Source: Candidatus Bathyarchaeota archaeon (GTDB lineage Archaea > Thermoproteota > Bathyarchaeia > Bathyarchaeales > Bathycorpusculaceae). From it: DNA of 64,000 nucleotides. Of this stretch, positions 1-64,000 are shown piece after piece. The first letter of the stretch is position 1, and each line of letters starts with the position of its first letter. Made by a program: the position numbers and the translations under genes. The notes beneath the pieces were generated by a model. It ran no database searches. It worked only from the letters and a program-made list of their open reading frames with translations, and was not told where the DNA came from. The stretch spans positions 96,001 through 160,000 of the forward strand of contig CAWGZR010000009.1 in the NCBI GenBank assembly GCA_963827165.1. The letters are read 5' to 3'.

Positions 1-18
1 TTTTCCTGTTGGTTCCAT
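1..18 (-). CDS. 5' start of a gene running off the window (MEPTGK...), divergent from cdc48
   Basis: ATG at 16-18 (minus strand) preceded by a strong SD-like GGTGAGGAGG; only 6 codons visible. Confidence 0.55.
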
Positions 19-50
19 TTGTCGCCTCCTCACCCATTTAGAGTGAAACA

Positions 51-81
51 AAATGTATATATACATTTAGTTATTAACTAA
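51..81. promoter_or_regulatory. Two adjacent palindromes in the divergent promoter upstream of cdc48
   Basis: AAATGTATATATACATTT (51-68, perfect) and TTAGTTA-T-TAACTAA (67-81). Confidence 0.5.
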
Positions 82-116
82 AGGTTAAGTAGCTCAAGTT
101 AAGAAAGTGCAAATTA

Positions 117-2291
117 ATGTCGGAAACCCTCCAAAACACAACACTTCGAGTCGCTGAAGCGGCCCTCAGAGACTTCGGCCGAGGAATTGCAAGGATAGAT
201 CCTGAAACAATGAAGGAAATTCAGGCTCAAACGGGCGACATTATTCAAATAATCGGCAAAAAAAGAACAGCAGCAAAAATCATGCCTTCTTACCCCGAAA
301 ACCGAGGGAAGAAACTGATTCAAATAGATGGACTTATTCGGAACAACTCCTTCGTTGGAATTGGTGACAACGTATCTGTAGCGAAAATAGAAGCATGCAA
401 TGCAGAAAAAGTAATACTCGCACCCATTGAGCAAGACCGGTCTTGGCGTGGTGGCGAAAGACCTTTGGATCATATACGTAACCTCTTGGACGGCTTGCCA
501 TTGGTTGAAGGCGACCAGGTACGACTGACGCTATTGGGATCAAGCGTTTCCTTCATTGTTGCACGAATTAAGCCTAACGGTGTCGCAGCGATATTACACT
601 CTTCTACTGAAATAGTAATTCGAGAAAAAACAGCAGAAACTGGGAGAAGATTCGGTTCCACCTATGACGATGTTGGAGGACTTTCCGAGCAGATTCAACG
701 GACCAGGGAAATGATAGAACTCCCTCTTCGTCACCCAGAAGTTTTCGATCGTCTCGGCGTAGAACCTCCTAAAGGCGTATTATTGCATGGTCCGCCAGGA
801 ACGGGAAAAACACTTATTGCAAAAGCCGTGGCAAATGAGACCTTCGCTACTTTTATCAGCGTTAGCGGCGGAGAAATCCATGGAAAATTCTATGGCGAAT
901 CTGAAGCCAGATTAAGAGAGATATTCAATGAAGCTTCACAGAACAAACCTTGCATCATATTCATTGATGAGATCGACGCGATAGCGCCAAAAAGAGAAGA
1001 AGTTACCGGCGAAGTAGAAAAAAGGGTAGTTTCCCAATTACTTTCTTTGATGGATGGTTTAGAATCACGTGGACAAGTAGTTGTCATTGGAGCAACAAAT
1101 AGACCAAATGCCATAGATCCTGCCTTGCGAAGGGGGGGAAGATTTGATCGAGAGATTGAGATAGGAATGCCCACAAGAGAGGGGCGCTTCGAAATTCTTC
1201 AGATACATACTCGCGGAATGCCCCTGACTAAAGAAGTGGATCTTATGAATCTGTCCAATTTGACACATGGCTTTACGGGTGCAGATTTAACAGAACTATG
1301 CAAAGAAGCTGCGATGAAAGCTCTACGACGAATTTTGCCGGAGATAGACTTTGAAGCTGAATTCATTGCAACTGAAGTCCTCAATAAACTAGTGGTGAGG
1401 ATGGATGATTTTCAGGATGCTCTAAGATTTGTTGAACCCTCAGCACTAAGAGAAGTTTTGATTGAAACCCCAAATATTTCCTGGGATAGCATCGGGGGTC
1501 TTAACGAGTTAAAACAAGAACTTATCCAAGCTATCGAATGGCCCTTGAAATACCCAGAAATTTTTAAGGAAGCAGGGGCGAAGCCACCTAAGGGAATCAT
1601 TCTTTGTGGACCTCCAGGAACAGGCAAGACCCTTTTGGCCAAGGCTGTAGCTACGGAAAGCGAAGCTAACTTTATTCACGTGAAAGGACCTGCACTCATG
1701 AACAAGTTTGTGGGGGAATCCGAAAAAGGAGTAAGGGAAGTCTTCAGAAAAGCCAAACAAACCGCTCCTTGCATTGTTTTTTTTGATGAGATTGACGCGT
1801 TGGTTCCTAAACGTGGCAGCGGAGTAACTGATGCACATACATCTGAAAGGGTAATAAGCCAATTTCTCACGGAAATGGACGGTTTGGAAGAACTTCATGG
1901 AGTTATGGTTTTGGCAGCCACAAATAGAATCGACATCATAGATCCGGCTTTGTTGAGACCTGGGCGATTCGATCTTCTTCTGCAAGTTCCAGCTCCATGC
2001 GCCGACGCAAGGCTTGAAATCTTCAAAATCCACACTGCAAAGACCCCTCTTGCAAAAAACGTCTTGTTCGAAAAACTTGTTGAAGAAACCGATGGATGCA
2101 CTGGCGCGGAGATAGATTGGGTGTGTCGAGAAGCTACAATGCATGCAATTAGACAATTCCTCAGTGAAAAATCTAATGACTATAATTTAAAAAATAACAA
2201 GATCGAAATAACAATGGGCGACATGCAGGCAGGAATCAAGAAATTAAAAGAGCGAAAGAAAGTAGTAAAATCTTCTGGAGACGCGCTATGA
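117..2291 (+). CDS. cdc48: CDC48/VAT-family AAA+ ATPase
   Basis: N-domain ([11 protein letters not shown]), two AAA modules with GPPGTGKT Walker A, FIDEID/FFDEID Walker B, and [20 protein letters not shown]. Confidence 0.97.
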
Positions 2292-3271
2292 AAAAACCAT
2301 TTTCTTTAGAACCCGTGGCAGTAGAATACCAAGGAAAGCGCGCAGAATCCAGCCAAGAACAAATTGTTCTACAGCTCAAAGCAATTCACTCACAAATGAT
2401 AAAATTCTTCAAAATTGATTTTCCATTCTTTGGAGACGTTAAGGTGGTTGAACGAGTAGAATTTCAAAACCAATTAGTCAAGCGTATGGAACATGACCTT
2501 AAAGACAGTAATATTATTAGAAACAACGATAAATGGAGTCAAGTATCCATCGCTATTAGTCGAGACTACTCCGCAGGATTATCGGAACATTTTGCTTTTT
2601 ACGATCCTCAAAACGATATATTGCATTTTAACAAGAAAATGGTGACAGATTATCCCGAAAGAGTAATTTCAGTGTGTGCCCATGAACTTGCAGAGAAGCT
2701 TCTTTCTTTTATTGACCCGTCATCTCAAAAGCGTTCAGTACAGCACGCCGCAAAACTATACTTCGAAACTACGAATAACCCTGACATCAACCAACTTCAG
2801 CAAGTCGTAGATGTGTATTTTGAAACGATTTTTAAAACAATCTTCAAAGAAGGATGCTGCGAAGCAATAGCGATTCAAATCTTACGAAACATGAATTTTA
2901 ACGCAGAAGCTGCACGCTCGGATAAAGAATTGCAGAGTGGCTATCTCAAGTGCGTGGGGCTTTTGTCAATTATAGAGTGCAAAAGAAAGAGAATGATGGC
3001 TGCTGAGCCATTACAAACGGAGCAAAAGCCGGCTGACGTACAAGCAATATTTGGAGAGGTCTTAAAGCACGCTCAGATAATTAAAAGCGTTTCATATTAC
3101 TTGGGTTATCCGCTTGCACGAGAAGTTTTAGAAAAATATGGCCTTTATGGAGTATGCTCTTTAATCCAAAAGGCTATGCAGCCGAAAGCTGAACACTTCG
3201 TAAACCCAGAATCATATATAGCCATTTTGGAAACAACGTTTTCTGACCAAATGGAGAAAAGAAAATTATGA
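2288..3271 (+). CDS. Zincin-like protein with variant metal motif (HELAE...EG)
   Basis: AHELAEKL, downstream EGCCEA and YYLGY motifs recall gluzincin/DUF2268-type proteins; 4-bp overlap with cdc48. Confidence 0.5.
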
Positions 3272-4011
3272 TAAAGAAAGACAAACTTGGGAAAATTGTA
3301 ATTCAAAAGAAAGGAACACCGTCAAACGTAAAGGAAATTGATGATTTGCAAAAATCTAAGATTGAAACAATTCAAATTCACAAGAAAGAAGAAATTTACC
3401 CAACGAAAGATTTGAGCAAGGCTTTGAGCAATCTTCTCAATTCTAGTTTTGTCACATTGAACGGAGCAGATACGACCACTAGTGAAAAGAACGATGGGCT
3501 ACTTGGTTTGGTAAAGGAGTTGAGCAATTTTGCAGAGAACCCTCAAGTAAATCGGACAACGGAAAAGAAAATTAGTTTTGGGAAAAGTGGGGTAATTGAT
3601 TTTCGTGTAAGTTCGCGTCCGATAAGGACTGGACCGACCACAAAACCCGCAGTTGGACTAATGAATAGAAAACCAATGAAACAATTTTCAGGCACCCACT
3701 CATCATTAACGCCTGAAATGAGAACGATTAAAGAAAAAGAACGCATAGTTGACATCTTTGACGAAGACGATTATCTGCACGTGACGGTTGAGTTACCGAT
3801 GGTGGAGGGAAGCGAAATAAACCTTGACATAGATGATACAACTCTGACAATAACCGCAGGTCCAGTGACCAAACCATACTCCAAAACGGTGAAGCTCCCT
3901 ACTTCTGTCGAAAAAGAAGTAATAGAATCAAGATACAGAAACGGCATATTTGAGGCGAAACTGAGAAAGGCAAAAGAAAACACTTTAGACCGCAGTCCTT
4001 CGAATGGTTAA
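3268..4011 (+). CDS. Hsp20/alpha-crystallin domain protein with long N-terminal extension
   Basis: C-terminal VDIFDEDDYLHVTVELP...YSKTVKLP...YRNGIFEAKLRK; 4-bp overlap with previous gene. Confidence 0.85.
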   Translation: MIKKDKLGKIVIQKKGTPSNVKEIDDLQKSKIETIQIHKKEEIYPTKDLSKALSNLLNSSFVTLNGADTTTSEKNDGLLGLVKELSNFAENPQVNRTTEKKISFGKSGVIDFRVSSRPIRTGPTTKPAVGLMNRKPMKQFSGTHSSLTPEMRTIKEKERIVDIFDEDDYLHVTVELPMVEGSEINLDIDDTTLTITAGPVTKPYSKTVKLPTSVEKEVIESRYRNGIFEAKLRKAKENTLDRSPSNG

Positions 4012-4069
4012 ACAAACCCACAGCGATTGGAGGTTCAAGATAGTCGTACTATTTACGATAGCAACGGAA

Positions 4070-4432
4070 TCAAAAAGACGCGTTCGCCAAAGAATTTGAG
4101 GCGAGAACAAATTGTGTTTCATTAGTCTTTGCTTCGATTTGGATCTCGTCTAATCTGGGAAATTCCTTGAGTTTTTTGAACTGTTCAAGCACAGTCGCGC
4201 CTAATGGAGTAATTACGTAATATTTTCTCTTTTTCCCGATGATTTTGGTTTCAATCAATCCCTGTTTAATTAAGAAATCAAGATTAACCCTCACCGTGCA
4301 GCAATTGGCGTTCATTTTTTTCATTGCCTGTGCGAGCTTACATGGAACGCTTCTAAATAGAAGCTCTAGAATTTCCAAACACATCTCTACGTTAGTTTTT
4401 CCAATTGTGCCAATTTTCTCTTTTGTTATCAA
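4070..4432 (-). CDS. Winged-helix (HTH_45/ArsR-like) transcription regulator
   Basis: LEILELL...NLDFLIKQGLIE...YVITPLG wing motif. Confidence 0.75.
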   Translation of the reverse strand: MITKEKIGTIGKTNVEMCLEILELLFRSVPCKLAQAMKKMNANCCTVRVNLDFLIKQGLIETKIIGKKRKYYVITPLGATVLEQFKKLKEFPRLDEIQIEAKTNETQFVLASNSLANASF

Positions 4433-4509
4433 ATTTGATTCACCGCAAAACCCGTTGAATGGGAAATTGTTGATTTCGGTAATTGTCTGAATGAGAAAGT
4501 TTGCATTGT

Positions 4510-4908
4510 CTACTCCTCTATTATTATGTCTGTGAATATTTGCTGAATTCGTTTCCGGGTTTCAACTGTAGTTTCCATCAGCATACCACCCATATCTGTT
4601 AGCTTATATGTCCGACCGATTTCATTTCCGCTACTTTTGATCAAACCATGACGCTCCAAAGAATAAATCGTGCTATAGACGGTGCCTGGACTAAAAGGAA
4701 TATCAAATTTACGACGCAAGTAGATGAGAATTTCATATCCATTTGCGAGAGGATACTTTTGTAAGTATTTTAGTATAAGTAAGTCAATAAAGTTCTTAAT
4801 GATTTTTTCCTCAAGAGCTGCACTACCTGAAAATCTAGGATTTTTTGTTTTCTTCATCTCAGACGCCATAAAGATCTCAGGCATAACGATCACTCTGTTT
4901 TGACGCAT
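4510..4908 (-). CDS. PadR-family regulator
   Basis: DLLILKYL..NGYEI..FSPGTVYSTIYSLERHGLI..YKLTDMG. Confidence 0.9.
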   Translation of the reverse strand: MRQNRVIVMPEIFMASEMKKTKNPRFSGSAALEEKIIKNFIDLLILKYLQKYPLANGYEILIYLRRKFDIPFSPGTVYSTIYSLERHGLIKSSGNEIGRTYKLTDMGGMLMETTVETRKRIQQIFTDIIIEE

Positions 4909-5275
4909 TTACTGCAAACTCCATATCTTGGCTTTACATTCTTTTTCTAAATCTTTTGCGACAGGAAAAAGACCATCAAACATTCTTAAATGGGACTTAT
5001 CAGATGTTTTCAACATTGCTATTTTTCCTTCCTTTTGGCGCAGCCCCAGTTTTTGATTTAGGCGTCGCAACTTCAAAAACCTGTTAAACAGTTAATAAGC
5101 TTATGAACTCAGGACAAGGCAATCTCACTTATCGATTTTTCTGAAATGATGCCTTATTTGCACGAAATGGGTACTTATTCCCAAGGATTATGATGAAAAT
5201 GGAGTTTTTTCATCATGAGGTAATGATAACTTCGAAGGTCCACTTACTTTTGAGCTAACGTTGAAGTGAAACAAA

Positions 5276-5707
5276 GTGAGTTTACTAAGCCGCATACCCG
5301 TGGATGAAGTCTCAGTTGCAGCTCACGCCGTCTGGTTCGATAAATCAATTGCTGACGAGATAACTTGGGAGACTGTTAGAATCATAAATCAGACTTACAC
5401 CCGAAAATTTTCGTTCTTCAGCGGCAAAAGTTCTAAATGCCTTGTTGGGGGGTTATTCTATCTTCTAGGCTACCGGTATGATGCTATTAAGAAACAGAAT
5501 GAACTTGCGGATGCACTAGGCACTTCTGACGTTTCCATCAGGGTATCTTACCGAAAATGGCTAGAAACATTTCCCGACTTGTTTTTGGACGTTATCGGTA
5601 AATTTGGGACGAATAGCGTTCTCAGAACCTTTGTCTTGCTAGATCTGAAGCAAAGTCTGCTTCGATCTAAAACAAAAAACCTGTGCAAATTGCCCTTTAC
5701 AATCTGA
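5276..5707 (+). CDS. Stand-alone TFB/TFIIB C-terminal cyclin-repeat-like protein
   Basis: FSGKSSKCLVGGLFYLLG...KQNELADALGTSDVSIRVSYRKW parallels the TFB second repeat GKxPxGLAAAALY...TQxEIAxVAGVTEVTIRNRYKEL; no Zn ribbon or first repeat. Confidence 0.6.
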   Translation: MSLLSRIPVDEVSVAAHAVWFDKSIADEITWETVRIINQTYTRKFSFFSGKSSKCLVGGLFYLLGYRYDAIKKQNELADALGTSDVSIRVSYRKWLETFPDLFLDVIGKFGTNSVLRTFVLLDLKQSLLRSKTKNLCKLPFTI

Positions 5708-5959
5708 GTTATTTTTTGTTTGTCATCCTCATATGAATGACACGAAAGTCCTCAATTTCGCTTCGCGTTATGTATTGTCGAGGATTCCTTTCCCAGTTAG
5801 CTATTTTTATTTCTTCCAGTAAAAAAATTTTGGAAACATTACTTTCGTAACAATCGATGCTTCATTATTATGCATAATAGACTATATTGGACAAATAATT
5901 GTTGTTCTTGTATCATGGGGTAGGTATATGCTGCGGCAGCTCCATTATAAAGCACCAAG

Positions 5960-6301
5960 ATGTTTGATTTGGAAGACTCTGTACATAAAAACTCATTCAA
6001 TCCAGTGAATCAAATAAAAAGAAAATTAATCCCTAAAAAAACAGAGCTGGAAGTCTATATAGATATTCTAAAAATTTTAATCCATAACGGTCCACTTAGG
6101 TTGTCGTATATCAAACACAAAAATGATTTCAGCCCTTCGTGTACCGAAGAAAACTTGGTTTTTCTAGTCAATCTAAATCTTGTTGAGAAAATATTTGAGG
6201 GAGGGCAGACTCTTTTTTCAATTACACGACGTGGCACCCGAGTGTTGACGTTCTTTGGGGAAACTAAGGGCTTGCTTTCAGTTTTGCAGATTAACAAATA
6301 G
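5960..6301 (+). CDS. Winged-helix (HTH_45-like) regulator
   Basis: KTELEVYIDILKIL..GPLRLSYI..LVFLVNLNLVEK..FSITRRG. Confidence 0.8.
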   Translation: MFDLEDSVHKNSFNPVNQIKRKLIPKKTELEVYIDILKILIHNGPLRLSYIKHKNDFSPSCTEENLVFLVNLNLVEKIFEGGQTLFSITRRGTRVLTFFGETKGLLSVLQINK

Positions 6302-6364
6302 TTAAAGTCTATTATGAGTATTATCGAATGTAGATGTATCTTGGGACTAACCTTAGGTAATAGG

Positions 6365-6865
6365 TTAGAACCTATTTTCTTTTATCGGCGTTATCTTCAT
6401 TTCAATTTCTGTTTTGTCGTCAAAAGGTGAGTAGTTCATTTTTTCCCAACTAAAACCTACTGAAACACATATGTGTTCAGCAGCTAAGTCTTCAAGGACA
6501 GCTCTGATGTCCTGGATTATAACACCCTCTGCGCCTTTAGGACAAAAAGCTACAAGAGTCAGATTATGTTCGCCATAAGTCCGCCAAAGAAATCGCACGT
6601 TATGATTTTTTTTAAGCAAATTGATGGCTTCGTTTTGGTTAACTTGTTGGATTCTGATTCCAATTGTCACTGGAGTAATATCCATTTGTTCCAAGTTTAT
6701 GACACAATGAAGAGTATTTTCAATTATTCCCTTTTTTTCAAGCGCAGCTATTCTGCGGTAAATAGTGTTTCGCGTGACTCCACAAGTATTAGCAAGTTCC
6801 TGATATGAGCTTGTGCCTGCGCTCAAATATTGAACTAATCTTCGGTCAAGGTCATCTAAAGCCAT
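6365..6865 (-). CDS. Lrp/AsnC-family regulator
   Basis: LDDLDRRLVQYL..SYQELANTCGVTRNTIYRRIAALEKKGII; RAM-like YGEHNL. Confidence 0.92.
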   Translation of the reverse strand: MALDDLDRRLVQYLSAGTSSYQELANTCGVTRNTIYRRIAALEKKGIIENTLHCVINLEQMDITPVTIGIRIQQVNQNEAINLLKKNHNVRFLWRTYGEHNLTLVAFCPKGAEGVIIQDIRAVLEDLAAEHICVSVGFSWEKMNYSPFDDKTEIEMKITPIKENRF

Positions 6866-7025
6866 TTCAACCTTTCACAATGTATTATGCAGCATAGTTG
6901 ATATATAAAATACAGTTGGTGTAAGTTCTCCCAACAGCAAGTTTCTTGGATTTCTGTTTATCGGATTCATTACGCCAAAACTTAAATCGCGTGGCCGACG
7001 ATTAGTAACAGAGAACGGCAAAAGA

Positions 7026-9362
7026 TTGAGTAATAATTTCGAAGAAGTCAGAACATTAACCGATCTTGGCCTCAGCGGTGCCCAAGCTAGAACCTATCTT
7101 GCCCTCATTCATGTAGGCAGTGGGACCATAAGAGAAATAGCTGAAGTTTCAAATGCAGCGCGACCCGATACTTATAGAGCGATTGTTTTCCTGCAACAAG
7201 AGGGAATAGTTGAAAAAATTGTTTCCCTGCCTGCCAAGTATAAGGCTCTGCCAGTCGCGGATGCAGTCGGCATATTAATGCTAAAGAGAAGTAAAGAAAA
7301 TATAGAGTTGAACAAAAGAGTAAATGAATTGATTAAACAAGTTGAAAAGTGGCACTCAAAACCACATAATGAAGAAGAGCAATTCGTATTAGTTCGTGAG
7401 GGCGATGCGCTTGAACTTAAATTCCAAAAGTTGATTGAAACTTCCGAAGACAACCTATGCATTAAAGTATCTTGGCAAAGAATGTTTCGATTCATTGTCG
7501 ACCACTATAAAACTATTGAAAAAGCTTTGCAAAGAAAAGTAAACATTAGAATCCTAACCGAGCAACAGTTTAGTTCAAAGAAGCTAAAAGAAATTAGCGC
7601 TCTTGAAAAATACTTAAATTTTGAAATTAGATATTTGGTTGGACCACCCACGGTTTGGCTAAGAATAAGAGATGGCAAAGAAATCATTCTTCACACGAAA
7701 TCCACAGATGATTTGGATCTTGCTGTGTTATCAAATAATTCGGGTCTAATCGAATTAGCTCAAAACTTCTTTGACTCTGCATGGTTCTCAGCGATCGAAC
7801 CTCAAAATCAGGAGTTCAAACGAGATAGACGCCAGTTTGACTACTTATTTGCAAACATGACCAGAGGCTTCGCTTACAACAAAATTATTTTTGGCGACGA
7901 CGGCAAACCAATTGATTTTACAATACTTGCTGCAAATGATGCTTTTGAAGAAATTACCGGAATAAGCAAGGATAAGAGGGGCAAGAAAGCTTCAAATATT
8001 TTGCCAATGTCGAACAAAGATTTTACGGAGATGCTTGAATCATACGGCCAAACAGTTATTTCAGGAAAATCAGTTAAGTTTGAACGGTATTTTGAGGGAC
8101 TGCAAAAATGGCTATCGATATTGGTGTACACTCCTGAGAAAGGTTATTTTGCTTCTATCCTCGAAGACATTACTGAACGCCAAAAATTGGAAAATGACTT
8201 GCAAGAAAGCGAGGAGAAATATCGATTATTAGTATCCATTGCCCATGAAGGTATTATTGCTTTAAACTCTGAAGATGAAATCATTTTTGCAAATCCAAGA
8301 ATGTACGAAATCGTGGGGACCAAGGAGGGTGAATTAATTGGAAAGAGTTTATTCTGGTACATTCCTGAAAGAGGATTAGCCCATGCAAAATATTATTTGG
8401 ATTTTTGTAAGGCAGGCTTAGGCGGTGAATTTGAGCTTGAGCTTCTTGATGCGGGGGGAAAAGTAATAAACGCCCTATTTTCAGCTTCACCTATTAAAGA
8501 TCAAGGAGGAAAGTGGCTTGGGTCCATGGCCGTTGTATCAGATATCACTGCACGCAAAAAGGAAGAGCAGGAACTAAAAGAAAGTGAAATGAAATATAGA
8601 ACACTCGTTGAACAATCACCGGAGGGAATATTGCTGGGCCAGGGACCACTACCCCATATAGTCTACGCTAACCCAGCTATGAAAAATATTTCTGGTTATA
8701 GCGTTCAAGAATTGAGTTCGTTTACATTTCAACAAACTGTGGGTCTTGTGCATCCAGACGACCGAGAACTCTTCTTTGAACGATTCAAAGACCGGCTAGA
8801 AGGAAAACCTACCCCCGAAAGGTACATGTTCCGCGGAATCAAAAAAGACGGAACCATTATTTGGGTAGATTTGTCCTCTGCTCTGATAGAATATAAAGGA
8901 CAACCAACCGTGCAAGCAATCTTCAGAGATATTACGGATCAAGTAAACACTGAAGAAAGAATCAAACAATCGGAAGAAAAATTCAAAGAGAGTGAAGAGA
9001 AATATCACCGTCTCGCAATCTACGCGCCGGTTGCTATCTATGAAATCGACTGCAAGAGCTTGCGGTTCAAGTGCGTAAATGAGTATATGAGTAAAATATC
9101 GGGGTACTCGGAAAAAGAATTGCTTTCTATGAGCCCACTGGAACTTTTGGACGCGGAGAGCAAAGGAATCTTTCAAAATATTATGAGAAAAAGCATAGCT
9201 GGAGAAAAAATAGACGAAAACATCGAATTCGGAGTAATAACAAAAGATGGTCGACACCTATGGAGTACGCTGAGCGCAAAGTTGACTTACAAGAACAACG
9301 AATTGGATAGCGCTTTCGTAGTTGCCTATAATTTCAACAAAGAAAAAAAGGGAAGACTTTAA
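7026..9362 (+). CDS. TrmB-family regulator fused to about four PAS domains
   Basis: N-terminal LTDLGLSGAQARTYLAL TrmB HTH, effector-binding domain (IRDGKE..FDSAWFSA), then PAS/PAC repeats ending EDITER, DITAR, DITDQ. Confidence 0.88.
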   Translation: MSNNFEEVRTLTDLGLSGAQARTYLALIHVGSGTIREIAEVSNAARPDTYRAIVFLQQEGIVEKIVSLPAKYKALPVADAVGILMLKRSKENIELNKRVNELIKQVEKWHSKPHNEEEQFVLVREGDALELKFQKLIETSEDNLCIKVSWQRMFRFIVDHYKTIEKALQRKVNIRILTEQQFSSKKLKEISALEKYLNFEIRYLVGPPTVWLRIRDGKEIILHTKSTDDLDLAVLSNNSGLIELAQNFFDSAWFSAIEPQNQEFKRDRRQFDYLFANMTRGFAYNKIIFGDDGKPIDFTILAANDAFEEITGISKDKRGKKASNILPMSNKDFTEMLESYGQTVISGKSVKFERYFEGLQKWLSILVYTPEKGYFASILEDITERQKLENDLQESEEKYRLLVSIAHEGIIALNSEDEIIFANPRMYEIVGTKEGELIGKSLFWYIPERGLAHAKYYLDFCKAGLGGEFELELLDAGGKVINALFSASPIKDQGGKWLGSMAVVSDITARKKEEQELKESEMKYRTLVEQSPEGILLGQGPLPHIVYANPAMKNISGYSVQELSSFTFQQTVGLVHPDDRELFFERFKDRLEGKPTPERYMFRGIKKDGTIIWVDLSSALIEYKGQPTVQAIFRDITDQVNTEERIKQSEEKFKESEEKYHRLAIYAPVAIYEIDCKSLRFKCVNEYMSKISGYSEKELLSMSPLELLDAESKGIFQNIMRKSIAGEKIDENIEFGVITKDGRHLWSTLSAKLTYKNNELDSAFVVAYNFNKEKKGRL

Positions 9363-9769
9363 TTTCAAAAAGGTTTTGGGCGCATTCAGCCCGGTAATTT
9401 TTTCTTTGAGTTGGGCTCCTTTGGTTTGGAAATTGTAAAATATCAACATCATTTGAGTTAAATAGTTCACTATTAAGAAAATCGCCGCCCAAAAATCCTA
9501 TTCTTCAATACTACTGTTCTCTAGCCCTTGTAGAATATTGTATAAATAAATAGCCAAATTTCAAATCTATGAAAGGAATCTCGGGTAATTGTAGCACAAT
9601 TTTTTCAACTCAATATTGAAAACGATCCTTTTTTTTTGAATTTGTCTGTCAATGCAAATAATTTCTGCTCCTTTATTCTTAATTGGAATTGGAGTAGTCT
9701 GCACTTAGTTTTCCATATTCATAATCGATTTATTCCAATTATTATCATTTGATTTGAACGTGTGCTTCG

Positions 9770-12532
9770 ATGCTAAACCTTGAAGAAGATAGACCAGTCA
9801 TAGAAGTGGATAGCGTGTCGTCTTCAACCAAAAAAAACGTTATACGCATATTGCATGTAGATGATGATCTATGCATTCTGGAAGTTTCAAAACAGATATT
9901 GATAATGGAAAATAACTTTGATATCGAAAATGCTTCATCTGTCGTCGAAGCAATAAGAAAAATGAAAGAAAAAATCTATGATGCAATAATTTCTGATTAT
10001 GAAATGCCTAACAAAAATGGATTAGATTTCTTGAAAGAACTCCGGGAACAAAATAATCAAATCCCGTTTATTCTATTTACAGGGAAAGGCAGAGAAGATG
10101 TCGCTGCAAAAGCTTTGAACTTGGGTGCAGACTGTTACGTAAACAAAAACGGTTCAGTTGAAACAGTCTATTGCGAATTGGCAGATGCAATAAATAAGAC
10201 TGTGGAAAGAAAAAAGTCAGTAAAGCTTCTTGCCGCATCGGAATCAAAATACAGAACATTGGTTGAGAATTCACTTCAAGGATTGTTGATTCTACAAGCG
10301 TCGCCACTCAAGATAGTTTTTGGAAATGCAGCTATCGAGAATATCATGGGTTACTCCATTGCCGAGTTGATGTCCCTTTCGCCCAGAGAAATCACTGAAT
10401 TGGTTTACCATGAGGATAGAATCACCTATTTTGGTCGCTTGGAAGGACGTTTGCGAGGTGAACAACCGAAGTCGTGCTTTGAGTTTCGTGCAGTACGAAA
10501 AGATGGCTCAATAATTTGGTTAGAAGCCCTTTCAAATAGAATTGAGTATGACGGACAGCTTGCTATTCAGGGAATGTTCTTGGATATAACCGAAAGCAAA
10601 AAGGAAAGAGAAATTCTTCAAGAAAGCGAACAAAGATACCGGGAGTTGGCAAATTCTCTGCAGGAGATTGTTTTTGAAACCAACTTAACTGGGAAAATCA
10701 TTTTCTTTAGCCAAAAGTCACATGAAATATCAGGTTTTACCCAAGAAGATCTTGAAAAAGGCATAAACATGCTGTCGTTCGTCGTTCCTGAAGAACGCGA
10801 AAGGGCAAAAGAGAACATGAAGAAGTCGATGGCAGGAAAAACGGACAAAAAAGCCGAAGGTGCCAGAGAGTATACACTCTTAAGAAAAAACGGCTCTACT
10901 TACCCAGCTTTGGTCAAAACAAACCCCATTTTTTCCGCGAACAAAGTGATCGGTCTCAGAGGGCTAGTTATAGACATCACTGACCAGAAGAAAATTGAAC
11001 AGGCACTTATCCAAGAGAAAAACAAGTTTGAATCAGTTATAGCGGCCAGCGGCGCCGGGCTAGTAATTGTCGGCAAGGATTATCATGTGCTTTGGGCAAA
11101 CGACTTCGTAAAACGCTACAAGGGGGACACAATGGGAAAATTGTGTTATGCAACGCTTAACAATTTAGATAAGCCTTGCACAGATTGTGGTGTAGCAAAA
11201 GTTTTTGCAGGAAAAACTACTCTTGACTCCCATGAATACCATTCTACAGATGTAAATGGTAATTCATATTGGGTCGAAATAGTCGCCACACCCATCAAGG
11301 ATAGGAATGGAAACATTACGTCTGCAGTAGAGATTGCGGTAGATATAACCGAACGCAAACATGCCGAGGAAGCCCTGAAAGAAAGCGAGAATAGGGCAAG
11401 AGCTGTAGTCGCTAACTCTCCACTTGGTATTGCCACATCAGGGGCTGACAAACACTTTTTAACTGCGAATAAAGCCTTTTGCCGAATATTAGGTTACACT
11501 GAAGAGGAGTTACGAAACTTAACTTTCAAAGACATTACTTTTTCAGATGATCTCATGGCAAGCGTCAAAAAGATGACAGAGTTGGAAAAGGGCATGATAT
11601 CCTCCTTCACATTTGAGAAGCGCTATGTAAAAAAACAAGGAACAGTGATTGAAGGAAAAATCATGGTTAACGCCCTCCGGAACCATGAAGGTAAACCTAG
11701 TCTCTACGTGGCAGAACTCGAAGACATTACTCAACGCAAAAAGACTGAAAAGCGCCGAGAGGCTTTGGAAAGAAAAGTAAAAAACCATACTGAGCATTTG
11801 AAGCGAACGGTTGATTTGAGAACTGCCGAGTTGAAAACCGCTAATGAGCGACTTGTTAAGTCCGAGCGTTTGGCAGCTATAGGCGAACTAGCCGGTATGG
11901 TTGGGCATGACCTGCGTAATCCTCTTACAGGTATCAAGAATGCAGCGTACTATTTGAAAAAGAAAGGAACTTCAATTTCTGAAGAACAAACTAAAGAAAT
12001 GCTTGAAACAATCGATAAATGCGTTGACCGTTCTGACAAAATCATAAATGACCTTCTAGACTATTCGAGAGAAATGCATCTAGAACTCACAAAATACAAT
12101 GCCAGTGCTCTCATCGACGAGGCCGCTCGGATGGTTCAGGTTCCAGAACGAATCCAAATTGTGAACCATGTCAGCCAAGAGACATTTATTTGGGTTAACG
12201 CTGACAAAATGATTAGAGTTTTTACAAATATTATAAAGAACGCTTTTGATGCAATGCCCCAGAATGGAACGCTTGAGATCAGAAGCGCTCAATATAGAAA
12301 CTGCATTAAGATCGCTTTTGAGGATACGGGCGTCGGCATACCCGAAGAAACTTTGCGAAAGCTTTTCACGCCCTTGTTCACCACCAAGGCGCAGGGAATG
12401 GGTTTTGGCCTTGCTATATGTAAGCGTATCGTAGAAGCGCATGGAGGCATCATAAAAGTGAAAACTGAGGTAAATAATGGAACAACCGTCACAATTTCCT
12501 TGCCCATTAATCGTCAAATTGAAATTATTTGA
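9770..12532 (+). CDS. Hybrid sensor histidine kinase REC-(PAS)n-HisKA-HATPase
   Basis: ILHVDDD..IISDYEMP receiver; PAS repeats; GHDLRNPL H-box; N, DTGVG and GMGFGL boxes. Confidence 0.95.
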   Translation: MLNLEEDRPVIEVDSVSSSTKKNVIRILHVDDDLCILEVSKQILIMENNFDIENASSVVEAIRKMKEKIYDAIISDYEMPNKNGLDFLKELREQNNQIPFILFTGKGREDVAAKALNLGADCYVNKNGSVETVYCELADAINKTVERKKSVKLLAASESKYRTLVENSLQGLLILQASPLKIVFGNAAIENIMGYSIAELMSLSPREITELVYHEDRITYFGRLEGRLRGEQPKSCFEFRAVRKDGSIIWLEALSNRIEYDGQLAIQGMFLDITESKKEREILQESEQRYRELANSLQEIVFETNLTGKIIFFSQKSHEISGFTQEDLEKGINMLSFVVPEERERAKENMKKSMAGKTDKKAEGAREYTLLRKNGSTYPALVKTNPIFSANKVIGLRGLVIDITDQKKIEQALIQEKNKFESVIAASGAGLVIVGKDYHVLWANDFVKRYKGDTMGKLCYATLNNLDKPCTDCGVAKVFAGKTTLDSHEYHSTDVNGNSYWVEIVATPIKDRNGNITSAVEIAVDITERKHAEEALKESENRARAVVANSPLGIATSGADKHFLTANKAFCRILGYTEEELRNLTFKDITFSDDLMASVKKMTELEKGMISSFTFEKRYVKKQGTVIEGKIMVNALRNHEGKPSLYVAELEDITQRKKTEKRREALERKVKNHTEHLKRTVDLRTAELKTANERLVKSERLAAIGELAGMVGHDLRNPLTGIKNAAYYLKKKGTSISEEQTKEMLETIDKCVDRSDKIINDLLDYSREMHLELTKYNASALIDEAARMVQVPERIQIVNHVSQETFIWVNADKMIRVFTNIIKNAFDAMPQNGTLEIRSAQYRNCIKIAFEDTGVGIPEETLRKLFTPLFTTKAQGMGFGLAICKRIVEAHGGIIKVKTEVNNGTTVTISLPINRQIEII

Positions 12533-12559
12533 GAATCAGCGGATAATTGGAGAATAAAA

Positions 12560-14065
12560 ATGCAAACTGAAGACAAAGCTTCACTATTGCCTGAAAACTT
12601 GGTAAATTGTGATACCTTAAGAGAAAATTTGCTTGAGACGAACAACATTATAGATTGTCTTGGCGACCTACTATTTGTCATAGATAGAAACCGGTTAATA
12701 ACCAAAGTTAACCGAGTTACCTGCGAGTTCTTCAAAAAGAAACCTGAGGAACTGATAGGTAGGCACTGTTATGAAATCATGCACGGCTCAAAAGAGCCCT
12801 GGTGTAATTGTCCGGCAACAAAGACATTAGAAACAAAGCACATTGCAACCGAAGAAATAAAGGACCAACATTTGGGCATTCCTCTTTTGATCACCACTTC
12901 AGCAATTCTTAATCAACAAGGCGAAGTCGCTCATGTTATCCATATTGCTAAAGACATCAGTAAACAAAAGAAAGATGAAGAAGCGATCAAGATTCAAGCT
13001 AATTTGTTAGATTATGTCGGACAGGCAATTATAATGGTGGACAGTAGCAGAGTAGTTCGTTTTTGGAACAATGCAGCCGTAAATCTTTATGGTTGGTCAA
13101 AAGAACAAGCATTGGGGCATAAGGTCACAGAGCTATTGAGTCTTGTTTCGCAAAATGAGGTTGACGAAACAGCAAAGAGGTTAATGGCTGGTGAGAGCTG
13201 GTCAACTGAAACATTGGCCGAGAACAAAGACGGTTCTACCGTACCAGTAATTTTGAACTTAACGCCAGTTTACAATACAGACGGTGAGTTTCTTGGTGCT
13301 ACCAGCATAACTACTGACATAAGCTTGCAAAAAACCATTGAGGCCGACCTGACTTTATCATTAACTTCGTTGTCAGAAACCTTGGATAAAATTCAAGAAT
13401 TAAACGAAAAACTCCGAGTAGTCGGAAGCTTGACTAGGCATGATGTCCGTAACAAGCTCTCTACTGTCACCGGTTATGCGTACATACTTAAGAAAAAGCA
13501 TCATGAAGAGGAAGATATTGTTGATGGGTTAAAAAAGATGGAACAAGCGGTGGAAGAGATTGTCAGAATTCTTGATTTTGCCAAAATGTATGAGCAAATT
13601 GGTGTGGAAGAATTAACCTACATAAACGTGGAAGAGAAACTAAACGAAGCAGTTGCTTTCTTTTCAGGGATCAATTTAACGATAACAAATGAATGTCAGG
13701 GATTAACTTTACTCGCTGATTCTTTTCTGAGGCAACTCTTCTACAATTTCATTGATAACACAAAGAAATATGGTAAAAAAACCACAATCATAAAGACGTA
13801 TTTCGAAATGGCAGATCAAGATAGCCTCAAGTTAGTTTACGAGGATGATGGGGTAGGCATTTCTTTTGAGAATAAACGTCATCTTTTCTCTGAAGGCTTT
13901 ACTACTGGGGGGAGCACAGGTTTTGGGTTATTCTTGATCAAGAAGATGATTGATGTTTATGGCTGGCGAATTCAAGAGGAGGGCACTCCTGGAGAAGGAG
14001 CAAGATTTGTTATAACTATCCCAAAATTGAATGGTGCAAAAAGAGAAAATTATCAAATTGCATAA
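12560..14065 (+). CDS. PAS-PAS sensor histidine kinase
   Basis: Two PAS domains; TRHDVRNKL H-box; DDGVG and GSTGFGL boxes. Confidence 0.92.
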   Translation: MQTEDKASLLPENLVNCDTLRENLLETNNIIDCLGDLLFVIDRNRLITKVNRVTCEFFKKKPEELIGRHCYEIMHGSKEPWCNCPATKTLETKHIATEEIKDQHLGIPLLITTSAILNQQGEVAHVIHIAKDISKQKKDEEAIKIQANLLDYVGQAIIMVDSSRVVRFWNNAAVNLYGWSKEQALGHKVTELLSLVSQNEVDETAKRLMAGESWSTETLAENKDGSTVPVILNLTPVYNTDGEFLGATSITTDISLQKTIEADLTLSLTSLSETLDKIQELNEKLRVVGSLTRHDVRNKLSTVTGYAYILKKKHHEEEDIVDGLKKMEQAVEEIVRILDFAKMYEQIGVEELTYINVEEKLNEAVAFFSGINLTITNECQGLTLLADSFLRQLFYNFIDNTKKYGKKTTIIKTYFEMADQDSLKLVYEDDGVGISFENKRHLFSEGFTTGGSTGFGLFLIKKMIDVYGWRIQEEGTPGEGARFVITIPKLNGAKRENYQIA

Positions 14066-14435
14066 TGGAGTTCCTCAAAGAAAATCTCAACTGGAAATTC
14101 TATATCTTGAACCCAAAAAAACGGTTTAAATTAAACTCGCATTCGAGAAACCCAGAAGATTTGAAAAAACTCCTTTCTGGCGTTTCTATAACAGCTCTTG
14201 GTTCAATGCGGTCGCCTTTCGGAACGCTAAAACAATAGCCATTCTTTTTCTCAAGTGTTACCAGAATAAGGATCAGCTTCAACTTCTCAACCTCCATGTA
14301 CTTTGGAAGCCAACCGCGTTAGGTGTGTCGATAACCGACCAATAGAAACATCATTTTTTCTTAGCGAACTTCTGAAAGGGCGTTGCAGAAAAAAATCGAA
14401 GAGTAGTATTTAAATAGCGACATTCAATTGGCGAC

Positions 14436-14801
14436 TCAGTACCATTTTCTGATTTCCGACACGGCATTTTCAGAGTTCTTTTGACTTAGCATACAGTCTA
14501 AAACTTTTTCGCATTCCACACATTGCTGCGGAATTATTTCAGTTTTTTCTTTTTGATTTAAGAAACCAAACCAATATTGGCAACCGGTTTTTGCGCTTTC
14601 GTCTATTCTTTGAAGGCAATGAGGACAGACTGGAACTAACTTTGGCGCGTCAAAACCCTTCTTGCACTTAGAGCAGCGGTTTTTGTTTTCACCATCATAC
14701 ACTTGATTTTTTTGATTCATTTCTTCAAGTGCACGCTTTCGGTCTTCTTCGCGCTTTTGGTCCAATATCCACAAATTTATGTGTTCGTTTTTGGATACCA
14801 T
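14436..14801 (-). CDS. Cys-rich putative zinc-finger protein
   Basis: CSKC, CPHC, C...CVEC...C motifs. Confidence 0.65.
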   Translation of the reverse strand: MVSKNEHINLWILDQKREEDRKRALEEMNQKNQVYDGENKNRCSKCKKGFDAPKLVPVCPHCLQRIDESAKTGCQYWFGFLNQKEKTEIIPQQCVECEKVLDCMLSQKNSENAVSEIRKWY

Positions 14802-15244
14802 TTTTTCAATATCAACTCGTCTCTATTCTATCTATCATGAAGTTTTTCCACAATCTCCAGGAAAATTGTCTGGAGTCACTCTCCTTTTCATTTTTTGAGG
14901 TTACAAGAGGTGAAAAATGCATGGTACGATTTATTCGGATAAGTCTATTCTTGGCTCAACAGAAGATCTTTTGGGTCTGAACCGTTCAAAACACCTTCAT
15001 CGTCAACTTGTAAAACTTGAAGTTGATTTTTCTTGTAATAATCGACTCAAACAAGCAATATTATTAATGTTCCATTCGGGTTTATATTGTATTAAACTGT
15101 CCTCCTCTCAAGTAGTCGATGAATTGACAATAAATCTATTATGAATCATGTTACTTAATTGCTAAATACTCCAACTCGGAACAAACAAAATCGCTTTTTT
15201 AGGCGAGAACATTTTTACCGAAACCACAACTGTTGAGAAAACTG

Positions 15245-15685
15245 TTAGCTGAATCTCCTTGATTTGCTTTCGGAACAGTGGGGATTAAAGCAATTAAGAC
15301 ATCCTTTAGGGAAGGTTTGGCAGAGTTGTTTTTTCTTAAAACCCCATTTATTTCTTAGTTCTTCGGCTTCTCCTTCTTGATCAACTGACCGATTTTTCGG
15401 TTCAGTGTAGTTAATGTATGCATGGGCTATTTCGTGGGCTATCAGGGATTCCGAGTCTGTTCTCTTTAGTATTATCATATATGGCTTGTTTATTTCTTGC
15501 ACTTGGATGGTTTGACTTTGACCCGCATGAAAAGAAATGTTTTGCAATGTGAATTGATAAACTTCTTCAGGGATCCTCGCCAAAGTATTTAGTAATCTTT
15601 TGTGTAGGGAACTCCATCTTTGAGCAAGGTGAATAAATTCGTCAATATCACTCTTTAGATCAATCTCGGTTTTGTCTCTTCTCAT
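15245..15685 (-). CDS. Small HExxH metallopeptidase-like protein with Cys-rich tail
   Basis: IAHEIAHAY..EGEAEEL..WGF; C-terminal CQTFPKGCLNCFNPHC. Confidence 0.7.
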   Translation of the reverse strand: MRRDKTEIDLKSDIDEFIHLAQRWSSLHKRLLNTLARIPEEVYQFTLQNISFHAGQSQTIQVQEINKPYMIILKRTDSESLIAHEIAHAYINYTEPKNRSVDQEGEAEELRNKWGFKKKQLCQTFPKGCLNCFNPHCSESKSRRFS

Positions 15686-16215
15686 CTTTCATTCTCCTGT
15701 TCTTGATCTCGCTCGGCTGCAGCCTTCTTCGATGCTCAGGCAGAACTCACATGTTTAATTAATTCATTAAGGCGCTCAATTCACAATTTCTTGATCCCTC
15801 ATGAATTTTTGCAAGTTCATTCTTGTAAAGCCAATTTCTAGACAGTTTCCGACAAAGACTGGATCTTTAAAACGAAGTAGGATGGTTCTAAATGATAGCC
15901 TACATTGATGACTTTTATACAATCCAGAGCCGCAATAAGAAAGAACTGAAGCATACATTTCCAGAATTCAACGAACTTGGGCAGTTTGCTAAAAGGGTAA
16001 AAACTTTGAAAACGCATGATTGAGCCATTTTCAGGTATAATTGAGACTGCGAGAGAAAATACTTTGGCACCTCAATAGTAAGGTTATGTGACAAGCGGAA
16101 CAAGGCTGTCTAAATAGCCCATGTTGGGACTGGCTTCACCGACAAACGCCCAAAAGACCGATAAAGGGCAGAAGTTTTTCTGCCTAAGCGTAAATTTCAC
16201 TCACCTGTAAAAGTA

Positions 16216-16629
16216 TTATGAAACTACGCTTGTCACGAATTGAACTGCGAAAAGATGCCCCATGAAAAAAATAGGTACCAATATCATAGTTGTTTCTGTA
16301 GGTCCTCTCTCTTTGTTGATGAATGTCAGGTGTATCGTCGAAGCAATCATCTTATTCACTAGGTTCCAATATGCTGTTGATAGTGTTTCTCGACTATTCT
16401 CGGCAACAAAAATATCGAGGAAACCTTCTATTGCGGCCCATTCTTTCGGCGACTTATAGCCCAACATTGTTGCAAACTTGAGGTTGCAGGCTTTGTGGTT
16501 ATCGTCAAGATATATGTAGATGGGTTGTTCTGATTTTTCCAAGATTGGTTTCATTTGCTCAAATAGGGCTTCTACAAGCTCCTTGTGATGAGCCTCGGCT
16601 GTTTGCAGTTTCTCGGCCATAAAATTCAC
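16216..16629 (-). CDS. Single PAS-like domain protein
   Basis: YIYLDD..ACNLKFATMLGYKSPKEW PAS-like signature. Confidence 0.65.
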   Translation of the reverse strand: MNFMAEKLQTAEAHHKELVEALFEQMKPILEKSEQPIYIYLDDNHKACNLKFATMLGYKSPKEWAAIEGFLDIFVAENSRETLSTAYWNLVNKMIASTIHLTFINKERGPTETTMILVPIFFMGHLFAVQFVTSVVS

Positions 16630-16667
16630 CTAAAAGTAAACAATGCAATTAAAAGAACATAAGTAAT

Positions 16668-16691
16668 TGTGATTGTAGAATTACAGTAACA
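16668..16691 (-). promoter_or_regulatory. TGT-N3-TGT-N6-ACA-N3-ACA element upstream of the PAS-like gene
   Basis: TGTGATTGT-AGAATT-ACAGTAACA (12/12); on minus strand followed after 4 nt by CTTATG. Confidence 0.8.
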
Positions 16692-16890
16692 AGCCAAATC
16701 AATATTCGAGCATCTAATATTCTCACTACCTCTTTCAAAAAACTTAAGATGGGAATTCGTTTGCTAAAGAAGTATTTCTTGGTCAGAGAATAGGTGACTT
16801 TTGAGTTCTTCTATTTTACTCAACGGAAATTCCGAGATAAGAAATAAATAGCCATTTTACTCTTGGTTAACTAAAAGAGGGATTATTGTT

Positions 16891-17040
16891 TTGACTCGTC
16901 CAGTTTGTGCTAAATGTCAGGCTAATGTTTCCGAATTTGGGAGTTACAAATTAAGCGTTGCCGCAGATGGCTCAGCAAAAGATGTCTTAGTTATTTTTTG
17001 CACCAACTGTGGGGCAGTCCAAGGCGTAGTAAATTTCTGA
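16891..17040 (+). CDS. 49-aa zinc-ribbon microprotein (not in ORF track)
   Basis: TTG start after GAGGG; MTRPVCAKCQ...IFCTNCGAVQGVVNF with two CxxC. Confidence 0.75.
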   Translation: MTRPVCAKCQANVSEFGSYKLSVAADGSAKDVLVIFCTNCGAVQGVVNF

Positions 17041-17153
17041 GGAAAATCGCTGCAAATAACTAACCAGTTACTCGGGAGTTTTATCATCAGTCATATTCAA
17101 TCGGCGCATTAATTAGATTACCACTTCTTTTCGAACAGGTTTAAGACCATCGA

Positions 17154-17348
17154 ATGCTGACGAAAACAACTTTAGAGATTCGTAAAACGGTTGGAAAGAC
17201 TGATGTCTTAGGTTTAGAACGCGCAGAAGATCCAGAGCTAACTTAGCGCATAGGTTTTCTTCGGTTCTCAAATTCTAGGAAAATTGATCCCGATGTTGAA
17301 GGCGAAATAAATGAAATCGTTCTGTCAGTATTGAAAAAGCACGCGTAA
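17154..17348 (+). pseudogene. Small ORF interrupted by one in-frame TAG
   Basis: ATG..ELT-TAG(17244-46)-RIGFLRF...KKHA-TAA; AT-rich TTTAAG just upstream. Confidence 0.35.
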
Positions 17349-17495
17349 CAACAATCAATTGAAAATGAAGAGAGCTAATGACTTAAATAAACAAAAAGGA
17401 AAGACCTTAGTCATCGTCAACAAGGCCGCAGCAATTCAAACAAAACGTTCATTTCTATCACCGCGCATCTTGAACGTGAAGTTGGTTTATAGCTC

Positions 17496-18272
17496 ATGAG
17501 TGTTGAAATCAGAATGCTAAGGGAGTTTACTCCCAATCAATTAATACTAATATGCGGATTGCCTGGAACAGCTTACATTGGAAAACTTTCAGTTGATTAC
17601 CTAATTCAGCAACTCAAAGCTGAACAGATTGGGGAGATCTATTCAAAGTATTTTCCACCTTTCGTTGTTATCAGAGAAGACGGACTTGTTGATCTTCTTC
17701 GAAATGAACTTCACTCATTCAAAGATGAATCAGGACGAACAATCGTTTTTCTCTCCGGCAATTCACAAGCCTATTCTCCGGAGGGTCAATATGAGGTAGC
17801 CGACGCGGTTTTGGATTGGGCAATCAAGAACGGTGTTCAGAGAGTATACTCCATTGCAGCCTACATAACCGAAAGACCTTTCGAAGAGCCAAACGTCTAC
17901 TGCACTGCGACAACGTTGGCCTTGCTTGAAGAAGCCAAAGCACAAAGTGCACAATTTCTCAACGATGGAGTCATCGGAGGCGAAAACGGAATAATAACAG
18001 GTCTTGCCAAAAAGAAAAACGTGGAAGCCGCGTGTTTGCTTGCGGAAACCCACGGGTACCAAACTCCCACTGGAGAATACGTAATAGATCCACGGGCAGC
18101 GAAGGCGGCATTGAAAGTCCTGACTTCAATGTTAAATTTGAAAGTAGATATGGAGCCAATGGACAAACAAGTTGCGCAAATGGATGAAACAATCGCTAAA
18201 TTGATTGAAATTGAGCGTCGAATTCGAGAACAAATGGCTGGTTCAGGTAAGAAGCCCGCTTACGTTACTTAA
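17496..18272 (+). CDS. PAC2-family (proteasome assembly chaperone-like) protein
   Basis: ICGLPGTAYIGKLSVDYL, SQAYSPEGQYE, DPRAAKAAL motifs. Confidence 0.88.
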   Translation: MSVEIRMLREFTPNQLILICGLPGTAYIGKLSVDYLIQQLKAEQIGEIYSKYFPPFVVIREDGLVDLLRNELHSFKDESGRTIVFLSGNSQAYSPEGQYEVADAVLDWAIKNGVQRVYSIAAYITERPFEEPNVYCTATTLALLEEAKAQSAQFLNDGVIGGENGIITGLAKKKNVEAACLLAETHGYQTPTGEYVIDPRAAKAALKVLTSMLNLKVDMEPMDKQVAQMDETIAKLIEIERRIREQMAGSGKKPAYVT

Positions 18273-18287
18273 ATTGAGGATGCTCTG

Positions 18288-18968
18288 ATGGAAAAAGAAA
18301 CATGGATAGAACGCCGCGGCGACGCCAAAATTATCGAGCCAATAGCTGTGGTTGGGTCGCCCGGTTTGAGGTCCATAGGCAAACTTGTCATGGACAGTCT
18401 CATTGTCAAAACTAAAGCAATGAAATTTGCAGACCTGTATTCTACGCATATGCCTTCCATTTACGAAACCAAACCTTCCTACGCTGCCGATCCAGCCTTT
18501 CCGGGCTTTGGGGGTGTCATCGTTGAGTCTGGCAAAGCAGACTTTCCTAAAGTCGAGTTTTACACTTGTTCCTCGCCCTCTTTAATCATTACAAAAGGCT
18601 ATCACGCAAATTTTGAAGGCCAATATGAAGTTGCCATAAAAGTCTTAGATTTACTGGCTGAATGCGATGTGAAAAGAATAATAGTCGTCGCAGGTTACGG
18701 TTCAAAGGACAAGAAAGTATGCTGCGCTGCTACTAGCAAAGAATTAGTCGACGAGATGAAAGAAAAATATGGTATTGAGATAGGATACAAGGGACCTTTC
18801 ATGGGTTTCTCAGGGTTGGTATTTGGCTTGTCAAAGCGGAAGGGCATGGAGGCGGTATGCCTTTTTGCCGGCACCGAACCACGTGAAGAAGATCTCGAGT
18901 TTCCAGATAAGGAAGCATCAGAAAGAGCATTGGATAAGATGAATAAGATGCTTGGCTTTAACGAATAG
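18288..18968 (+). CDS. PAC2-family paralogue
   Basis: VVGSPGLRSIGKL, EGQYEVA, GFSGLVFG, PDKEASERAL. Confidence 0.82.
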   Translation: MEKETWIERRGDAKIIEPIAVVGSPGLRSIGKLVMDSLIVKTKAMKFADLYSTHMPSIYETKPSYAADPAFPGFGGVIVESGKADFPKVEFYTCSSPSLIITKGYHANFEGQYEVAIKVLDLLAECDVKRIIVVAGYGSKDKKVCCAATSKELVDEMKEKYGIEIGYKGPFMGFSGLVFGLSKRKGMEAVCLFAGTEPREEDLEFPDKEASERALDKMNKMLGFNE

Positions 18969-19576
18969 CTCTTCACATTACAAACATTATCGTCCGAAGT
19001 CGTTACTGAGCTAATCTTGGCAAGAAAACAAGCCAATAAAACATTTGTTTTCTTCAGACATCGGAGCTTGGCGAGAAATGTCGTGATTGACTTGGGCGAC
19101 GAAATTTTTGATATAAGAAAACTCGAACAGGTCTCTTTTGAAAATAAAGAAAAGCTGCTACGGCTCGCACATAACCTACTTTTGAAATCTAAAACGCAGT
19201 AGTTTCAACTGCCAAAACGGAAAGAAGGCCTTTATGGAATTAATTGAGCAAACCACGGCGTATACCTTAGTATCACTGATAGGTTGTCGTTCTGTTTGTG
19301 AAGGCAAAAGGTTCGCCAGCATGTTTAGATGAGCCGACCATTGAGTTACACAGTATTGAGCCATCTGAACGCGAAGCATCTTCCATTATCGCCGAATAGG
19401 GGGAAAATGCTCTCATAAATAACGATGGGTTAAGCATTTTTCTAGGCAACACTTTAATGATGTTACTGCGATCACAAAGCCACAATAAAATATAGAAAGA
19501 CCCATAAAATCCGACTATTTTCAAACGGAATTCAAAAATATAAGCCATAATAAAGTTCTAACAAGAGACCCATCAA

Positions 19577-20962
19577 ATGCTTGCTAGCCAAAATCTACGG
19601 ACGGAAAATGAAGCTCGAGAACGAGAGTTTTACCTCAAGGAAGATATTAATCAATCAAAATTAGCTATGATCCTGTTTGCAATCCCCCTTGCCGGTTTCA
19701 TTTTTAACGATTACCTATTTTTTGGTATATCCAACATGTTTTATGGACTCATCTTCATTAGGCTTGCACTCTTGTCTGCAACAGGCGTAGAATTGATATA
19801 TATTGGAAGGGTGAAAAGCTACCGCAGCTACGACAAGATAATATTTGTCACGGTGCTGGCAATGATTATGGGTGGGGGAATCATTAATGCCACCCGCCCC
19901 TCAAACATTGCTATAACATGCATCATAACAATCGTGTCAGTGTTTGTTTTGTACTTGGTTGTACCTTTAAAATTTAAGTACCAAGTTTTTCTTGCCACAT
20001 TTACGAGTGTTGGCGAAGCCTTAATTATCGTGTTACTCGCCAGCAATGTCGCCACTTCGGCTATTTTTACTCTACTATTTAGCATGTTTGTTGCAAACGC
20101 AATTGCTGCGTTCAGTGCATGGCGGATGCATTCATATCGAGGAAGGACTTTCCAAGAGTACTTAGAGCATAAAGCACTACAAAATGAATTGGAGCGCCAT
20201 GCAAATCACTTGTCAGAATTGGTTTCAGAGCGAACCAAAGATTTAGTCGACGCTCAATCGCGTCTTATGCAGTCACAGCGCTTATCGGCGATTGGTGAGA
20301 TGGCTGGTATGGTTGGTCATGACCTTCGGAATCCTTTGGCCGCGATTAAGAATGCCGCCTATTTTTTAAGAAAAAAACATGGAACAGTTATCGGTGATAC
20401 CAGCATTGAAATGTTAAATGCAATTGATAGAGCTGTTGAGCATGCCAACGACATCGTTGCTGACTTGCTTGATTTCAGCCGTGAAATACATCTGGATCTT
20501 GAAGAATGTTCACCTAAATCACTAGTAAACTACGTATTACTCGCCATAAATATCCCAAGTAACATCAAGATAACACAAAGCATTCAAAGCGATCTTATGG
20601 TTTGGGTAGATGTATCCAAAATTGAAAGAGTATTTACTAACATAATTAAGAATGCTATTGAAGCTATGCCAAACGGTGGCACAATTGAAATTAGCAGCCG
20701 CCAAAATGAAGGAAATGTTGAATTTATTTTTGCGGATACGGGCAGCGGCATGCCTGAAGATGTAATTGGGAAAATTTTTACGCCTCTCTTTACCACCAAA
20801 GCACAAGGAATGGGTTTCGGACTGGCAATATGTAAACGAATGGTGGAAGCTCATGGAGGCAAAATTGGCGTTGAGAGTTCACTCGGCAAAGGCACAAAAT
20901 TTACAATTTCATTACCTACCGAGCAAACGCATCAGAAGATAGGACAGGAACAACAAAGGTAA
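19577..20962 (+). CDS. Membrane sensor histidine kinase (about 6 TM)
   Basis: Hydrophobic N-half; GHDLRNPL; DTGSG and GMGFGL boxes. Confidence 0.93.
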
Positions 20963-21080
20963 AAATTTCCAAAAGGCAATCGTTTGAGCTTCTAATTAGC
21001 CAATTATCCACTTTTTAAAAGGTAATGTATCAGAGTTAATCAAACGACATTACGCTGACAATATAAGTTATTCAACAAAA

Positions 21081-22340
21081 TTACAGAAGACGTTTTTTCG
21101 ACGTTTTCTTCAGGGCAACCAACAGCGCCGCCGAAACAGCAACTGTGAGCACCGCAATTGTAACATATAATAGTTGAAGCGTAAACAATCCGTTGGTCTG
21201 AAAATTAAGTTTTGCGAGCCATACGGACTGACTTTTTGAGCCTACAATTACGTAGCCGCCACTTCTAACGGGAATAAGCGAGTTATAGTTTGCCTCCAAC
21301 CCCCAGGGCAATGACACCCCGGGAAGACTCATCTTCCAAAGTTCGTCGCTGGATTTATCGATCATCATTAATCCAGGTTCAGTTAGGTTTGAGATGGTTA
21401 GCAACAAGTAGTCTTCGTTCGAGGTTTCAACTGCGCCTGTTATTGAGCTGCCTTTGGCGCCGAATGTTTGGTTCCATTGCATGGCGCCTACAGAATCTGT
21501 TTTGACTATCCAGGCGCATTTGTCCCAAAGATAACCGTACAATAGGTATCCACCATCTCGTGTAGCGATTGCTCCATTGCATTCAGGTTGGATGAAATAG
21601 CCTTGGCCGCCGTAAGTTGTATTCCAAATAATGCCGCCTGAGGCGTTCATTTTGGCGAGCGAGAAAAAGCCTTGATTGGGAACAAAAGAGTATGGAGTGC
21701 AAGACAAAATGTATCCTCCATCGGAAGTTTGAATAATGGTTGAGGGGCAATCAGCGACTTTTCCCAGAAGCGTCTCGTTCCACTGCATGTTTCCATACGA
21801 ATTAGTTTTAAAAAACCATATCCAGCCCAGACCTTCTACTGCGTTCTCCCCGAAATCCGCAAATGCGAAACCGCCGTCGCGAGTTTGAATGATTGACATG
21901 AGATAGTTTACTTGAGCGCCCGAACTGAACATTTGGGTCCATTGAACGTTACCTTGCGAATCAGTTTTCACCAAAGTGCACTGATTATTTACAAGTCCCG
22001 CCAAAAGGTAGCCACCGTCGCTTGTAGGAAGGAGGCGAGTAAGATTCGTAATATCTTGGCCTACTCGAATTGTCTTCATCCATAAAAGATGATTTGAAGA
22101 GTCAAGTTTTACTAAGAAAGTAGATGTTTGGTTGGAAGTGTTTAAAACCAAACTTCCGTCAGCAAGCTGAAAAACCGAGTAACCGGTTTCGCCGGGCAAA
22201 TTAGAATTCAACACAATAGGAGAAGACAACGGACTAGAATCTCTTGATTCCGTGGAAGCAAACGCTACCCCTGAAAAGGCTGAAATCAACATTACCGTTA
22301 TCAAGAATGCGGAAATCGTCTCCTTGTCCATATTGAGCAT
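21081..22340 (-). CDS. Secreted, membrane-anchored beta-propeller-like repeat protein
   Basis: Signal peptide; repeated T.DGGY...KTDS.G..QW..T units; C-terminal TM followed by basic tail. Confidence 0.8.
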   Translation of the reverse strand: MLNMDKETISAFLITVMLISAFSGVAFASTESRDSSPLSSPIVLNSNLPGETGYSVFQLADGSLVLNTSNQTSTFLVKLDSSNHLLWMKTIRVGQDITNLTRLLPTSDGGYLLAGLVNNQCTLVKTDSQGNVQWTQMFSSGAQVNYLMSIIQTRDGGFAFADFGENAVEGLGWIWFFKTNSYGNMQWNETLLGKVADCPSTIIQTSDGGYILSCTPYSFVPNQGFFSLAKMNASGGIIWNTTYGGQGYFIQPECNGAIATRDGGYLLYGYLWDKCAWIVKTDSVGAMQWNQTFGAKGSSITGAVETSNEDYLLLTISNLTEPGLMMIDKSSDELWKMSLPGVSLPWGLEANYNSLIPVRSGGYVIVGSKSQSVWLAKLNFQTNGLFTLQLLYVTIAVLTVAVSAALLVALKKTSKKRLL

Positions 22341-22669
22341 AACATAAACCTGATTCCGATGAATATTAGTCTAATCTTGGAACGCCAATGTTCCACTTTT
22401 GGAACAGACTTACCGAAACCTGATTGGACGAACATTTCTAATTTGCTTCTCACAAGGGTTTGGTTTTGCCAGTGGTGCAAAACTGTATTTCTTATTGCTC
22501 TTCAAAAGTCAAAGATGAATTAAAGAGCAAGATAGCTTTCCGCTTAGATACTTTACAATTGTTTGGACCCAGCGGTCCAAGCGCTTGTTTACGTTGGGTT
22601 TCTAGTGTATCACCATGCAACCGATAGTAATTCTTTTAAGGACACCGGGCTATTCTTGTATGCTATTCG

Positions 22670-24301
22670 GTGAGGAGAGAAAAGGTGGCTACGGGCACAG
22701 GGGTTAAAATTGTTCTTACAGCGTCAGCAACAGAAATGAGCGATTTCTATAATAATCCATTTATAGCTTTCACAGCGGGTTTCGCGAGAGGTCCCTTCCC
22801 ACTTTCACTCGTGAGAAAAACCTTGTATCCGCCTGTTGACCGCAGACCCGACGGCAGGGCAAGATTCGCGCCATATGGCCTTCGAAAAGTCGAGGCTATG
22901 CTTCTAGAAAACGGGTTCACGTCCAAAGAAGTTGTCGTGGTTCACCCCGACGACCTAGAAGATTTTGTAGGCCCACAAACAAGGGTTCTTGGCATATCCT
23001 CGATGGATCCGACAGGCATGGGCTATGTAAGCAAAACGTACTCGTCAATTATCGGCGGTGGTGAACCCATGAATGCCGTGGAATTCCAAAAACTCGTAAC
23101 TCACCCAAGCATCAAGAAGTATAAACCGAAAATTATTGTCGGGGGATTCGGCGCTTGGCAGCTGGAACGCAAACATGTGTCAGATAGTTTAGGCGTCGAT
23201 TGTGTGCTTCTCGGCGGAAGACCCGAACCCATAATTGACATTTTCAAGAAAGCCGTCAGCGGCAAAGCTCTCCCGCGCATCGTCAAAGCTGACGAATCAA
23301 TCAGCAACTGGGATTACAACACTATTATGCCCCTGACCCGTCACGCGGGAATCCATGGCGCGGTGGAAATTTCAAAAGGCTGCGGAAGAAACTGCCAGTT
23401 TTGCACTCCCACTATGCAGCATAAAATTGATGTTCCGCTTGAAAAAATTATGCACGAAGTAGCGTTAACTACGGCTGAAGGCAGCAACCACATAACCCTC
23501 GTCACCGAAGACCTGTTCCTCTATGGAGCAGACAAGAACTTTGTTCCCAACAGAGAAGCCGTTGTGAACCTCGTCAAGAACGTTGCGAAGTACCCTGGCG
23601 TCAAAAGCATCCAGGCTTCTCACATGTCGTTGGCTCCGGCAGTTCATAACCCGCAGATGATTAAGGAACTCGCGGAAATTCTGATTGAACGCAGTTGGTA
23701 CTCGTTCGGCAAAAAAGCCATAATCACCGCTGAAACCGGAATTGAAACTGGCAGCCCCCGTTTGATGAAGAAGTACATGGGTGGCAAGATGCTACCGTAT
23801 AAGCCTGAGCAGTGGCAAGAAATCGTTGAAGGTGCGTTCGGCATCTTAAACGATAACAACTGGTATCCTCTGGCAACCTTGATTATCGGTTTGCCCGACG
23901 AGAAAGAAGAAGATGTACTGCAGACGCTTGAATTGATGGACAAACTTAAGAATTATAACGCATTTTACGTGCCCCTATTCTTCGTTCCGCTTGAGAACTG
24001 TGTGTTGATGAAACAGAAGGGCGCGGAACTTGACTCTCTCTCGCAGATACGCTGGGACTTCTTCATCAAATGCTGGGAATATAACGTCCGCATCTGGAAA
24101 CCCACTTTCCTAGAAAACCGCATCCGAAACCCATTTCTCTACAAAGCAATAGAACACATCGTCATTCCCTACGCGGGAAGAATCGCAGGATTTTACTTCG
24201 GCTTGACAAGAGGCGAACAACTGAAACAAGCGTTATGGAGTCTTAGCATGTCTGAGCCAGCCACCGTTAAAGGCATTAAGGGTCGGAGAAACTCAAGTTG
24301 A
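22670..24301 (+). CDS. B12-binding radical SAM enzyme, GDGT ring synthase (Grs)-like family
   Basis: IVLT, APYGLRKVEA, IIVGG.GAWQ, CGRNCQFC, GIETGSPRL, TLIIGLP, VPLFFVP motifs, recalled as shared with Sulfolobus GrsA/B. Confidence 0.75.
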   Translation: MRREKVATGTGVKIVLTASATEMSDFYNNPFIAFTAGFARGPFPLSLVRKTLYPPVDRRPDGRARFAPYGLRKVEAMLLENGFTSKEVVVVHPDDLEDFVGPQTRVLGISSMDPTGMGYVSKTYSSIIGGGEPMNAVEFQKLVTHPSIKKYKPKIIVGGFGAWQLERKHVSDSLGVDCVLLGGRPEPIIDIFKKAVSGKALPRIVKADESISNWDYNTIMPLTRHAGIHGAVEISKGCGRNCQFCTPTMQHKIDVPLEKIMHEVALTTAEGSNHITLVTEDLFLYGADKNFVPNREAVVNLVKNVAKYPGVKSIQASHMSLAPAVHNPQMIKELAEILIERSWYSFGKKAIITAETGIETGSPRLMKKYMGGKMLPYKPEQWQEIVEGAFGILNDNNWYPLATLIIGLPDEKEEDVLQTLELMDKLKNYNAFYVPLFFVPLENCVLMKQKGAELDSLSQIRWDFFIKCWEYNVRIWKPTFLENRIRNPFLYKAIEHIVIPYAGRIAGFYFGLTRGEQLKQALWSLSMSEPATVKGIKGRRNSS

Positions 24302-25217
24302 TCATAGGCGGCTCTTCAGACTCATTCGCGGTTTCATGTTTTTCCTCTTCTTTCAGCGGCTGTTCCTGAATTGTTTCAGCAGCGGGTTGAGTCGGCATTT
24401 TAAGGATTTTCCGTGCATGGGTAATGTATCCTGTGTGTCCAGTCATTAGGGTTTGAGGTCGGGTTTTTCCTCGTTCAACCTGCATTGCCCGCATCATGCA
24501 TTCAATGGTTTCGATGAATACGAACCCATTTTCTTTTAGTGCTTCGGTAGTTTTCACAACTTGGTCAATCGTTGGGCTGAAAGAAACAAGTATGCCTGAC
24601 GGCCTAAGCGCTTCGTACGCGTGGGGGACAACAAGCCAAGGAACAGCTAGATCCAAAATCACCGCATCCACATCCCTCTCCTCGATACCGAGGGTCACGT
24701 CGCCGCTTTTCATCTCTACATGATCAATGAGTTTTGAGCGTTCGAGGTTTTTGGCTGCGTTTTTTTGGAATTCGCATCGCAGCTCGTAGGTGTAGACTTT
24801 TCCTGTTGGACCAACATAATGTGCGAGGGCTGTGGTTAATGATCCTGTTCCTGTACCCGATTCGACCACTCGGCTTCCCGGACCGATTCCACTGAACATG
24901 ACAATTAGGGCTGCATCTTTCGGGTAGATGATCTGCGTATTTCGCGAAGACTTCATGATGTAGTCTGTTAAGGCAGGTTTCAGCGTGGTGAAGTAAATGC
25001 CTAAGCTGCTTTTGATTGGTTCGCCGTATTCTTTTCCGATTAATTCGTCTAGTTTCAAGTAGCCTTTGTGAGTGTGGAATGTTTGGCCTGCCTGCATCTT
25101 GATCATGTAGGTTCTGCGCGCGTCCAAGTAAATGAGAACGTAGTCTCCCTCGCATATTTTTTGGTTAGCCAACAGATTTGTTCCTCTTTGGGAAAATGAA
25201 AATGCAGGTTGTGCCAT
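24276..25217 (-). CDS. trmI: tRNA (adenine-N1)-methyltransferase TrmI
   Basis: TQIIYPKD, ESGTGTGSLT, ILDL, FSPTIDQV, HTGY motifs; true start may be downstream. Confidence 0.93.
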   Translation of the reverse strand: MAQPAFSFSQRGTNLLANQKICEGDYVLIYLDARRTYMIKMQAGQTFHTHKGYLKLDELIGKEYGEPIKSSLGIYFTTLKPALTDYIMKSSRNTQIIYPKDAALIVMFSGIGPGSRVVESGTGTGSLTTALAHYVGPTGKVYTYELRCEFQKNAAKNLERSKLIDHVEMKSGDVTLGIEERDVDAVILDLAVPWLVVPHAYEALRPSGILVSFSPTIDQVVKTTEALKENGFVFIETIECMMRAMQVERGKTRPQTLMTGHTGYITHARKILKMPTQPAAETIQEQPLKEEEKHETANESEEPPMINLSFSDP

Positions 25218-25411
25218 TTAAGCTTTGAATACCTGTTCCTTTAGGAAAGGTCTCTAGTCAATGAAAACAGAATTTTGATGTACTAATGAACGCCATTATT
25301 TTCTTATGTTTGAAAATACATAGATTAATATGGCTTATACACTGAGATTAGCTAGCGACCTATTTTGATACGTACGGGCAAGTTTAATTAATTTTTGGAG
25401 CTGAAAAATAA

Positions 25412-28400
25412 GTGAAAACGCCAAACAAAAACAAGAAAATGGAAAGCCCTTCTTTAAGTTCCAAAGTGGGAAAATCCATAATCGTGGGGATAGGCGCTTC
25501 CGCAGGTGGATTAGAGGCATTCAAAGTGTTGCTCGAATCCTTGCCTGCCGACACGGGCTTATCTTTTGTCATCATCCAGCATCTGGCTAGCGGTCAAGAA
25601 AGCTTGTTAACAGAAATTCTATCAAGATTCACCAACATGCCAGTTCAAACTGTTAAAGACGGGACGGAAGTTGAAGCAGACAATGTTTACGTAATTCCTC
25701 CTGGAACAATCATGACCATGGATAATAAGATGCTCAAACTCAACCCAAAAATCACAATGATCAAGCCTATAGATGCCTTCTTTGTTTCCCTTGCCGAGGA
25801 TTTGAAAACTCAAAGCATAGGGATCATTCTTTCAGGAACTGGATCTGATGGAACCGAAGGGCTAAAAGCCATCAAGACACATGGAGGAATCACTTTCGCC
25901 CAGAGTCCAGAATCTGCAGAGTATCCAGCGATGCCCCAGAGTGCTATTTCGGCTGACGCAGCAGATTTTGTTTTGCCTCCTAACAAAATTGCAGAGAAAC
26001 TGCCAATAATTGCCAAGAACCCTAAGCTTGTACACACCGAAATTGAATCAAAAGGGAAAAACAGGGCGAGAGAACCTGCAGCAAAAAACGAAACAGGCTT
26101 GATTGCAATTTTTTCAATGTTAAAAACCGCGTTTAATGTCGATTTCTCTCATTACAAGGAAACCGTGGTAAATCGCCGCGTAAACCGCCGAATGGTAATT
26201 AACAATATGGAAGAAATCGCACGATACGTGGAATATTTGAAGGCACACCCAAATGAGTTAGAAGCATTATATAACGACATGTTGATTGGCGTAACTAGCT
26301 TTTTCAGGGAAACAGAAACATTTGCATCCCTTAAAGAAACTGCGTTTCCAGAGATTGTGAAGAACCGTTTGCCTAAAGATCCCATTAGAATTTGGATTCC
26401 AGGCTGCTCAACAGGCGAAGAAGCCTACTCATTCGCCATAGCAATTCAGGAATTCCTCGATGAAAAGTCGCTTAATCTTCAGGTCCAGATTTTCGGAACC
26501 GACGTTAACGAAAGAAACATTGAGAAAGCTCGACAAGGCATCTACCCAAAAACCATTGAAGCCGACGTCAATGAAAACCGACTAAAACAATTCTTTATCG
26601 AAAATAATGGCAACTATCAAATTGCCAAAGCCATCCGAGACATGTGTGTTTTTGCGAAGCAGGACGTAACAGCAGACCCGCCATTCTCCAACTTGGACCT
26701 TGTCAGTTGCCGCAACATGCTCATATATTTTGACGAGTACCTGCACGAAAGAATAATACATACTCTGAATTATGCGCTGAAACTGGGTTGTTTTCTTGTT
26801 CTCGGATCATCTGAAAGCATCGGACAATTCACCAGTTTCTTTGAACCTGTTAGCAAACGAGGCGTGATTTACGTTAAAAAAAGAGCCCAACCCACCATAA
26901 CTTTCGGCTTGCAATCGTCATTCCCCTATGCAAAATCTCAAGCCGAAAAAAGTGTTGAGAAGAAAGACGTACTTTCGGCGCTACGGGACGAAGTCGACCG
27001 GTTATTGATTACGGAATATGTTCCCGCCGCATTACTGGTTAATAATGATTTAGACGTTCTTATTTTCCGAGGGAACGTTGGACATTACATTTCGCCTGAT
27101 TCGGGATTAGCGAGTTTAAATTTATCTAAGATTATTAGGAAAGAACTAAGACCCGAGATAACGTCAGTAGTTTATCGGGCAAAGAAAGAAAAGAAACCTA
27201 TTAAGGAAAACGCGGTGCGGTTTGAGTATTCGGGGGAGCAGAAAACAATCAATATTCAGGTACTTCCTTTGCATGTACCACAATATGAGGAACCTTTCTT
27301 TTTGCTTCTATTCGAAGACGTCAGTTCAGCAGCAACTCTCCTACGTCAAAACACGGAATTAACTTTCAGTTCCGAAGGTAAAGACATCGCCCGCGACCGC
27401 CAAAATCGAGAGCTCAGGGAAGAATTGGAGTCAACAAAGCAGACTTTGCAGCGAATTGTTGAAACTCAGGAAGCCACAAACGAAGAGCTGAGAACTACGA
27501 TGGAGGAGGCGCAGTCAAGCAACGAGGAGTTACAGAGCACAAACGAAGAATTGGAAACTGCGAAAGAAGAGCTTCAATCAAGCAACGAGGAACTGAAAAC
27601 GCTTAATGATGAGTTGAAGAACCGAAACCAGGTACTTGCGCAAGTGAACGATGACTTAACTAATTTGAACAGAAATGTGGATCCAGCGGTCATCATGGTC
27701 GATAAAAATCTAAAGATTAGATTATTTTCTCCCTCAGCACAAACAATTCTCAACCTTTCGGTTTCAGAAATTGGGCTGCCGCTGACAACTGTTAAATTGG
27801 GCATAAAAGTAGAAGACATAGAAAAAAATATTTACGAAGTAGTATCTAAACTCCATCCTATCACTAGAGAAGTGCGAGACGAAAAAGGTCGCTATTACGA
27901 TATGCGAATACGACCGTATATTACACAAGATGATAGGATCGGTGGTGCCATTCTATCCTTTTTAGACATCGATGAGCTGAGAAAATACCAGCGGCTTGCT
28001 AACATAGGTGAGGCAGCTGGCATGGTAGGTCATGATATCCGCAATCCCCTGCAGGCTATCACCAGCGACTTGTACTTGATCAACGATGAGCTAAAGGGTG
28101 TGCCTCAGGGCGAAAGCAGGAAAGCTATGGAAGAGAGTCTTGATTCAATTGGGCAAAACATCGTTTATATTGATAAGATAGTTAGCGATCTGCAGGATTA
28201 TACAAGGACGATCAAGCCAAACATTCAAGAAATTAACCTTAACGACTTGGCAAACATGATTCTTGCCAAAACAAACATTCCGAAAAACATACAGACTCAA
28301 ATCAACGTGGATCCAAACCTGATTCTCGGAGCTGATTCTGCATACCTTAGGCGAGTTCTAACCAACCTGATTATTAATGCAATACAGGCGATGCCTAACG

Positions 28401-28666
28401 GCGGCAAACTAACAGTAAGAGCGACGGTAAACGGGGGAAATGTATCCATTGATATTGAGGACACTGGCGTGGGTATACCTGATCGTGTTAAGCCTAACTT
28501 GTTTAAGCCTCTGTTCACAACCAAATCGAAAGGTCAAGGGTTAGGTTTAGCCGTGGTTAAGCGCCTTGTTGAAGGATTAGACGGCAAAGTAAGCTTTGTA
28601 AGTCAAGAAGGCAACGGAACAAAATTCACGATAGAGTTACCTCTGAAAGCAAGAAACACTGCATAA
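25412..28666 (+). CDS. CheB-CheR-coiled coil-PAS-histidine kinase fusion
   Basis: GASAGG/QHL/SGTGSDG (CheB), IWIPGCSTGEEAYS and CRNMLIYF (CheR), NEELQSTNEEL repeats, GHDIRNPL. Confidence 0.95.
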   Translation: MKTPNKNKKMESPSLSSKVGKSIIVGIGASAGGLEAFKVLLESLPADTGLSFVIIQHLASGQESLLTEILSRFTNMPVQTVKDGTEVEADNVYVIPPGTIMTMDNKMLKLNPKITMIKPIDAFFVSLAEDLKTQSIGIILSGTGSDGTEGLKAIKTHGGITFAQSPESAEYPAMPQSAISADAADFVLPPNKIAEKLPIIAKNPKLVHTEIESKGKNRAREPAAKNETGLIAIFSMLKTAFNVDFSHYKETVVNRRVNRRMVINNMEEIARYVEYLKAHPNELEALYNDMLIGVTSFFRETETFASLKETAFPEIVKNRLPKDPIRIWIPGCSTGEEAYSFAIAIQEFLDEKSLNLQVQIFGTDVNERNIEKARQGIYPKTIEADVNENRLKQFFIENNGNYQIAKAIRDMCVFAKQDVTADPPFSNLDLVSCRNMLIYFDEYLHERIIHTLNYALKLGCFLVLGSSESIGQFTSFFEPVSKRGVIYVKKRAQPTITFGLQSSFPYAKSQAEKSVEKKDVLSALRDEVDRLLITEYVPAALLVNNDLDVLIFRGNVGHYISPDSGLASLNLSKIIRKELRPEITSVVYRAKKEKKPIKENAVRFEYSGEQKTINIQVLPLHVPQYEEPFFLLLFEDVSSAATLLRQNTELTFSSEGKDIARDRQNRELREELESTKQTLQRIVETQEATNEELRTTMEEAQSSNEELQSTNEELETAKEELQSSNEELKTLNDELKNRNQVLAQVNDDLTNLNRNVDPAVIMVDKNLKIRLFSPSAQTILNLSVSEIGLPLTTVKLGIKVEDIEKNIYEVVSKLHPITREVRDEKGRYYDMRIRPYITQDDRIGGAILSFLDIDELRKYQRLANIGEAAGMVGHDIRNPLQAITSDLYLINDELKGVPQGESRKAMEESLDSIGQNIVYIDKIVSDLQDYTRTIKPNIQEINLNDLANMILAKTNIPKNIQTQINVDPNLILGADSAYLRRVLTNLIINAIQAMPNGGKLTVRATVNGGNVSIDIEDTGVGIPDRVKPNLFKPLFTTKSKGQGLGLAVVKRLVEGLDGKVSFVSQEGNGTKFTIELPLKARNTA

Positions 28667-28853
28667 AAATTTCTTTTGAAGCGTCCTAACAATTTAGCGC
28701 TAACATGAAGCTTACTCAAGCTCGAGATTTGACAGGTAAAAGGTTTGCACGTATGCCCTTTCCCCAATGCGAGAAACTAATGAACAAGTACTGCAAAAAT
28801 GGATTATATACTCAGTTCTTTGTGGGTATTCTCGTATTCCTCAACCATGTGCT

Positions 28854-29096
28854 TTACTTTTTTTCTAGCTGCCGCTCATACACGTGTTCAGGTATAGGCG
28901 GAGACAGGGTCTTTTTGCTGTGTAGCTCAGTAGGCGTTACGATGCGTCTTTCGCCTGTTTTAACCTTGACTCGTTCGCCATCTGCAAAATCCTCAAAGTC
29001 TTCCAAGGCTTCAACAATCCAGTAACCTTCGCTTTTTGTTACAACCTTAACTTTGTAAAGTCCCCTATAATACAAAAAATCGTTCATAAAAACCAT
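28854..29096 (-). CDS. Small hypothetical protein, possibly C-terminally frameshifted
   Basis: 80-aa ORF; a -1 shift at an A7 run would extend it with VKHMVEEYENTHKELSI to 28804. Confidence 0.65.
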   Translation of the reverse strand: MVFMNDFLYYRGLYKVKVVTKSEGYWIVEALEDFEDFADGERVKVKTGERRIVTPTELHSKKTLSPPIPEHVYERQLEKK

Positions 29097-29142
29097 TTAT
29101 ACCTATGCATTTGGCGGTAAATAAACGCTTCATTCACCGCGG

Positions 29143-30495
29143 CTACAACAAATACTGCTTACCCTTCTCCACAAGCTGCACGTTGCAGCCAACGTTACCC
29201 ATAAACTTCTTGAACAACTCGGCGTTCTCGGTATGAATCGGAAAAACCTGCTTTGCACCCATCTTTTTCAATGCGGCTTTAAGTGGCAGAGGCATCATGT
29301 GTCCTGACACGTGAACGTGATATTGAGGCAAACCATAGTGGCTAAGCCAATTAACCAATCGGTCATAATCGATTTCCATCTCTTCGTTAAATGGCTCCGA
29401 AGCAGACAAGACGTAGCAGCTTCCAGCAGTTGGTTGAATGCTGATAAGCTCTTCGAAATCGTAGAAGCTCACTGCTAAAACCACTTTGCACTGTTGCTTC
29501 GAAACATCGAACACATCCAAAACCTTGTTTTCCCCGCCCAAACGCTCCATCAACCTGGTTTCCCATTTTTCATAACGTTTCTTCGATTTTCGAAAAACCC
29601 GAAGCCCATCATCCTCCAAAGCCGGAACCTTAAGATGCACGTCACCGCTAAGTGCATCCAGTAAATACGCTTGCCTTAGTGAAACCGCAAGGCATCGCTG
29701 ATGCTTCTGGGCGATTCGATGAAAAGTGTTGAGGCGATCAATGTCTGAGTAGCCGAATTCAGCCAACAGAATACCGTCAACCTGTGAAGCAATTTTGTCC
29801 AGTTTCGCTTCAACTTCAACTTCGTTGGAAACTGTTGCACCAATAGTGTTAGTGGCTTCAGTTACAACTGCAACGGGTTCAGCCTCACTTGCTTTTTCCA
29901 CAAACTCATGGGTCATCTCGGGTTTGCCGCCGTGATCTCGGAAATCACCCGTGTAAACTATTGTGCCGTTGGAAGTGTGAATCAGAAAACCATATGCACC
30001 TGGAATTGAATGATCAACATGGAAGGGTTCAACAACAACATCGTCGACTTGAATCTTGGCGCCAGTTCTGAAAACATTGAATTCGATATCACGTACGTCA
30101 AATTCTAGGTCGGCACGTCGAATTTCACTCATAGCGTGCAAGATTGTTTGAGCAGTTTCACCGCAGTAAACAGGAATTTCACGTTTGATAAAAGACAAAT
30201 ACCCAGAATGATCCAGATGGGCATGAGAAAGAAAAACCGCATTCGCTTCGGGCGGCGCAGGATCAAACTTGTAGATACCGCTTAAAGCAGGAAGAATCCC
30301 AAGTTCCTGGAGGCTTTTTTCGTTGCGAGGCGAAAGAAACGGCGGCGAATAAAACTGTTTTTTCGCGGAAAACGACATGCCGAAATCAAAGAAAATTTTT
30401 GTGGCGCGGTCTTGAAGCAGGATTTTGTTTCCTCCGATTTCGTTAACTCCCCCATAGAATGTTAAGGTCGTTTGGTTTTTGACCATGCCGTTCAC
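29143..30495 (-). CDS. MBL-fold hydrolase (RNase J/beta-CASP-like)
   Basis: GGVNEIGGN, SHAHLDH, VDHSIPGA, YTGDFR, HVSGH, PIHTE. Confidence 0.9.
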   Translation of the reverse strand: MNGMVKNQTTLTFYGGVNEIGGNKILLQDRATKIFFDFGMSFSAKKQFYSPPFLSPRNEKSLQELGILPALSGIYKFDPAPPEANAVFLSHAHLDHSGYLSFIKREIPVYCGETAQTILHAMSEIRRADLEFDVRDIEFNVFRTGAKIQVDDVVVEPFHVDHSIPGAYGFLIHTSNGTIVYTGDFRDHGGKPEMTHEFVEKASEAEPVAVVTEATNTIGATVSNEVEVEAKLDKIASQVDGILLAEFGYSDIDRLNTFHRIAQKHQRCLAVSLRQAYLLDALSGDVHLKVPALEDDGLRVFRKSKKRYEKWETRLMERLGGENKVLDVFDVSKQQCKVVLAVSFYDFEELISIQPTAGSCYVLSASEPFNEEMEIDYDRLVNWLSHYGLPQYHVHVSGHMMPLPLKAALKKMGAKQVFPIHTENAELFKKFMGNVGCNVQLVEKGKQYLL

Positions 30496-32201
30496 TTCGG
30501 CAACTCAGTTTTTCTACAGACGTTTGCGATTGTCGAGATGATTGACCACATTGTGAAGATGCCAAATACTCTAGTGTACTTAGAGGCCCCTGCGTCTTTG
30601 ATGTCGTTGACGCCTCCGCCAGCTTTCAAGTACCCGTCTATGAAGGCTTTAGAAAATGATTCCGCTTTTGCGTTGCCGCTGTTTAACGGTTGAATGTAAT
30701 GCCCGGAGTAATAGAGGAAGACAGCTATGTCCCAGGCTTTATCACCTTTCTGTGTAGCTTGACTGGCTTGCTCAAAATCTATAAGGAAAATGCTGCCGTC
30801 GGGTTTTACCAACATATTTTCAGGCTTTGTATCGCCCAAAGTTATTCCAAATGAATGAACGCGGGCGAGAATTTCCCCTGCCTTGCTTACCTGGACAAGT
30901 TCGGGCTCAACATTCTCACCTTTCTTAGCCGACCCAATCTTTTTGATTGTTTCATTCAGTCCTTCACCGTCGATGAACTCCATAAAAACCAAACGTTGGG
31001 CATTACTTACGTGAAAAATCTTCGGCACATTGAACCCCTCACTCCTAAGTAGCTCGTTCATGGCGCATTCTTTGGCAAGCCGTGCCTGAGCTGAAACAGA
31101 GAGCGATCTCACCCCCAGAGACCAAACAGTCAAGGGAAACCATTTGAAGCCTGAAAGATCCTTGTAACGTTTCGCAAGGGCTTTTGTTTCAATGTCTTTG
31201 CCGCGGGCACGAATCAAATATACGTCATTTAGCATTCCACCCATCGGCTCAACAGTGACGTTCTCACTCTGTCCTTTCGGCAGCATTTTTTGCGCAAACC
31301 CTTTGATGTCAATCTTATCAGCGAGTGAAAGCAAGCCTTCCGAAGTTTGGAAAAACACGTATTTTAGGGGGTCAGTGATTAGATAGGCTGGGTCGGGAAG
31401 TTTTGGCCAATTGATTTTTTGGGTTTTGAGGTAAATTTCAGTGTTTTGTGAAACGATGCTCATGAGCTGAGGGAAAAAACCGAAAAACGACGTGAAAATC
31501 GTCCGAGGTGCATTCCTCGTTAAATTGAAAATTCGCACCATTGGGTTCTTGCATCGGGCAATGAGTTTATTTGAAATTTTGACGAACCCATCGAAGAAGT
31601 AGATTTTTCCTTCACCCTCAATTGCGGCTAACGCTTCATTGTAGCTGCCAAGAGAATCTTCCTCGTTAAGAGTGACAGCTGCGATGAGGTTTGAAGCGTC
31701 ATATGCGAGAAGAGGAAAAACCCGGATTCGATTCAAAACTACTTCATAGAGGAAATACTGAGGTTTGATCTGCATTCTGCTGGCTAGCTCGGGAAAATTT
31801 ATGGTTAGATTTTCCAGCAACTCTAAAACCAAGCGTTTCTTCAAAGCAACCTCTTGACCATGCAAGTAGTCAGCGCCTGCAATCGTTAAGTATGGAAAAA
31901 TGAGTTTGCTCGCGATCGCTTCTCCTAAGAACCCACGCTCAATGTCCCGTTCAAAAATCCATTGGTCAACAGCCAATACAAAAACGGGTCTTTCTCCGAT
32001 AGTTCTCACGTAACTCATTACGCGAGGCTGAAAATCATGAATAACTATCATAACTTCTATTACGGCTCTTTCACTGGGAGCCTCCAAATGCCTATCTACC
32101 TGTGCTATTGCAGTTATAACGGCAGAACCGGCGATACGTCTACAAAAATCCAGTAGCTGACCATTTAAATCTACATTTGCGACGCCAATAACCTGTTTCA
32201 A
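30492..32201 (-). CDS. Nucleotidyltransferase-like N-domain plus atypical (Kdo/RIO/Bud32-like) kinase
   Basis: C-terminal VFMEFIDG, LGDTKPENM, LIDFEQA, WDIAVF; 4-bp overlap with MBL gene; N-domain call is tentative. Confidence 0.7.
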   Translation of the reverse strand: MKQVIGVANVDLNGQLLDFCRRIAGSAVITAIAQVDRHLEAPSERAVIEVMIVIHDFQPRVMSYVRTIGERPVFVLAVDQWIFERDIERGFLGEAIASKLIFPYLTIAGADYLHGQEVALKKRLVLELLENLTINFPELASRMQIKPQYFLYEVVLNRIRVFPLLAYDASNLIAAVTLNEEDSLGSYNEALAAIEGEGKIYFFDGFVKISNKLIARCKNPMVRIFNLTRNAPRTIFTSFFGFFPQLMSIVSQNTEIYLKTQKINWPKLPDPAYLITDPLKYVFFQTSEGLLSLADKIDIKGFAQKMLPKGQSENVTVEPMGGMLNDVYLIRARGKDIETKALAKRYKDLSGFKWFPLTVWSLGVRSLSVSAQARLAKECAMNELLRSEGFNVPKIFHVSNAQRLVFMEFIDGEGLNETIKKIGSAKKGENVEPELVQVSKAGEILARVHSFGITLGDTKPENMLVKPDGSIFLIDFEQASQATQKGDKAWDIAVFLYYSGHYIQPLNSGNAKAESFSKAFIDGYLKAGGGVNDIKDAGASKYTRVFGIFTMWSIISTIANVCRKTELPK

Positions 32202-32349
32202 CCGAATCTGCCAATACAGAATTAACCCTACAGATATTTAAAACAAGTCCGCAACGTTACAAATCGGCAAAAAAGTTTTCAGTTGCACGGAAACAAAACG
32301 ACCTCTTAGCCAAAGTGTAGGAAATGCCTCGACCAAGCGCATGCGGCAT

Positions 32350-32754
32350 CTAAGCGGTTTGTTCATGTGTAGGCAGCTTTGCCATAATGGCGACGGCGGG
32401 CGGATTGGATCCTTCTATGCTGGGTTGGGTTGTTAGTTTTCGGCAGATCAGGCTTAAGGATTCTTCGGTGAAATCAAGCATTTTTTGACCGTTTTGGGTG
32501 AGGCTGTAGATTTTTCTAGGCCGATCAAAATCCATATTCCACTCGCCTTTCACAAATCCCTTCTTTTCAAGAGTGTTTAACAAAGGATAGACGGTACTCG
32601 GACCGAAATAGACACCGAAGCTCTTGCGGACTTTTGTTATAATCTGGTAGCCATGCATCGGCTCGGTGCTGAGGAACTGAAGTATGATAAGGTCCAGTAA
32701 ACCTTTCATTAGTTTGGTCGAAACCTCCTTTTGAATTGTTAATGTTTTTAACAT
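32350..32754 (-). CDS. PadR-family regulator
   Basis: LLDLIIL..MHGYQI..GPSTVYPLL..RKIYSLT. Confidence 0.92.
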   Translation of the reverse strand: MLKTLTIQKEVSTKLMKGLLDLIILQFLSTEPMHGYQIITKVRKSFGVYFGPSTVYPLLNTLEKKGFVKGEWNMDFDRPRKIYSLTQNGQKMLDFTEESLSLICRKLTTQPSIEGSNPPAVAIMAKLPTHEQTA

Positions 32755-32990
32755 TTTTTCCTCACCTGTCTTTCTGTAGAACAGTATTGATGTTCTTCAC
32801 AAATACAATATGTCCTATTTCAGACATATCCTGATGTAGTTAATAGTAATAAACCATAATATAAATCTTCATACATACTACAAGCATACAAAAACATAGC
32901 AATGCCATATAACCCGACGACAAAATACACATAAAAGCTATAAACCGAAACGTCAAACAGTTCACATTAGCCCGCATCAAGGTACAACCC

Positions 32991-33332
32991 ATGTCAGAAG
33001 CCTACAAAGAAGAAATTGTACAACACATAATCAGAAACCTCCTGGACGTTCAACTACTCCGAATCGTGCAAACCAAACCAACATGGGGATACCAAATCAA
33101 AAAGCAGGTAGAAGAACAATTCCACATAAAACTAAGACACGGCGCACTCTATCCTGCCTTAAAGACTCTGGAAGACAGAGGCTTCCTGGAAAGCAAAAAA
33201 CAACAAAAAAACGGACGATCCCGCAACGTCTACGCTATTACCAAAGAGGGAAAAGATTACCTTCAAACCTACCGCAACATATTGAAAGAATTACTTGATG
33301 AGAGCGCAGAATCACCTGTTTCAGAATTCTAA
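32991..33332 (+). CDS. PadR-family regulator
   Basis: LLDVQLL..WGYQI..GALYPAL..RNVYAITKEG. Confidence 0.92.
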   Translation: MSEAYKEEIVQHIIRNLLDVQLLRIVQTKPTWGYQIKKQVEEQFHIKLRHGALYPALKTLEDRGFLESKKQQKNGRSRNVYAITKEGKDYLQTYRNILKELLDESAESPVSEF

Positions 33333-33461
33333 AAAGCAGACTAATGAAAAAAGACTTGCTGAAGTGCCGAGTTGAATAATCGTCGTCTTTTTTAAAAAAT
33401 GTTTTTTTTTCTTTCTTATCTTAATCCAATCTGCTTGAAAGCTATGGGCCTTGCGCATGGG

Positions 33462-33776
33462 TTATTTATAAACTGGAACGCCCAGCGCTTGTTCAAGTTC
33501 GTTACATTTATTCTGTAGGAATATGACTTCTGATTTCAAGCCTTTTAGTGCCCTTTTCTTTTCTTCAATTTGCGTTATGGCAATGCTTCTGAGTTCGTTC
33601 TCTTCTTTCTGCAAGTGTTCTCGTTCTCGCAGTAACTCTTGTTCTTCTGTTTTTATTCCGTTTAGAGTTGCTATCAAATCGGGAACGCTAAGTTCGTTTG
33701 ATTGCTCAACTTTTGTTTCATCCGCAGGAATCACTATTTTGTTTAGTTCTGATTCGCGGGTTTGTAACAATTCCAC
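33462..33776 (-). CDS. Coiled-coil protein
   Basis: Heptad-rich; paralogous to 34045..34650 (KTEEQ.L...L..ALG...YK). Confidence 0.7.
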   Translation of the reverse strand: MELLQTRESELNKIVIPADETKVEQSNELSVPDLIATLNGIKTEEQELLREREHLQKEENELRSIAITQIEEKKRALKGLKSEVIFLQNKCNELEQALGVPVYK

Positions 33777-34044
33777 TTTTTTTGGCCTCCGTAATGCTCC
33801 AGCGCAACATCACTGTATTCAGTATTAATATACAATATATAAGCGTTATTAAGTTTGAATATACGAACATAAATAACCACAATCGAGTTTCCTCGCCACA
33901 AACAGATTAACGCTTACTTTTGAAAAGTAGTCTCTTTTCAGAGCATAAGGAAACAATTTCTTTATTTCTAAACATAAATAATACTTAGCATGAATTTGAA
34001 ATTCATAAGGTTTTAGTTATCTTATTAGAAACTAATTTTGATCG

Positions 34045-34650
34045 GTGTTGAAGACAAAACATTCTAAATTGGTTGACAACGTTTTGGTTTGGGCTATCAG
34101 TGATGAGGAACTGGATTCAGACTTAGAATCAGATAAAGCTGCGTCGGATCCAAAGGGAAAAATGATACCCCAAAAACTTGAAGCATCACAAACAATCGAC
34201 CGATCGCGGCAAACAGACACCTTGCAAATTGCAGGGTCCTCAAATTCGATTAGCGATTCAGATCTCTTAAGATCTTTGCAAAATATGAAAACAGAAGAGC
34301 AAGATCTCATAGAACAAAAACAACGCTTAGTAGCAGCGCAGCAAAACCTTCAAAATAAACTCTTCAAAGAAATTGAAAAAAGGAAGGCAATGGTCGCCCA
34401 CTTGAGAACAGAAATTACTGATCTTGAGAACAGAACGAAGCAACTCGGAGAAGCACTCGGCATTGACATTTACAAGAAAACTCAGCTTGAGACAAATTCA
34501 CCAATGCATCTCGTCACAAAAGTGGAGCAAGCCCTTCCTGAGTGTGTCGGATTATTGAAGTGCCCAAAACCAGAAGTATGCAGAAGTTACGATTCTTGTT
34601 TAAAAAAATATATGAACGCTGAAATGAGAAATGAAGTCCTAAAGTTTTAG
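34045..34650 (+). CDS. Coiled-coil protein with C-terminal 4-Cys cluster
   Basis: KTEEQDL...GEALGIDIYK; CVGLLKCPKPEVCRSYDSC; start likely later. Confidence 0.7.
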   Translation: MLKTKHSKLVDNVLVWAISDEELDSDLESDKAASDPKGKMIPQKLEASQTIDRSRQTDTLQIAGSSNSISDSDLLRSLQNMKTEEQDLIEQKQRLVAAQQNLQNKLFKEIEKRKAMVAHLRTEITDLENRTKQLGEALGIDIYKKTQLETNSPMHLVTKVEQALPECVGLLKCPKPEVCRSYDSCLKKYMNAEMRNEVLKF

Positions 34651-35042
34651 TCTTGGATTAATTTGGTATTTTCTCTCTTTTGGATTGTCGTTTCGATTGG
34701 AGTTTAACATTGCACTTTAAGGACCAGCTTATTATTATTCATTTTTTTTGTTTTGGGAATACATGATAGACCCTTTGAATTCTTGAATAATTGGAAGCAC
34801 CGAAGCACTCTAATCAAAGAGAGAAAAAAATTAGTTGATGTTTCTTATTAAAAATAAACATTCTTCGCAGAAGACGCATGTTTAGAAGTTCTTTTGCCTT
34901 GCCAATAATAATCGGGTACCATTTCAATGTCGGTATCAATATTCGTGCGGTTTCCATAAAACGCTTGAAAATTGGTCCATTTAGGTCTAGTTGCTTGACG
35001 AAACAGCGACGTTTTATCGCCTAATAGCCTGTTTTAGGCTGT

Positions 35043-35480
35043 TTAGGTGATGCTTACGTTTTGAATGTCGAAGTATCTTTTTGCTAAAAAGCGCAGACGC
35101 TCGGCGTTTTTGCCGTTTTTACCAATCGCGACGCCCTTGTCCTTTGGGTTTACCGTGATGACTGCCATCTTTTTTCCGTCGGTTCGTTCTGTGACGCGTA
35201 CTTCTCTTACTGCTGCGGGTTTCAAAGCGTTTTTCATGAATTGAACTGGATCTTCGCTGTACTCGATGATCTCATGTTTCTTGCCTGTCATCCGCTCCAA
35301 TGTGTGGATGTTTCTGCCGCCTTTTCCTATTGCAACGCCTACTTGTCCTTGATTGACGATGAAGATTGCTCGCTCTTGTTCTTCGTCGATTATGCAGTCT
35401 TTCACGCTTGCGCCGCTTATGCTTTCAAACAGAGCTATGTAACGCATTTCGTCGCACGTGATTTTTATGCCAGTTGTCAG
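35043..35480 (-). CDS. nusA: Archaeal NusA (KH domains)
   Basis: MRYIALFESISGA, two AIGKxG KH motifs; in-frame extension to a CTG at 35478-80 behind GGAGG. Confidence 0.95.
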   Translation of the reverse strand: MTTGIKITCDEMRYIALFESISGASVKDCIIDEEQERAIFIVNQGQVGVAIGKGGRNIHTLERMTGKKHEIIEYSEDPVQFMKNALKPAAVREVRVTERTDGKKMAVITVNPKDKGVAIGKNGKNAERLRFLAKRYFDIQNVSIT

Positions 35481-35497
35481 TTTTTTTCCTCCATTTT

Positions 35498-35812
35498 TTA
35501 TTCTTCAGGTTGTTCCTCGGTTAGTTTGAGAATGTCAGAGTCCCCAGTTTCTCGGATGCTCAAAGCTGAAATAATGAAGAGTTTTTTGCAGACTTCGGCG
35601 AGATCCATTGAGCCACCTTTGTAAGTTATTACCGGGACTTTAGAGATTTCCCCAAAGTATTCTATCTGTTCTTTTATGGTTTTTGGACAGTTAGAAGCTA
35701 AAACAATCATCTTAGCCTTCCCTGTCTTGGCGTTTTGCAATGCTGTGTTAGCTCCGAAAGATACCTTGCCGGTTTTAACCGCTGACGCTAACGCCTTATC
35801 TATATCTATCAT
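35498..35812 (-). CDS. rpl30e: 50S ribosomal protein L30e
   Basis: AVKTGKVSFG..KMIVLASNCP..TGDSDIL; canonical position. Confidence 0.96.
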   Translation of the reverse strand: MIDIDKALASAVKTGKVSFGANTALQNAKTGKAKMIVLASNCPKTIKEQIEYFGEISKVPVITYKGGSMDLAEVCKKLFIISALSIRETGDSDILKLTEEQPEE

Positions 35813-38800
35813 GCTTCTGTCTTTCCTCCATCTTTATCTTGCCTTTCAAATGTTGACATGTACAATTCAACTAAGCCAGTCCCGATTGGTATCGACTGCC
35901 CAACTATAACGTTTTCGGTTACTCCTGCCAAGGGATCGCTTTCTCCTTTGACGGCTGCTTCAATAATGTTAGGAACGGTGATTTCGAATGCGGCGCGCGC
36001 TAAAACACTTGCTTTCTTTCCGCTGATGCCGTGCCTGCCGATCTGTTGCACATCGCCTGTAGTAGTCATCATGTCTGCAACGAGCATTACGTGCCTAACA
36101 TCTACGTCTAAGCCTTGATCTTCCAAGACGCCTTTCGCTTCATGGACAAGTGCGTTTCGTGAGGCTTCGACTCCTAAGGTTTTGGCGATTTCATGGATGT
36201 TGTTGGTGGTGGTCCGTGAGGTGTCTACGCCTTCAATCTCTAAGACTTTTGATAAGTTTGAGCCGTCAGTGCGTATTACCCACTCGCCGCTTTCTTCAGT
36301 GACAAGTACACGTTTAATGTCTGGTACTCCTTTGACTTGGAACCCAGGGATCTTGCCCAGCATACGTTTCAGTTGCTCAGCCTTTTTCGGCTTTATCTCC
36401 ACTGTAGAGTTGGTTACTGTGACTGTGGCGTTCTGCAATTGCAACCGTTCGTTGAGCAGCTCCATTGTTATGCCTCTGTCGTCCATCATTGATTTGCTTA
36501 ACTCAATTATGATTTCTTCACGTACAGGGTCTTCGTAAATTGCTGAAGCCAAGTTTTCGACCGATGTGTAAATTATGTTTCTCGCTACTTCAACGGCGCC
36601 TTCTTTGCTTTTCGCGTGATCACCCATCAGGTAAATCGTCATAATTGGAGTTGAGGGAATTCTGCGGGCATCGACGATTTCAATAAGTCGCGGTAAGCCT
36701 AAGGTGACGTTTTGTTCTTTGACACCTGCGTAGTGGAAGGTTCTAAGGGTCATCTGTGTGCCTGGTTCGCCGATTGACTGTGCGGCGACAATTCCCACTG
36801 CTTCACCGGGTTCCATAAGGGCTCGTTTGTATTGGTCAGCTGTTGTGAACGCGGCTTTTTCAACACTTTTGTTGGTGAGTTTGCCTTTTGCGAAGTTTTG
36901 TTTTAGCTGGTTTAGCAGAATCGGTGTAATTTGGTTTTCGACTTTTTTAAGTTGTTTTTTGATTTCTTCGGCGGATGCGGGTTCTCCCTTTTCTTGTCCG
37001 ATTTTTATCTGGTCGATGAGTCGAGTGACGTTTACTGCTTTTCCATGGTCGCTTTTGGCTGGGTCAACTCCGTCTTCTCCGTACCGGAACTGAATGATGT
37101 CGCCGGCTGAGTCGCGGACTGTACTGTCGTATTCGAGGCGTATGTGTTCAAGTGCGTTAATTAGCCTGCGCTGCATGTAACCGCTTTGTTGTGTGCGGAC
37201 GGCTGTGTCGACTAGTCCTTCTCTGCCACCCATAGCGTGGAAGAAGAATTCAATCGCGTCCAAACCGGTCTGGTATGAATTGTAGACAAAGCCTCTGGCT
37301 CTTGGAAGAGGATCGTTTTCTTTGAAGTGCGGCAATGCCCTTCCAGAATAGCCTCGCAAGATGCGTTTGCCTCGGACTGACTGTTGTCCTACGCAAGCAG
37401 CCATTTGGCCAATGTTAAGGCTTGAGCCTCTTGCGCCAGTTCGAGTCATGACGATGCCAGCGTTTTCCAATGTGAAGTCTTCGTCTGCTATCTTACCTGA
37501 TTCGTCTCGCGCTACGGCAAGCTCATGCATGACGTAGATTTCAAATGATTCCTCTAAGGTTTGACCTGGCAATCGCGGCAAAGTGCCGTTTTTGAAGTTT
37601 TCGATGTGTTCGTCGATTTTCTTTTGGATCCGCTCCATGGTTTTAGCCATACGATTGCGGGCTCTGGGTGAAAGAACTAGTTGCTCGTAAGTGTAGCTGA
37701 AGCCGCGCATTGAAATGTATAGTTTTAGAAGGTGAGTTATGTTGTTGAGGAATTGCCTTCCTGCTTGGGTGCCGTAGTCTTTGATTATTCTGTGAAGCAA
37801 ACTTTCAGATTGTTCTGAACCGATTGATTTCCTATCGATTATTCCTGAGACCAGTTGTCCGTTTCTAACTACAACGTAAGCGTCATGTTTGCATTCTTCC
37901 TCTTCGCATTTAGTGCAGCCTTGGCAAATGTTTGCTTTTAAAACGTAATTCAACGTTTTAGGTAGATAGAGGCTGAAGATTTGTTTGCCAGACCACATGG
38001 GTTCAGGTTCTTTGATTTCGGGTTCAGGAAGCGCGTCTGTGTACCCAGTTGCGGTGAGTAGACGGTCAACTTGGTCACGGTTGATGTAGTTGCCTTTTCT
38101 TGTGAAGTAATATGCGCTCGTGATGAAATCTCGAATAGCGCCAATGATGGGTCCACCAAATCTTGGCGAAAGGATTTGGTCTTGAACTTGCATCAGAAGC
38201 AACGCTTCAGTTCGGGCTTCTTCGCTTTGCGGTACGTGAAGGTTCATTTCGTCCCCGTCGAAGTCAGCGTTATACGGAGGACAGACACATAAGTGGAGTC
38301 GGAAAGTCTTGTAGGGCAGAACTCGAACGTAGTGAGCCATGATGGACATGCGGTGAAGTGAAGGTTGCCGATTGAAGATTGCTATGTCCCCGTTCTTAAG
38401 GTGCCGTTCAACAACGAAGCCAAGTTCCACGGCTTCTGCGATTTTTGTGCGGTCAACCACGAATTCTAGTCGTATGCGTTTGCCATCTGGCCTAATGATG
38501 TATAGAGCGCCAGGATAGGTTTCTGGTCCGTTAATGACGAGTTTTTTCATTTCCTCGATGTTCCAAGCTGTGACTTTTTCTGGAACAGAAAGACGCATAG
38601 CAACATCGACAGGCACACCGACCTCGTTAATGTCAAGGTTCGGGTCAGGAGAAATTACTGTGCGTGCAGAGAAGTCAACACGTTTTCCTGAGAGATTGCT
38701 TCTGAAACGCCCCTCTTTGCCTTTCAGCCGCTGCGATAGAGTTTTTAGTGCTCTGCCGCTTCGGTGTCTAGCAGGTGGGATACCTGAGGCTTCATTGTTA

Positions 38801-39645
38801 AAGTAGGTTGTAACGTGATACTGCAAAAGCTCGGAGAGGTCCTGAATGATAAGTGTAGGTGCTCCTGCCTCCATGTTTTCCTTTAAACGCTGGTTAATAC
38901 GGATGATGTCTACAAGTTTGTGGGTTAAATCGTCTTCAGATCGGATGCCTGATTCAAGCGTGATTGATGGGCGAACGTAGACTGGCGGTACAGGTAAAAC
39001 CTGTAAAACCATCCATTCTGGACGTGCAACTTTCGGGTTGAAGCCTAAGACTTCTAGGTCTTCGTCTGAAATGCGTTCAAGCCTTTCTCTAATCATGCTT
39101 GGAGTTAAAGGTTCAGAGCCGGCTTCAGTTTGCTCGATAAATTTTGTTGGCTTCTCAAAAGTGATTTTGAATTGAGCTGCAGCGCAGTAAGGACATTGCT
39201 TGGCTTTTATTTCAGTCATGATTTCCTTGTAAGTTTCATCAGGGATTGTTCCCAAAAGGTCGTTGAGCCGCTCGATACGTTGACGGGCTTTTTTGGCGGC
39301 ATCTTCAGTTAAGAGTATGCGACCGCAGCTACGGCATGTGGATTTCAAAAGATCAAAAATGATTTTGGTGAATTCAATGTGCACTATTGGAACTGCAAGT
39401 TCTATGTGTCCGAAGTGTCCGGGGCAGCGGATTGCGGTGTTGCCGCAGGTTTTGCAACGTTGCCTTGGTTCAAGGGTGCCTAGTCTGCCGTCCATGAGTC
39501 CAGCGGTGATTGGTGCACCGTCTTCGTCGTAGGTGTCTGGAGTTTGGATTTCAACGACTGACTGTTTCCTCAAGTCTTTGGGTGAAATTAAGCCGAATGA
39601 TATTTCGTCAACTATCTTATGGATGAGTTCTTCCTGTTGTGACAT
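35809..39645 (-). CDS. rpoA: RNA polymerase largest subunit, A' and A'' fused
   Basis: Zn clamp CKTC..CPGHFGH, NADFDGD, TQMTLRTFH, ARAAFE in one 1278-aa ORF. Confidence 0.98.
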   Translation of the reverse strand: MSQQEELIHKIVDEISFGLISPKDLRKQSVVEIQTPDTYDEDGAPITAGLMDGRLGTLEPRQRCKTCGNTAIRCPGHFGHIELAVPIVHIEFTKIIFDLLKSTCRSCGRILLTEDAAKKARQRIERLNDLLGTIPDETYKEIMTEIKAKQCPYCAAAQFKITFEKPTKFIEQTEAGSEPLTPSMIRERLERISDEDLEVLGFNPKVARPEWMVLQVLPVPPVYVRPSITLESGIRSEDDLTHKLVDIIRINQRLKENMEAGAPTLIIQDLSELLQYHVTTYFNNEASGIPPARHRSGRALKTLSQRLKGKEGRFRSNLSGKRVDFSARTVISPDPNLDINEVGVPVDVAMRLSVPEKVTAWNIEEMKKLVINGPETYPGALYIIRPDGKRIRLEFVVDRTKIAEAVELGFVVERHLKNGDIAIFNRQPSLHRMSIMAHYVRVLPYKTFRLHLCVCPPYNADFDGDEMNLHVPQSEEARTEALLLMQVQDQILSPRFGGPIIGAIRDFITSAYYFTRKGNYINRDQVDRLLTATGYTDALPEPEIKEPEPMWSGKQIFSLYLPKTLNYVLKANICQGCTKCEEEECKHDAYVVVRNGQLVSGIIDRKSIGSEQSESLLHRIIKDYGTQAGRQFLNNITHLLKLYISMRGFSYTYEQLVLSPRARNRMAKTMERIQKKIDEHIENFKNGTLPRLPGQTLEESFEIYVMHELAVARDESGKIADEDFTLENAGIVMTRTGARGSSLNIGQMAACVGQQSVRGKRILRGYSGRALPHFKENDPLPRARGFVYNSYQTGLDAIEFFFHAMGGREGLVDTAVRTQQSGYMQRRLINALEHIRLEYDSTVRDSAGDIIQFRYGEDGVDPAKSDHGKAVNVTRLIDQIKIGQEKGEPASAEEIKKQLKKVENQITPILLNQLKQNFAKGKLTNKSVEKAAFTTADQYKRALMEPGEAVGIVAAQSIGEPGTQMTLRTFHYAGVKEQNVTLGLPRLIEIVDARRIPSTPIMTIYLMGDHAKSKEGAVEVARNIIYTSVENLASAIYEDPVREEIIIELSKSMMDDRGITMELLNERLQLQNATVTVTNSTVEIKPKKAEQLKRMLGKIPGFQVKGVPDIKRVLVTEESGEWVIRTDGSNLSKVLEIEGVDTSRTTTNNIHEIAKTLGVEASRNALVHEAKGVLEDQGLDVDVRHVMLVADMMTTTGDVQQIGRHGISGKKASVLARAAFEITVPNIIEAAVKGESDPLAGVTENVIVGQSIPIGTGLVELYMSTFERQDKDGGKTEA

Positions 39646-39646
39646 T

Positions 39647-42600
39647 TTATGCTTTCTCCTTAAGCCTAAGTTTAGGCGTTATACACAAGCTTTGAAGCTC
39701 CTGCAAGAGTAGCTTGAAAGCGTACGAGACGATGACTGGTGAAATCTTTGCTTTTTCGTCGCATATCCTGCATACGTAGCGTCTTTGTTTCATGTCGAAG
39801 TAAGCGATTTGCCCGCAGTTTTCACAGATGTATAGCGTATACTTGTCCGATTCCTCAAGAAGCCTGTCTCTGAGCAACATAGCAGCGCCGTGTCCGATTA
39901 AGCAGTCTCGCTCCATTTCGCCGAATCTTAAGCCTCCGCCTCTAGCTCGGCCTTCAGTTGGTTGCCTCGTCAGCATTTGGACTTGACCGCGTGCTCTGGC
40001 ATGGATTTTATCAGCTACCATGTGGTGCAGTTTTTGATAGTATACTACGCCTACGAAGACGTCTGCGACGAATTTTTCGCCTGTTGTGCCGCTGTAGAAG
40101 ACTTCGCCGCCTGTGTGGCTGAAACCCAATTTTATGAGGCTTTTACGTACCTCGTCGGGTCCTTCGTTGCTGAATGGGGTTCCGTCTGCTGGTCTGCCTC
40201 TTGCGGATGCTGCTTTTCCTGCGAGGGATTCGATAAATTGGCCGATGGTCATTCTTGAGGGGATTGCGTGTGGGTTGATGATGAGGTCGGGGACTAAGCC
40301 ACCGTCTGTGAATGGTAAATCTTCCTGTGGAACGATTAATCCGATGACTCCTTTTTGTCCGTGTCGTGAGGCGAATTTGTCTCCTAATTCGGGTACGCGT
40401 TGATCGCGAACTCTTACCTTCACGAGTTGGCTGCCTTCGCCGGACATTGTTATGAATATGCCGTCTACGATTCCTGTTTCTGAGGGACGCATGTCAACGG
40501 ATGTGTCACGCATAGATGGACCTTTAACTTCGAATTCTTTGTATTCTTCGAGGAATCTTGGTGGGCTGATTCGTCCAATCAATACGTCTCCGCCGACGAC
40601 TTGCGATTCAAGGCTGATTATGCCGTCGGGCTCCAGAAGCCTGTAGTATTGTTCGCCTCGGTAGCCTCGGGTTCCAGGTTCTGGAACTGTAAATTTGTCT
40701 TTTAAGCCTCCGAGGTATTGGCGGCATTCAGCTTCGTAAATGCGGTAGAATGTGGATCTTGCTAAGCCGCGTTCGATTGATGCCTTGTTGAATATCAATG
40801 CGTCTTCCATGTTGTAGCCTTCGAAGCTTAGCACGGCGACGATGCAGTTTTGTCCTGTTGGGCGCTGCTTGTAACCCATGACTTCCATTAGTTCAGTTTC
40901 AACCATTGGAACCTGTGGGTAATGCAGTATGTGCGAACGTGAGTCGACTCGGTGGTGGAAGTTAGTGCCGTAGACTCCGAGAGCTTGTTTTGCCATGGCC
41001 GCTTGGTACGAGTTGCGTGGTGACTGGTTGTGTTCTGGATACGGGATTGTGGAGGCGCATATTCCTAAGATAGTGTAGGTGGCTATTTCCACATGGGTGT
41101 TATCAGGTTGAATCTGGTCAAAGGTCAAGGAAATGTAAGCGTTTTCTTCTTCTTCAGCATCCAAATACTCAACCAAACCGTTCTTGACAAGGTCTTCCCA
41201 AGTCCACTCGCCTAATCCTATTTTCTCTATGTGTTTAGGTTGAAGTTTCGGAACTCCGTTTTCAACGATTATAAGTGGACGTCGAACTCTGCCTTCGTCG
41301 CAGTTAGCATGCAATTCTTCGTTTTCAGTCTGCATCTTCGTGAAGTAGGTTACGTTGGCTTCGGTTGAGATTTCGCCTGTTCGCCTTTTTTCGCGGAAGG
41401 ACTTTACTATCTCTCCGGCGTTGTTGCAGTAACCAATTATGTTTCCGTCAACGAAGACTTTGGCGCCTGAAATGCGTAGTTCGTTTGACGCTTCGCCCGC
41501 GGGCACGGTGCCCATTTCGAAAAGTAACTGTCTAACTCGGTCTGGGTTCACGCCGACGGCGATTGATGCTGAGAGAGCCAAGTTTTTGACGAGACCGCAG
41601 TTGGAGCCTTCTGGCGTTTCGTTGGGACATAAGCGTCCCCAGTGGGTTGGATGGAGGTCTCTGGCTTCGAAGTTTGGTTGACTTCTGCTAAGGGGTGATT
41701 GGAGCCTTCGAAGGTGGCTAAGAGTTGAAATGTAGTTTGTTCGGTCAAGCAGCTGTGTGATGCCGACTCTGCCTCTTCCCCAGTTGCCTGTTGCGAGGGC
41801 ATGTTGGAATCGCTCGGTGATTATTCCGGGACGAACGGCAGCTGAAACGGTTATGATTGGGCCTTTGACGCCTATGCGTTCAAGCTGGTACTTTATGTCT
41901 CTTGTTAAGTTTCTAAATGATACTCGGAAGAGATCTGCGAGAAGTGGTCCGCCCAATCGCAGACGTTTATTCTTAAAGTGGTCTTTATCGTCTGGTTGTC
42001 TCTTGCCCGTCTTTAACTGCAAAACGCGGTAAGCCATTTCTCCAAGGAAGATTGCTTTTTCTTGTCGGTTCTTATCGCTTCTTCCAAGGTGCGGCAGAAA
42101 GTTTTTGTCAAGAGCGGTTTCAGCTTTTTGCAGCCTGTATTCTTCTACTTGCCCGTGGGCTACGCGGTTGCCGATGAATAGAATCGCGTCTGCTGGTGTG
42201 TCAACGCCGATGGCTTTTTCAAATGATGCTGCTAATTGGCTTTGCATTTCGCTGTCAAGTGAAACTGCCTCTGCGATTTCCTTGTCTTTTTCGAGGCTTA
42301 GAGCGCGCATGATGACTACGAAGGGGATTTCGGTGGGTACTCCTGGCATGGTGACGTAGATTGCGTCGTCTGACTTGAGTTTAAGTTCGATTCTTGCTCT
42401 GAAGCCTACGGTGGTTGAGAAGATTTTTGCTTGATAAACAGGCGCTGTTCCTTTTTCGTCTATGTCAACTATTACGCGGTTGGGCGCAAGGTCTTCCATC
42501 GCGACGATGACGCGTTCGGAGCCGTTGACGACAAAGTATCCTCCTTGATCGTCTGGGTCTTCTCCTGCAGCGATGAGTTCTTCTCGTGAAAGCTGAGAGA

Positions 42601-43015
42601 GGAAGCAAAGTTTCGATTTAAGCATGACAGGGATGTTGCCGATGTAAACCAGTTCAGTATCCTGTTCTCTGCCGTCGATGACGGGAGTCATTTCCAACGC
42701 AATCGGAGCCGAATACGCTAAGTTGCGGAGGCGGGCTTCCATCGGGTAAATTTCATGTTTTGTGCCGTCTACTTCAGTGACGTATGGACCGGTGATTCTT
42801 GATTGGGGGTCGATTACCCAGATTTGTCCAAGTTTCACTTTATAGGGGCTTTCTGGCACTTCTATAGGGATTTCGGCGACTTCATCGGTGACTTCTTGTA
42901 AGCCATGGTCGATGAATTCGTTGTAGCTGTCAAGGTGCTGCCTGACAAGTCCTTTTTCTTTGAAAAATGTTTTTAGTAAATCATGGATGTCTTCTTTCTG
43001 GATAGTAGCGGTCAA
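39647..43015 (-). CDS. rpoB: RNA polymerase subunit B (unsplit)
   Basis: GYFVVNGSERV, ETPEGSNCGLVKNL, GDKFASRHGQKG, GLRFGEMERD. Confidence 0.98.
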   Translation of the reverse strand: MTATIQKEDIHDLLKTFFKEKGLVRQHLDSYNEFIDHGLQEVTDEVAEIPIEVPESPYKVKLGQIWVIDPQSRITGPYVTEVDGTKHEIYPMEARLRNLAYSAPIALEMTPVIDGREQDTELVYIGNIPVMLKSKLCFLSQLSREELIAAGEDPDDQGGYFVVNGSERVIVAMEDLAPNRVIVDIDEKGTAPVYQAKIFSTTVGFRARIELKLKSDDAIYVTMPGVPTEIPFVVIMRALSLEKDKEIAEAVSLDSEMQSQLAASFEKAIGVDTPADAILFIGNRVAHGQVEEYRLQKAETALDKNFLPHLGRSDKNRQEKAIFLGEMAYRVLQLKTGKRQPDDKDHFKNKRLRLGGPLLADLFRVSFRNLTRDIKYQLERIGVKGPIITVSAAVRPGIITERFQHALATGNWGRGRVGITQLLDRTNYISTLSHLRRLQSPLSRSQPNFEARDLHPTHWGRLCPNETPEGSNCGLVKNLALSASIAVGVNPDRVRQLLFEMGTVPAGEASNELRISGAKVFVDGNIIGYCNNAGEIVKSFREKRRTGEISTEANVTYFTKMQTENEELHANCDEGRVRRPLIIVENGVPKLQPKHIEKIGLGEWTWEDLVKNGLVEYLDAEEEENAYISLTFDQIQPDNTHVEIATYTILGICASTIPYPEHNQSPRNSYQAAMAKQALGVYGTNFHHRVDSRSHILHYPQVPMVETELMEVMGYKQRPTGQNCIVAVLSFEGYNMEDALIFNKASIERGLARSTFYRIYEAECRQYLGGLKDKFTVPEPGTRGYRGEQYYRLLEPDGIISLESQVVGGDVLIGRISPPRFLEEYKEFEVKGPSMRDTSVDMRPSETGIVDGIFITMSGEGSQLVKVRVRDQRVPELGDKFASRHGQKGVIGLIVPQEDLPFTDGGLVPDLIINPHAIPSRMTIGQFIESLAGKAASARGRPADGTPFSNEGPDEVRKSLIKLGFSHTGGEVFYSGTTGEKFVADVFVGVVYYQKLHHMVADKIHARARGQVQMLTRQPTEGRARGGGLRFGEMERDCLIGHGAAMLLRDRLLEESDKYTLYICENCGQIAYFDMKQRRYVCRICDEKAKISPVIVSYAFKLLLQELQSLCITPKLRLKEKA

Positions 43016-43198
43016 TTAATCATTTCTCCATTAATTTGAGCCCTATAGGATTTAGTTAGGTATGTATTGTTCAAACTTTCAACTCCAAAGATACGGGATT
43101 ATCCAACTTGAAAAAGGGTTCTCCTAACTTTTCTAAAGGCACAAAGACATGCTACGCAGCTAGCTAATAAACCTTGTCATACACATTGAAACTAAAAT

Positions 43199-43550
43199 AA
43201 AGGAGCGCTAAACTTTCATAGAGTCCCCGCATCAAAAAATGTTTGAAGGTTGCCGTTGCATGAAAAGAAATGGAAAAAGCGCCGGAATTAGATTGCAATT
43301 GGAAAAGTGGCTTTTTGCAGACGGAAAATTTTGTGGAAATGGGTTCTTCAGAAAAAATTGAGCCCCTTCTTTCTGTGAAGGAAAGTTGCGATTTCCTGCA
43401 AATTTTTTTGTTTGTGTTTTGGGTCGCTTTTTTGGTTTGGGGCTTGGATTGTTTGCAGGTTGAGTCTTTAATAGTCCATAATAGTCTACAATAGTCAGTA
43501 ATAGTCTTTAATAGTCGCCTATAGTCAATAAAAGTCAAAGGAGCGCTAAA
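43199..43550. repeat. 14-bp direct repeats flanking a non-coding segment
   Basis: AAAGGAGCGCTAAA at 43199-43212 and 43537-43550. Confidence 0.8.
43461..43540. repeat. Eight-unit tandem array with exact 10-bp period (core ATAGTC)
   Basis: tgAGTCttta atAGTCcata atAGTCtaca atAGTCagta atAGTCttta atAGTCgcct atAGTCaata aaAGTCaaag. Confidence 0.9.
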
Positions 43551-43553
43551 TAA

Positions 43554-43871
43554 CTAGTATCTGGCAATTTTGTAACGTCTTCTTCCCAACTGACGCTGCC
43601 TCTTTTCTTGTGCCTCAGTTAATGAAGAGTTGCCTGTCTTGACCTCAAAAACCGTTGGTTCGCCAATTTCGTTTCCAAAAAAGTCACGTTTCAGAACAAT
43701 AAAATCGCCCCCGTCACGAATTTTCCTGCAGTCATGCCCCTGCATGGTTTGGTCAAACGCAAATCGGTCCTTAGCGATTTCGCCTTTGGCGCATTTGCTT
43801 GGCATGCTAAACCGTTTTGAAACACGCCCAAACTTCGAAAGGTCAATATTTTTTGAGTCTTTTTTGCCCAA
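43554..43871 (-). CDS. Small PD-(D/E)xK nuclease-like protein
   Basis: G.E...GGDFIV...FEVKTG..LTEAQ motif. Confidence 0.65.
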   Translation of the reverse strand: MGKKDSKNIDLSKFGRVSKRFSMPSKCAKGEIAKDRFAFDQTMQGHDCRKIRDGGDFIVLKRDFFGNEIGEPTVFEVKTGNSSLTEAQEKRQRQLGRRRYKIARY

Positions 43872-43947
43872 GGGATGCAGCTCTTTGCTTTCTACTTAAC
43901 AGGGTATATTAAAAAGTTGCCGATGAGCTCCACACGTAGCATCGGAA

Positions 43948-44835
43948 TTATTTTCGTTCGATTATTTCTAGATCTGCGTTCTTTTCCTTGTTAAGGGTTT
44001 TTCGGGTTATTAACGAAAGAAGGTTCGAGTCCAGTTCATATCCTACACTGTTACGCCCGTTTTGCATGGCGCCTTTTGTAGTGGTGCCCGAACCCAAGAA
44101 AGGGTCGAGTACCGTGTCGCCTTTGATGCTAAACATCTTGATTAGCCGATCGGCGATTTCGTCAGGATATGCTGCTGTTCGTCTCTCGAGTTCGCTTGCG
44201 GTTTGCCGGGTGCCCTTTAGAGACCAGATTTGGCTGAACCATTCGTCGCGTTGAGGCTTCGTGAAAGCGCTGCCGTATCGTTGAGGATCTTTAGGCGGGA
44301 ACTTACGCAGGTTTCCCTTGCGGAAAAGCAGGATGAATTCGCAGTCAATCGTCACGTAAGCATTCGGCGGCAGAAAACCTGATCCTAAAAATGCGCCTTT
44401 GCCCTTGTATGTCGGTTTCGTTGTTGGCTTCTTCCAAAGGATGTAGGGCAACGTAGTGAAGCCGATTTTTTCGCAAATCTCCAATATTCGAGCGTGATTT
44501 GGGAAAAGCTTGAATTTTCCGTTGATTGTGCGAGTCGCGTCGCCGACGTTTATGCATGCTATGCCGCCGTCAACGAGAACTCGGTAGGTTTCTTGCCAAA
44601 CTGGCGCGAGATAGATGTGCATTGCGTCGTAAATTTGCGCGATCGCTTCATCTTCTCCGTCTTCTTCCAGTTTCCGCCATAGCGCTCCAATTCTGGGGTC
44701 CTCGTCGATGAAGATGCTGTCCCACATCTGAATCATGGGATAAGGCGGCGAAGTCACCATCAACTGGACGCTGCCGTCGACAAGTTCAGACATCCGTTGG
44801 CTGCTGCCAAAGATTATTTTGTGTTGAGTTAGCAT
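43948..44835 (-). CDS. Beta-class N4-C/N6-A DNA methyltransferase (resembles Zim/CTAG-type m4C MTases)
   Basis: TSPPYPMI...INVGDATR...PPNAYVT...DPFLGSGTT; start moved to ATG at 44833-35 after GGAG. Confidence 0.85.
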   Translation of the reverse strand: MLTQHKIIFGSSQRMSELVDGSVQLMVTSPPYPMIQMWDSIFIDEDPRIGALWRKLEEDGEDEAIAQIYDAMHIYLAPVWQETYRVLVDGGIACINVGDATRTINGKFKLFPNHARILEICEKIGFTTLPYILWKKPTTKPTYKGKGAFLGSGFLPPNAYVTIDCEFILLFRKGNLRKFPPKDPQRYGSAFTKPQRDEWFSQIWSLKGTRQTASELERRTAAYPDEIADRLIKMFSIKGDTVLDPFLGSGTTTKGAMQNGRNSVGYELDSNLLSLITRKTLNKEKNADLEIIERK

Positions 44836-44963
44836 GCTTGTTCTCCTATGTAACATTGAGCGAGCGCTTTTACTTTTGCGGTCTTGATGAGCAACAATTC
44901 GACTGAAAACAAAATATGGGAAACCCAAAATAATAGAGCATAGTTTAATCCTTAGGCGAAAAC

Positions 44964-46751
44964 ATGAGTGACGAGAAAAAGGAGATACCGTGGGATCTAA
45001 CAGAACTTTTCTCAAGTCCAAATGACCCGTCAATTGAAAAGGCTTTGGCGGAAGCAAGGACCTGGGCTAATGATTTTGAGAATGCATATCGAGGGAAAAT
45101 TGCCTCACTGAACCCAGCCCATCTGCTAAGCTGTCTACAGGACCTTGAGTCTTTCAACCTGAAAATGGAGGATATTTCACTTTTTGCAAGTCTTTCCTTC
45201 TCAGCTAACATGACCTTGCCCGAGGTACAGACGCTCTACGACCGGGTAAGCAAGTTTGAGGCAGAGTTGAGCAAGAAACTCGCTTTCTTTTCGCTGGATC
45301 TTGGTGCTCTGCTTAAAGCCAAACCCGAATTGACTGCTGAGCCATTGCTAACTAATTATCGGCACATGCTGGAACGTGTACAACGCCGTGTCCCCCATCA
45401 ACTAAGCGAGGTGGAAGAGCAGTTAATCATTGAGAAAGATCAATTTGGCGTGCAGGCTTGGGAGGAGTTGCAGAGCAAATGGCTGAATACCCGAATGTTT
45501 GATGTCGTCGTCAAAGGGGAAAAGAAGACGCTTAGTTACGGTGAAGCCAACGGATTGCTGTCGCATCCTGACAGGTCAACGCGGGAATCCGCGAACCGCT
45601 CCATATATGGTTTGCTTGGCAGAGACGGTGAAGTTTTTGCTTCAGCCTTACGAAGCATCTGCAACGACTGGGTCACAGTTTCAAAGCGCAGAAAATACGC
45701 GTCTCCTATGGAGTCAAGCGTCCTAAACAATGATACCGAAGAGGCGATAATTGACAATCTGCTAGAGGCGATTGAGAAAAAAGCCATCGTTTACCAACGT
45801 TACCTGAAGCTTAAAGCTAAGCTCATGAATCTGCCTGTCATTGGAAACCACGATATCGTTGCACCTCTGCCAGACATGCCAGAGCAAAAATTTACTTTTG
45901 AAGAAGCCAAAGAACTAGTCACGCGGGCATACAGCCGCTTCGACACGGAATATTCAGCTGCTGTTCAGGAAATGTTTGCTAAACGCCGAATCGACGTAAC
46001 TCCCCGGTTTGGGAAACGCAACGGTGCTTTCTGTGCAAGCTGGTTTAAGGGCAAATCCGCGTTTGTTCTTGACAATTTCAATGGAGCACTCACCGACGTT
46101 TATACGCTGGCGCATGAGCTAGGACACGCCACGCATGACTATTACATGTCACGAAGCCAAACCCTAATGAATACAAGCGTAGCCTCGACAGTAGCCGAGA
46201 CCGCTTCAATTTTCGGCGAGCTATTGCTAACCAATTTGCTCCTTGAGGAAGCAAAATCAGATGCGCAACGCAAAGCAGTTCTCTGTTTGGTTCTAGACGA
46301 AGCAGGCATGACGGCTTTTCAAGTGACCGCGCGAGTATGGTTCGAGCAAGCCCTATACAAATCAATTCAGAACAGCGAATACCTCGACTACCCGAAGATT
46401 TGCCGCCACTGGACAAAAGCGCGGGACCGCATATTTGGCGACGCCGTCACATGGTTCCCTGAAATGGAGGCAGAATGGACCATGAAGCCGCACTATTATA
46501 TGGCGAACTACCGCTTCTACAATTACCCCTACGTCTACGCGCAAATGTTCGTCTACTCGCTCTACGACCGGTATCTGGAGGAGGGGAAAGCGTTTGTTCC
46601 CAAGCTGGAGCGGGCGTTATCAGCGGGCAGCAGTGTGTCACCGCTGGAAATCGGCAAAATCGTCGGCCTCGATGTGGCAGACCCCAACTTCTGGAACGGA
46701 GGGTTAAAAGTTTTCGAGCGCTTCATTGTTGACTTGGAAAAAGTCATTTAA
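44964..46751 (+). CDS. pepF: Oligoendopeptidase F (M3B family)
   Basis: WDLTEL, GKRNGAFC, TLAHELGHATH, AETASIFGE, PHYY..FYNYPY. Confidence 0.93.
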   Translation: MSDEKKEIPWDLTELFSSPNDPSIEKALAEARTWANDFENAYRGKIASLNPAHLLSCLQDLESFNLKMEDISLFASLSFSANMTLPEVQTLYDRVSKFEAELSKKLAFFSLDLGALLKAKPELTAEPLLTNYRHMLERVQRRVPHQLSEVEEQLIIEKDQFGVQAWEELQSKWLNTRMFDVVVKGEKKTLSYGEANGLLSHPDRSTRESANRSIYGLLGRDGEVFASALRSICNDWVTVSKRRKYASPMESSVLNNDTEEAIIDNLLEAIEKKAIVYQRYLKLKAKLMNLPVIGNHDIVAPLPDMPEQKFTFEEAKELVTRAYSRFDTEYSAAVQEMFAKRRIDVTPRFGKRNGAFCASWFKGKSAFVLDNFNGALTDVYTLAHELGHATHDYYMSRSQTLMNTSVASTVAETASIFGELLLTNLLLEEAKSDAQRKAVLCLVLDEAGMTAFQVTARVWFEQALYKSIQNSEYLDYPKICRHWTKARDRIFGDAVTWFPEMEAEWTMKPHYYMANYRFYNYPYVYAQMFVYSLYDRYLEEGKAFVPKLERALSAGSSVSPLEIGKIVGLDVADPNFWNGGLKVFERFIVDLEKVI

Positions 46752-46868
46752 CACGTGTCAACGGATCTAGTACAAGAGAGAGCGGAGGGGGTCCCTCTCC
46801 CACTTAACATATTTACAGAGTGGGAAATGATTAATAAGACAGAACCCAGACATTTTTAGCTGGATTGG

Positions 46869-47015
46869 GCTGCGGTAACCAAGCCAGGTCAAAGGTGAAA
46901 GAATACGCATCAGTGTATTCCGCTAAGGACTCAAGATCTAACATTTGGCCGGCAAAGGCCTCGATGGGATATCCTTTCCCTCAGGGGTTCGCAGGTTCGA
47001 ATCCTGCCCGCAGCA
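46869..47015 (+). tRNA. tRNA-Leu(CAA) with two BHB introns (46900-46926 at 28/29; 46936-46970 at 37/38)
   Basis: Acceptor GCTGCGG/CCGCAGC-A; D-arm; spliced anticodon arm AAGGA-CTCAAGA-TCCTT; long variable arm TCCC-TCA-GGGG; T-arm GCAGG-TTCGAAT-CCTGC; both introns form bulge-helix-bulge. Confidence 0.93.
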
Positions 47016-47208
47016 CTTTAAACCCTATTCCGAGCTTATTTAGGTAAATAAGCTGAAATAAGCGTTTTAGATAATTATCAGAGCCCCTACACGCTCTAAA
47101 TCGACATATAAAGAAAACAGCATAAACAATGATCAAAGTAGCTTCCAGGTAAAAATTTCCAAAGATAAAATCGGGTTACGCCCAGCACGCTAACTTCCAA
47201 GTATTGAA

Positions 47209-47580
47209 CTAGATGAGTTTAATGTTGCTTTTGCCAACACCGGCAAGTTTTCGATCCCTTGTCAGCAATACCTCATCGTGCGCTAATGATATGCCTGCGA
47301 TAAGTAAATCGTTCTCATTAATCATTCTACCGGAATCCTTAAGCTCTGTAAAAAGAACCGCAGCTTTTTTCGCAGCGTCACTATCGAATGGATAGATATC
47401 TAATTCCGAGAGGAAATCTTCTGCCAGCTGTCTCTTCAGCTTTGTCTTATGTTTGAGCAATTCATACTCAGTTATGCTAGTTGTCTTTATTTCCTCCTTG
47501 TTGGCAATTTCTTGTACTAAAGAAACAAGCCTTTCGTCGCCAGCTATAAAATCGATGATAACGCTTGTATCAATTAACAT
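47209..47580 (-). CDS. vapC: VapC PIN-domain toxin
   Basis: LIDTSVIID..ITEYEL..NDLLIAG..LLTRD. Confidence 0.92.
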   Translation of the reverse strand: MLIDTSVIIDFIAGDERLVSLVQEIANKEEIKTTSITEYELLKHKTKLKRQLAEDFLSELDIYPFDSDAAKKAAVLFTELKDSGRMINENDLLIAGISLAHDEVLLTRDRKLAGVGKSNIKLI

Positions 47581-47582
47581 AA

Positions 47583-47834
47583 TTATTCCTCTTCGAATGA
47601 TCTACCGTAATTTGCTTCCCTTTCAGCAGCAATTTGCATTTTCAGTTGCTCAAGTTTTTCCTTTTCGTTTTTCATAACTCCAGCAAATTTCATTATGTCG
47701 GTTTTCTTTTTTGTTGAACAAAGGCTTTCTTTTATTACTTCGGAAAAGCTTTTTTTGCCTTTTCGCGCAGATAGAAGTTCGTAGACTTCGTTTGACACCG
47801 AAATTTGTCTTGCCACCTTAATCCCTACATACAT
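47583..47834 (-). CDS. vapB: VapB antitoxin
   Basis: ISVSNEVYELL..KKSFSEVI; directly upstream of vapC; start probably GTG near 47816. Confidence 0.85.
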   Translation of the reverse strand: MYVGIKVARQISVSNEVYELLSARKGKKSFSEVIKESLCSTKKKTDIMKFAGVMKNEKEKLEQLKMQIAAEREANYGRSFEEE

Positions 47835-48583
47835 AAGCTATACATACTTACTGATAAATCTAGTTAGATGAGAATTCTACCTGAACGGGTCAGTAAAAGT
47901 TGCGTGCTTCCTTAAGGTTACTCCGCTTCTTAATAGAAGCGCAACTAGGCCTATTTTCGCAATTTCTTGAGAGAGAACCCCAAATCCTCCACTAAGAAAT
48001 CATAGAAAACTCTTTAAGCATTCAGCGTCGCCCAATCACTTGCAATACGCATACTTATCGTCCGACCGACGGTTTAAACGACGGCGTGAAGCTACCCCGT
48101 AGCACTTTCAGCCTCACTTCAAGCCTATTTTGGCAGATAGATCACAAATCACGAGCATTTTAAAATGAAAATCAACCATAAACTGACCCAGAAGTTGAGA
48201 CGTATGCCTGTTTTGGGCTGAGTCCAATAGTGGTTTAATCCAATTTGCGTTCGCATCTCTTCATTGACACATGAAACTTGATCTGTTCAAACGATAGATA
48301 GACCCAATTCAATCGTAATTAGCTGTTGTTCAAGAAACTGTGAAGAAATTATTCAGGAAAATCTTTGCACTATTTGTTTGAGAACGAGATTATAGTTGAA
48401 GACCATCATTAACCTCTTGACCAATGTGACCAATTTCTGACTTAGGAATTCATCAAGTTTTCTCATCAGCATACTTCAAAATTGTTCATGACGGTATTTG
48501 AAAATATCTTTGGGAAATAAAAGCTAACAGCACAAGTACATTTTTTCGTTTCTTACGCGTGTGAAAACTTGCTATAATTTTTT

Positions 48584-49351
48584 CTATTTCATTTCCAGAA
48601 AAATTCGTTTGAGAATTGTTGCGCCATGCCTCATCTTGAGCTTCTTTTCGCCTATTCTTTCGCGATATCTAATTGGAACTTCGACCGTTCTATAACCTTG
48701 TTTTGTCACTTGGGAGTTAAGTTCAACCTCAATATCGAAGCCTAAGGATCTTATCTTCCAACTCTTAAAAATATCTGCTCTTACAACCCTCAAACCTGTC
48801 AAAGGATCTTCAAGATCTACCCCATTCAATATGTTATGCGCTAAAGCAAGCATTCTATTTCCCAAGTAAAATTGGGTATGCAATGCCTTTTCATCTTTCT
48901 TTCCGCCCAATCTGTTTCCACAAACCATGCCCACATCAGGATTTTGCTCGAGTATCTCAATCATTGAAGGGATATGCTCTGCAGGATATGTGTAGTCAGC
49001 ATCAGTTAAAACGATGTATTTTGCTTCCGTGTCCATTAGGCTTATTCCCTTAGCGATTGCATCTCCCTTGCCAATGCCAGTCTGAAAGGCTATTTGGGCA
49101 CCTGAGTCTTTTGCAATCTCTACAGTTCTATCTCGACTATTTCCATCGACTACAAGAATGCTTGAGTTGCCCATTACCTGTTTAAATTCTTTTAGTGTTA
49201 AGCCGACACCGTTTTCTTCGTTAAGCGCAGCAACTATTAGCTGAGTGGGAGAATAATTCATCAAATTGGCTTGCAATTGCTTTTTCCTTCTTGTAAAATC
49301 CTTATGTTTCTTTGAGAAAAGTCGGTGTGGCCCATTTCTATACCAAAACAC
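48584..49351 (-). CDS. GT2 glycosyltransferase (dolichol-phosphate mannose synthase-like)
   Basis: AALNEE, VVDGNSRDRT, GKGDAI, TDADYTYP, DPLTGLR, FDIEVEL. Confidence 0.9.
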   Translation of the reverse strand: MFWYRNGPHRLFSKKHKDFTRRKKQLQANLMNYSPTQLIVAALNEENGVGLTLKEFKQVMGNSSILVVDGNSRDRTVEIAKDSGAQIAFQTGIGKGDAIAKGISLMDTEAKYIVLTDADYTYPAEHIPSMIEILEQNPDVGMVCGNRLGGKKDEKALHTQFYLGNRMLALAHNILNGVDLEDPLTGLRVVRADIFKSWKIRSLGFDIEVELNSQVTKQGYRTVEVPIRYRERIGEKKLKMRHGATILKRIFLEMK

Positions 49352-49396
49352 GTCCCTTTCCTTAATGCTAAGTTGTAAGCAGAACTAATAAGCAAT

Positions 49397-49420
49397 TGTT
49401 ATTGTAATCGTACAATCACT
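49397..49420 (-). promoter_or_regulatory. TGT-N3-TGT-N6-ACA-N3-ACA element upstream of GT2
   Basis: TGTTATTGT-AATCGT-ACAATCACT (11/12); minus strand followed after 4 nt by CTTATT. Confidence 0.75.
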
Positions 49421-49827
49421 TTTTTCAAACATATTTGGAGTCGGGTTGACATAATATATCATAGTAATTCTAGAGTTTTGCATTTGTATTTCAGTTAAGA
49501 CGATCCCAACTTGGCAGGGTTTTCATGGTAACATAAAACTGAAGATCTCTTTCAGACTCGGTTCAAATCCCGCCAGGTTCAGCCCAAACCAGAGCAGATA
49601 TGGTTTTGAACCTGATTTTTGGTGCAACTCGGCGAGCTTATTCTCAAATGAAAATTGGTTGTTGAAGGAAGTTTAGGAATTTAATATTCTGGATTCGCGC
49701 CTGTTCTAAGGTAAGACCGATATAGATTCAAACCGCTTCAAGCTCGAATTCAAGCATAAATTTCTTTACCTATTATGCCTGATTTATTGTGTTATCTAAT
49801 AATCGCATGGTCTACATTGATAGGGGT

Positions 49828-50645
49828 CTACTTCATTCGAGTTCTTTGAGGGCTTCTTCTACCCCGGTAGCTCTCATGGACAATTTTCACTATTGCCTTC
49901 ACCATTTTCGTCGGGTCAGGAGCCTGAAAAACATTTCGCCCTATCGAGGCGCCTGCTCCTCCAGCCTGCATGGACTCCCAGACCATCTGCAGAACATCAC
50001 TGTTTGTTTTCATCCTTGGGCCTCCCGCAACTACCACTGGAGCTGGACACCCCTCCACAACTTCCTTAAACGAATCTATGTCTCCAGGGTAGTTTGTTTT
50101 GACTATGTCCGCTCCCAGTTCCGCACCGATCCGCGCCGCAAGTTTTACAGCCTCGACGTCATTCTCGGACTTGACTTTTCGTCCACGAGGGTACATCATT
50201 GCAACGAGGGGCATACCCCATTTCATGCACTCCTGTGAGACAAAACCCAAAGTTTTAAGCATTTCAGACTCATTGTCCGCTCCAACATTAATGTGAACAC
50301 TCACTGCGTCCGCACCCATTATCAATGCTTCCTCAACGGTCGCCACAAGGACTTTATTGTTCGGGTCTGGACTAATACTCAGAACTCCCAGAAAGATGCA
50401 TAATCAATCCCGATGTCTCTGTCATATCTTCGATGACCATAAAGGGGAAGACCTTTGTGACCGAGAACGGCGTTTGCTCCTCCTTCAGCGACTTTATCAA
50501 CCATCTCAGAAAGCTTGACCAAGCCTTTTATGGGACCAACTGAAACCCCATGATCCATGGGCACTATGACCGTTTTCTTAGTCTGTCGGTTAAATATTCT
50601 TTCAAGTCGGATCGACTTTCCAATTAAACTCATTTCAACACCCAT
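49828..50645 (-). pseudogene. Frameshifted class I aldolase (ADH synthase AroA'/DhnA family)
   Basis: [17 protein letters not shown] and [25 protein letters not shown] split by +1 shifts near 50410, 50381 and 49865. Confidence 0.85.
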
Positions 50646-50991
50646 TTTCTATTGTTGTTCAGTTCATAAAAAATTTATGTTTAGGACCGATAACTGTCGG
50701 TGAAAAAATATCCTGTCTTTTTTGGTATGCGCACTGGCAATTTTTGAACATCTTTTTTAGCGGTAAAATGGGGCTAGGATCCACCTCTCAGCACTTAATC
50801 AAGAAAAGATTTTGAACCCAACTGGAAAAACCTGAAGACTAACCTGAGACAATTATTTTATTCTCCATTTTCGAGTTTCAGTCAAAACCCCGCACTTCGA
50901 GTGATCATGGCCAAAAAAACGTTAGATTGTAGGTGTTGATTCACAGTCACACGCCTTAAAGTAAACCTATCGACTTAATGGTGAGTAAGGC

Positions 50992-51177
50992 TTGAAAATG
51001 GGCTTGCTTGATTCACTTTTCGTAGTTGCTGGGATACTTGTTAACTTTTGGCTCTTCAGCTTTGTCTTTCTTAACATAGGTACCATAATATGGGTTCTGC
51101 CTGTCATAGCCATCATCATGGTAGTTGCACGACTGGCTTTCAGGACGCAAAATATAAAATTAGACAAAGAAAGGTAG
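50992..51177 (+). CDS. Small 2-TM membrane protein
   Basis: Two hydrophobic segments and basic tail; downstream of element plus TATA. Confidence 0.65.
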   Translation: MKMGLLDSLFVVAGILVNFWLFSFVFLNIGTIIWVLPVIAIIMVVARLAFRTQNIKLDKER

Positions 51178-51204
51178 GAATAAATGGAGTAAAGGTGGAA
51201 AGAT

Positions 51205-51378
51205 ATGGGTTTTGGAAGTTGGATTGGTGGTGTAGGGCTCTGTATATTAGGAGTTCTGTTAGGATTTTTTGGACTTGCAGTTCTTTTAGGAATTTTTAAA
51301 TTCGTTGCAACGAGCCTTGATCGCCCATTAGGAATAGGTAGTTTAGTGGTATGCTCGTCCACACTCACAGCCGATAAG
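51205..51378 (+). CDS. Small membrane protein (3' end uncertain)
   Basis: Gly-rich hydrophobic helix after GGTGG; the listed ORF runs antisense into the next gene, while a -1 frame stops at 51376-78. Confidence 0.45.
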
Positions 51379-51380
51379 GA

Positions 51381-51581
51381 TTACTTCTTCTTTTGTCTTA
51401 CAGCGACTTTAGCTTTCATTTCAAAGATAGTGTCCTCGCCGGCTTTTCCAATTCCAAAGTTCCATTCTAATACCTCTACGTCCATGTCTTTGAAGTGTGA
51501 AACCAACGATTTCTGGAATTCGCTCCATTTCTCGCTCATCTTCTCTATCTGTTCCTTGACGTCTATATGATGTTCTGACAT
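51381..51581 (-). CDS. Small hypothetical protein
   Basis: 66 aa with GGAGGTG SD. Confidence 0.7.
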   Translation of the reverse strand: MSEHHIDVKEQIEKMSEKWSEFQKSLVSHFKDMDVEVLEWNFGIGKAGEDTIFEMKAKVAVRQKKK

Positions 51582-51623
51582 AATTCGTTACACCTCCCAA
51601 AATATCTAAAAAAAGGCATATGT

Positions 51624-51911
51624 CTAAGCTTTTACTGGACTCAGGTACATATGCAGTTTGTCTTTTGCAACTTTTAAGTGTAATCCAGTGTCTGTCCAGA
51701 TGCCAGTCCCTTTCTCTAAAGCTGTAACGTTTAGATTGTTTCGCACTCCGCCTTTCTTTGCTCCAAGAACTGATTCAGCTACGTTTTTGTCCAATTCGAC
51801 TTCGAGATGAGTTACTTTCCACTCATTGGCGTCTACTTCCAGTTCTTTTATTTTGCCTATTTTTTCATCTAATGCAAACACGTCTTTGTCCATAAATTCT
51901 TTACTTTTCAT
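51624..51911 (-). CDS. PRC-barrel domain protein
   Basis: FMDKDVFALDEKIGKIKELEVDANEWKVTHLEV; GGAGG SD. Confidence 0.75.
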   Translation of the reverse strand: MKSKEFMDKDVFALDEKIGKIKELEVDANEWKVTHLEVELDKNVAESVLGAKKGGVRNNLNVTALEKGTGIWTDTGLHLKVAKDKLHMYLSPVKA

Positions 51912-52332
51912 AAATTGTCTGACCTCCTTTTACGCTCAAGACTTGAGCTACCTTATAAAGAGTCATTGGCTGGGTTAAACTCGTGTGACTGTGAATCAAC
52001 ACCTACAGCCCTCCACAAATATTTAAACCCTAAATTGCCATAAAGCGCTGCTTCAATTCGTCTCTGAAAGTTTCCTGTAAATGCTTCGCACATAACGGCA
52101 CTGTCAAAAGCTTGCTACGAACATCATGCCTTATTTAACTGCCCACTAACTCTGAGCCTTAATTTAACTCATGAATTTTGTCTATAGTATTCGATAATGA
52201 AGTTAAAGAAAACGTCAGGTCAGTCTCGGTACTTTCGTTTTTCCTGGAGGCTTTTTGGTTCTTGGAGCTTTGACATCGCTAAACTCGTTTCTTAACTTGT
52301 TGAGCGTGGGTGTCGGGTACGTAGTGATAGGT

Positions 52333-52356
52333 TGTAGGTGGGATACTACATAGACA
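52333..52356 (+). promoter_or_regulatory. TGT-N3-TGT-N6-ACA-N3-ACA element
   Basis: TGTAGGTGG-GATACT-ACATAGACA (11/12), then TCAA-CTTAATA. Confidence 0.75.
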
Positions 52357-52419
52357 TCAACTTAATAGCGATTTACGCTCTATTCTATTCATAGTTCTGA
52401 TGGAGGTTTTTAGGTTCAG

Positions 52420-52734
52420 ATGAGTCTTACTGAGTTTGAGAAATCAAAGAAGCAAAGGCCGAAGGAGATGATTTGCGCTGAGACCTCGTTGGGATCCAAG
52501 ACTTCTAACGCAGAGCGAAGTCTGAAGGAACGTTTGCCACTCATTAAATGCGAGTGCGGAACCGAGATCTTGTTGCTGCCCGATTTGGTGGCTATGGACC
52601 GCGCTATCGATGCACATGTGGCTGAACACAGGAAAAAAGGGAATAACCCTTCTAGGGCAGCCACTTCTAGTCGTATCAGTCAGCTTTTAGCTCAATTAAT
52701 TTTAAGGAAGGCAAGTGAAGACACGCTTCATTAA
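52420..52734 (+). CDS. Hypothetical protein with CxC...HxxxH putative metal site
   Basis: IKCECG..DAHVAEH; GGAGG SD. Confidence 0.65.
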   Translation: MSLTEFEKSKKQRPKEMICAETSLGSKTSNAERSLKERLPLIKCECGTEILLLPDLVAMDRAIDAHVAEHRKKGNNPSRAATSSRISQLLAQLILRKASEDTLH

Positions 52735-52845
52735 TTATCAGCTGTTCCCGAAAAAAGAAGATAGAGCGCTTGCTTTGTTGAAGTATAATAATCAAATATG
52801 GAAAAAATAAGATAAGAACGAAAGATATTGAGATGAAATTAAGTT

Positions 52846-53619
52846 ATGGCAGTTTTAAAAATTTTCGAGCCGTCAGTAGACTTTGTTGACAAGTGTGAGA
52901 ATTTGCATGTAGGCTATTCACCTTTAGAAAAACATAATCCGGATTTTAGCTCAACTCAGGTTATCGTTGCAGCTTTGAACGAAGAAGAGGGAATTGGACT
53001 TACGATCGCAGAACTTATGGATAATCTTAATTCGCCTCATATCCTAGTTGTTGACGGTCATAGCAACGACAGGACTGTGGAGATCGCAAAGAATCTTGGT
53101 GTGGATATTGCTTTTCAAGACGGCGTTGGCAAAGGAGATGCCATCGTTAAAGCGTTAAGACTAACACACGGCGACGTAGATTATGTTGTACTTACGGATG
53201 CTGATTTCACTTACCCAGCTAAGCATGTTCCCGAGATGATTAAAATTTTAGAGCAAAACCCTGATGTGGGCATGGTTTGTGGTAACCGATTTACATCTCA
53301 ACTAGATAACAAAGCGTTGATCAACCGATTTTATTTGGGAAACAAGCTTCTTGCGTTCAGTCATAATATTCTAAACGGCATAACTCTTAACGATCCCTTA
53401 ACAGGTCTGCGCGTCATTCGAGCAGAACTACTCAAAAACCTGAAATTGAAATCGAGTGGCTTTGACATCGAAGTAGAACTAAATAGCATAGTACAGAAGA
53501 AAGGTTATAAAACAGTTGAAGTGCCAATAGAATATCGCCAAAGAATAGGTGAGAAAAAACTCAAAATGAAGCATGGTTTAACAATATTCAAAAGAATAGT
53601 GACTGAAATGATGTTTTAA
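52846..53619 (+). CDS. GT2 glycosyltransferase, close paralogue of 48584..49351
   Basis: Same motif set; shared EQNPDVGMVCGNR and RIGEKKLKM. Confidence 0.9.
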   Translation: MAVLKIFEPSVDFVDKCENLHVGYSPLEKHNPDFSSTQVIVAALNEEEGIGLTIAELMDNLNSPHILVVDGHSNDRTVEIAKNLGVDIAFQDGVGKGDAIVKALRLTHGDVDYVVLTDADFTYPAKHVPEMIKILEQNPDVGMVCGNRFTSQLDNKALINRFYLGNKLLAFSHNILNGITLNDPLTGLRVIRAELLKNLKLKSSGFDIEVELNSIVQKKGYKTVEVPIEYRQRIGEKKLKMKHGLTIFKRIVTEMMF

Positions 53620-53853
53620 TTAGCGCGCTCGGGAACGGAACCTTTTCTAAAAGGCATTCATGTTTACACTTAAAACCAGATATATCCTAAAAGGGAAAAA
53701 AAGACTATAATTCGCGTTTTTTTGAGGATGAGCTCGGTAGAGATTAACACTTTCAGGTTTGAATCCAATGATTTTCTTTATGAAGAAAATGGGACCATGT
53801 TCTTGATTGTCATGACTATATCTTTTTCACGCGCGCGGCACTGATTGAAAAAC

Positions 53854-54834
53854 TTATCGAATTCGTAGATCCTTTTTTCTTTCAATCAAGTCTGTGATTT
53901 CGTCAAATTCGCTGGTGTAGTCTTTATGTTCCTTAACTAATCTTTTTAGTCTGTTTTGGTTAAAGTAGCCTTCGTAGAATCCGAAGAACATAATCGCAAA
54001 GAATCCATACATTAGATAGTTGCCAAAAGCGGCCATGCCTTGCGTGACAACTAGGAGTATAATCGGAAAAAGCACACCGAGAGAACCAATATACGCAGAC
54101 ATTGCTCCAATTAGAGCGCCCATAACATCAATCTTATTATCATTTATACTCTTGGCCAGACCTGCTTTTCTTTCCCAGAGCGTTGACGTGTCGCTGAAAT
54201 CAACTGCACTAAACAAGCTATCAAAAGCTCCGATCGAAATATGGTTTGTTCGATTTTTGAAGGCGCTGTTCATTTTTTGGTGATAGAACTCGCGATGTTC
54301 TTGGTATTCACGCTTTATGATGGTAGCATCTATGTACGGTGTCCTTCTAACCATGCGAATAGCGTACTTTACGTTTTCAACAAACTTTTTGCCGACGAGT
54401 TCTTGTTCAGCTTTTTTTGCCGCGCGTGCCTCATTAAGTATATCTTGTTTTTCTTCATCCTTCAGAGTTTGTTTTTCTTTAGCTGTCATCATTTTGTGCG
54501 AAAATCGATGGTCATTAATACATTTGTAAATTATAGTTGAAAAGGGGTGAGGTACATAGAATTCTGAGACTTTTTCTGCACAATAGGGGCATATGTATCC
54601 AGAATCGTGCCAATCTGGGTCTTCAGTTATCTTCTTTCCATTATTTTTTTCCCATTGTTTTATCCAATGTCTTGTCTGACCCCAGCCACCGCTTAAACTG
54701 AGATAAAGAACTTTTGATTCTTTTATCGCTTGAATGATATCTTCTTCTGTTCGCGCTTGAATCTTTTCAACTTTTGTTTTGGTTTGCTCTTGCTGCGTTT
54801 TCTCTTCTATTGTGGGCTTTTCTATTTCATACAT
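53854..54834 (-). CDS. Hypothetical protein with Zn-finger-like motif and two C-terminal TMs
   Basis: CPYC..C...H; hydrophobic hairpin near C-terminus. Confidence 0.65.
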   Translation of the reverse strand: MYEIEKPTIEEKTQQEQTKTKVEKIQARTEEDIIQAIKESKVLYLSLSGGWGQTRHWIKQWEKNNGKKITEDPDWHDSGYICPYCAEKVSEFYVPHPFSTIIYKCINDHRFSHKMMTAKEKQTLKDEEKQDILNEARAAKKAEQELVGKKFVENVKYAIRMVRRTPYIDATIIKREYQEHREFYHQKMNSAFKNRTNHISIGAFDSLFSAVDFSDTSTLWERKAGLAKSINDNKIDVMGALIGAMSAYIGSLGVLFPIILLVVTQGMAAFGNYLMYGFFAIMFFGFYEGYFNQNRLKRLVKEHKDYTSEFDEITDLIERKKDLRIR

Positions 54835-55124
54835 TTTTGTCCCTTTGTGTTAAAGAAATCCGTTTGGGGTCGGCTCTTTGTTTTTTAGAAACTCAAGGTT
54901 TTTTTTGAGCTTAAAGGTAGTTGCTCGATCACACACACTGCATGCTACCGCTTCTTTAACTAAAAAATCTTCATTTCCATATTTATGCGTGTGTGGATGG
55001 GACGCCCCAGCAACATTAAAGCCAGTTTGGGCAAAATTTTTTTAATAATTCAATTTCTGAAAGATAATACTAATGGAACATGATAATTAAGAGATAATAG
55101 AGATTTTTTAACATCCTACCGCTC

Positions 55125-55148
55125 TGTCGGTGTGAGACAACAGTTACA
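55125..55148 (+). promoter_or_regulatory. TGT-N3-TGT-N6-ACA-N3-ACA element
   Basis: TGTCGGTGT-GAGACA-ACAGTTACA (12/12), then CAGA-CTTAATA. Confidence 0.8.
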
Positions 55149-55197
55149 CAGACTTAATAGAGATTTGCGCCCATATGTAACTTAGAAGACATAATTT

Positions 55198-55620
55198 ATG
55201 AACAATCTTATCATTGGAAATATCAGTTTAATGAGCCTTATCGTAACTATAATTGGCTTGATTATTCTTTGGGTAGTAGTCTCAATACCCGTATGGCTAG
55301 CCGGCAAGGCATTAACTGGCGGAAAAGCCACCTTTGGGGAAGCCATGCTTGCCACACTGTTTGGCCCAATAGTTTATGCTATCACGTTGTTCGTAGTGGG
55401 CTACTTCCTGGGAACGCTAATTGGCTCAACCGCGTATGTAATCGCATTAATTTTAGCGCTTTTAGCGTGGATATGGGTCTACAAAGCAAGCTTCAGAATA
55501 GGCTGGCTAAGCGCAATCGCAATAGCAATACTGGCATGGATAATCTTCGTCGTAATAAGCATAATATTTGGAGCCCTCTTCGGCATAGTGGTTCCGGGAA
55601 CGTTCTTCCCCCACATTTAA
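55198..55620 (+). CDS. 4-TM membrane protein
   Basis: Four hydrophobic segments. Confidence 0.75.
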   Translation: MNNLIIGNISLMSLIVTIIGLIILWVVVSIPVWLAGKALTGGKATFGEAMLATLFGPIVYAITLFVVGYFLGTLIGSTAYVIALILALLAWIWVYKASFRIGWLSAIAIAILAWIIFVVISIIFGALFGIVVPGTFFPHI

Positions 55621-55706
55621 AATGAACGTGAATTTTTTTCACGCAAAATTGTTTAAAACAAATCATTTGCGAAACTATACAAATATCCAAAGAGGTGAAC
55701 TAAAAA

Positions 55707-56027
55707 ATGAAGAATAATTTTGCTTACTGGGGATACATCCTTGCGTTAATAGGTGGAATACTCATAATCGTTTTTGGCTTACTTGGTCTTATAGGATCTT
55801 CTTTTGGCAGCACTTTCTCACCGGCTGGTTACTACTTGACGGGAGTAATGTACAGCATAGTGGCAATAGTAATTGGTGCGATCTGTGTAATTGGGTCAAA
55901 GTCCATTGGAATCTTGCCTTGGGCAATAGTGCTATTAGTACTTGGAATCGTTTCAGGCGGAATCGGAGGAGTCTTAGTTGTTCTCGGAGCCCTTCTGGGA
56001 TTACTTTCAATATTCGCTAAGTCGTAG
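55707..56027 (+). CDS. Small Gly-rich membrane protein
   Basis: Hydrophobic throughout; GAGGTG SD. Confidence 0.75.
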   Translation: MKNNFAYWGYILALIGGILIIVFGLLGLIGSSFGSTFSPAGYYLTGVMYSIVAIVIGAICVIGSKSIGILPWAIVLLVLGIVSGGIGGVLVVLGALLGLLSIFAKS

Positions 56028-56139
56028 CCCAAATAGGTGAAACCAAAAAACTTCAAAAAATCTTTTTTCATGTAACTTTTTTGGTGATTTTCTGCAACAA
56101 TTGCTTTTCTTTTAGATTCGCGTCATTTATTGAGCTTTT

Positions 56140-56163
56140 TGTCGGTGTGGGGTTACAGCTACG
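56140..56163 (+). promoter_or_regulatory. TGT-N3-TGT-N6-ACA-N3-ACA element
   Basis: TGTCGGTGT-GGGGTT-ACAGCTACG (11/12), then CAAG-TTTAAAA. Confidence 0.78.
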
Positions 56164-56216
56164 CAAGTTTAAAAGCTGTATATACGCTTATAATTACAAT
56201 TGTGGAGATGTAGATC

Positions 56217-56543
56217 TTGGGCGCGGTAGATCAAGTATTTCATTTTATTACTTCTGGAAGCATAGGCGGATTATCACCTATTGTATTAATGATAATAATA
56301 TTCGTCGTGGGATTAATTGTAGGCTACTTAGTTCACTTATTCTTAAAGATCGCCATTATAGCTGCAATTATAATATTCATAGTTGCGTACTTCGGCTTCT
56401 TCGGCTTAAGCCTTGGTGCATTGAAAAGTTATGCAACCCAATACGGCTCAATTGTATATCAGTATGGAGCACTCATCATAGGCATCCTACCTTTGAGCAT
56501 TGGATTTATAGTAGGTGTAATCATCGGCTTCGTATTGGGATAA
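56217..56543 (+). CDS. Small membrane protein (FUN14-like architecture)
   Basis: FVVGLIVGY..LKIA..AYFG; C-terminal GFIVGVIIGF. Confidence 0.65.
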   Translation: MGAVDQVFHFITSGSIGGLSPIVLMIIIFVVGLIVGYLVHLFLKIAIIAAIIIFIVAYFGFFGLSLGALKSYATQYGSIVYQYGALIIGILPLSIGFIVGVIIGFVLG

Positions 56544-56615
56544 ACTAAACATTCCTCTACGGGGTTTGAAGGAGTCTCTCTAAAGAGATTTTGAAAAGAG
56601 GGAAGTAACTTCTCT

Positions 56616-56639
56616 TGTCTATGTCGCTTCCCAGTCACA
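56616..56639 (+). promoter_or_regulatory. TGT-N3-TGT-N6-ACA-N3-ACA element
   Basis: TGTCTATGT-CGCTTC-CCAGTCACA (11/12), then CAGT-TATTTAT. Confidence 0.72.
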
Positions 56640-56682
56640 CAGTTATTTATCGAACCAAACGATATTATTACAAGTAAAGTGG

Positions 56683-57135
56683 TTGATTAATATGGCAACT
56701 CCAGATGATATAAAGAACATACTTGGCTCCAACGAAAAAGTTGAATTATACATTGAGGAAAAAATCTATCATCCTCGAATTAACATAGAATCTGTGATCA
56801 TAACGAATGAACGGATAATTTTTCGGCATCCCCACGCGCTTGGTTTAAAGAAAGACTACACTGATTACAGCTATAGGGATGTAACGAATGTGACGTTAAA
56901 AAAAGGAATAAAACGTTCAACCATCAGGCTCACGGTTAAGCATGGGTTAGAAAATCAGGGAAAGCAGCAAGAAGGCGAGGATCTGGATTTGGATAACCTA
57001 CCAAACGATCTTGCAGAAAAGGGATATGGCATTATCAGAGAAAATATTGGCAAATTCCAATCACCATTTTCTACTGGATATGCGACTACTCCAAACGAAA
57101 CCCCAAATAGTCAACAGCAACCTAGCAACCGCTAG
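56683..57135 (+). CDS. Bacterial-type PH (bPH) domain protein
   Basis: LGSNEKV..VIITNERIIF..DYSYRDVTNV. Confidence 0.75.
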   Translation: MINMATPDDIKNILGSNEKVELYIEEKIYHPRINIESVIITNERIIFRHPHALGLKKDYTDYSYRDVTNVTLKKGIKRSTIRLTVKHGLENQGKQQEGEDLDLDNLPNDLAEKGYGIIRENIGKFQSPFSTGYATTPNETPNSQQQPSNR

Positions 57136-57322
57136 AAATCCTTTTTGCCGTCAATACTTTTTTTTTAACGCAGGTTTTTATTTAATAAAAATAAAGCTAA
57201 TTAGCGATCTGACTGAAGGCGTCATATTCGAATCTTGCCAGGATCCTTTTTTTAATCCCTTCCTTAACTTCAAGGAACTAAAAAGATAAATATGTCAGGA
57301 TACAAAAATATTAACAGATAGA

Positions 57323-58108
57323 ATGACGAACGATGAAAACACTGACCTGCTGCTTGGTTTGGGTTTGACTCTTAACCAGGCAAAGGTTTACTTGGCCGTA
57401 ATTAAACTCGAAAAAACAACAGTTGGACAAGTCGCGAGTTTTTCGAAAGTGCGTAGGGAAGATGTCTATAGGATTTTACCATCACTTGAAAAAATGGGTT
57501 TGGTTGAAAGATTACTGGGCAAACCGACTGAGATTAGAGCTACTCGCATTTCAGATGCCTTAAGCCTCTTGGTTGCCGAAGAAAAAGGCAAATTTGACGA
57601 GCGGCTTGTGGGAATGAGAGGTATAGTCCAAAAACTATCCCTTAAAGACTGGAAGCAAGAACTTCCTAAAGAAGAAAGCATTTACATACTAATTGCAGAA
57701 AAGAAATCAATTCTTGCTAAAACCGCGGATCTTATATGTAATTCCAAAAAAGAAGTCGCCTTAATTGCAGATAAAGGCAGAATTATGCCGGTTTTATTTC
57801 AATTTTCCGATGAATATACGCTCGCAATAAAGAACGGTACTGTGATTCGGTTGCTTTTTGAAGGCGAAAAACCGGATGCCATACTCAAAGAAAAAGTTAC
57901 AAAACTCATCGGTGCCACCTCGGTTCAGGTAAAGTTTCACGCTGAGCCTTTGAATCATTTTCTAATGTCGGACGATAAAGAAGCATTAATCACTACCTCC
58001 AAAGAAAGCGGATTAGGGGAAAGCCCCTCTTTATGGACGAACAATAGCAACCTCATAGGTGTGTTAAGGACAAGTTTTGAATCGGATTGGAAAAAAGCTG
58101 AATGCTAA
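57323..58108 (+). CDS. TrmB-family regulator
   Basis: LGLTLNQAKVYLA..VYRILPSLEKMGLVE..GKP; DDKEALI..FESDWKKA. Confidence 0.9.
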   Translation: MTNDENTDLLLGLGLTLNQAKVYLAVIKLEKTTVGQVASFSKVRREDVYRILPSLEKMGLVERLLGKPTEIRATRISDALSLLVAEEKGKFDERLVGMRGIVQKLSLKDWKQELPKEESIYILIAEKKSILAKTADLICNSKKEVALIADKGRIMPVLFQFSDEYTLAIKNGTVIRLLFEGEKPDAILKEKVTKLIGATSVQVKFHAEPLNHFLMSDDKEALITTSKESGLGESPSLWTNNSNLIGVLRTSFESDWKKAEC

Positions 58109-58433
58109 ACCGAGAAACTGAGGTTTATACAGAGCGATGCCACTTTACAGTCTGCACAGCGAGACAATTCGTAATATTTCACAAACAAAGGCGTCGTTTT
58201 GCATCTTGACCGGTAATCCCCCGAAGAAACATGGGAAAATGTAAAATAAGCCGTTTTGGTTAGCACGCAATGTTAAAGCGACAGCAGAATGAACAATGGA
58301 TTGTAGCAGCAGCCTTGGCCGAAACCGCATAACCGTTTCTTTGCAATATTTTAGCCAAGTTGACAATACATCAACAGCAACCGATAGCAATGGTGCAATA
58401 ACTCTTTCTAGCCTTTTTCCTTAGTTTTCAACT

Positions 58434-58733
58434 TCAAACAAAGAGATGAGGGGTTACCTGAGCGGTTCTGTAATAGATTTCTTCACCTATCGCTTCCTTA
58501 ATTACTTTTTTCTCTATTTTCTTCTCTTCCGCTAATTTATCTAGAGCCTTCCTTAGTTGAATCGCAAGCTCATAACTAATCGGCTCTTTTGTGACCAAGT
58601 ATCCCAGGCCTTCCATTATACTTACAAGATTAAAAGCGCGATTCATGTTTTCTTTTTTGTTCAGAAAGGACATTATTCTGTCTTCAACTGGATGTACTTT
58701 TCCAGAATCCCATTCTTCAGTATCAATTGGCAT
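58434..58733 (-). CDS. Small wHTH-like hypothetical protein
   Basis: IMSFL..AFNL..I..LDKLAEEKKIEKK..IYY. Confidence 0.6.
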   Translation of the reverse strand: MPIDTEEWDSGKVHPVEDRIMSFLNKKENMNRAFNLVSIMEGLGYLVTKEPISYELAIQLRKALDKLAEEKKIEKKVIKEAIGEEIYYRTAQVTPHLFV

Positions 58734-59006
58734 TTTAGTCCCAATGTGTTAAAGGTTTTGTAAGAATTAAAGCTAGTACTTTCAAATTACCTCTTCAATT
58801 AAATATAACACAGCTTCTGTTTTGGGTATAATCTTTTCTTTATCGTAGCCAATGATAAAAACGCGTGAAATCGTAATCAATACCATGGCTGAAGTTAGAA
58901 GTGTCGCTTCAGAAACTGGAGTTGAACTTACATAATATTCAAGATGTGTATGTTTTCTGGCTGTTCCGATAAAGAAGAATATGTTAAGCTATCCCGTAGC
59001 ACCAAG

Positions 59007-59417
59007 CTACACTTTCAAAAAGATAACTTCGTTCAACAATCTGAAATGCTCGTCTCCCGTAACGACTTTTGCATTGAAATTTTTTGCCGTGCACAAAATA
59101 ATTGAATCGGCCAAACCCCAGCATTTCGCTTTTTCTTTTAAATCTACATTTAGTTTACCTGCGTCAGCTGCAATTTCAAAATCCAAGTCAACGATCATGC
59201 TTGTGGCGCGTATAAATTCTAGACGTTTTAACCTACCATCAGGGGTTTCATTTCCCAGTTCGATTTCCTTTTGCAGTTTTCTGCTGATTTCCGAAATCAC
59301 AATTGTCGGAGTGGCTGATTGTCCATCTTCTATATACTCTCTTGCGATTACCCCTAATTCTGAAGCTTTGAAGTATTCTATCCAAGCATAGGCGTCGATA
59401 ATGTATTTACAGCTCAT
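59007..59417 (-). CDS. vapC: VapC PIN-domain toxin
   Basis: IIDAYAWIEYF..VISEI..GLADSII..VVTGDEHF. Confidence 0.92.
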   Translation of the reverse strand: MSCKYIIDAYAWIEYFKASELGVIAREYIEDGQSATPTIVISEISRKLQKEIELGNETPDGRLKRLEFIRATSMIVDLDFEIAADAGKLNVDLKEKAKCWGLADSIILCTAKNFNAKVVTGDEHFRLLNEVIFLKV

Positions 59418-59607
59418 GGAATTCTGCCTCGTCCTGTTTCGAGAAAGAATTCAATTTACGGTTTGAGCCAAACATAGAGCAAGGAATTTTTTTTCTTTCG
59501 ACAATTAGTGTTCTTATTACTTCGTCGTGGCTTTTCATTTTCATCTCTTTCTTAACTCTATTGAGCATCTGAAGAGTCTTTTCGTTTACCTGAACTGTTG
59601 TCGGCAC
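59407..59607 (-). CDS. vapB: VapB antitoxin (RHH-like)
   Basis: TTVQVNEKTLQML..KSHDEVIRTL; overlaps vapC. Confidence 0.85.
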   Translation of the reverse strand: MPTTVQVNEKTLQMLNRVKKEMKMKSHDEVIRTLIVERKKIPCSMFGSNRKLNSFSKQDEAEFHEL

Positions 59608-59625
59608 TTTTCAACACGACTGTAA

Positions 59626-59643
59626 CTATAACTATAGTTATAG
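59626..59643. promoter_or_regulatory. Perfect 18-bp palindrome, likely vapBC autoregulatory operator
   Basis: CTATAACTATAGTTATAG between TATA and vapB start. Confidence 0.7.
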
Positions 59644-59754
59644 CCTATTAATATTTTCATAGAAGATTTTGAATCGTCCATAATTCCCATCAACCGCAGA
59701 TGCACCTGCTAATAAATTCCAAAAATTAATATTCTCCCGCATGCCCAGATGAAA

Positions 59755-59800
59755 ATCCTTTCCCGCAGAGGTTCGCAGGTTCGAATTAACCCCTGCAACA
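59755..59800 (+). repeat. Degenerate copy of tRNA-Leu 3' exon (attR-like)
   Basis: ATCCTTTCCCgCAGaGGTTCGCAGGTTCGAAT matches 46971-47002 at 30/32, then diverges. Confidence 0.85.
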
Positions 59801-59865
59801 AAAATAATCTAAATTTTTTATAGGAAAATTTTAGTAAGCCAATCCCTTAAAAGGTAATCGTTCCC

Positions 59866-60117
59866 TTGGTGGCTAAATTGGCTAAGACAGTCATGACTGA
59901 GCAGGAGAAGAGAGATCTTAAGATCATCGCTATAGAACTCTTAGAAATCCGCAAGCTTGTTGATGAACTTGCCGAAAGCTTGGTAAACTTAAGCGACAAA
60001 GAGTTGCTAAAGTTATGTAATGCAAACCAAGATAACGAGATTAAGGAAAAACAAGTAGACAAGTACAAAGAAAAACTGGAAAAACAACTGGACATCGCCG
60101 AAAAAGAATTTCGATAA
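59866..60117 (+). CDS. Small protein resembling an orphan RelB-type antitoxin
   Basis: ELAESLVNLSDKELLK motif; no toxin ORF follows. Confidence 0.45.
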   Translation: MVAKLAKTVMTEQEKRDLKIIAIELLEIRKLVDELAESLVNLSDKELLKLCNANQDNEIKEKQVDKYKEKLEKQLDIAEKEFR

Positions 60118-60203
60118 TAAGCACCCGAACGAGCATCTTTTCATCTGGAGGCTTGCAGCTCACGGGCGGCCAAAGAGCTTTTAGCAATTCAACTAAATGT
60201 TTC

Positions 60204-61259
60204 CTAAAACTTAATGAGTGGTTTTATGACGCCATCCAGCTTTTTATCCATTATTTCAAATGCTTTGTCGGCCTCATCAAACGTGAATGTATGAGTGGTC
60301 ATACGCGTTGGATCAATTTTCCGATTCTCTAATAGCAGCAGTAATCTTTGCAGCCTTAAGCGTCCTCCTGGGCACAATGAGGTTTTTATGGTTTTTTGAG
60401 ACATCCCAACACCCCAATCCAACCTAGGAATACAAACGCACTCGCCAACGCCATGATATCCTACATTTGATATTGTTCCGCCAGGCTTTGTGACCTTAAT
60501 GGAGTTCTCAAATGTGATATCTGCTCCAAGCGCTTCAATCGAGCCATCTACACCCAAACCCGCAGTTAAATCCATTATTCTGGCCACCGCGTTTTCTTTA
60601 GCTGGGTCAACAATCAAATCTGCACCGTAAAACTTCGCAAGCTCTTGTCGCTTAGGCACTGAATCGACTCCCACTATCACGCCTGCACCCCTGAATTTGG
60701 CTCCAGCAACTGCCATGAGACCCACGGGTCCCAGAGCAAACACCACCGCTGAACCCCCTATAGGAATGTTAGCCTCTTCAGCACCTGCAAATCCAGTTGA
60801 CATCATGTCAGCCACATAAACGGCGGCTTCATCAGGCACATCATCAGGGATCTTTGCCATGTTAGCGTCCGCCTCATTAACATGAAAATACTCTGCAAAC
60901 ACGCCGTCCTTGGTGTTAGAAAACTTCCATCCGCCCAATGGTTGACCAGATTGAGATGGGTGGCCTCCTTGAGAAGCGATATCTCCCCAGTCAGGCGTTA
61001 TAGCGCCGACAGCAACTCGGTCACCGGGCTTAAAGATTTTCACTTGGCTGCCAACTTTGTTGACTACACCCGTGGCTTCATGTCCAAGAGTCAGGTTCGC
61101 ACGTTGACCAATCGCGCCCCGCACAGTATGCGAGTCTGAGGTACAAACTAAGGCGACTTTTGTCTTTACAATTGCGTCGTTTGGTCCGACCTCAGGAAGA
61201 GGTTTTTCCATGAACCCGACGCTGCCTATTTCCTTCATTACAAAAGCTTTCATAGACAT
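60204..61259 (-). CDS. adh: Zn-dependent NAD(P) secondary alcohol dehydrogenase
   Basis: CTSDSH, GHEATG, DMMSTG, LGPVGL, CPGGRLR, GVIKPLI as in isopropanol dehydrogenases. Confidence 0.92.
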   Translation of the reverse strand: MSMKAFVMKEIGSVGFMEKPLPEVGPNDAIVKTKVALVCTSDSHTVRGAIGQRANLTLGHEATGVVNKVGSQVKIFKPGDRVAVGAITPDWGDIASQGGHPSQSGQPLGGWKFSNTKDGVFAEYFHVNEADANMAKIPDDVPDEAAVYVADMMSTGFAGAEEANIPIGGSAVVFALGPVGLMAVAGAKFRGAGVIVGVDSVPKRQELAKFYGADLIVDPAKENAVARIMDLTAGLGVDGSIEALGADITFENSIKVTKPGGTISNVGYHGVGECVCIPRLDWGVGMSQKTIKTSLCPGGRLRLQRLLLLLENRKIDPTRMTTHTFTFDEADKAFEIMDKKLDGVIKPLIKF

Positions 61260-61295
61260 CTTAGTGCTCTCTAGCTTTCAGATTATTTCAATATT

Positions 61296-61319
61296 TGTGA
61301 CTGCCATTTCACAGTTACA
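61296..61319 (-). promoter_or_regulatory. TGT-N3-TGT-N6-ACA-N3-ACA element upstream of adh
   Basis: TGTGACTGC-CATTTC-ACAGTTACA (11/12), 37 bp from start codon. Confidence 0.75.
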
Positions 61320-61378
61320 GAAGTCGTTAAGCGACGAAGCAATATTGAATGGTTACGAGAGGTCAGCGAGTTTCCGTA

Positions 61379-62398
61379 TTATCCTGATGCGAGCCAGTTT
61401 ATCATAAAGCTTAAGCCGTCAGGGGTTAAGTCGGATACGTCGGTTAGTTGGACTTGCCCGATCGAAGACATAGGCGACGAATACGCGGTTAGCGCCTCCC
61501 AAGGGAAATTTCCAATCCCACCAATAGTAGAATTAATGGTCGCGGTGCAGTTTGTGAACGTCACATTTCCGAAGTCCATCAACTCCGAAAGGTTGCCGTC
61601 GACTGTCGGTCTTTCAACTATCCACTCGGCCGTCAATCGGCTTGAATCATAGATAAAATTCCTCTGAAACTGTTGCGAGGAGTTAGTGTCCATTATGCTG
61701 ATTCCCCATTGATCGGATGTCCCATTCGCAAGCTGAATTGAAGCCTGCATCATATCCCCAGGTGAAATAGGCATAGAGAAAATGGTGGTCGATAACCTTG
61801 GCAAAAGCTCGAACCACGCGAAATATCTTGCTTGACCGTCAATTGAATCCTGTTCGGTTCCGCATTGGATGAGTGTGCTGTCATTGTTGAATTGTCCACC
61901 TATGCCTATCCAGATAGCAGAATAGGTGTCGTTGGTGGTGGAAGTTACTACTATTGGAACGACCCATGAGGCACTGATGGCTGTCGCGCTGGGTTGAGGG
62001 TTTTGTAGATCAGAGGAAACCACGTAGCCTGCCCAGTTCATCGTAGGCGTTACGTTTTGTGGGGGCGTCGGGGTCGCCGTCGGCGTAGGTGAAGGTGTCG
62101 GTGCGGGTGTTGGCGAGGCTGTTGGAACCGGAGTAGACACAGGTGTTGGTATAGAAGTTGGCTGGATTGTGGGAATGGGAGTTGGCTCTGAAGTTGGATT
62201 TGGGATTGGAGTTGATGTAGGCATCGATGTTGGCTGCGGTGTGGGTGTTGATGATGAAGTAACGATGGGAGATGGAGAAGGCTGATAACTTTTTTTTGCA
62301 GGCGTTGATTGGAACACAGCATACGCTCCAAAAGCGTCGGCAAACACAATTGCAACCAGCAACAAAGCAAGGACTTTGGCGACAGTTCCCTGTTTCAT
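61379..62398 (-). CDS. Secreted G1-family glutamic peptidase (eqolisin) with Pro/Thr linker
   Basis: NWAGYV, WIGIGG, LIQCGTEQD (catalytic Q), WFELLP, AEWIVERP (catalytic E). Confidence 0.88.
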   Translation of the reverse strand: MKQGTVAKVLALLLVAIVFADAFGAYAVFQSTPAKKSYQPSPSPIVTSSSTPTPQPTSMPTSTPIPNPTSEPTPIPTIQPTSIPTPVSTPVPTASPTPAPTPSPTPTATPTPPQNVTPTMNWAGYVVSSDLQNPQPSATAISASWVVPIVVTSTTNDTYSAIWIGIGGQFNNDSTLIQCGTEQDSIDGQARYFAWFELLPRLSTTIFSMPISPGDMMQASIQLANGTSDQWGISIMDTNSSQQFQRNFIYDSSRLTAEWIVERPTVDGNLSELMDFGNVTFTNCTATINSTIGGIGNFPWEALTAYSSPMSSIGQVQLTDVSDLTPDGLSFMINWLASG

Positions 62399-62693
62399 AT
62401 TTTAGTCCTCATTTCCGTTTATTATGTATTATACAGGCAATCTGGCAGGGGAGGATTGAAAACCGGGGTGCAGTCTGCAAGAGATGCCCGTAACTAGACA
62501 TACTCTATTTCTTCATGTGAGAGAGAATTTAATCTTCCGTGTAATTTTCCGTTATTTCGCAAATGAAAGACCTCGTCAACGGTTATTCTGATCGGTTTTT
62601 TAGGGGTGTGTTCGGTGTCAATTTTGAAAAAAAGTTTTATACTACAAGGGTGTAAAGATGCGTAATTGAATCTAATTTGGATGGGGATGTTTC

Positions 62694-63686
62694 GTGGGGA
62701 AGAGGATAGTTTATCTCTGTATTGCGTTGTTGCTGCTTTCAATGAGTTTAGCTGCAGTTCCAAAGAGTTTTAGTCAAACAAGCGATATTAAATTTGCAAA
62801 CTACAGTTGGTATATAGATCCTGAAGGCTACCTTGACGTCGTTGGCTTGGTCCAAAATACGGGTCCTAACACGATTGCCTCCGTTTCATTGTCTGGGACG
62901 GTTGTGGGTCCAGGCAACGTGGATGTGGCGGATTCAGGCTGTCCAGTTTGGGTATCAGATTTATTGCCTCAGCAGGAAGCACCTTTCTACATGGAGTTCA
63001 TGCCACCAAACACGAGCAGCTCCACAACATGGTACGAGATTATGCAAGCAGGAGAGTTCTCCAGCATATCCCTTAGAGCCGCCTCAGCTAATGCTACAGC
63101 CAACTATCAATACCAAGGGTTAAGCATCACAAGTTCCAAGGGCTTCGTTGGCACCACCGGCGGATATAATGGCGCTTACGGGGTTAGTGGCGTGATAAAA
63201 AATACGGGTGACCAGTCAGCTTCCAATTTGACGGTTGTGGGAGCCTTCTTTAACTCCACAGGATCTGTGGTTGGTGTAGGATTCACAACTTACCTTGTCC
63301 CTACGATTCTGGTTCCGGGGAACACAACTACTTTCCAAATTTTTTGCTTAGATTTGAACCAGTCTCAGGTCCCAGCTGCCTTACAAATTGCGAAATATCA
63401 GCTGCTAGTTCAGACTCAAGGACCAATTCTGCAAGGAAACGCACCCGTTGCTTCTGCGGAACCGACTGGAAACACAGGACCCACTGATGCCCCAAGTTCA
63501 ACTCCTACCGCGGGTTCGCATGCGAAAGCCAACAACTCGCTTCTCATCTCAATAATAGTCGCAGTGGTTATAGTAGTAGTTATAATGGCAGCCGTAGCGA
63601 CTATAGTTCAACAGGTCATGAATAGGAATGCGAAACGCCGCAAGACAGTGAAGGAAGCAAGAAAAGTCCAGAAGCAAAAACCCTAA
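62694..63686 (+). CDS. Secreted FxLYD-like domain protein with C-terminal TM anchor
   Basis: Signal peptide; two G.V.NTG units; GAFFNSTGSVVG; TM plus basic tail. Confidence 0.75.
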   Translation: MGKRIVYLCIALLLLSMSLAAVPKSFSQTSDIKFANYSWYIDPEGYLDVVGLVQNTGPNTIASVSLSGTVVGPGNVDVADSGCPVWVSDLLPQQEAPFYMEFMPPNTSSSTTWYEIMQAGEFSSISLRAASANATANYQYQGLSITSSKGFVGTTGGYNGAYGVSGVIKNTGDQSASNLTVVGAFFNSTGSVVGVGFTTYLVPTILVPGNTTTFQIFCLDLNQSQVPAALQIAKYQLLVQTQGPILQGNAPVASAEPTGNTGPTDAPSSTPTAGSHAKANNSLLISIIVAVVIVVVIMAAVATIVQQVMNRNAKRRKTVKEARKVQKQKP

Positions 63687-63887
63687 TAATCAAACCACGT
63701 AACCGCGGTTGCTCCGCAAAAAACGCTTGAGGCGTGGCGTGGCTTCTCTTTTTTTTCAATTATCTATTCTTATGGGCACTTTCTTAGTTATGGTTTTTTT
63801 GGGTATTGGGTAATAACGAAATCGGCAAGTTTAGGAACCCGGGTTTTCGTGCGTTCAAATTGAGGGGTATTCTATTTTAGAAACCTT

Positions 63888-63909
63888 AAATATGACGCAC
63901 GTCATATTT
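63888..63909. promoter_or_regulatory. Palindrome overlapping TATA of the next gene
   Basis: AAATATGACG-CA-CGTCATATTT. Confidence 0.6.
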
Positions 63910-63932
63910 TTCATGCTCGCAGCTTGACTCAA

Positions 63933-64000
63933 ATGAACAAAAAAACCATTTTAACAATCACCACAATAATCATAGCATCCCTAGCCCTAACAGTCCTCGT
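63933..64000 (+). CDS. N-terminus of a secreted protein (truncated by window)
   Basis: MNKKTILTITTIIIASLALTVL signal peptide. Confidence 0.6.
   Translation, partial: MNKKTILTITTIIIASLALTVL

Follow-up and report, generated by a model that had tools for sequence, protein, structure and literature searches.

Sites of the element and the genes behind them

The window, by which we mean the whole 64-kb stretch of DNA analyzed here, contains five perfect matches to the palindromic pattern TGT-N3-TGT-N6-ACA-N3-ACA (at 12803, 16668, 50928, 51984, and 55125). One-mismatch sites at 49397, 52333, 56140, 56616, and 61296 raise the count to ten. In 100 dinucleotide shuffles of the window, perfect matches averaged 0.00 (maximum 0) and matches with at most one mismatch averaged 0.14 (maximum 2). 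The first-pass annotation had listed four of the perfect sites, all confirmed here, but overlooked the one at 12803. Its sites with 11 of the 12 fixed letters are exactly our one-mismatch sites, and its two sites with 10 of 12 (19461 and 54992) have the sequence that it gave. It had also described all sites as intergenic, which holds for the sites that it listed but not for every match, because 12803 falls within the PAS-histidine-kinase ORF 12560-14065. This match is probably due to chance and not functional. The sites and the genes that they face are listed in Table 1.

Table 1. Element sites in the window and the genes behind them. Genes are ORF picks made in our analysis, and some of the small targets may be miscalled.
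Feature	Position	Strand	Bits	Description
Match	12803..12826		10.8 (full model)	perfect to loose pattern; no TATA box behind
Site	16668..16691	-	34.5 (core+TATA)	strong; TGTTACTGTAATTCTACAATCACA then attaCTTATG (minus strand); faces 16216-16629
ORF	16216..16629	-		137 aa, no Pfam family; start 38 nt from 16668 element
Site	19461..19484	+	16.6	weak, 10/12; 92 nt 5' of histidine kinase 19577-20962
Site	49397..49420	ambiguous	22.2 (+), 17.6 (-)	as plus, no downstream ORF of at least 30 aa; as minus, 45 nt 5' of GT2 gene 48584-49351, then attgCTTATTA
Site	50928..50951	+	29.9	strong; then cgcCTTAAAG
Likely transcription unit	50992..51570	+		behind site 50928
Gene	50992..51177	+		small two-TM membrane protein, weak DUF5670 match; paralogue behind C4 253742 site
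ORF	51205..51570	+		121 aa, no family
Site	51984..52007	-	27.9	strong; then cgagTTTAAC on minus strand
Target	51624..51911	-		95-aa PRC-barrel-like protein, Pfam E 0.0025 (below cut-off)
Site	52333..52356	+	11.9	weak in bits yet 11/12; tcaaCTTAATA at right spacing
ORF	52420..52734			63 nt downstream of site 52333; 104 aa, Cys-rich
Site	54992..55015	-	19.7	weak, 10/12; 157 nt 5' of ORF 53854-54834 (326 aa, no family)
Site	55125..55148	+	25.5	then cagaCTTAATA
Target	55198..55620			of site 55125; 140-aa multi-TM membrane protein; homologous target in G003
Site	56140..56163	+	26.7	then caagTTTAAAA
Target	56217..56543			of site 56140; 108-aa membrane protein; homologous targets in G003, G020
Site	56616..56639	+	18.4	target bPH_3 protein 56683-57135
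Site	61296..61319	-	30.6 (-), 23.3 (+)	36 nt 5' of Zn-dependent alcohol dehydrogenase 60204-61259

Homologues of the PRC-barrel-like protein (51624-51911) are targets behind sites in two other genomes (G003 and G020), and the pair of site 56616 and its bPH gene has a homologous counterpart in G003. The TrmB gene 57323-58108 begins 188 nt after the bPH_3 gene and may be co-transcribed with it. Three short RNA-library contigs from one peat metatranscriptome map to the window, two on 51208-51555 and one on 56946-57148; they give neither transcript start nor strand and may be DNA carry-over.

Genome-wide occurrence and promoter architecture

We counted 11 perfect and 35 one-mismatch matches in the 3.13-Mb genome, compared with about 0.3 and 10 expected by chance from base composition. 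A position weight matrix (PWM) scan, which had been proposed earlier, was also run. With a threshold of ≥16 bits, the core PWM gave 92 strand-hits, compared with 1-4 for three Markov-3 simulated genomes. With ≥18 bits, the core+TATA model gave 54 sites, corresponding to 63 strand-hits, compared with 0-3 for simulated genomes. Since the PWMs were trained on sites of the same genome, these counts are partly circular, and the independent evidence comes from the cross-genome results below. The palindromic element is real, and it is not a local oddity but an oriented promoter element, enriched genome-wide at a fixed spacing from the TATA box.

The consensus is TGTnGyTGy-N6-ACArTCACA, followed after about 4 nt by a TTTAA-type TATA box. 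It is built of two imperfectly symmetric 9-bp half-sites, distal TGTnGyTGy and proximal ACArTCACA, and spans 24 bp overall. In the information profile, the TTTAA box appears at positions 29-35, the N positions vary from site to site, and the flanks are not conserved. Conservation extends beyond the triplets to G5, T20, and C21, and the two halves differ from each other. The proximal half is the more constrained one: 48 of 51 sites have C at position 21, whereas its mirror position 4 is degenerate. The element has an orientation, a point absent from the first-pass annotation; the sites at 16668, 51984, 54992, and 61296 are in minus-strand orientation.

Among the 51 genome-wide sites, which were chosen and oriented by the 24-bp core alone, the first TATA-like pentamer begins 4-6 nt past the CACA end in 29, against about 1.2 expected at random positions. 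The TATA-like box that had been noticed about 4 nt downstream is thereby borne out. ORF starts lie mostly 35-75 nt downstream of core+TATA sites, and the start-codon distances noted earlier for the nine best sites in the window agree with our values of 36-72 nt, counted from the proximal end of the element. Because about 4 nt separate the proximal half from the TATA box, the element would lie at roughly -57 to -34 from the inferred start point. Its proximal CACA extends into the expected BRE position, where the first-pass annotation had placed it. Compared with 29 tRNA promoters, the BRE region of the motif promoters lacks G and is C/A-rich, with a similar A content.

Conservation, targets and candidate regulators

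Scans of other Bathyarchaeia, also suggested earlier, showed that the element is conserved in relatives. Strict hits numbered 8-28 in 20 of the 24 same-genus genomes, 0-4 in 16 genomes from other families of the order, and 0-1 for the reversed-pattern control. Of 121 genomes sampled from the family, 14 had at least six hits; these belong to nine genera (eight besides the host genus), and outside motif-bearing genera the element is almost absent. It is also kept upstream of orthologues, namely those of a thermosome paralogue (all four MAG loci, 66-80% identity) and of a Sso10a-like HTH_45 protein (10 of 10 P0001-type and seven of eight P0002-type loci). In four of five further motif-bearing genera, the best HTH_45 homologue has an upstream site. 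Target families are shared between genera.

About 50 promoters of this soil Bathyarchaeon genome bear the element. The stress/membrane character proposed for the targets was supported and is much clearer genome-wide, where the Pfam families behind the sites are Cpn60_TCP1 (thermosome), PMSR (MsrA), KGG (two), PRC (PRC-barrel), bPH_3, hemerythrin, multicopper oxidase, MFS, and BrkB. Small membrane proteins are also found among the targets, and an M48 peptidase and a TFS paralogue are added in relatives. Judged by these families, the genes behind the element look like a general-stress, protective set. In bacterial general stress regulons, such as those of sigma-B in Bacillus and EcfG/PhyR in Alphaproteobacteria, one promoter signature, recognized by an alternative sigma factor, marks some tens of genes for small protective proteins. 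KGG-repeat, PRC-barrel, bPH, and small membrane proteins and methionine sulfoxide reductase are common to these regulons and to the targets of the element. However, the element is a palindrome beside a TATA box, in an organism whose basal factors are TBP and TFB, and orthology of the control systems is not implied.

Several regulators in the window had been put forward as candidates. The TrmB protein at 57323 is not supported: strict orthologues (≥74% identity) occur in only four of the 24 same-genus genomes, and nothing in the motif-rich genome G017 matches it at E ≤ 1e-10. Nor is the supposed TFB-repeat protein at 5276 supported: Pfam gave nothing for it at E ≤ 0.001, and the 10 TFIIB-repeat matches in the genome all fall outside the window. 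The TrmB-PAS and PadR-like genes are indeed present. TrmB paralogues are numerous in the genome, and one lies within the site cluster of the window. In Thermococcales, the glycolytic motif (TGM) is read by TrmBL1/Tgr, and the outcome is set by its position relative to BRE/TATA. Both TGM and the element are palindromes with ATCAC/GTGAT-like half-sites, but in the element the order of the half-sites is reversed (everted) and the distance between them is much greater.

The best lead, still a tentative one, is a putatively autoregulated Sso10a-like HTH_45 protein whose own promoter carries a site. This candidate, P0001 (112 aa), hits the Pfam family HTH_45 (E = 2.6e-21) and is homologous to Sso10a (PDB 1r7j, E = 2.5e-8). 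In the family sample, an HTH_45 orthologue (E ≤ 1e-12) occurs in nine of the 14 motif-rich genomes and in none of the 107 motif-poor ones, a co-occurrence equally expected if the HTH_45 gene were merely a target. The motif-rich genomes G016, G020, and G022 yielded no P0001/P0002-type genes. No upstream site was present at the 30 HTH_45 loci examined, out of 92 matches, in G016, G020, G022, G058, and G021. The genome G011 has a P0002 orthologue, and the motif is absent from it. No candidate regulator fits all genomes. The available text of PMC4941522 describes Sso10a of Sulfolobus as a dimer whose coiled coil bears a winged-helix domain at each end, and such distant heads (PDB 1r7j, 4hw0) would suit a long bipartite element. 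However, what the same text reports as shown for Sso10a proteins is a role in chromatin architecture (bending, bridging, stiffening), not sequence-specific regulation. The Bathyarchaeial candidate differs from Sso10a by a 30-40-residue N-terminal extension, and its specific binding is putative.

How the element may be read

We suggest, with a probability of about 0.55 and on sequence grounds, that the element is the site of one dedicated regulator abutting the BRE, most likely an activator, and that it marks a stress-type regulon. A dedicated factor had been proposed before, and we judge it the best explanation of the element. One sequence-specific regulator, binding as a dimer or a dimer of dimers, would read both 9-bp half-sites, and the invariant CACA of the proximal half would fill the distal part of the BRE position. 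Placed beside TBP and TFB, at promoters where its own half-site fills the BRE position, the factor would help to recruit one or the other, by analogy with TFB-RF1, EarA, and Ptr2. We think that the regulator is more likely an activator than a repressor.

Our literature search found no description of the element, which the first-pass annotation had called unrecognised. A palindrome at a conserved distance from TATA matches published activator sites in the available text of PMC5937170 (TFB-RF1) and PMC5512572 (EarA, Ptr2, ara-box). TRBM, the motif of TFB-RF1 (PF1088) in Pyrococcus/Thermococcus, is, like the element, a palindrome at a conserved distance 5' of a bona fide TATA box; in both, the motif is conserved family-wide with its target operons. 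The BRE of TRBM promoters departs from the housekeeping consensus, as that of the promoters studied here may, and TRBM also marks the regulator's own operon (PMC5937170, available text), as the element putatively does. As described there, TRBM is a 13-nt motif (TCTGAANTTCAGA) upstream of the BRE, and TFB-RF1 controls two operons, whereas the Bathyarchaeal element has 24 nt, extends into the BRE, and marks about 50 promoters. EarA sites, the Ptr2 UAS, and the Sulfolobus ara-box also stand directly 5' of the core promoter, and the logic proposed for them in the available text of PMC5512572, TFB or TBP being helped onto a sub-optimal promoter, may apply to the element as well. These systems differ from it in motif and protein family and serve one or few operons, and we infer activation by the Bathyarchaeal element.

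A repressor that sits over the distal BRE and blocks TFB until stress releases it is possible but less likely. The fixed spacing would then follow from a need for the proximal half-site to serve as the BRE too, or to share bases with it. Since CACA ends just about 4 nt from the TATA box, it lies inside the 6-7 nt read by TFB, and a site extending into the BRE position takes the classical place of an archaeal repressor. To our knowledge, the known archaeal heat-shock regulators are repressors, which we counted in favor of this explanation. Regulators bound inside the promoter repress by steric hindrance, according to the available text of PMC5937170 and PMC5512572. However, simple occlusion would allow variable placement, whereas a 4-6 nt spacing and strict orientation at about 50 promoters and in several genera are predicted by co-operative contact with basal factors. 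The tighter constraint on C21 than on degenerate position 4 suggests a further contact on the side that faces the TATA box.

It is improbable that two dimers occupy two staggered TGT-N12-ACA boxes with a 6-bp offset in the manner of PpsR/CrtJ, a bacterial family. The letters permit such boxes (TGT(1-3)/ACA(16-18) and TGy(7-9)/ACA(22-24)), and the window encodes a PAS-containing TrmB and kinases. However, G5, T20, and C21 are conserved outside the triplets, the two halves are unlike, and isolated single boxes were not identified with a pattern that is itself too loose to discriminate. We regard the PpsR/CrtJ spacing pointed out earlier as a formal reading of the same letters.

Very improbable, too, is an alternative TFB paralogue reading the element or its proximal half as an extended BRE, a basal-factor switch like that of haloarchaeal TFB/TBP variants. 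The better-conserved proximal half does occupy the BRE position, there are five TFB genes in G000, and a Halobacterium heat-shock promoter is controlled through BRE/TATA and a TFB variant (PMC2396416, available text). However, six motif-rich genomes (G005, G007, G008, G015, G017, and G019) have only four TFIIB-repeat matches each, that is, two TFB genes, which equals the count in nine of the 16 motif-free out-of-genus genomes, and the motif-free G011 and G024 have three TFB genes. The near-symmetric 24-mer extends 28 nt 5' of TATA, far past the reach of the TFB helix-turn-helix, and the window holds no TFB repeat. The TFB-like factor considered in the first-pass annotation is therefore disfavored.

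That the element is the end of a repeat or mobile element, or a hairpin in RNA or DNA, for instance one that terminates the upstream gene, is largely refuted and the least credible explanation: the element is close to self-complementary, and the 24 bases of site 51984 are the exact reverse complement of site 50928, 1 kb away (26 nt with the next two bases), but flanks and N positions differ among sites, Rfam hits in the window are none, and the element goes with a TATA box and a start codon on its downstream side, not with the ends of upstream genes, and is conserved 5' of orthologues across genera. The variable mirror positions 6/19 show no covariation (Fisher p = 0.83, 126 sites) and positions 4/21 are complementary in just 36 of the 126 sites, which points to a protein site rather than a hairpin.

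An oriented element beside the TATA box

The source genome of the window (G000; 3.13 Mb in 14 contigs, 44% G+C; the window is C9:96001–160000) carries a 24-bp near-palindrome, TGTnGyTGy-N6-ACArTCACA, beside the TATA box. For one of its proteins the nearest named relatives are "Candidatus Bathyarchaeota" MAGs, in agreement with the taxon first proposed. We conclude that this conserved cis-regulatory element and its regulon are real, and that in kind the element is a putative archaeal transcription-factor site adjoining the core promoter. Soils, peat and sediments contain abundant Bathyarchaeia, a group barely cultivated so far, and to our knowledge nothing is known about their gene regulation. 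A literature search, made outside the RegPrecise and CollecTF motif collections, found no published description of the element. The finding is of value because the element marks about 50 promoters in a rigid geometry, because the regulon has a stress-type content, and because it provides a first regulon map for Bathyarchaeia.

The first-pass annotation had reported perfect matches to the loose form TGT-N3-TGT-N6-ACA-N3-ACA, and these were borne out. The window holds five perfect matches (12803, 16668, 50928, 51984 and 55125), while none occurred in 100 dinucleotide shuffles. Allowing up to one mismatch raised the count to 10, with the shuffles averaging 0.14; the additional five were exactly the sites that had been scored 11/12, and the two 10/12 sites also had the sequence claimed. 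All listed sites were recovered, but the list had overlooked the perfect match at 12803, which is situated inside a PAS-histidine-kinase ORF with no TATA box behind it.

Comparison of all genome-wide matches revealed that the element has an orientation: a half resembling ACAGTCACA leads, after 3–5 nt, into (c)TTAA or TTTAA, and the other half is the looser TGTnGyTGy. In a profile of 51 sites, positions 1–3, 7–8, 17–18 and 21–24 were near-invariant, positions 5, 16, 19 and 20 were partly conserved, the 6-nt spacer was T-rich, and a TTTAAww box occupied positions 29–35. The flanks carried less than 0.2 bit of information in this profile, i.e., none was conserved.

A position weight matrix of the 24-bp element (core model) gave 92 strand-hits at ≥16 bits in the real genome versus 1–4 in Markov-3 simulated genomes, and the model of the element plus the TATA box (core+TATA model) gave 54 sites (63 strand-hits) at ≥18 bits versus 0–3. 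Because both models were trained on this same genome, the independent evidence comes from the cross-genome comparisons. To avoid circularity, coupling to the TATA box was tested on 51 sites selected and oriented by the core alone. The first TATA-like pentamer was located 4–6 nt past the CACA end in 29 of the 51, and at the equivalent spacing on the opposite side in a further seven; the expectation at random positions is about 0.8% per offset. The near-symmetric core misorients some sites, and orientation was set by the core+TATA model (five sites changed). The same spacing was found in three genomes of the same genus (G003, G008 and G020) and in two of other genera (G060 and G061). The fixed distance from the TATA box, noticed at first within the window, is enriched genome-wide (54 sites; 4–6 nt in 29/51).

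At most sites an ORF starts about 35–75 nt downstream. The distance from the TATA centre to the start point is given as usually 26–27 nt (PMC5512572). If this applies here, leaders would be short or absent, and the element would span about −57 to −34. The CACA of the element falls on the expected place of the distal BRE, which TFB normally reads.

Targets and their conservation among relatives

Based on Pfam, the genome-wide targets in G000 include a Cpn60_TCP1 thermosome, a methionine sulfoxide reductase, two KGG-repeat "stress-induced" proteins, two PRC-barrel proteins, a hemerythrin, a multicopper oxidase, a BrkB/YihY protein and an MFS transporter. They also include a SnoaL-like protein, a cupin, an F420/NADP oxidoreductase, a SAM methyltransferase, a lactonase-type propeller, two DUF5752 proteins that each lie beside pyruvate kinase, two stand-alone AsnC-type ligand-binding domains and two HTH_45 winged-helix proteins. 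Many targets are proteins of 50–150 aa without a family, and relatives add an M48 peptidase and a TFS paralogue. A DEAD-box helicase (locus L016) is a divergent neighbour and not a target, according to the core+TATA orientation. The list strengthens the earlier impression of a general-stress set, and its content recalls that of the bacterial sigma-B and EcfG regulons. It names a candidate set of stress-protection genes, including many proteins of uncharacterised function.

Several of these loci have features of their own. The DUF5752 genes belong to paralogous modules (contig C3, 68766–70210; contig C6, 3–1456) in which pyruvate kinase is divergent from DUF5752 and the intergenic motif faces DUF5752. 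The TFS paralogue, a TFS/TFIIS-type zinc-ribbon protein of 125 aa, stands behind a 22-bit site in G003 (L130:238-612); a stress-controlled variant of an RNA-polymerase cleavage factor would be of interest. A fasciclin domain fused to C2H2 zinc fingers, an unusual pairing for an archaeon, is a recurrent target in three genomes (G000, contig C4, L097:373-1110; G020, L179; G060, L142), and in G000 it is the second gene, after a small membrane protein. Behind five high-scoring sites of G000 that are followed by a good TATA box (C9 240889, C9 20643, C7 3692, C2 35516 and C3 216935), the next 200 nt contain no ORF of at least 45 aa; the products of these promoters may be very small proteins or non-coding RNAs.

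We searched 41 relatives at the order level with the strict pattern TGTNNNTGNNNNNNNACANNCACA. G000 had 24 strand-hits and 20 of the 24 same-genus genomes had 8–28, the other four having 0–3 (G006, G011, G018 and G024; 96, 58, 88 and 93% complete). The 16 genomes from other families of the order had 0–4, and the reversed-pattern control gave 0–1. In a family sample of 121 genomes from 70 genera, 14 genomes had at least six hits, G116 having 47. These motif-rich genomes are all at least 2.0 Mb and belong to genera g1, g26, g30, g34, g36, g37, g39, g45 and g63; most of the 70 genera had no motif hits.

Site surroundings were then compared in G003, G008, G020, G060 and G061 by clustering the downstream ORFs. 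The target families common to several genomes were DUF5752, KGG, a 150-aa family, fasciclin(-C2H2), a 95-aa PRC-barrel protein, small membrane proteins, an uncharacterised 100-aa family and HTH_45. Conservation upstream of orthologues, whose absence would have counted against the element in the first-pass annotation, was found for a divergent thermosome paralogue and at HTH_45 loci. The thermosome paralogue had the site upstream in 4/4 loci from named MAGs, at 66–80% protein identity; its true start codon is further downstream than the automatically called one (offset 7, inside the TATA box). It is absent from the four motif-poor genomes of the genus, in which the best match was 32–36% identical.

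The thermosome-paralogue promoters of all five genomes (L026, at about 28700–28800 of contig C12 in G000, and L083–L086) also share a second conserved stretch, cTAAGCAAGTATGCGCAGACTT, which lies 20–45 nt past the TATA box on its downstream side. This stretch might serve as an element of the 5'-UTR or as another operator, e.g., for heat shock. At position 497 of L085, where the thermosome is 66% identical, the proximal half has ACAACAACT in place of ACAGTCACA. This change in a more distant relative indicates that the motif drifts with phylogeny, which is a possible handle on a co-varying regulator.

Sign of regulation and candidate readers

The housekeeping BRE at tRNA promoters reads gRAAA, and the BRE position of the motif promoters is filled otherwise. 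In base composition only, the BRE region of 38 motif promoters, compared with 29 tRNA promoters, was without G and C/A-rich (CACA), with a similar A content. TFB-RF1, EarA, Ptr2 and the ara-box factor are described as recruiting TFB or TBP (PMC5937170, PMC5512572), and their systems, as presented there, have the same architecture as ours, with a palindrome close to a good TATA box at a constant spacing. The motif given for TFB-RF1 (TRBM) is TCTG-N5-CAGA (PMC5937170), from which the present consensus differs.

The element precedes the TATA box closely, with constant spacing and in one orientation, as expected for the site of an archaeal activator. A putative factor bound there would contact the basal factors co-operatively next to the core promoter and would probably activate transcription. 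Such contact is favoured by a spacing and an orientation that stay rigid across many promoters and genera, and by the stronger constraint on the TATA-side half. Repression could instead result from the intrusion of the element into the BRE, a place where repressors also sit. We consider activation about twice as probable as repression. With operator, 4-nt gap and TATA box in so fixed an arrangement, these promoters are a good system for studying communication between a regulator and TBP/TFB.

The best candidate for the reader is an HTH_45 protein, which we put forward tentatively, with a probability of roughly 0.3. Two such proteins of G000, P0001 and P0002 (genes at C2:42263-42598 and C4:92718-92951), have a site in their own promoters and belong to Pfam HTH_45 (E 2.6e-21 and 6.6e-12); the candidate also matched Sso10a (PDB 1r7j, E 2.5e-8). 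The site is upstream of the P0001-type gene (112 aa) in 10/10 same-genus orthologue loci and of the P0002-type gene in 7/8 loci, and it also precedes an HTH_45 gene in G060, G061, G087, G116, G063 and G069. No adjacent site was found at 20 distant HTH_45 paralogue loci, or in five large motif-free genomes at their three homologue loci. Of the family-sample genomes, 9/14 motif-rich and 0/107 motif-poor ones had a P0001 orthologue (E ≤ 1e-12). Sso10a is described as a dimer in which an antiparallel coiled coil bears one winged-helix head at either end, and as behaving like a chromatin protein (PMC4941522). By analogy, the geometry of such a dimer would suit two half-sites 15–21 bp apart. If an Sso10a-like protein is the reader, the view of the Sso10a family would change.

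Against the HTH_45 lead stand the chromatin-protein behaviour of Sso10a and the fact that a conserved target would co-occur with the motif just as a regulator would. Nor was the gene found in every motif-bearing genome: no P0001/P0002-type gene was found in the motif-rich G016, G020 and G022, nor in G058. Among the 92 HTH_45 matches in these four genomes and G021, none of the 30 loci examined had an upstream site, and two further G016 loci had sites facing away from the gene. On the loci examined, universal HTH_45 autoregulation fails in these five genomes. G011 has a P0002 orthologue that lacks its site, and the motif is absent elsewhere in that genome.

The HTH_45 reading can be carried further. 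Bathyarchaeia of this family would have a true general stress response, in which an Sso10a-like (HTH_45) dimer, from a group viewed until now as chromatin proteins, acts as a sequence-specific, autoregulated master activator, docking beside TBP/TFB and taking the BRE position at about 50 promoters. It would play the part of sigma-B or EcfG for a partly overlapping protective set (KGG, PRC-barrel, bPH, MsrA and the dedicated thermosome paralogue). The bacterial factors are alternative sigma factors, whereas here the role would fall to an HTH_45 dimer. We regard this whole scheme as unlikely.

Of the candidates named by the first-pass annotation, the TrmB protein of the window did not stand up as a master regulator on its phylogenetic profile. 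Orthologues with at least 74% identity, which always accompany the site cluster, exist only in G002, G003, G013 and G019 (4/24 same-genus genomes), and nothing in G017, a genome with 10 motif hits, matches at E ≤ 1e-10. The protein probably belongs to a local island, and its gene may share a transcript with the bPH gene. An alternative TFB fared no better on TFB counts: the motif-rich G005, G007, G008, G015, G017 and G019 have four repeat matches (two TFBs), as do motif-free genomes of other families, and the motif-free G011 and G024 have six. All five TFB genes of G000 are outside the window, and Pfam gave no hit for the supposed TFB-repeat protein (5276). Both the HTH_45 and TrmB families are very large, with 31, 27 and 21 HTH_45 matches in G016, G020 and G058 and up to 15 TrmB matches per genome across G000 and its relatives; the motif-free G006 and G018 have no HTH_45 match.

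A regulator encoded divergently from its site has no support, as a Pfam scan of the divergent neighbours of 20 sites yielded unrelated enzymes and a single stand-alone receiver domain (L123), and none of the neighbours matched a DNA-binding family. The resemblance to PpsR/CrtJ spacing is formally correct, TGT-N12-ACA occurring twice with a stagger of 6 bp. PpsR/CrtJ is a bacterial family, and the conserved G5, T20 and C21 are not part of its operator. A hairpin, structured RNA, repeat or mobile element is ruled out by the unconserved flanks, by the absence of covariation between the variable mirror positions 6 and 19 (Fisher p = 0.83; positions 4 and 21 complementary in only 36/126 sites from six genomes) and by the lack of Rfam hits in the window.

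Sites and genes in the window

The window is 2% of the genome and contains 9 of the 54 genomic sites, eight of them within 12 kb (49.4–61.3 kb), where small stress-type genes are locally clustered. Based on Pfam, the window targets are a PRC-barrel-like protein, bPH_3, a Zn-dependent alcohol dehydrogenase and a GT2; the others are a histidine kinase (weak site), small membrane proteins and several ORFs without a family. The sites at 50928 and 51984 are identical inverted 24-mers, their identity ending 2 nt beyond, and head two convergent transcription units.

Motif sites and selected genes of the window, with scores under the core+TATA model
Feature	Position	Strand	Score (bits)
Site	16668	-	34.5
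Site	61296	-	30.6
Site	50928	+	29.9
Site	51984	-	27.9
Site	56140	+	26.7
Site	55125	+	25.5
Site	49397	ambiguous	22.2 / 17.6
Site	54992	-	19.7
Site	56616	+	18.4
Site	19461	+	16.6
Site	52333	+	11.9
Match	12803	+	10.8
HTH_45/PadR-like gene	4070-4432		
PadR	4510-4908		
AsnC-type wHTH gene	6365-6865		
TrmB-PAS	7026-9362		
Hybrid kinase, receiver + PAS domains	9770-12532		
PAS kinase	12560-14065		
Two tandem PAC2 genes	17496-18968		
Kinase	19577-20962		
DeoC/LacD-type aldolase, Pfam positions 80-229	49828-50346	-	
DeoC/LacD-type aldolase, Pfam positions 1-57	50379-50645	-	
TrmB	57323-58108		
PIN-domain protein	59007-59417	-	
Small ORF upstream of PIN gene	59407-59607		
Peptidase_A4 gene	61379-62398		

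Part of the window was found in 19 public runs, only one of which is an RNA library; they are mostly soil and peat metagenomes, and no habitat is assigned from the small-share peat and permafrost rows. The RNA library, a peat metatranscriptome, contained three contigs, short and near-identical (51208–51358, 51405–51555 and 56946–57148), which show no start, strand or level; stretches that they leave uncovered carry no meaning. They fall on the ORF at 51205–51570 and on the bPH gene, and are compatible with expression of both.

Positions 1–21000 form a dense block of signalling genes. The aldolase is split into two adjacent ORFs, which could reflect a frameshift, a pseudogene or an assembly error. 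Within the site cluster, the PIN-domain protein and the small ORF upstream of it look like a toxin-antitoxin pair of the VapBC type.
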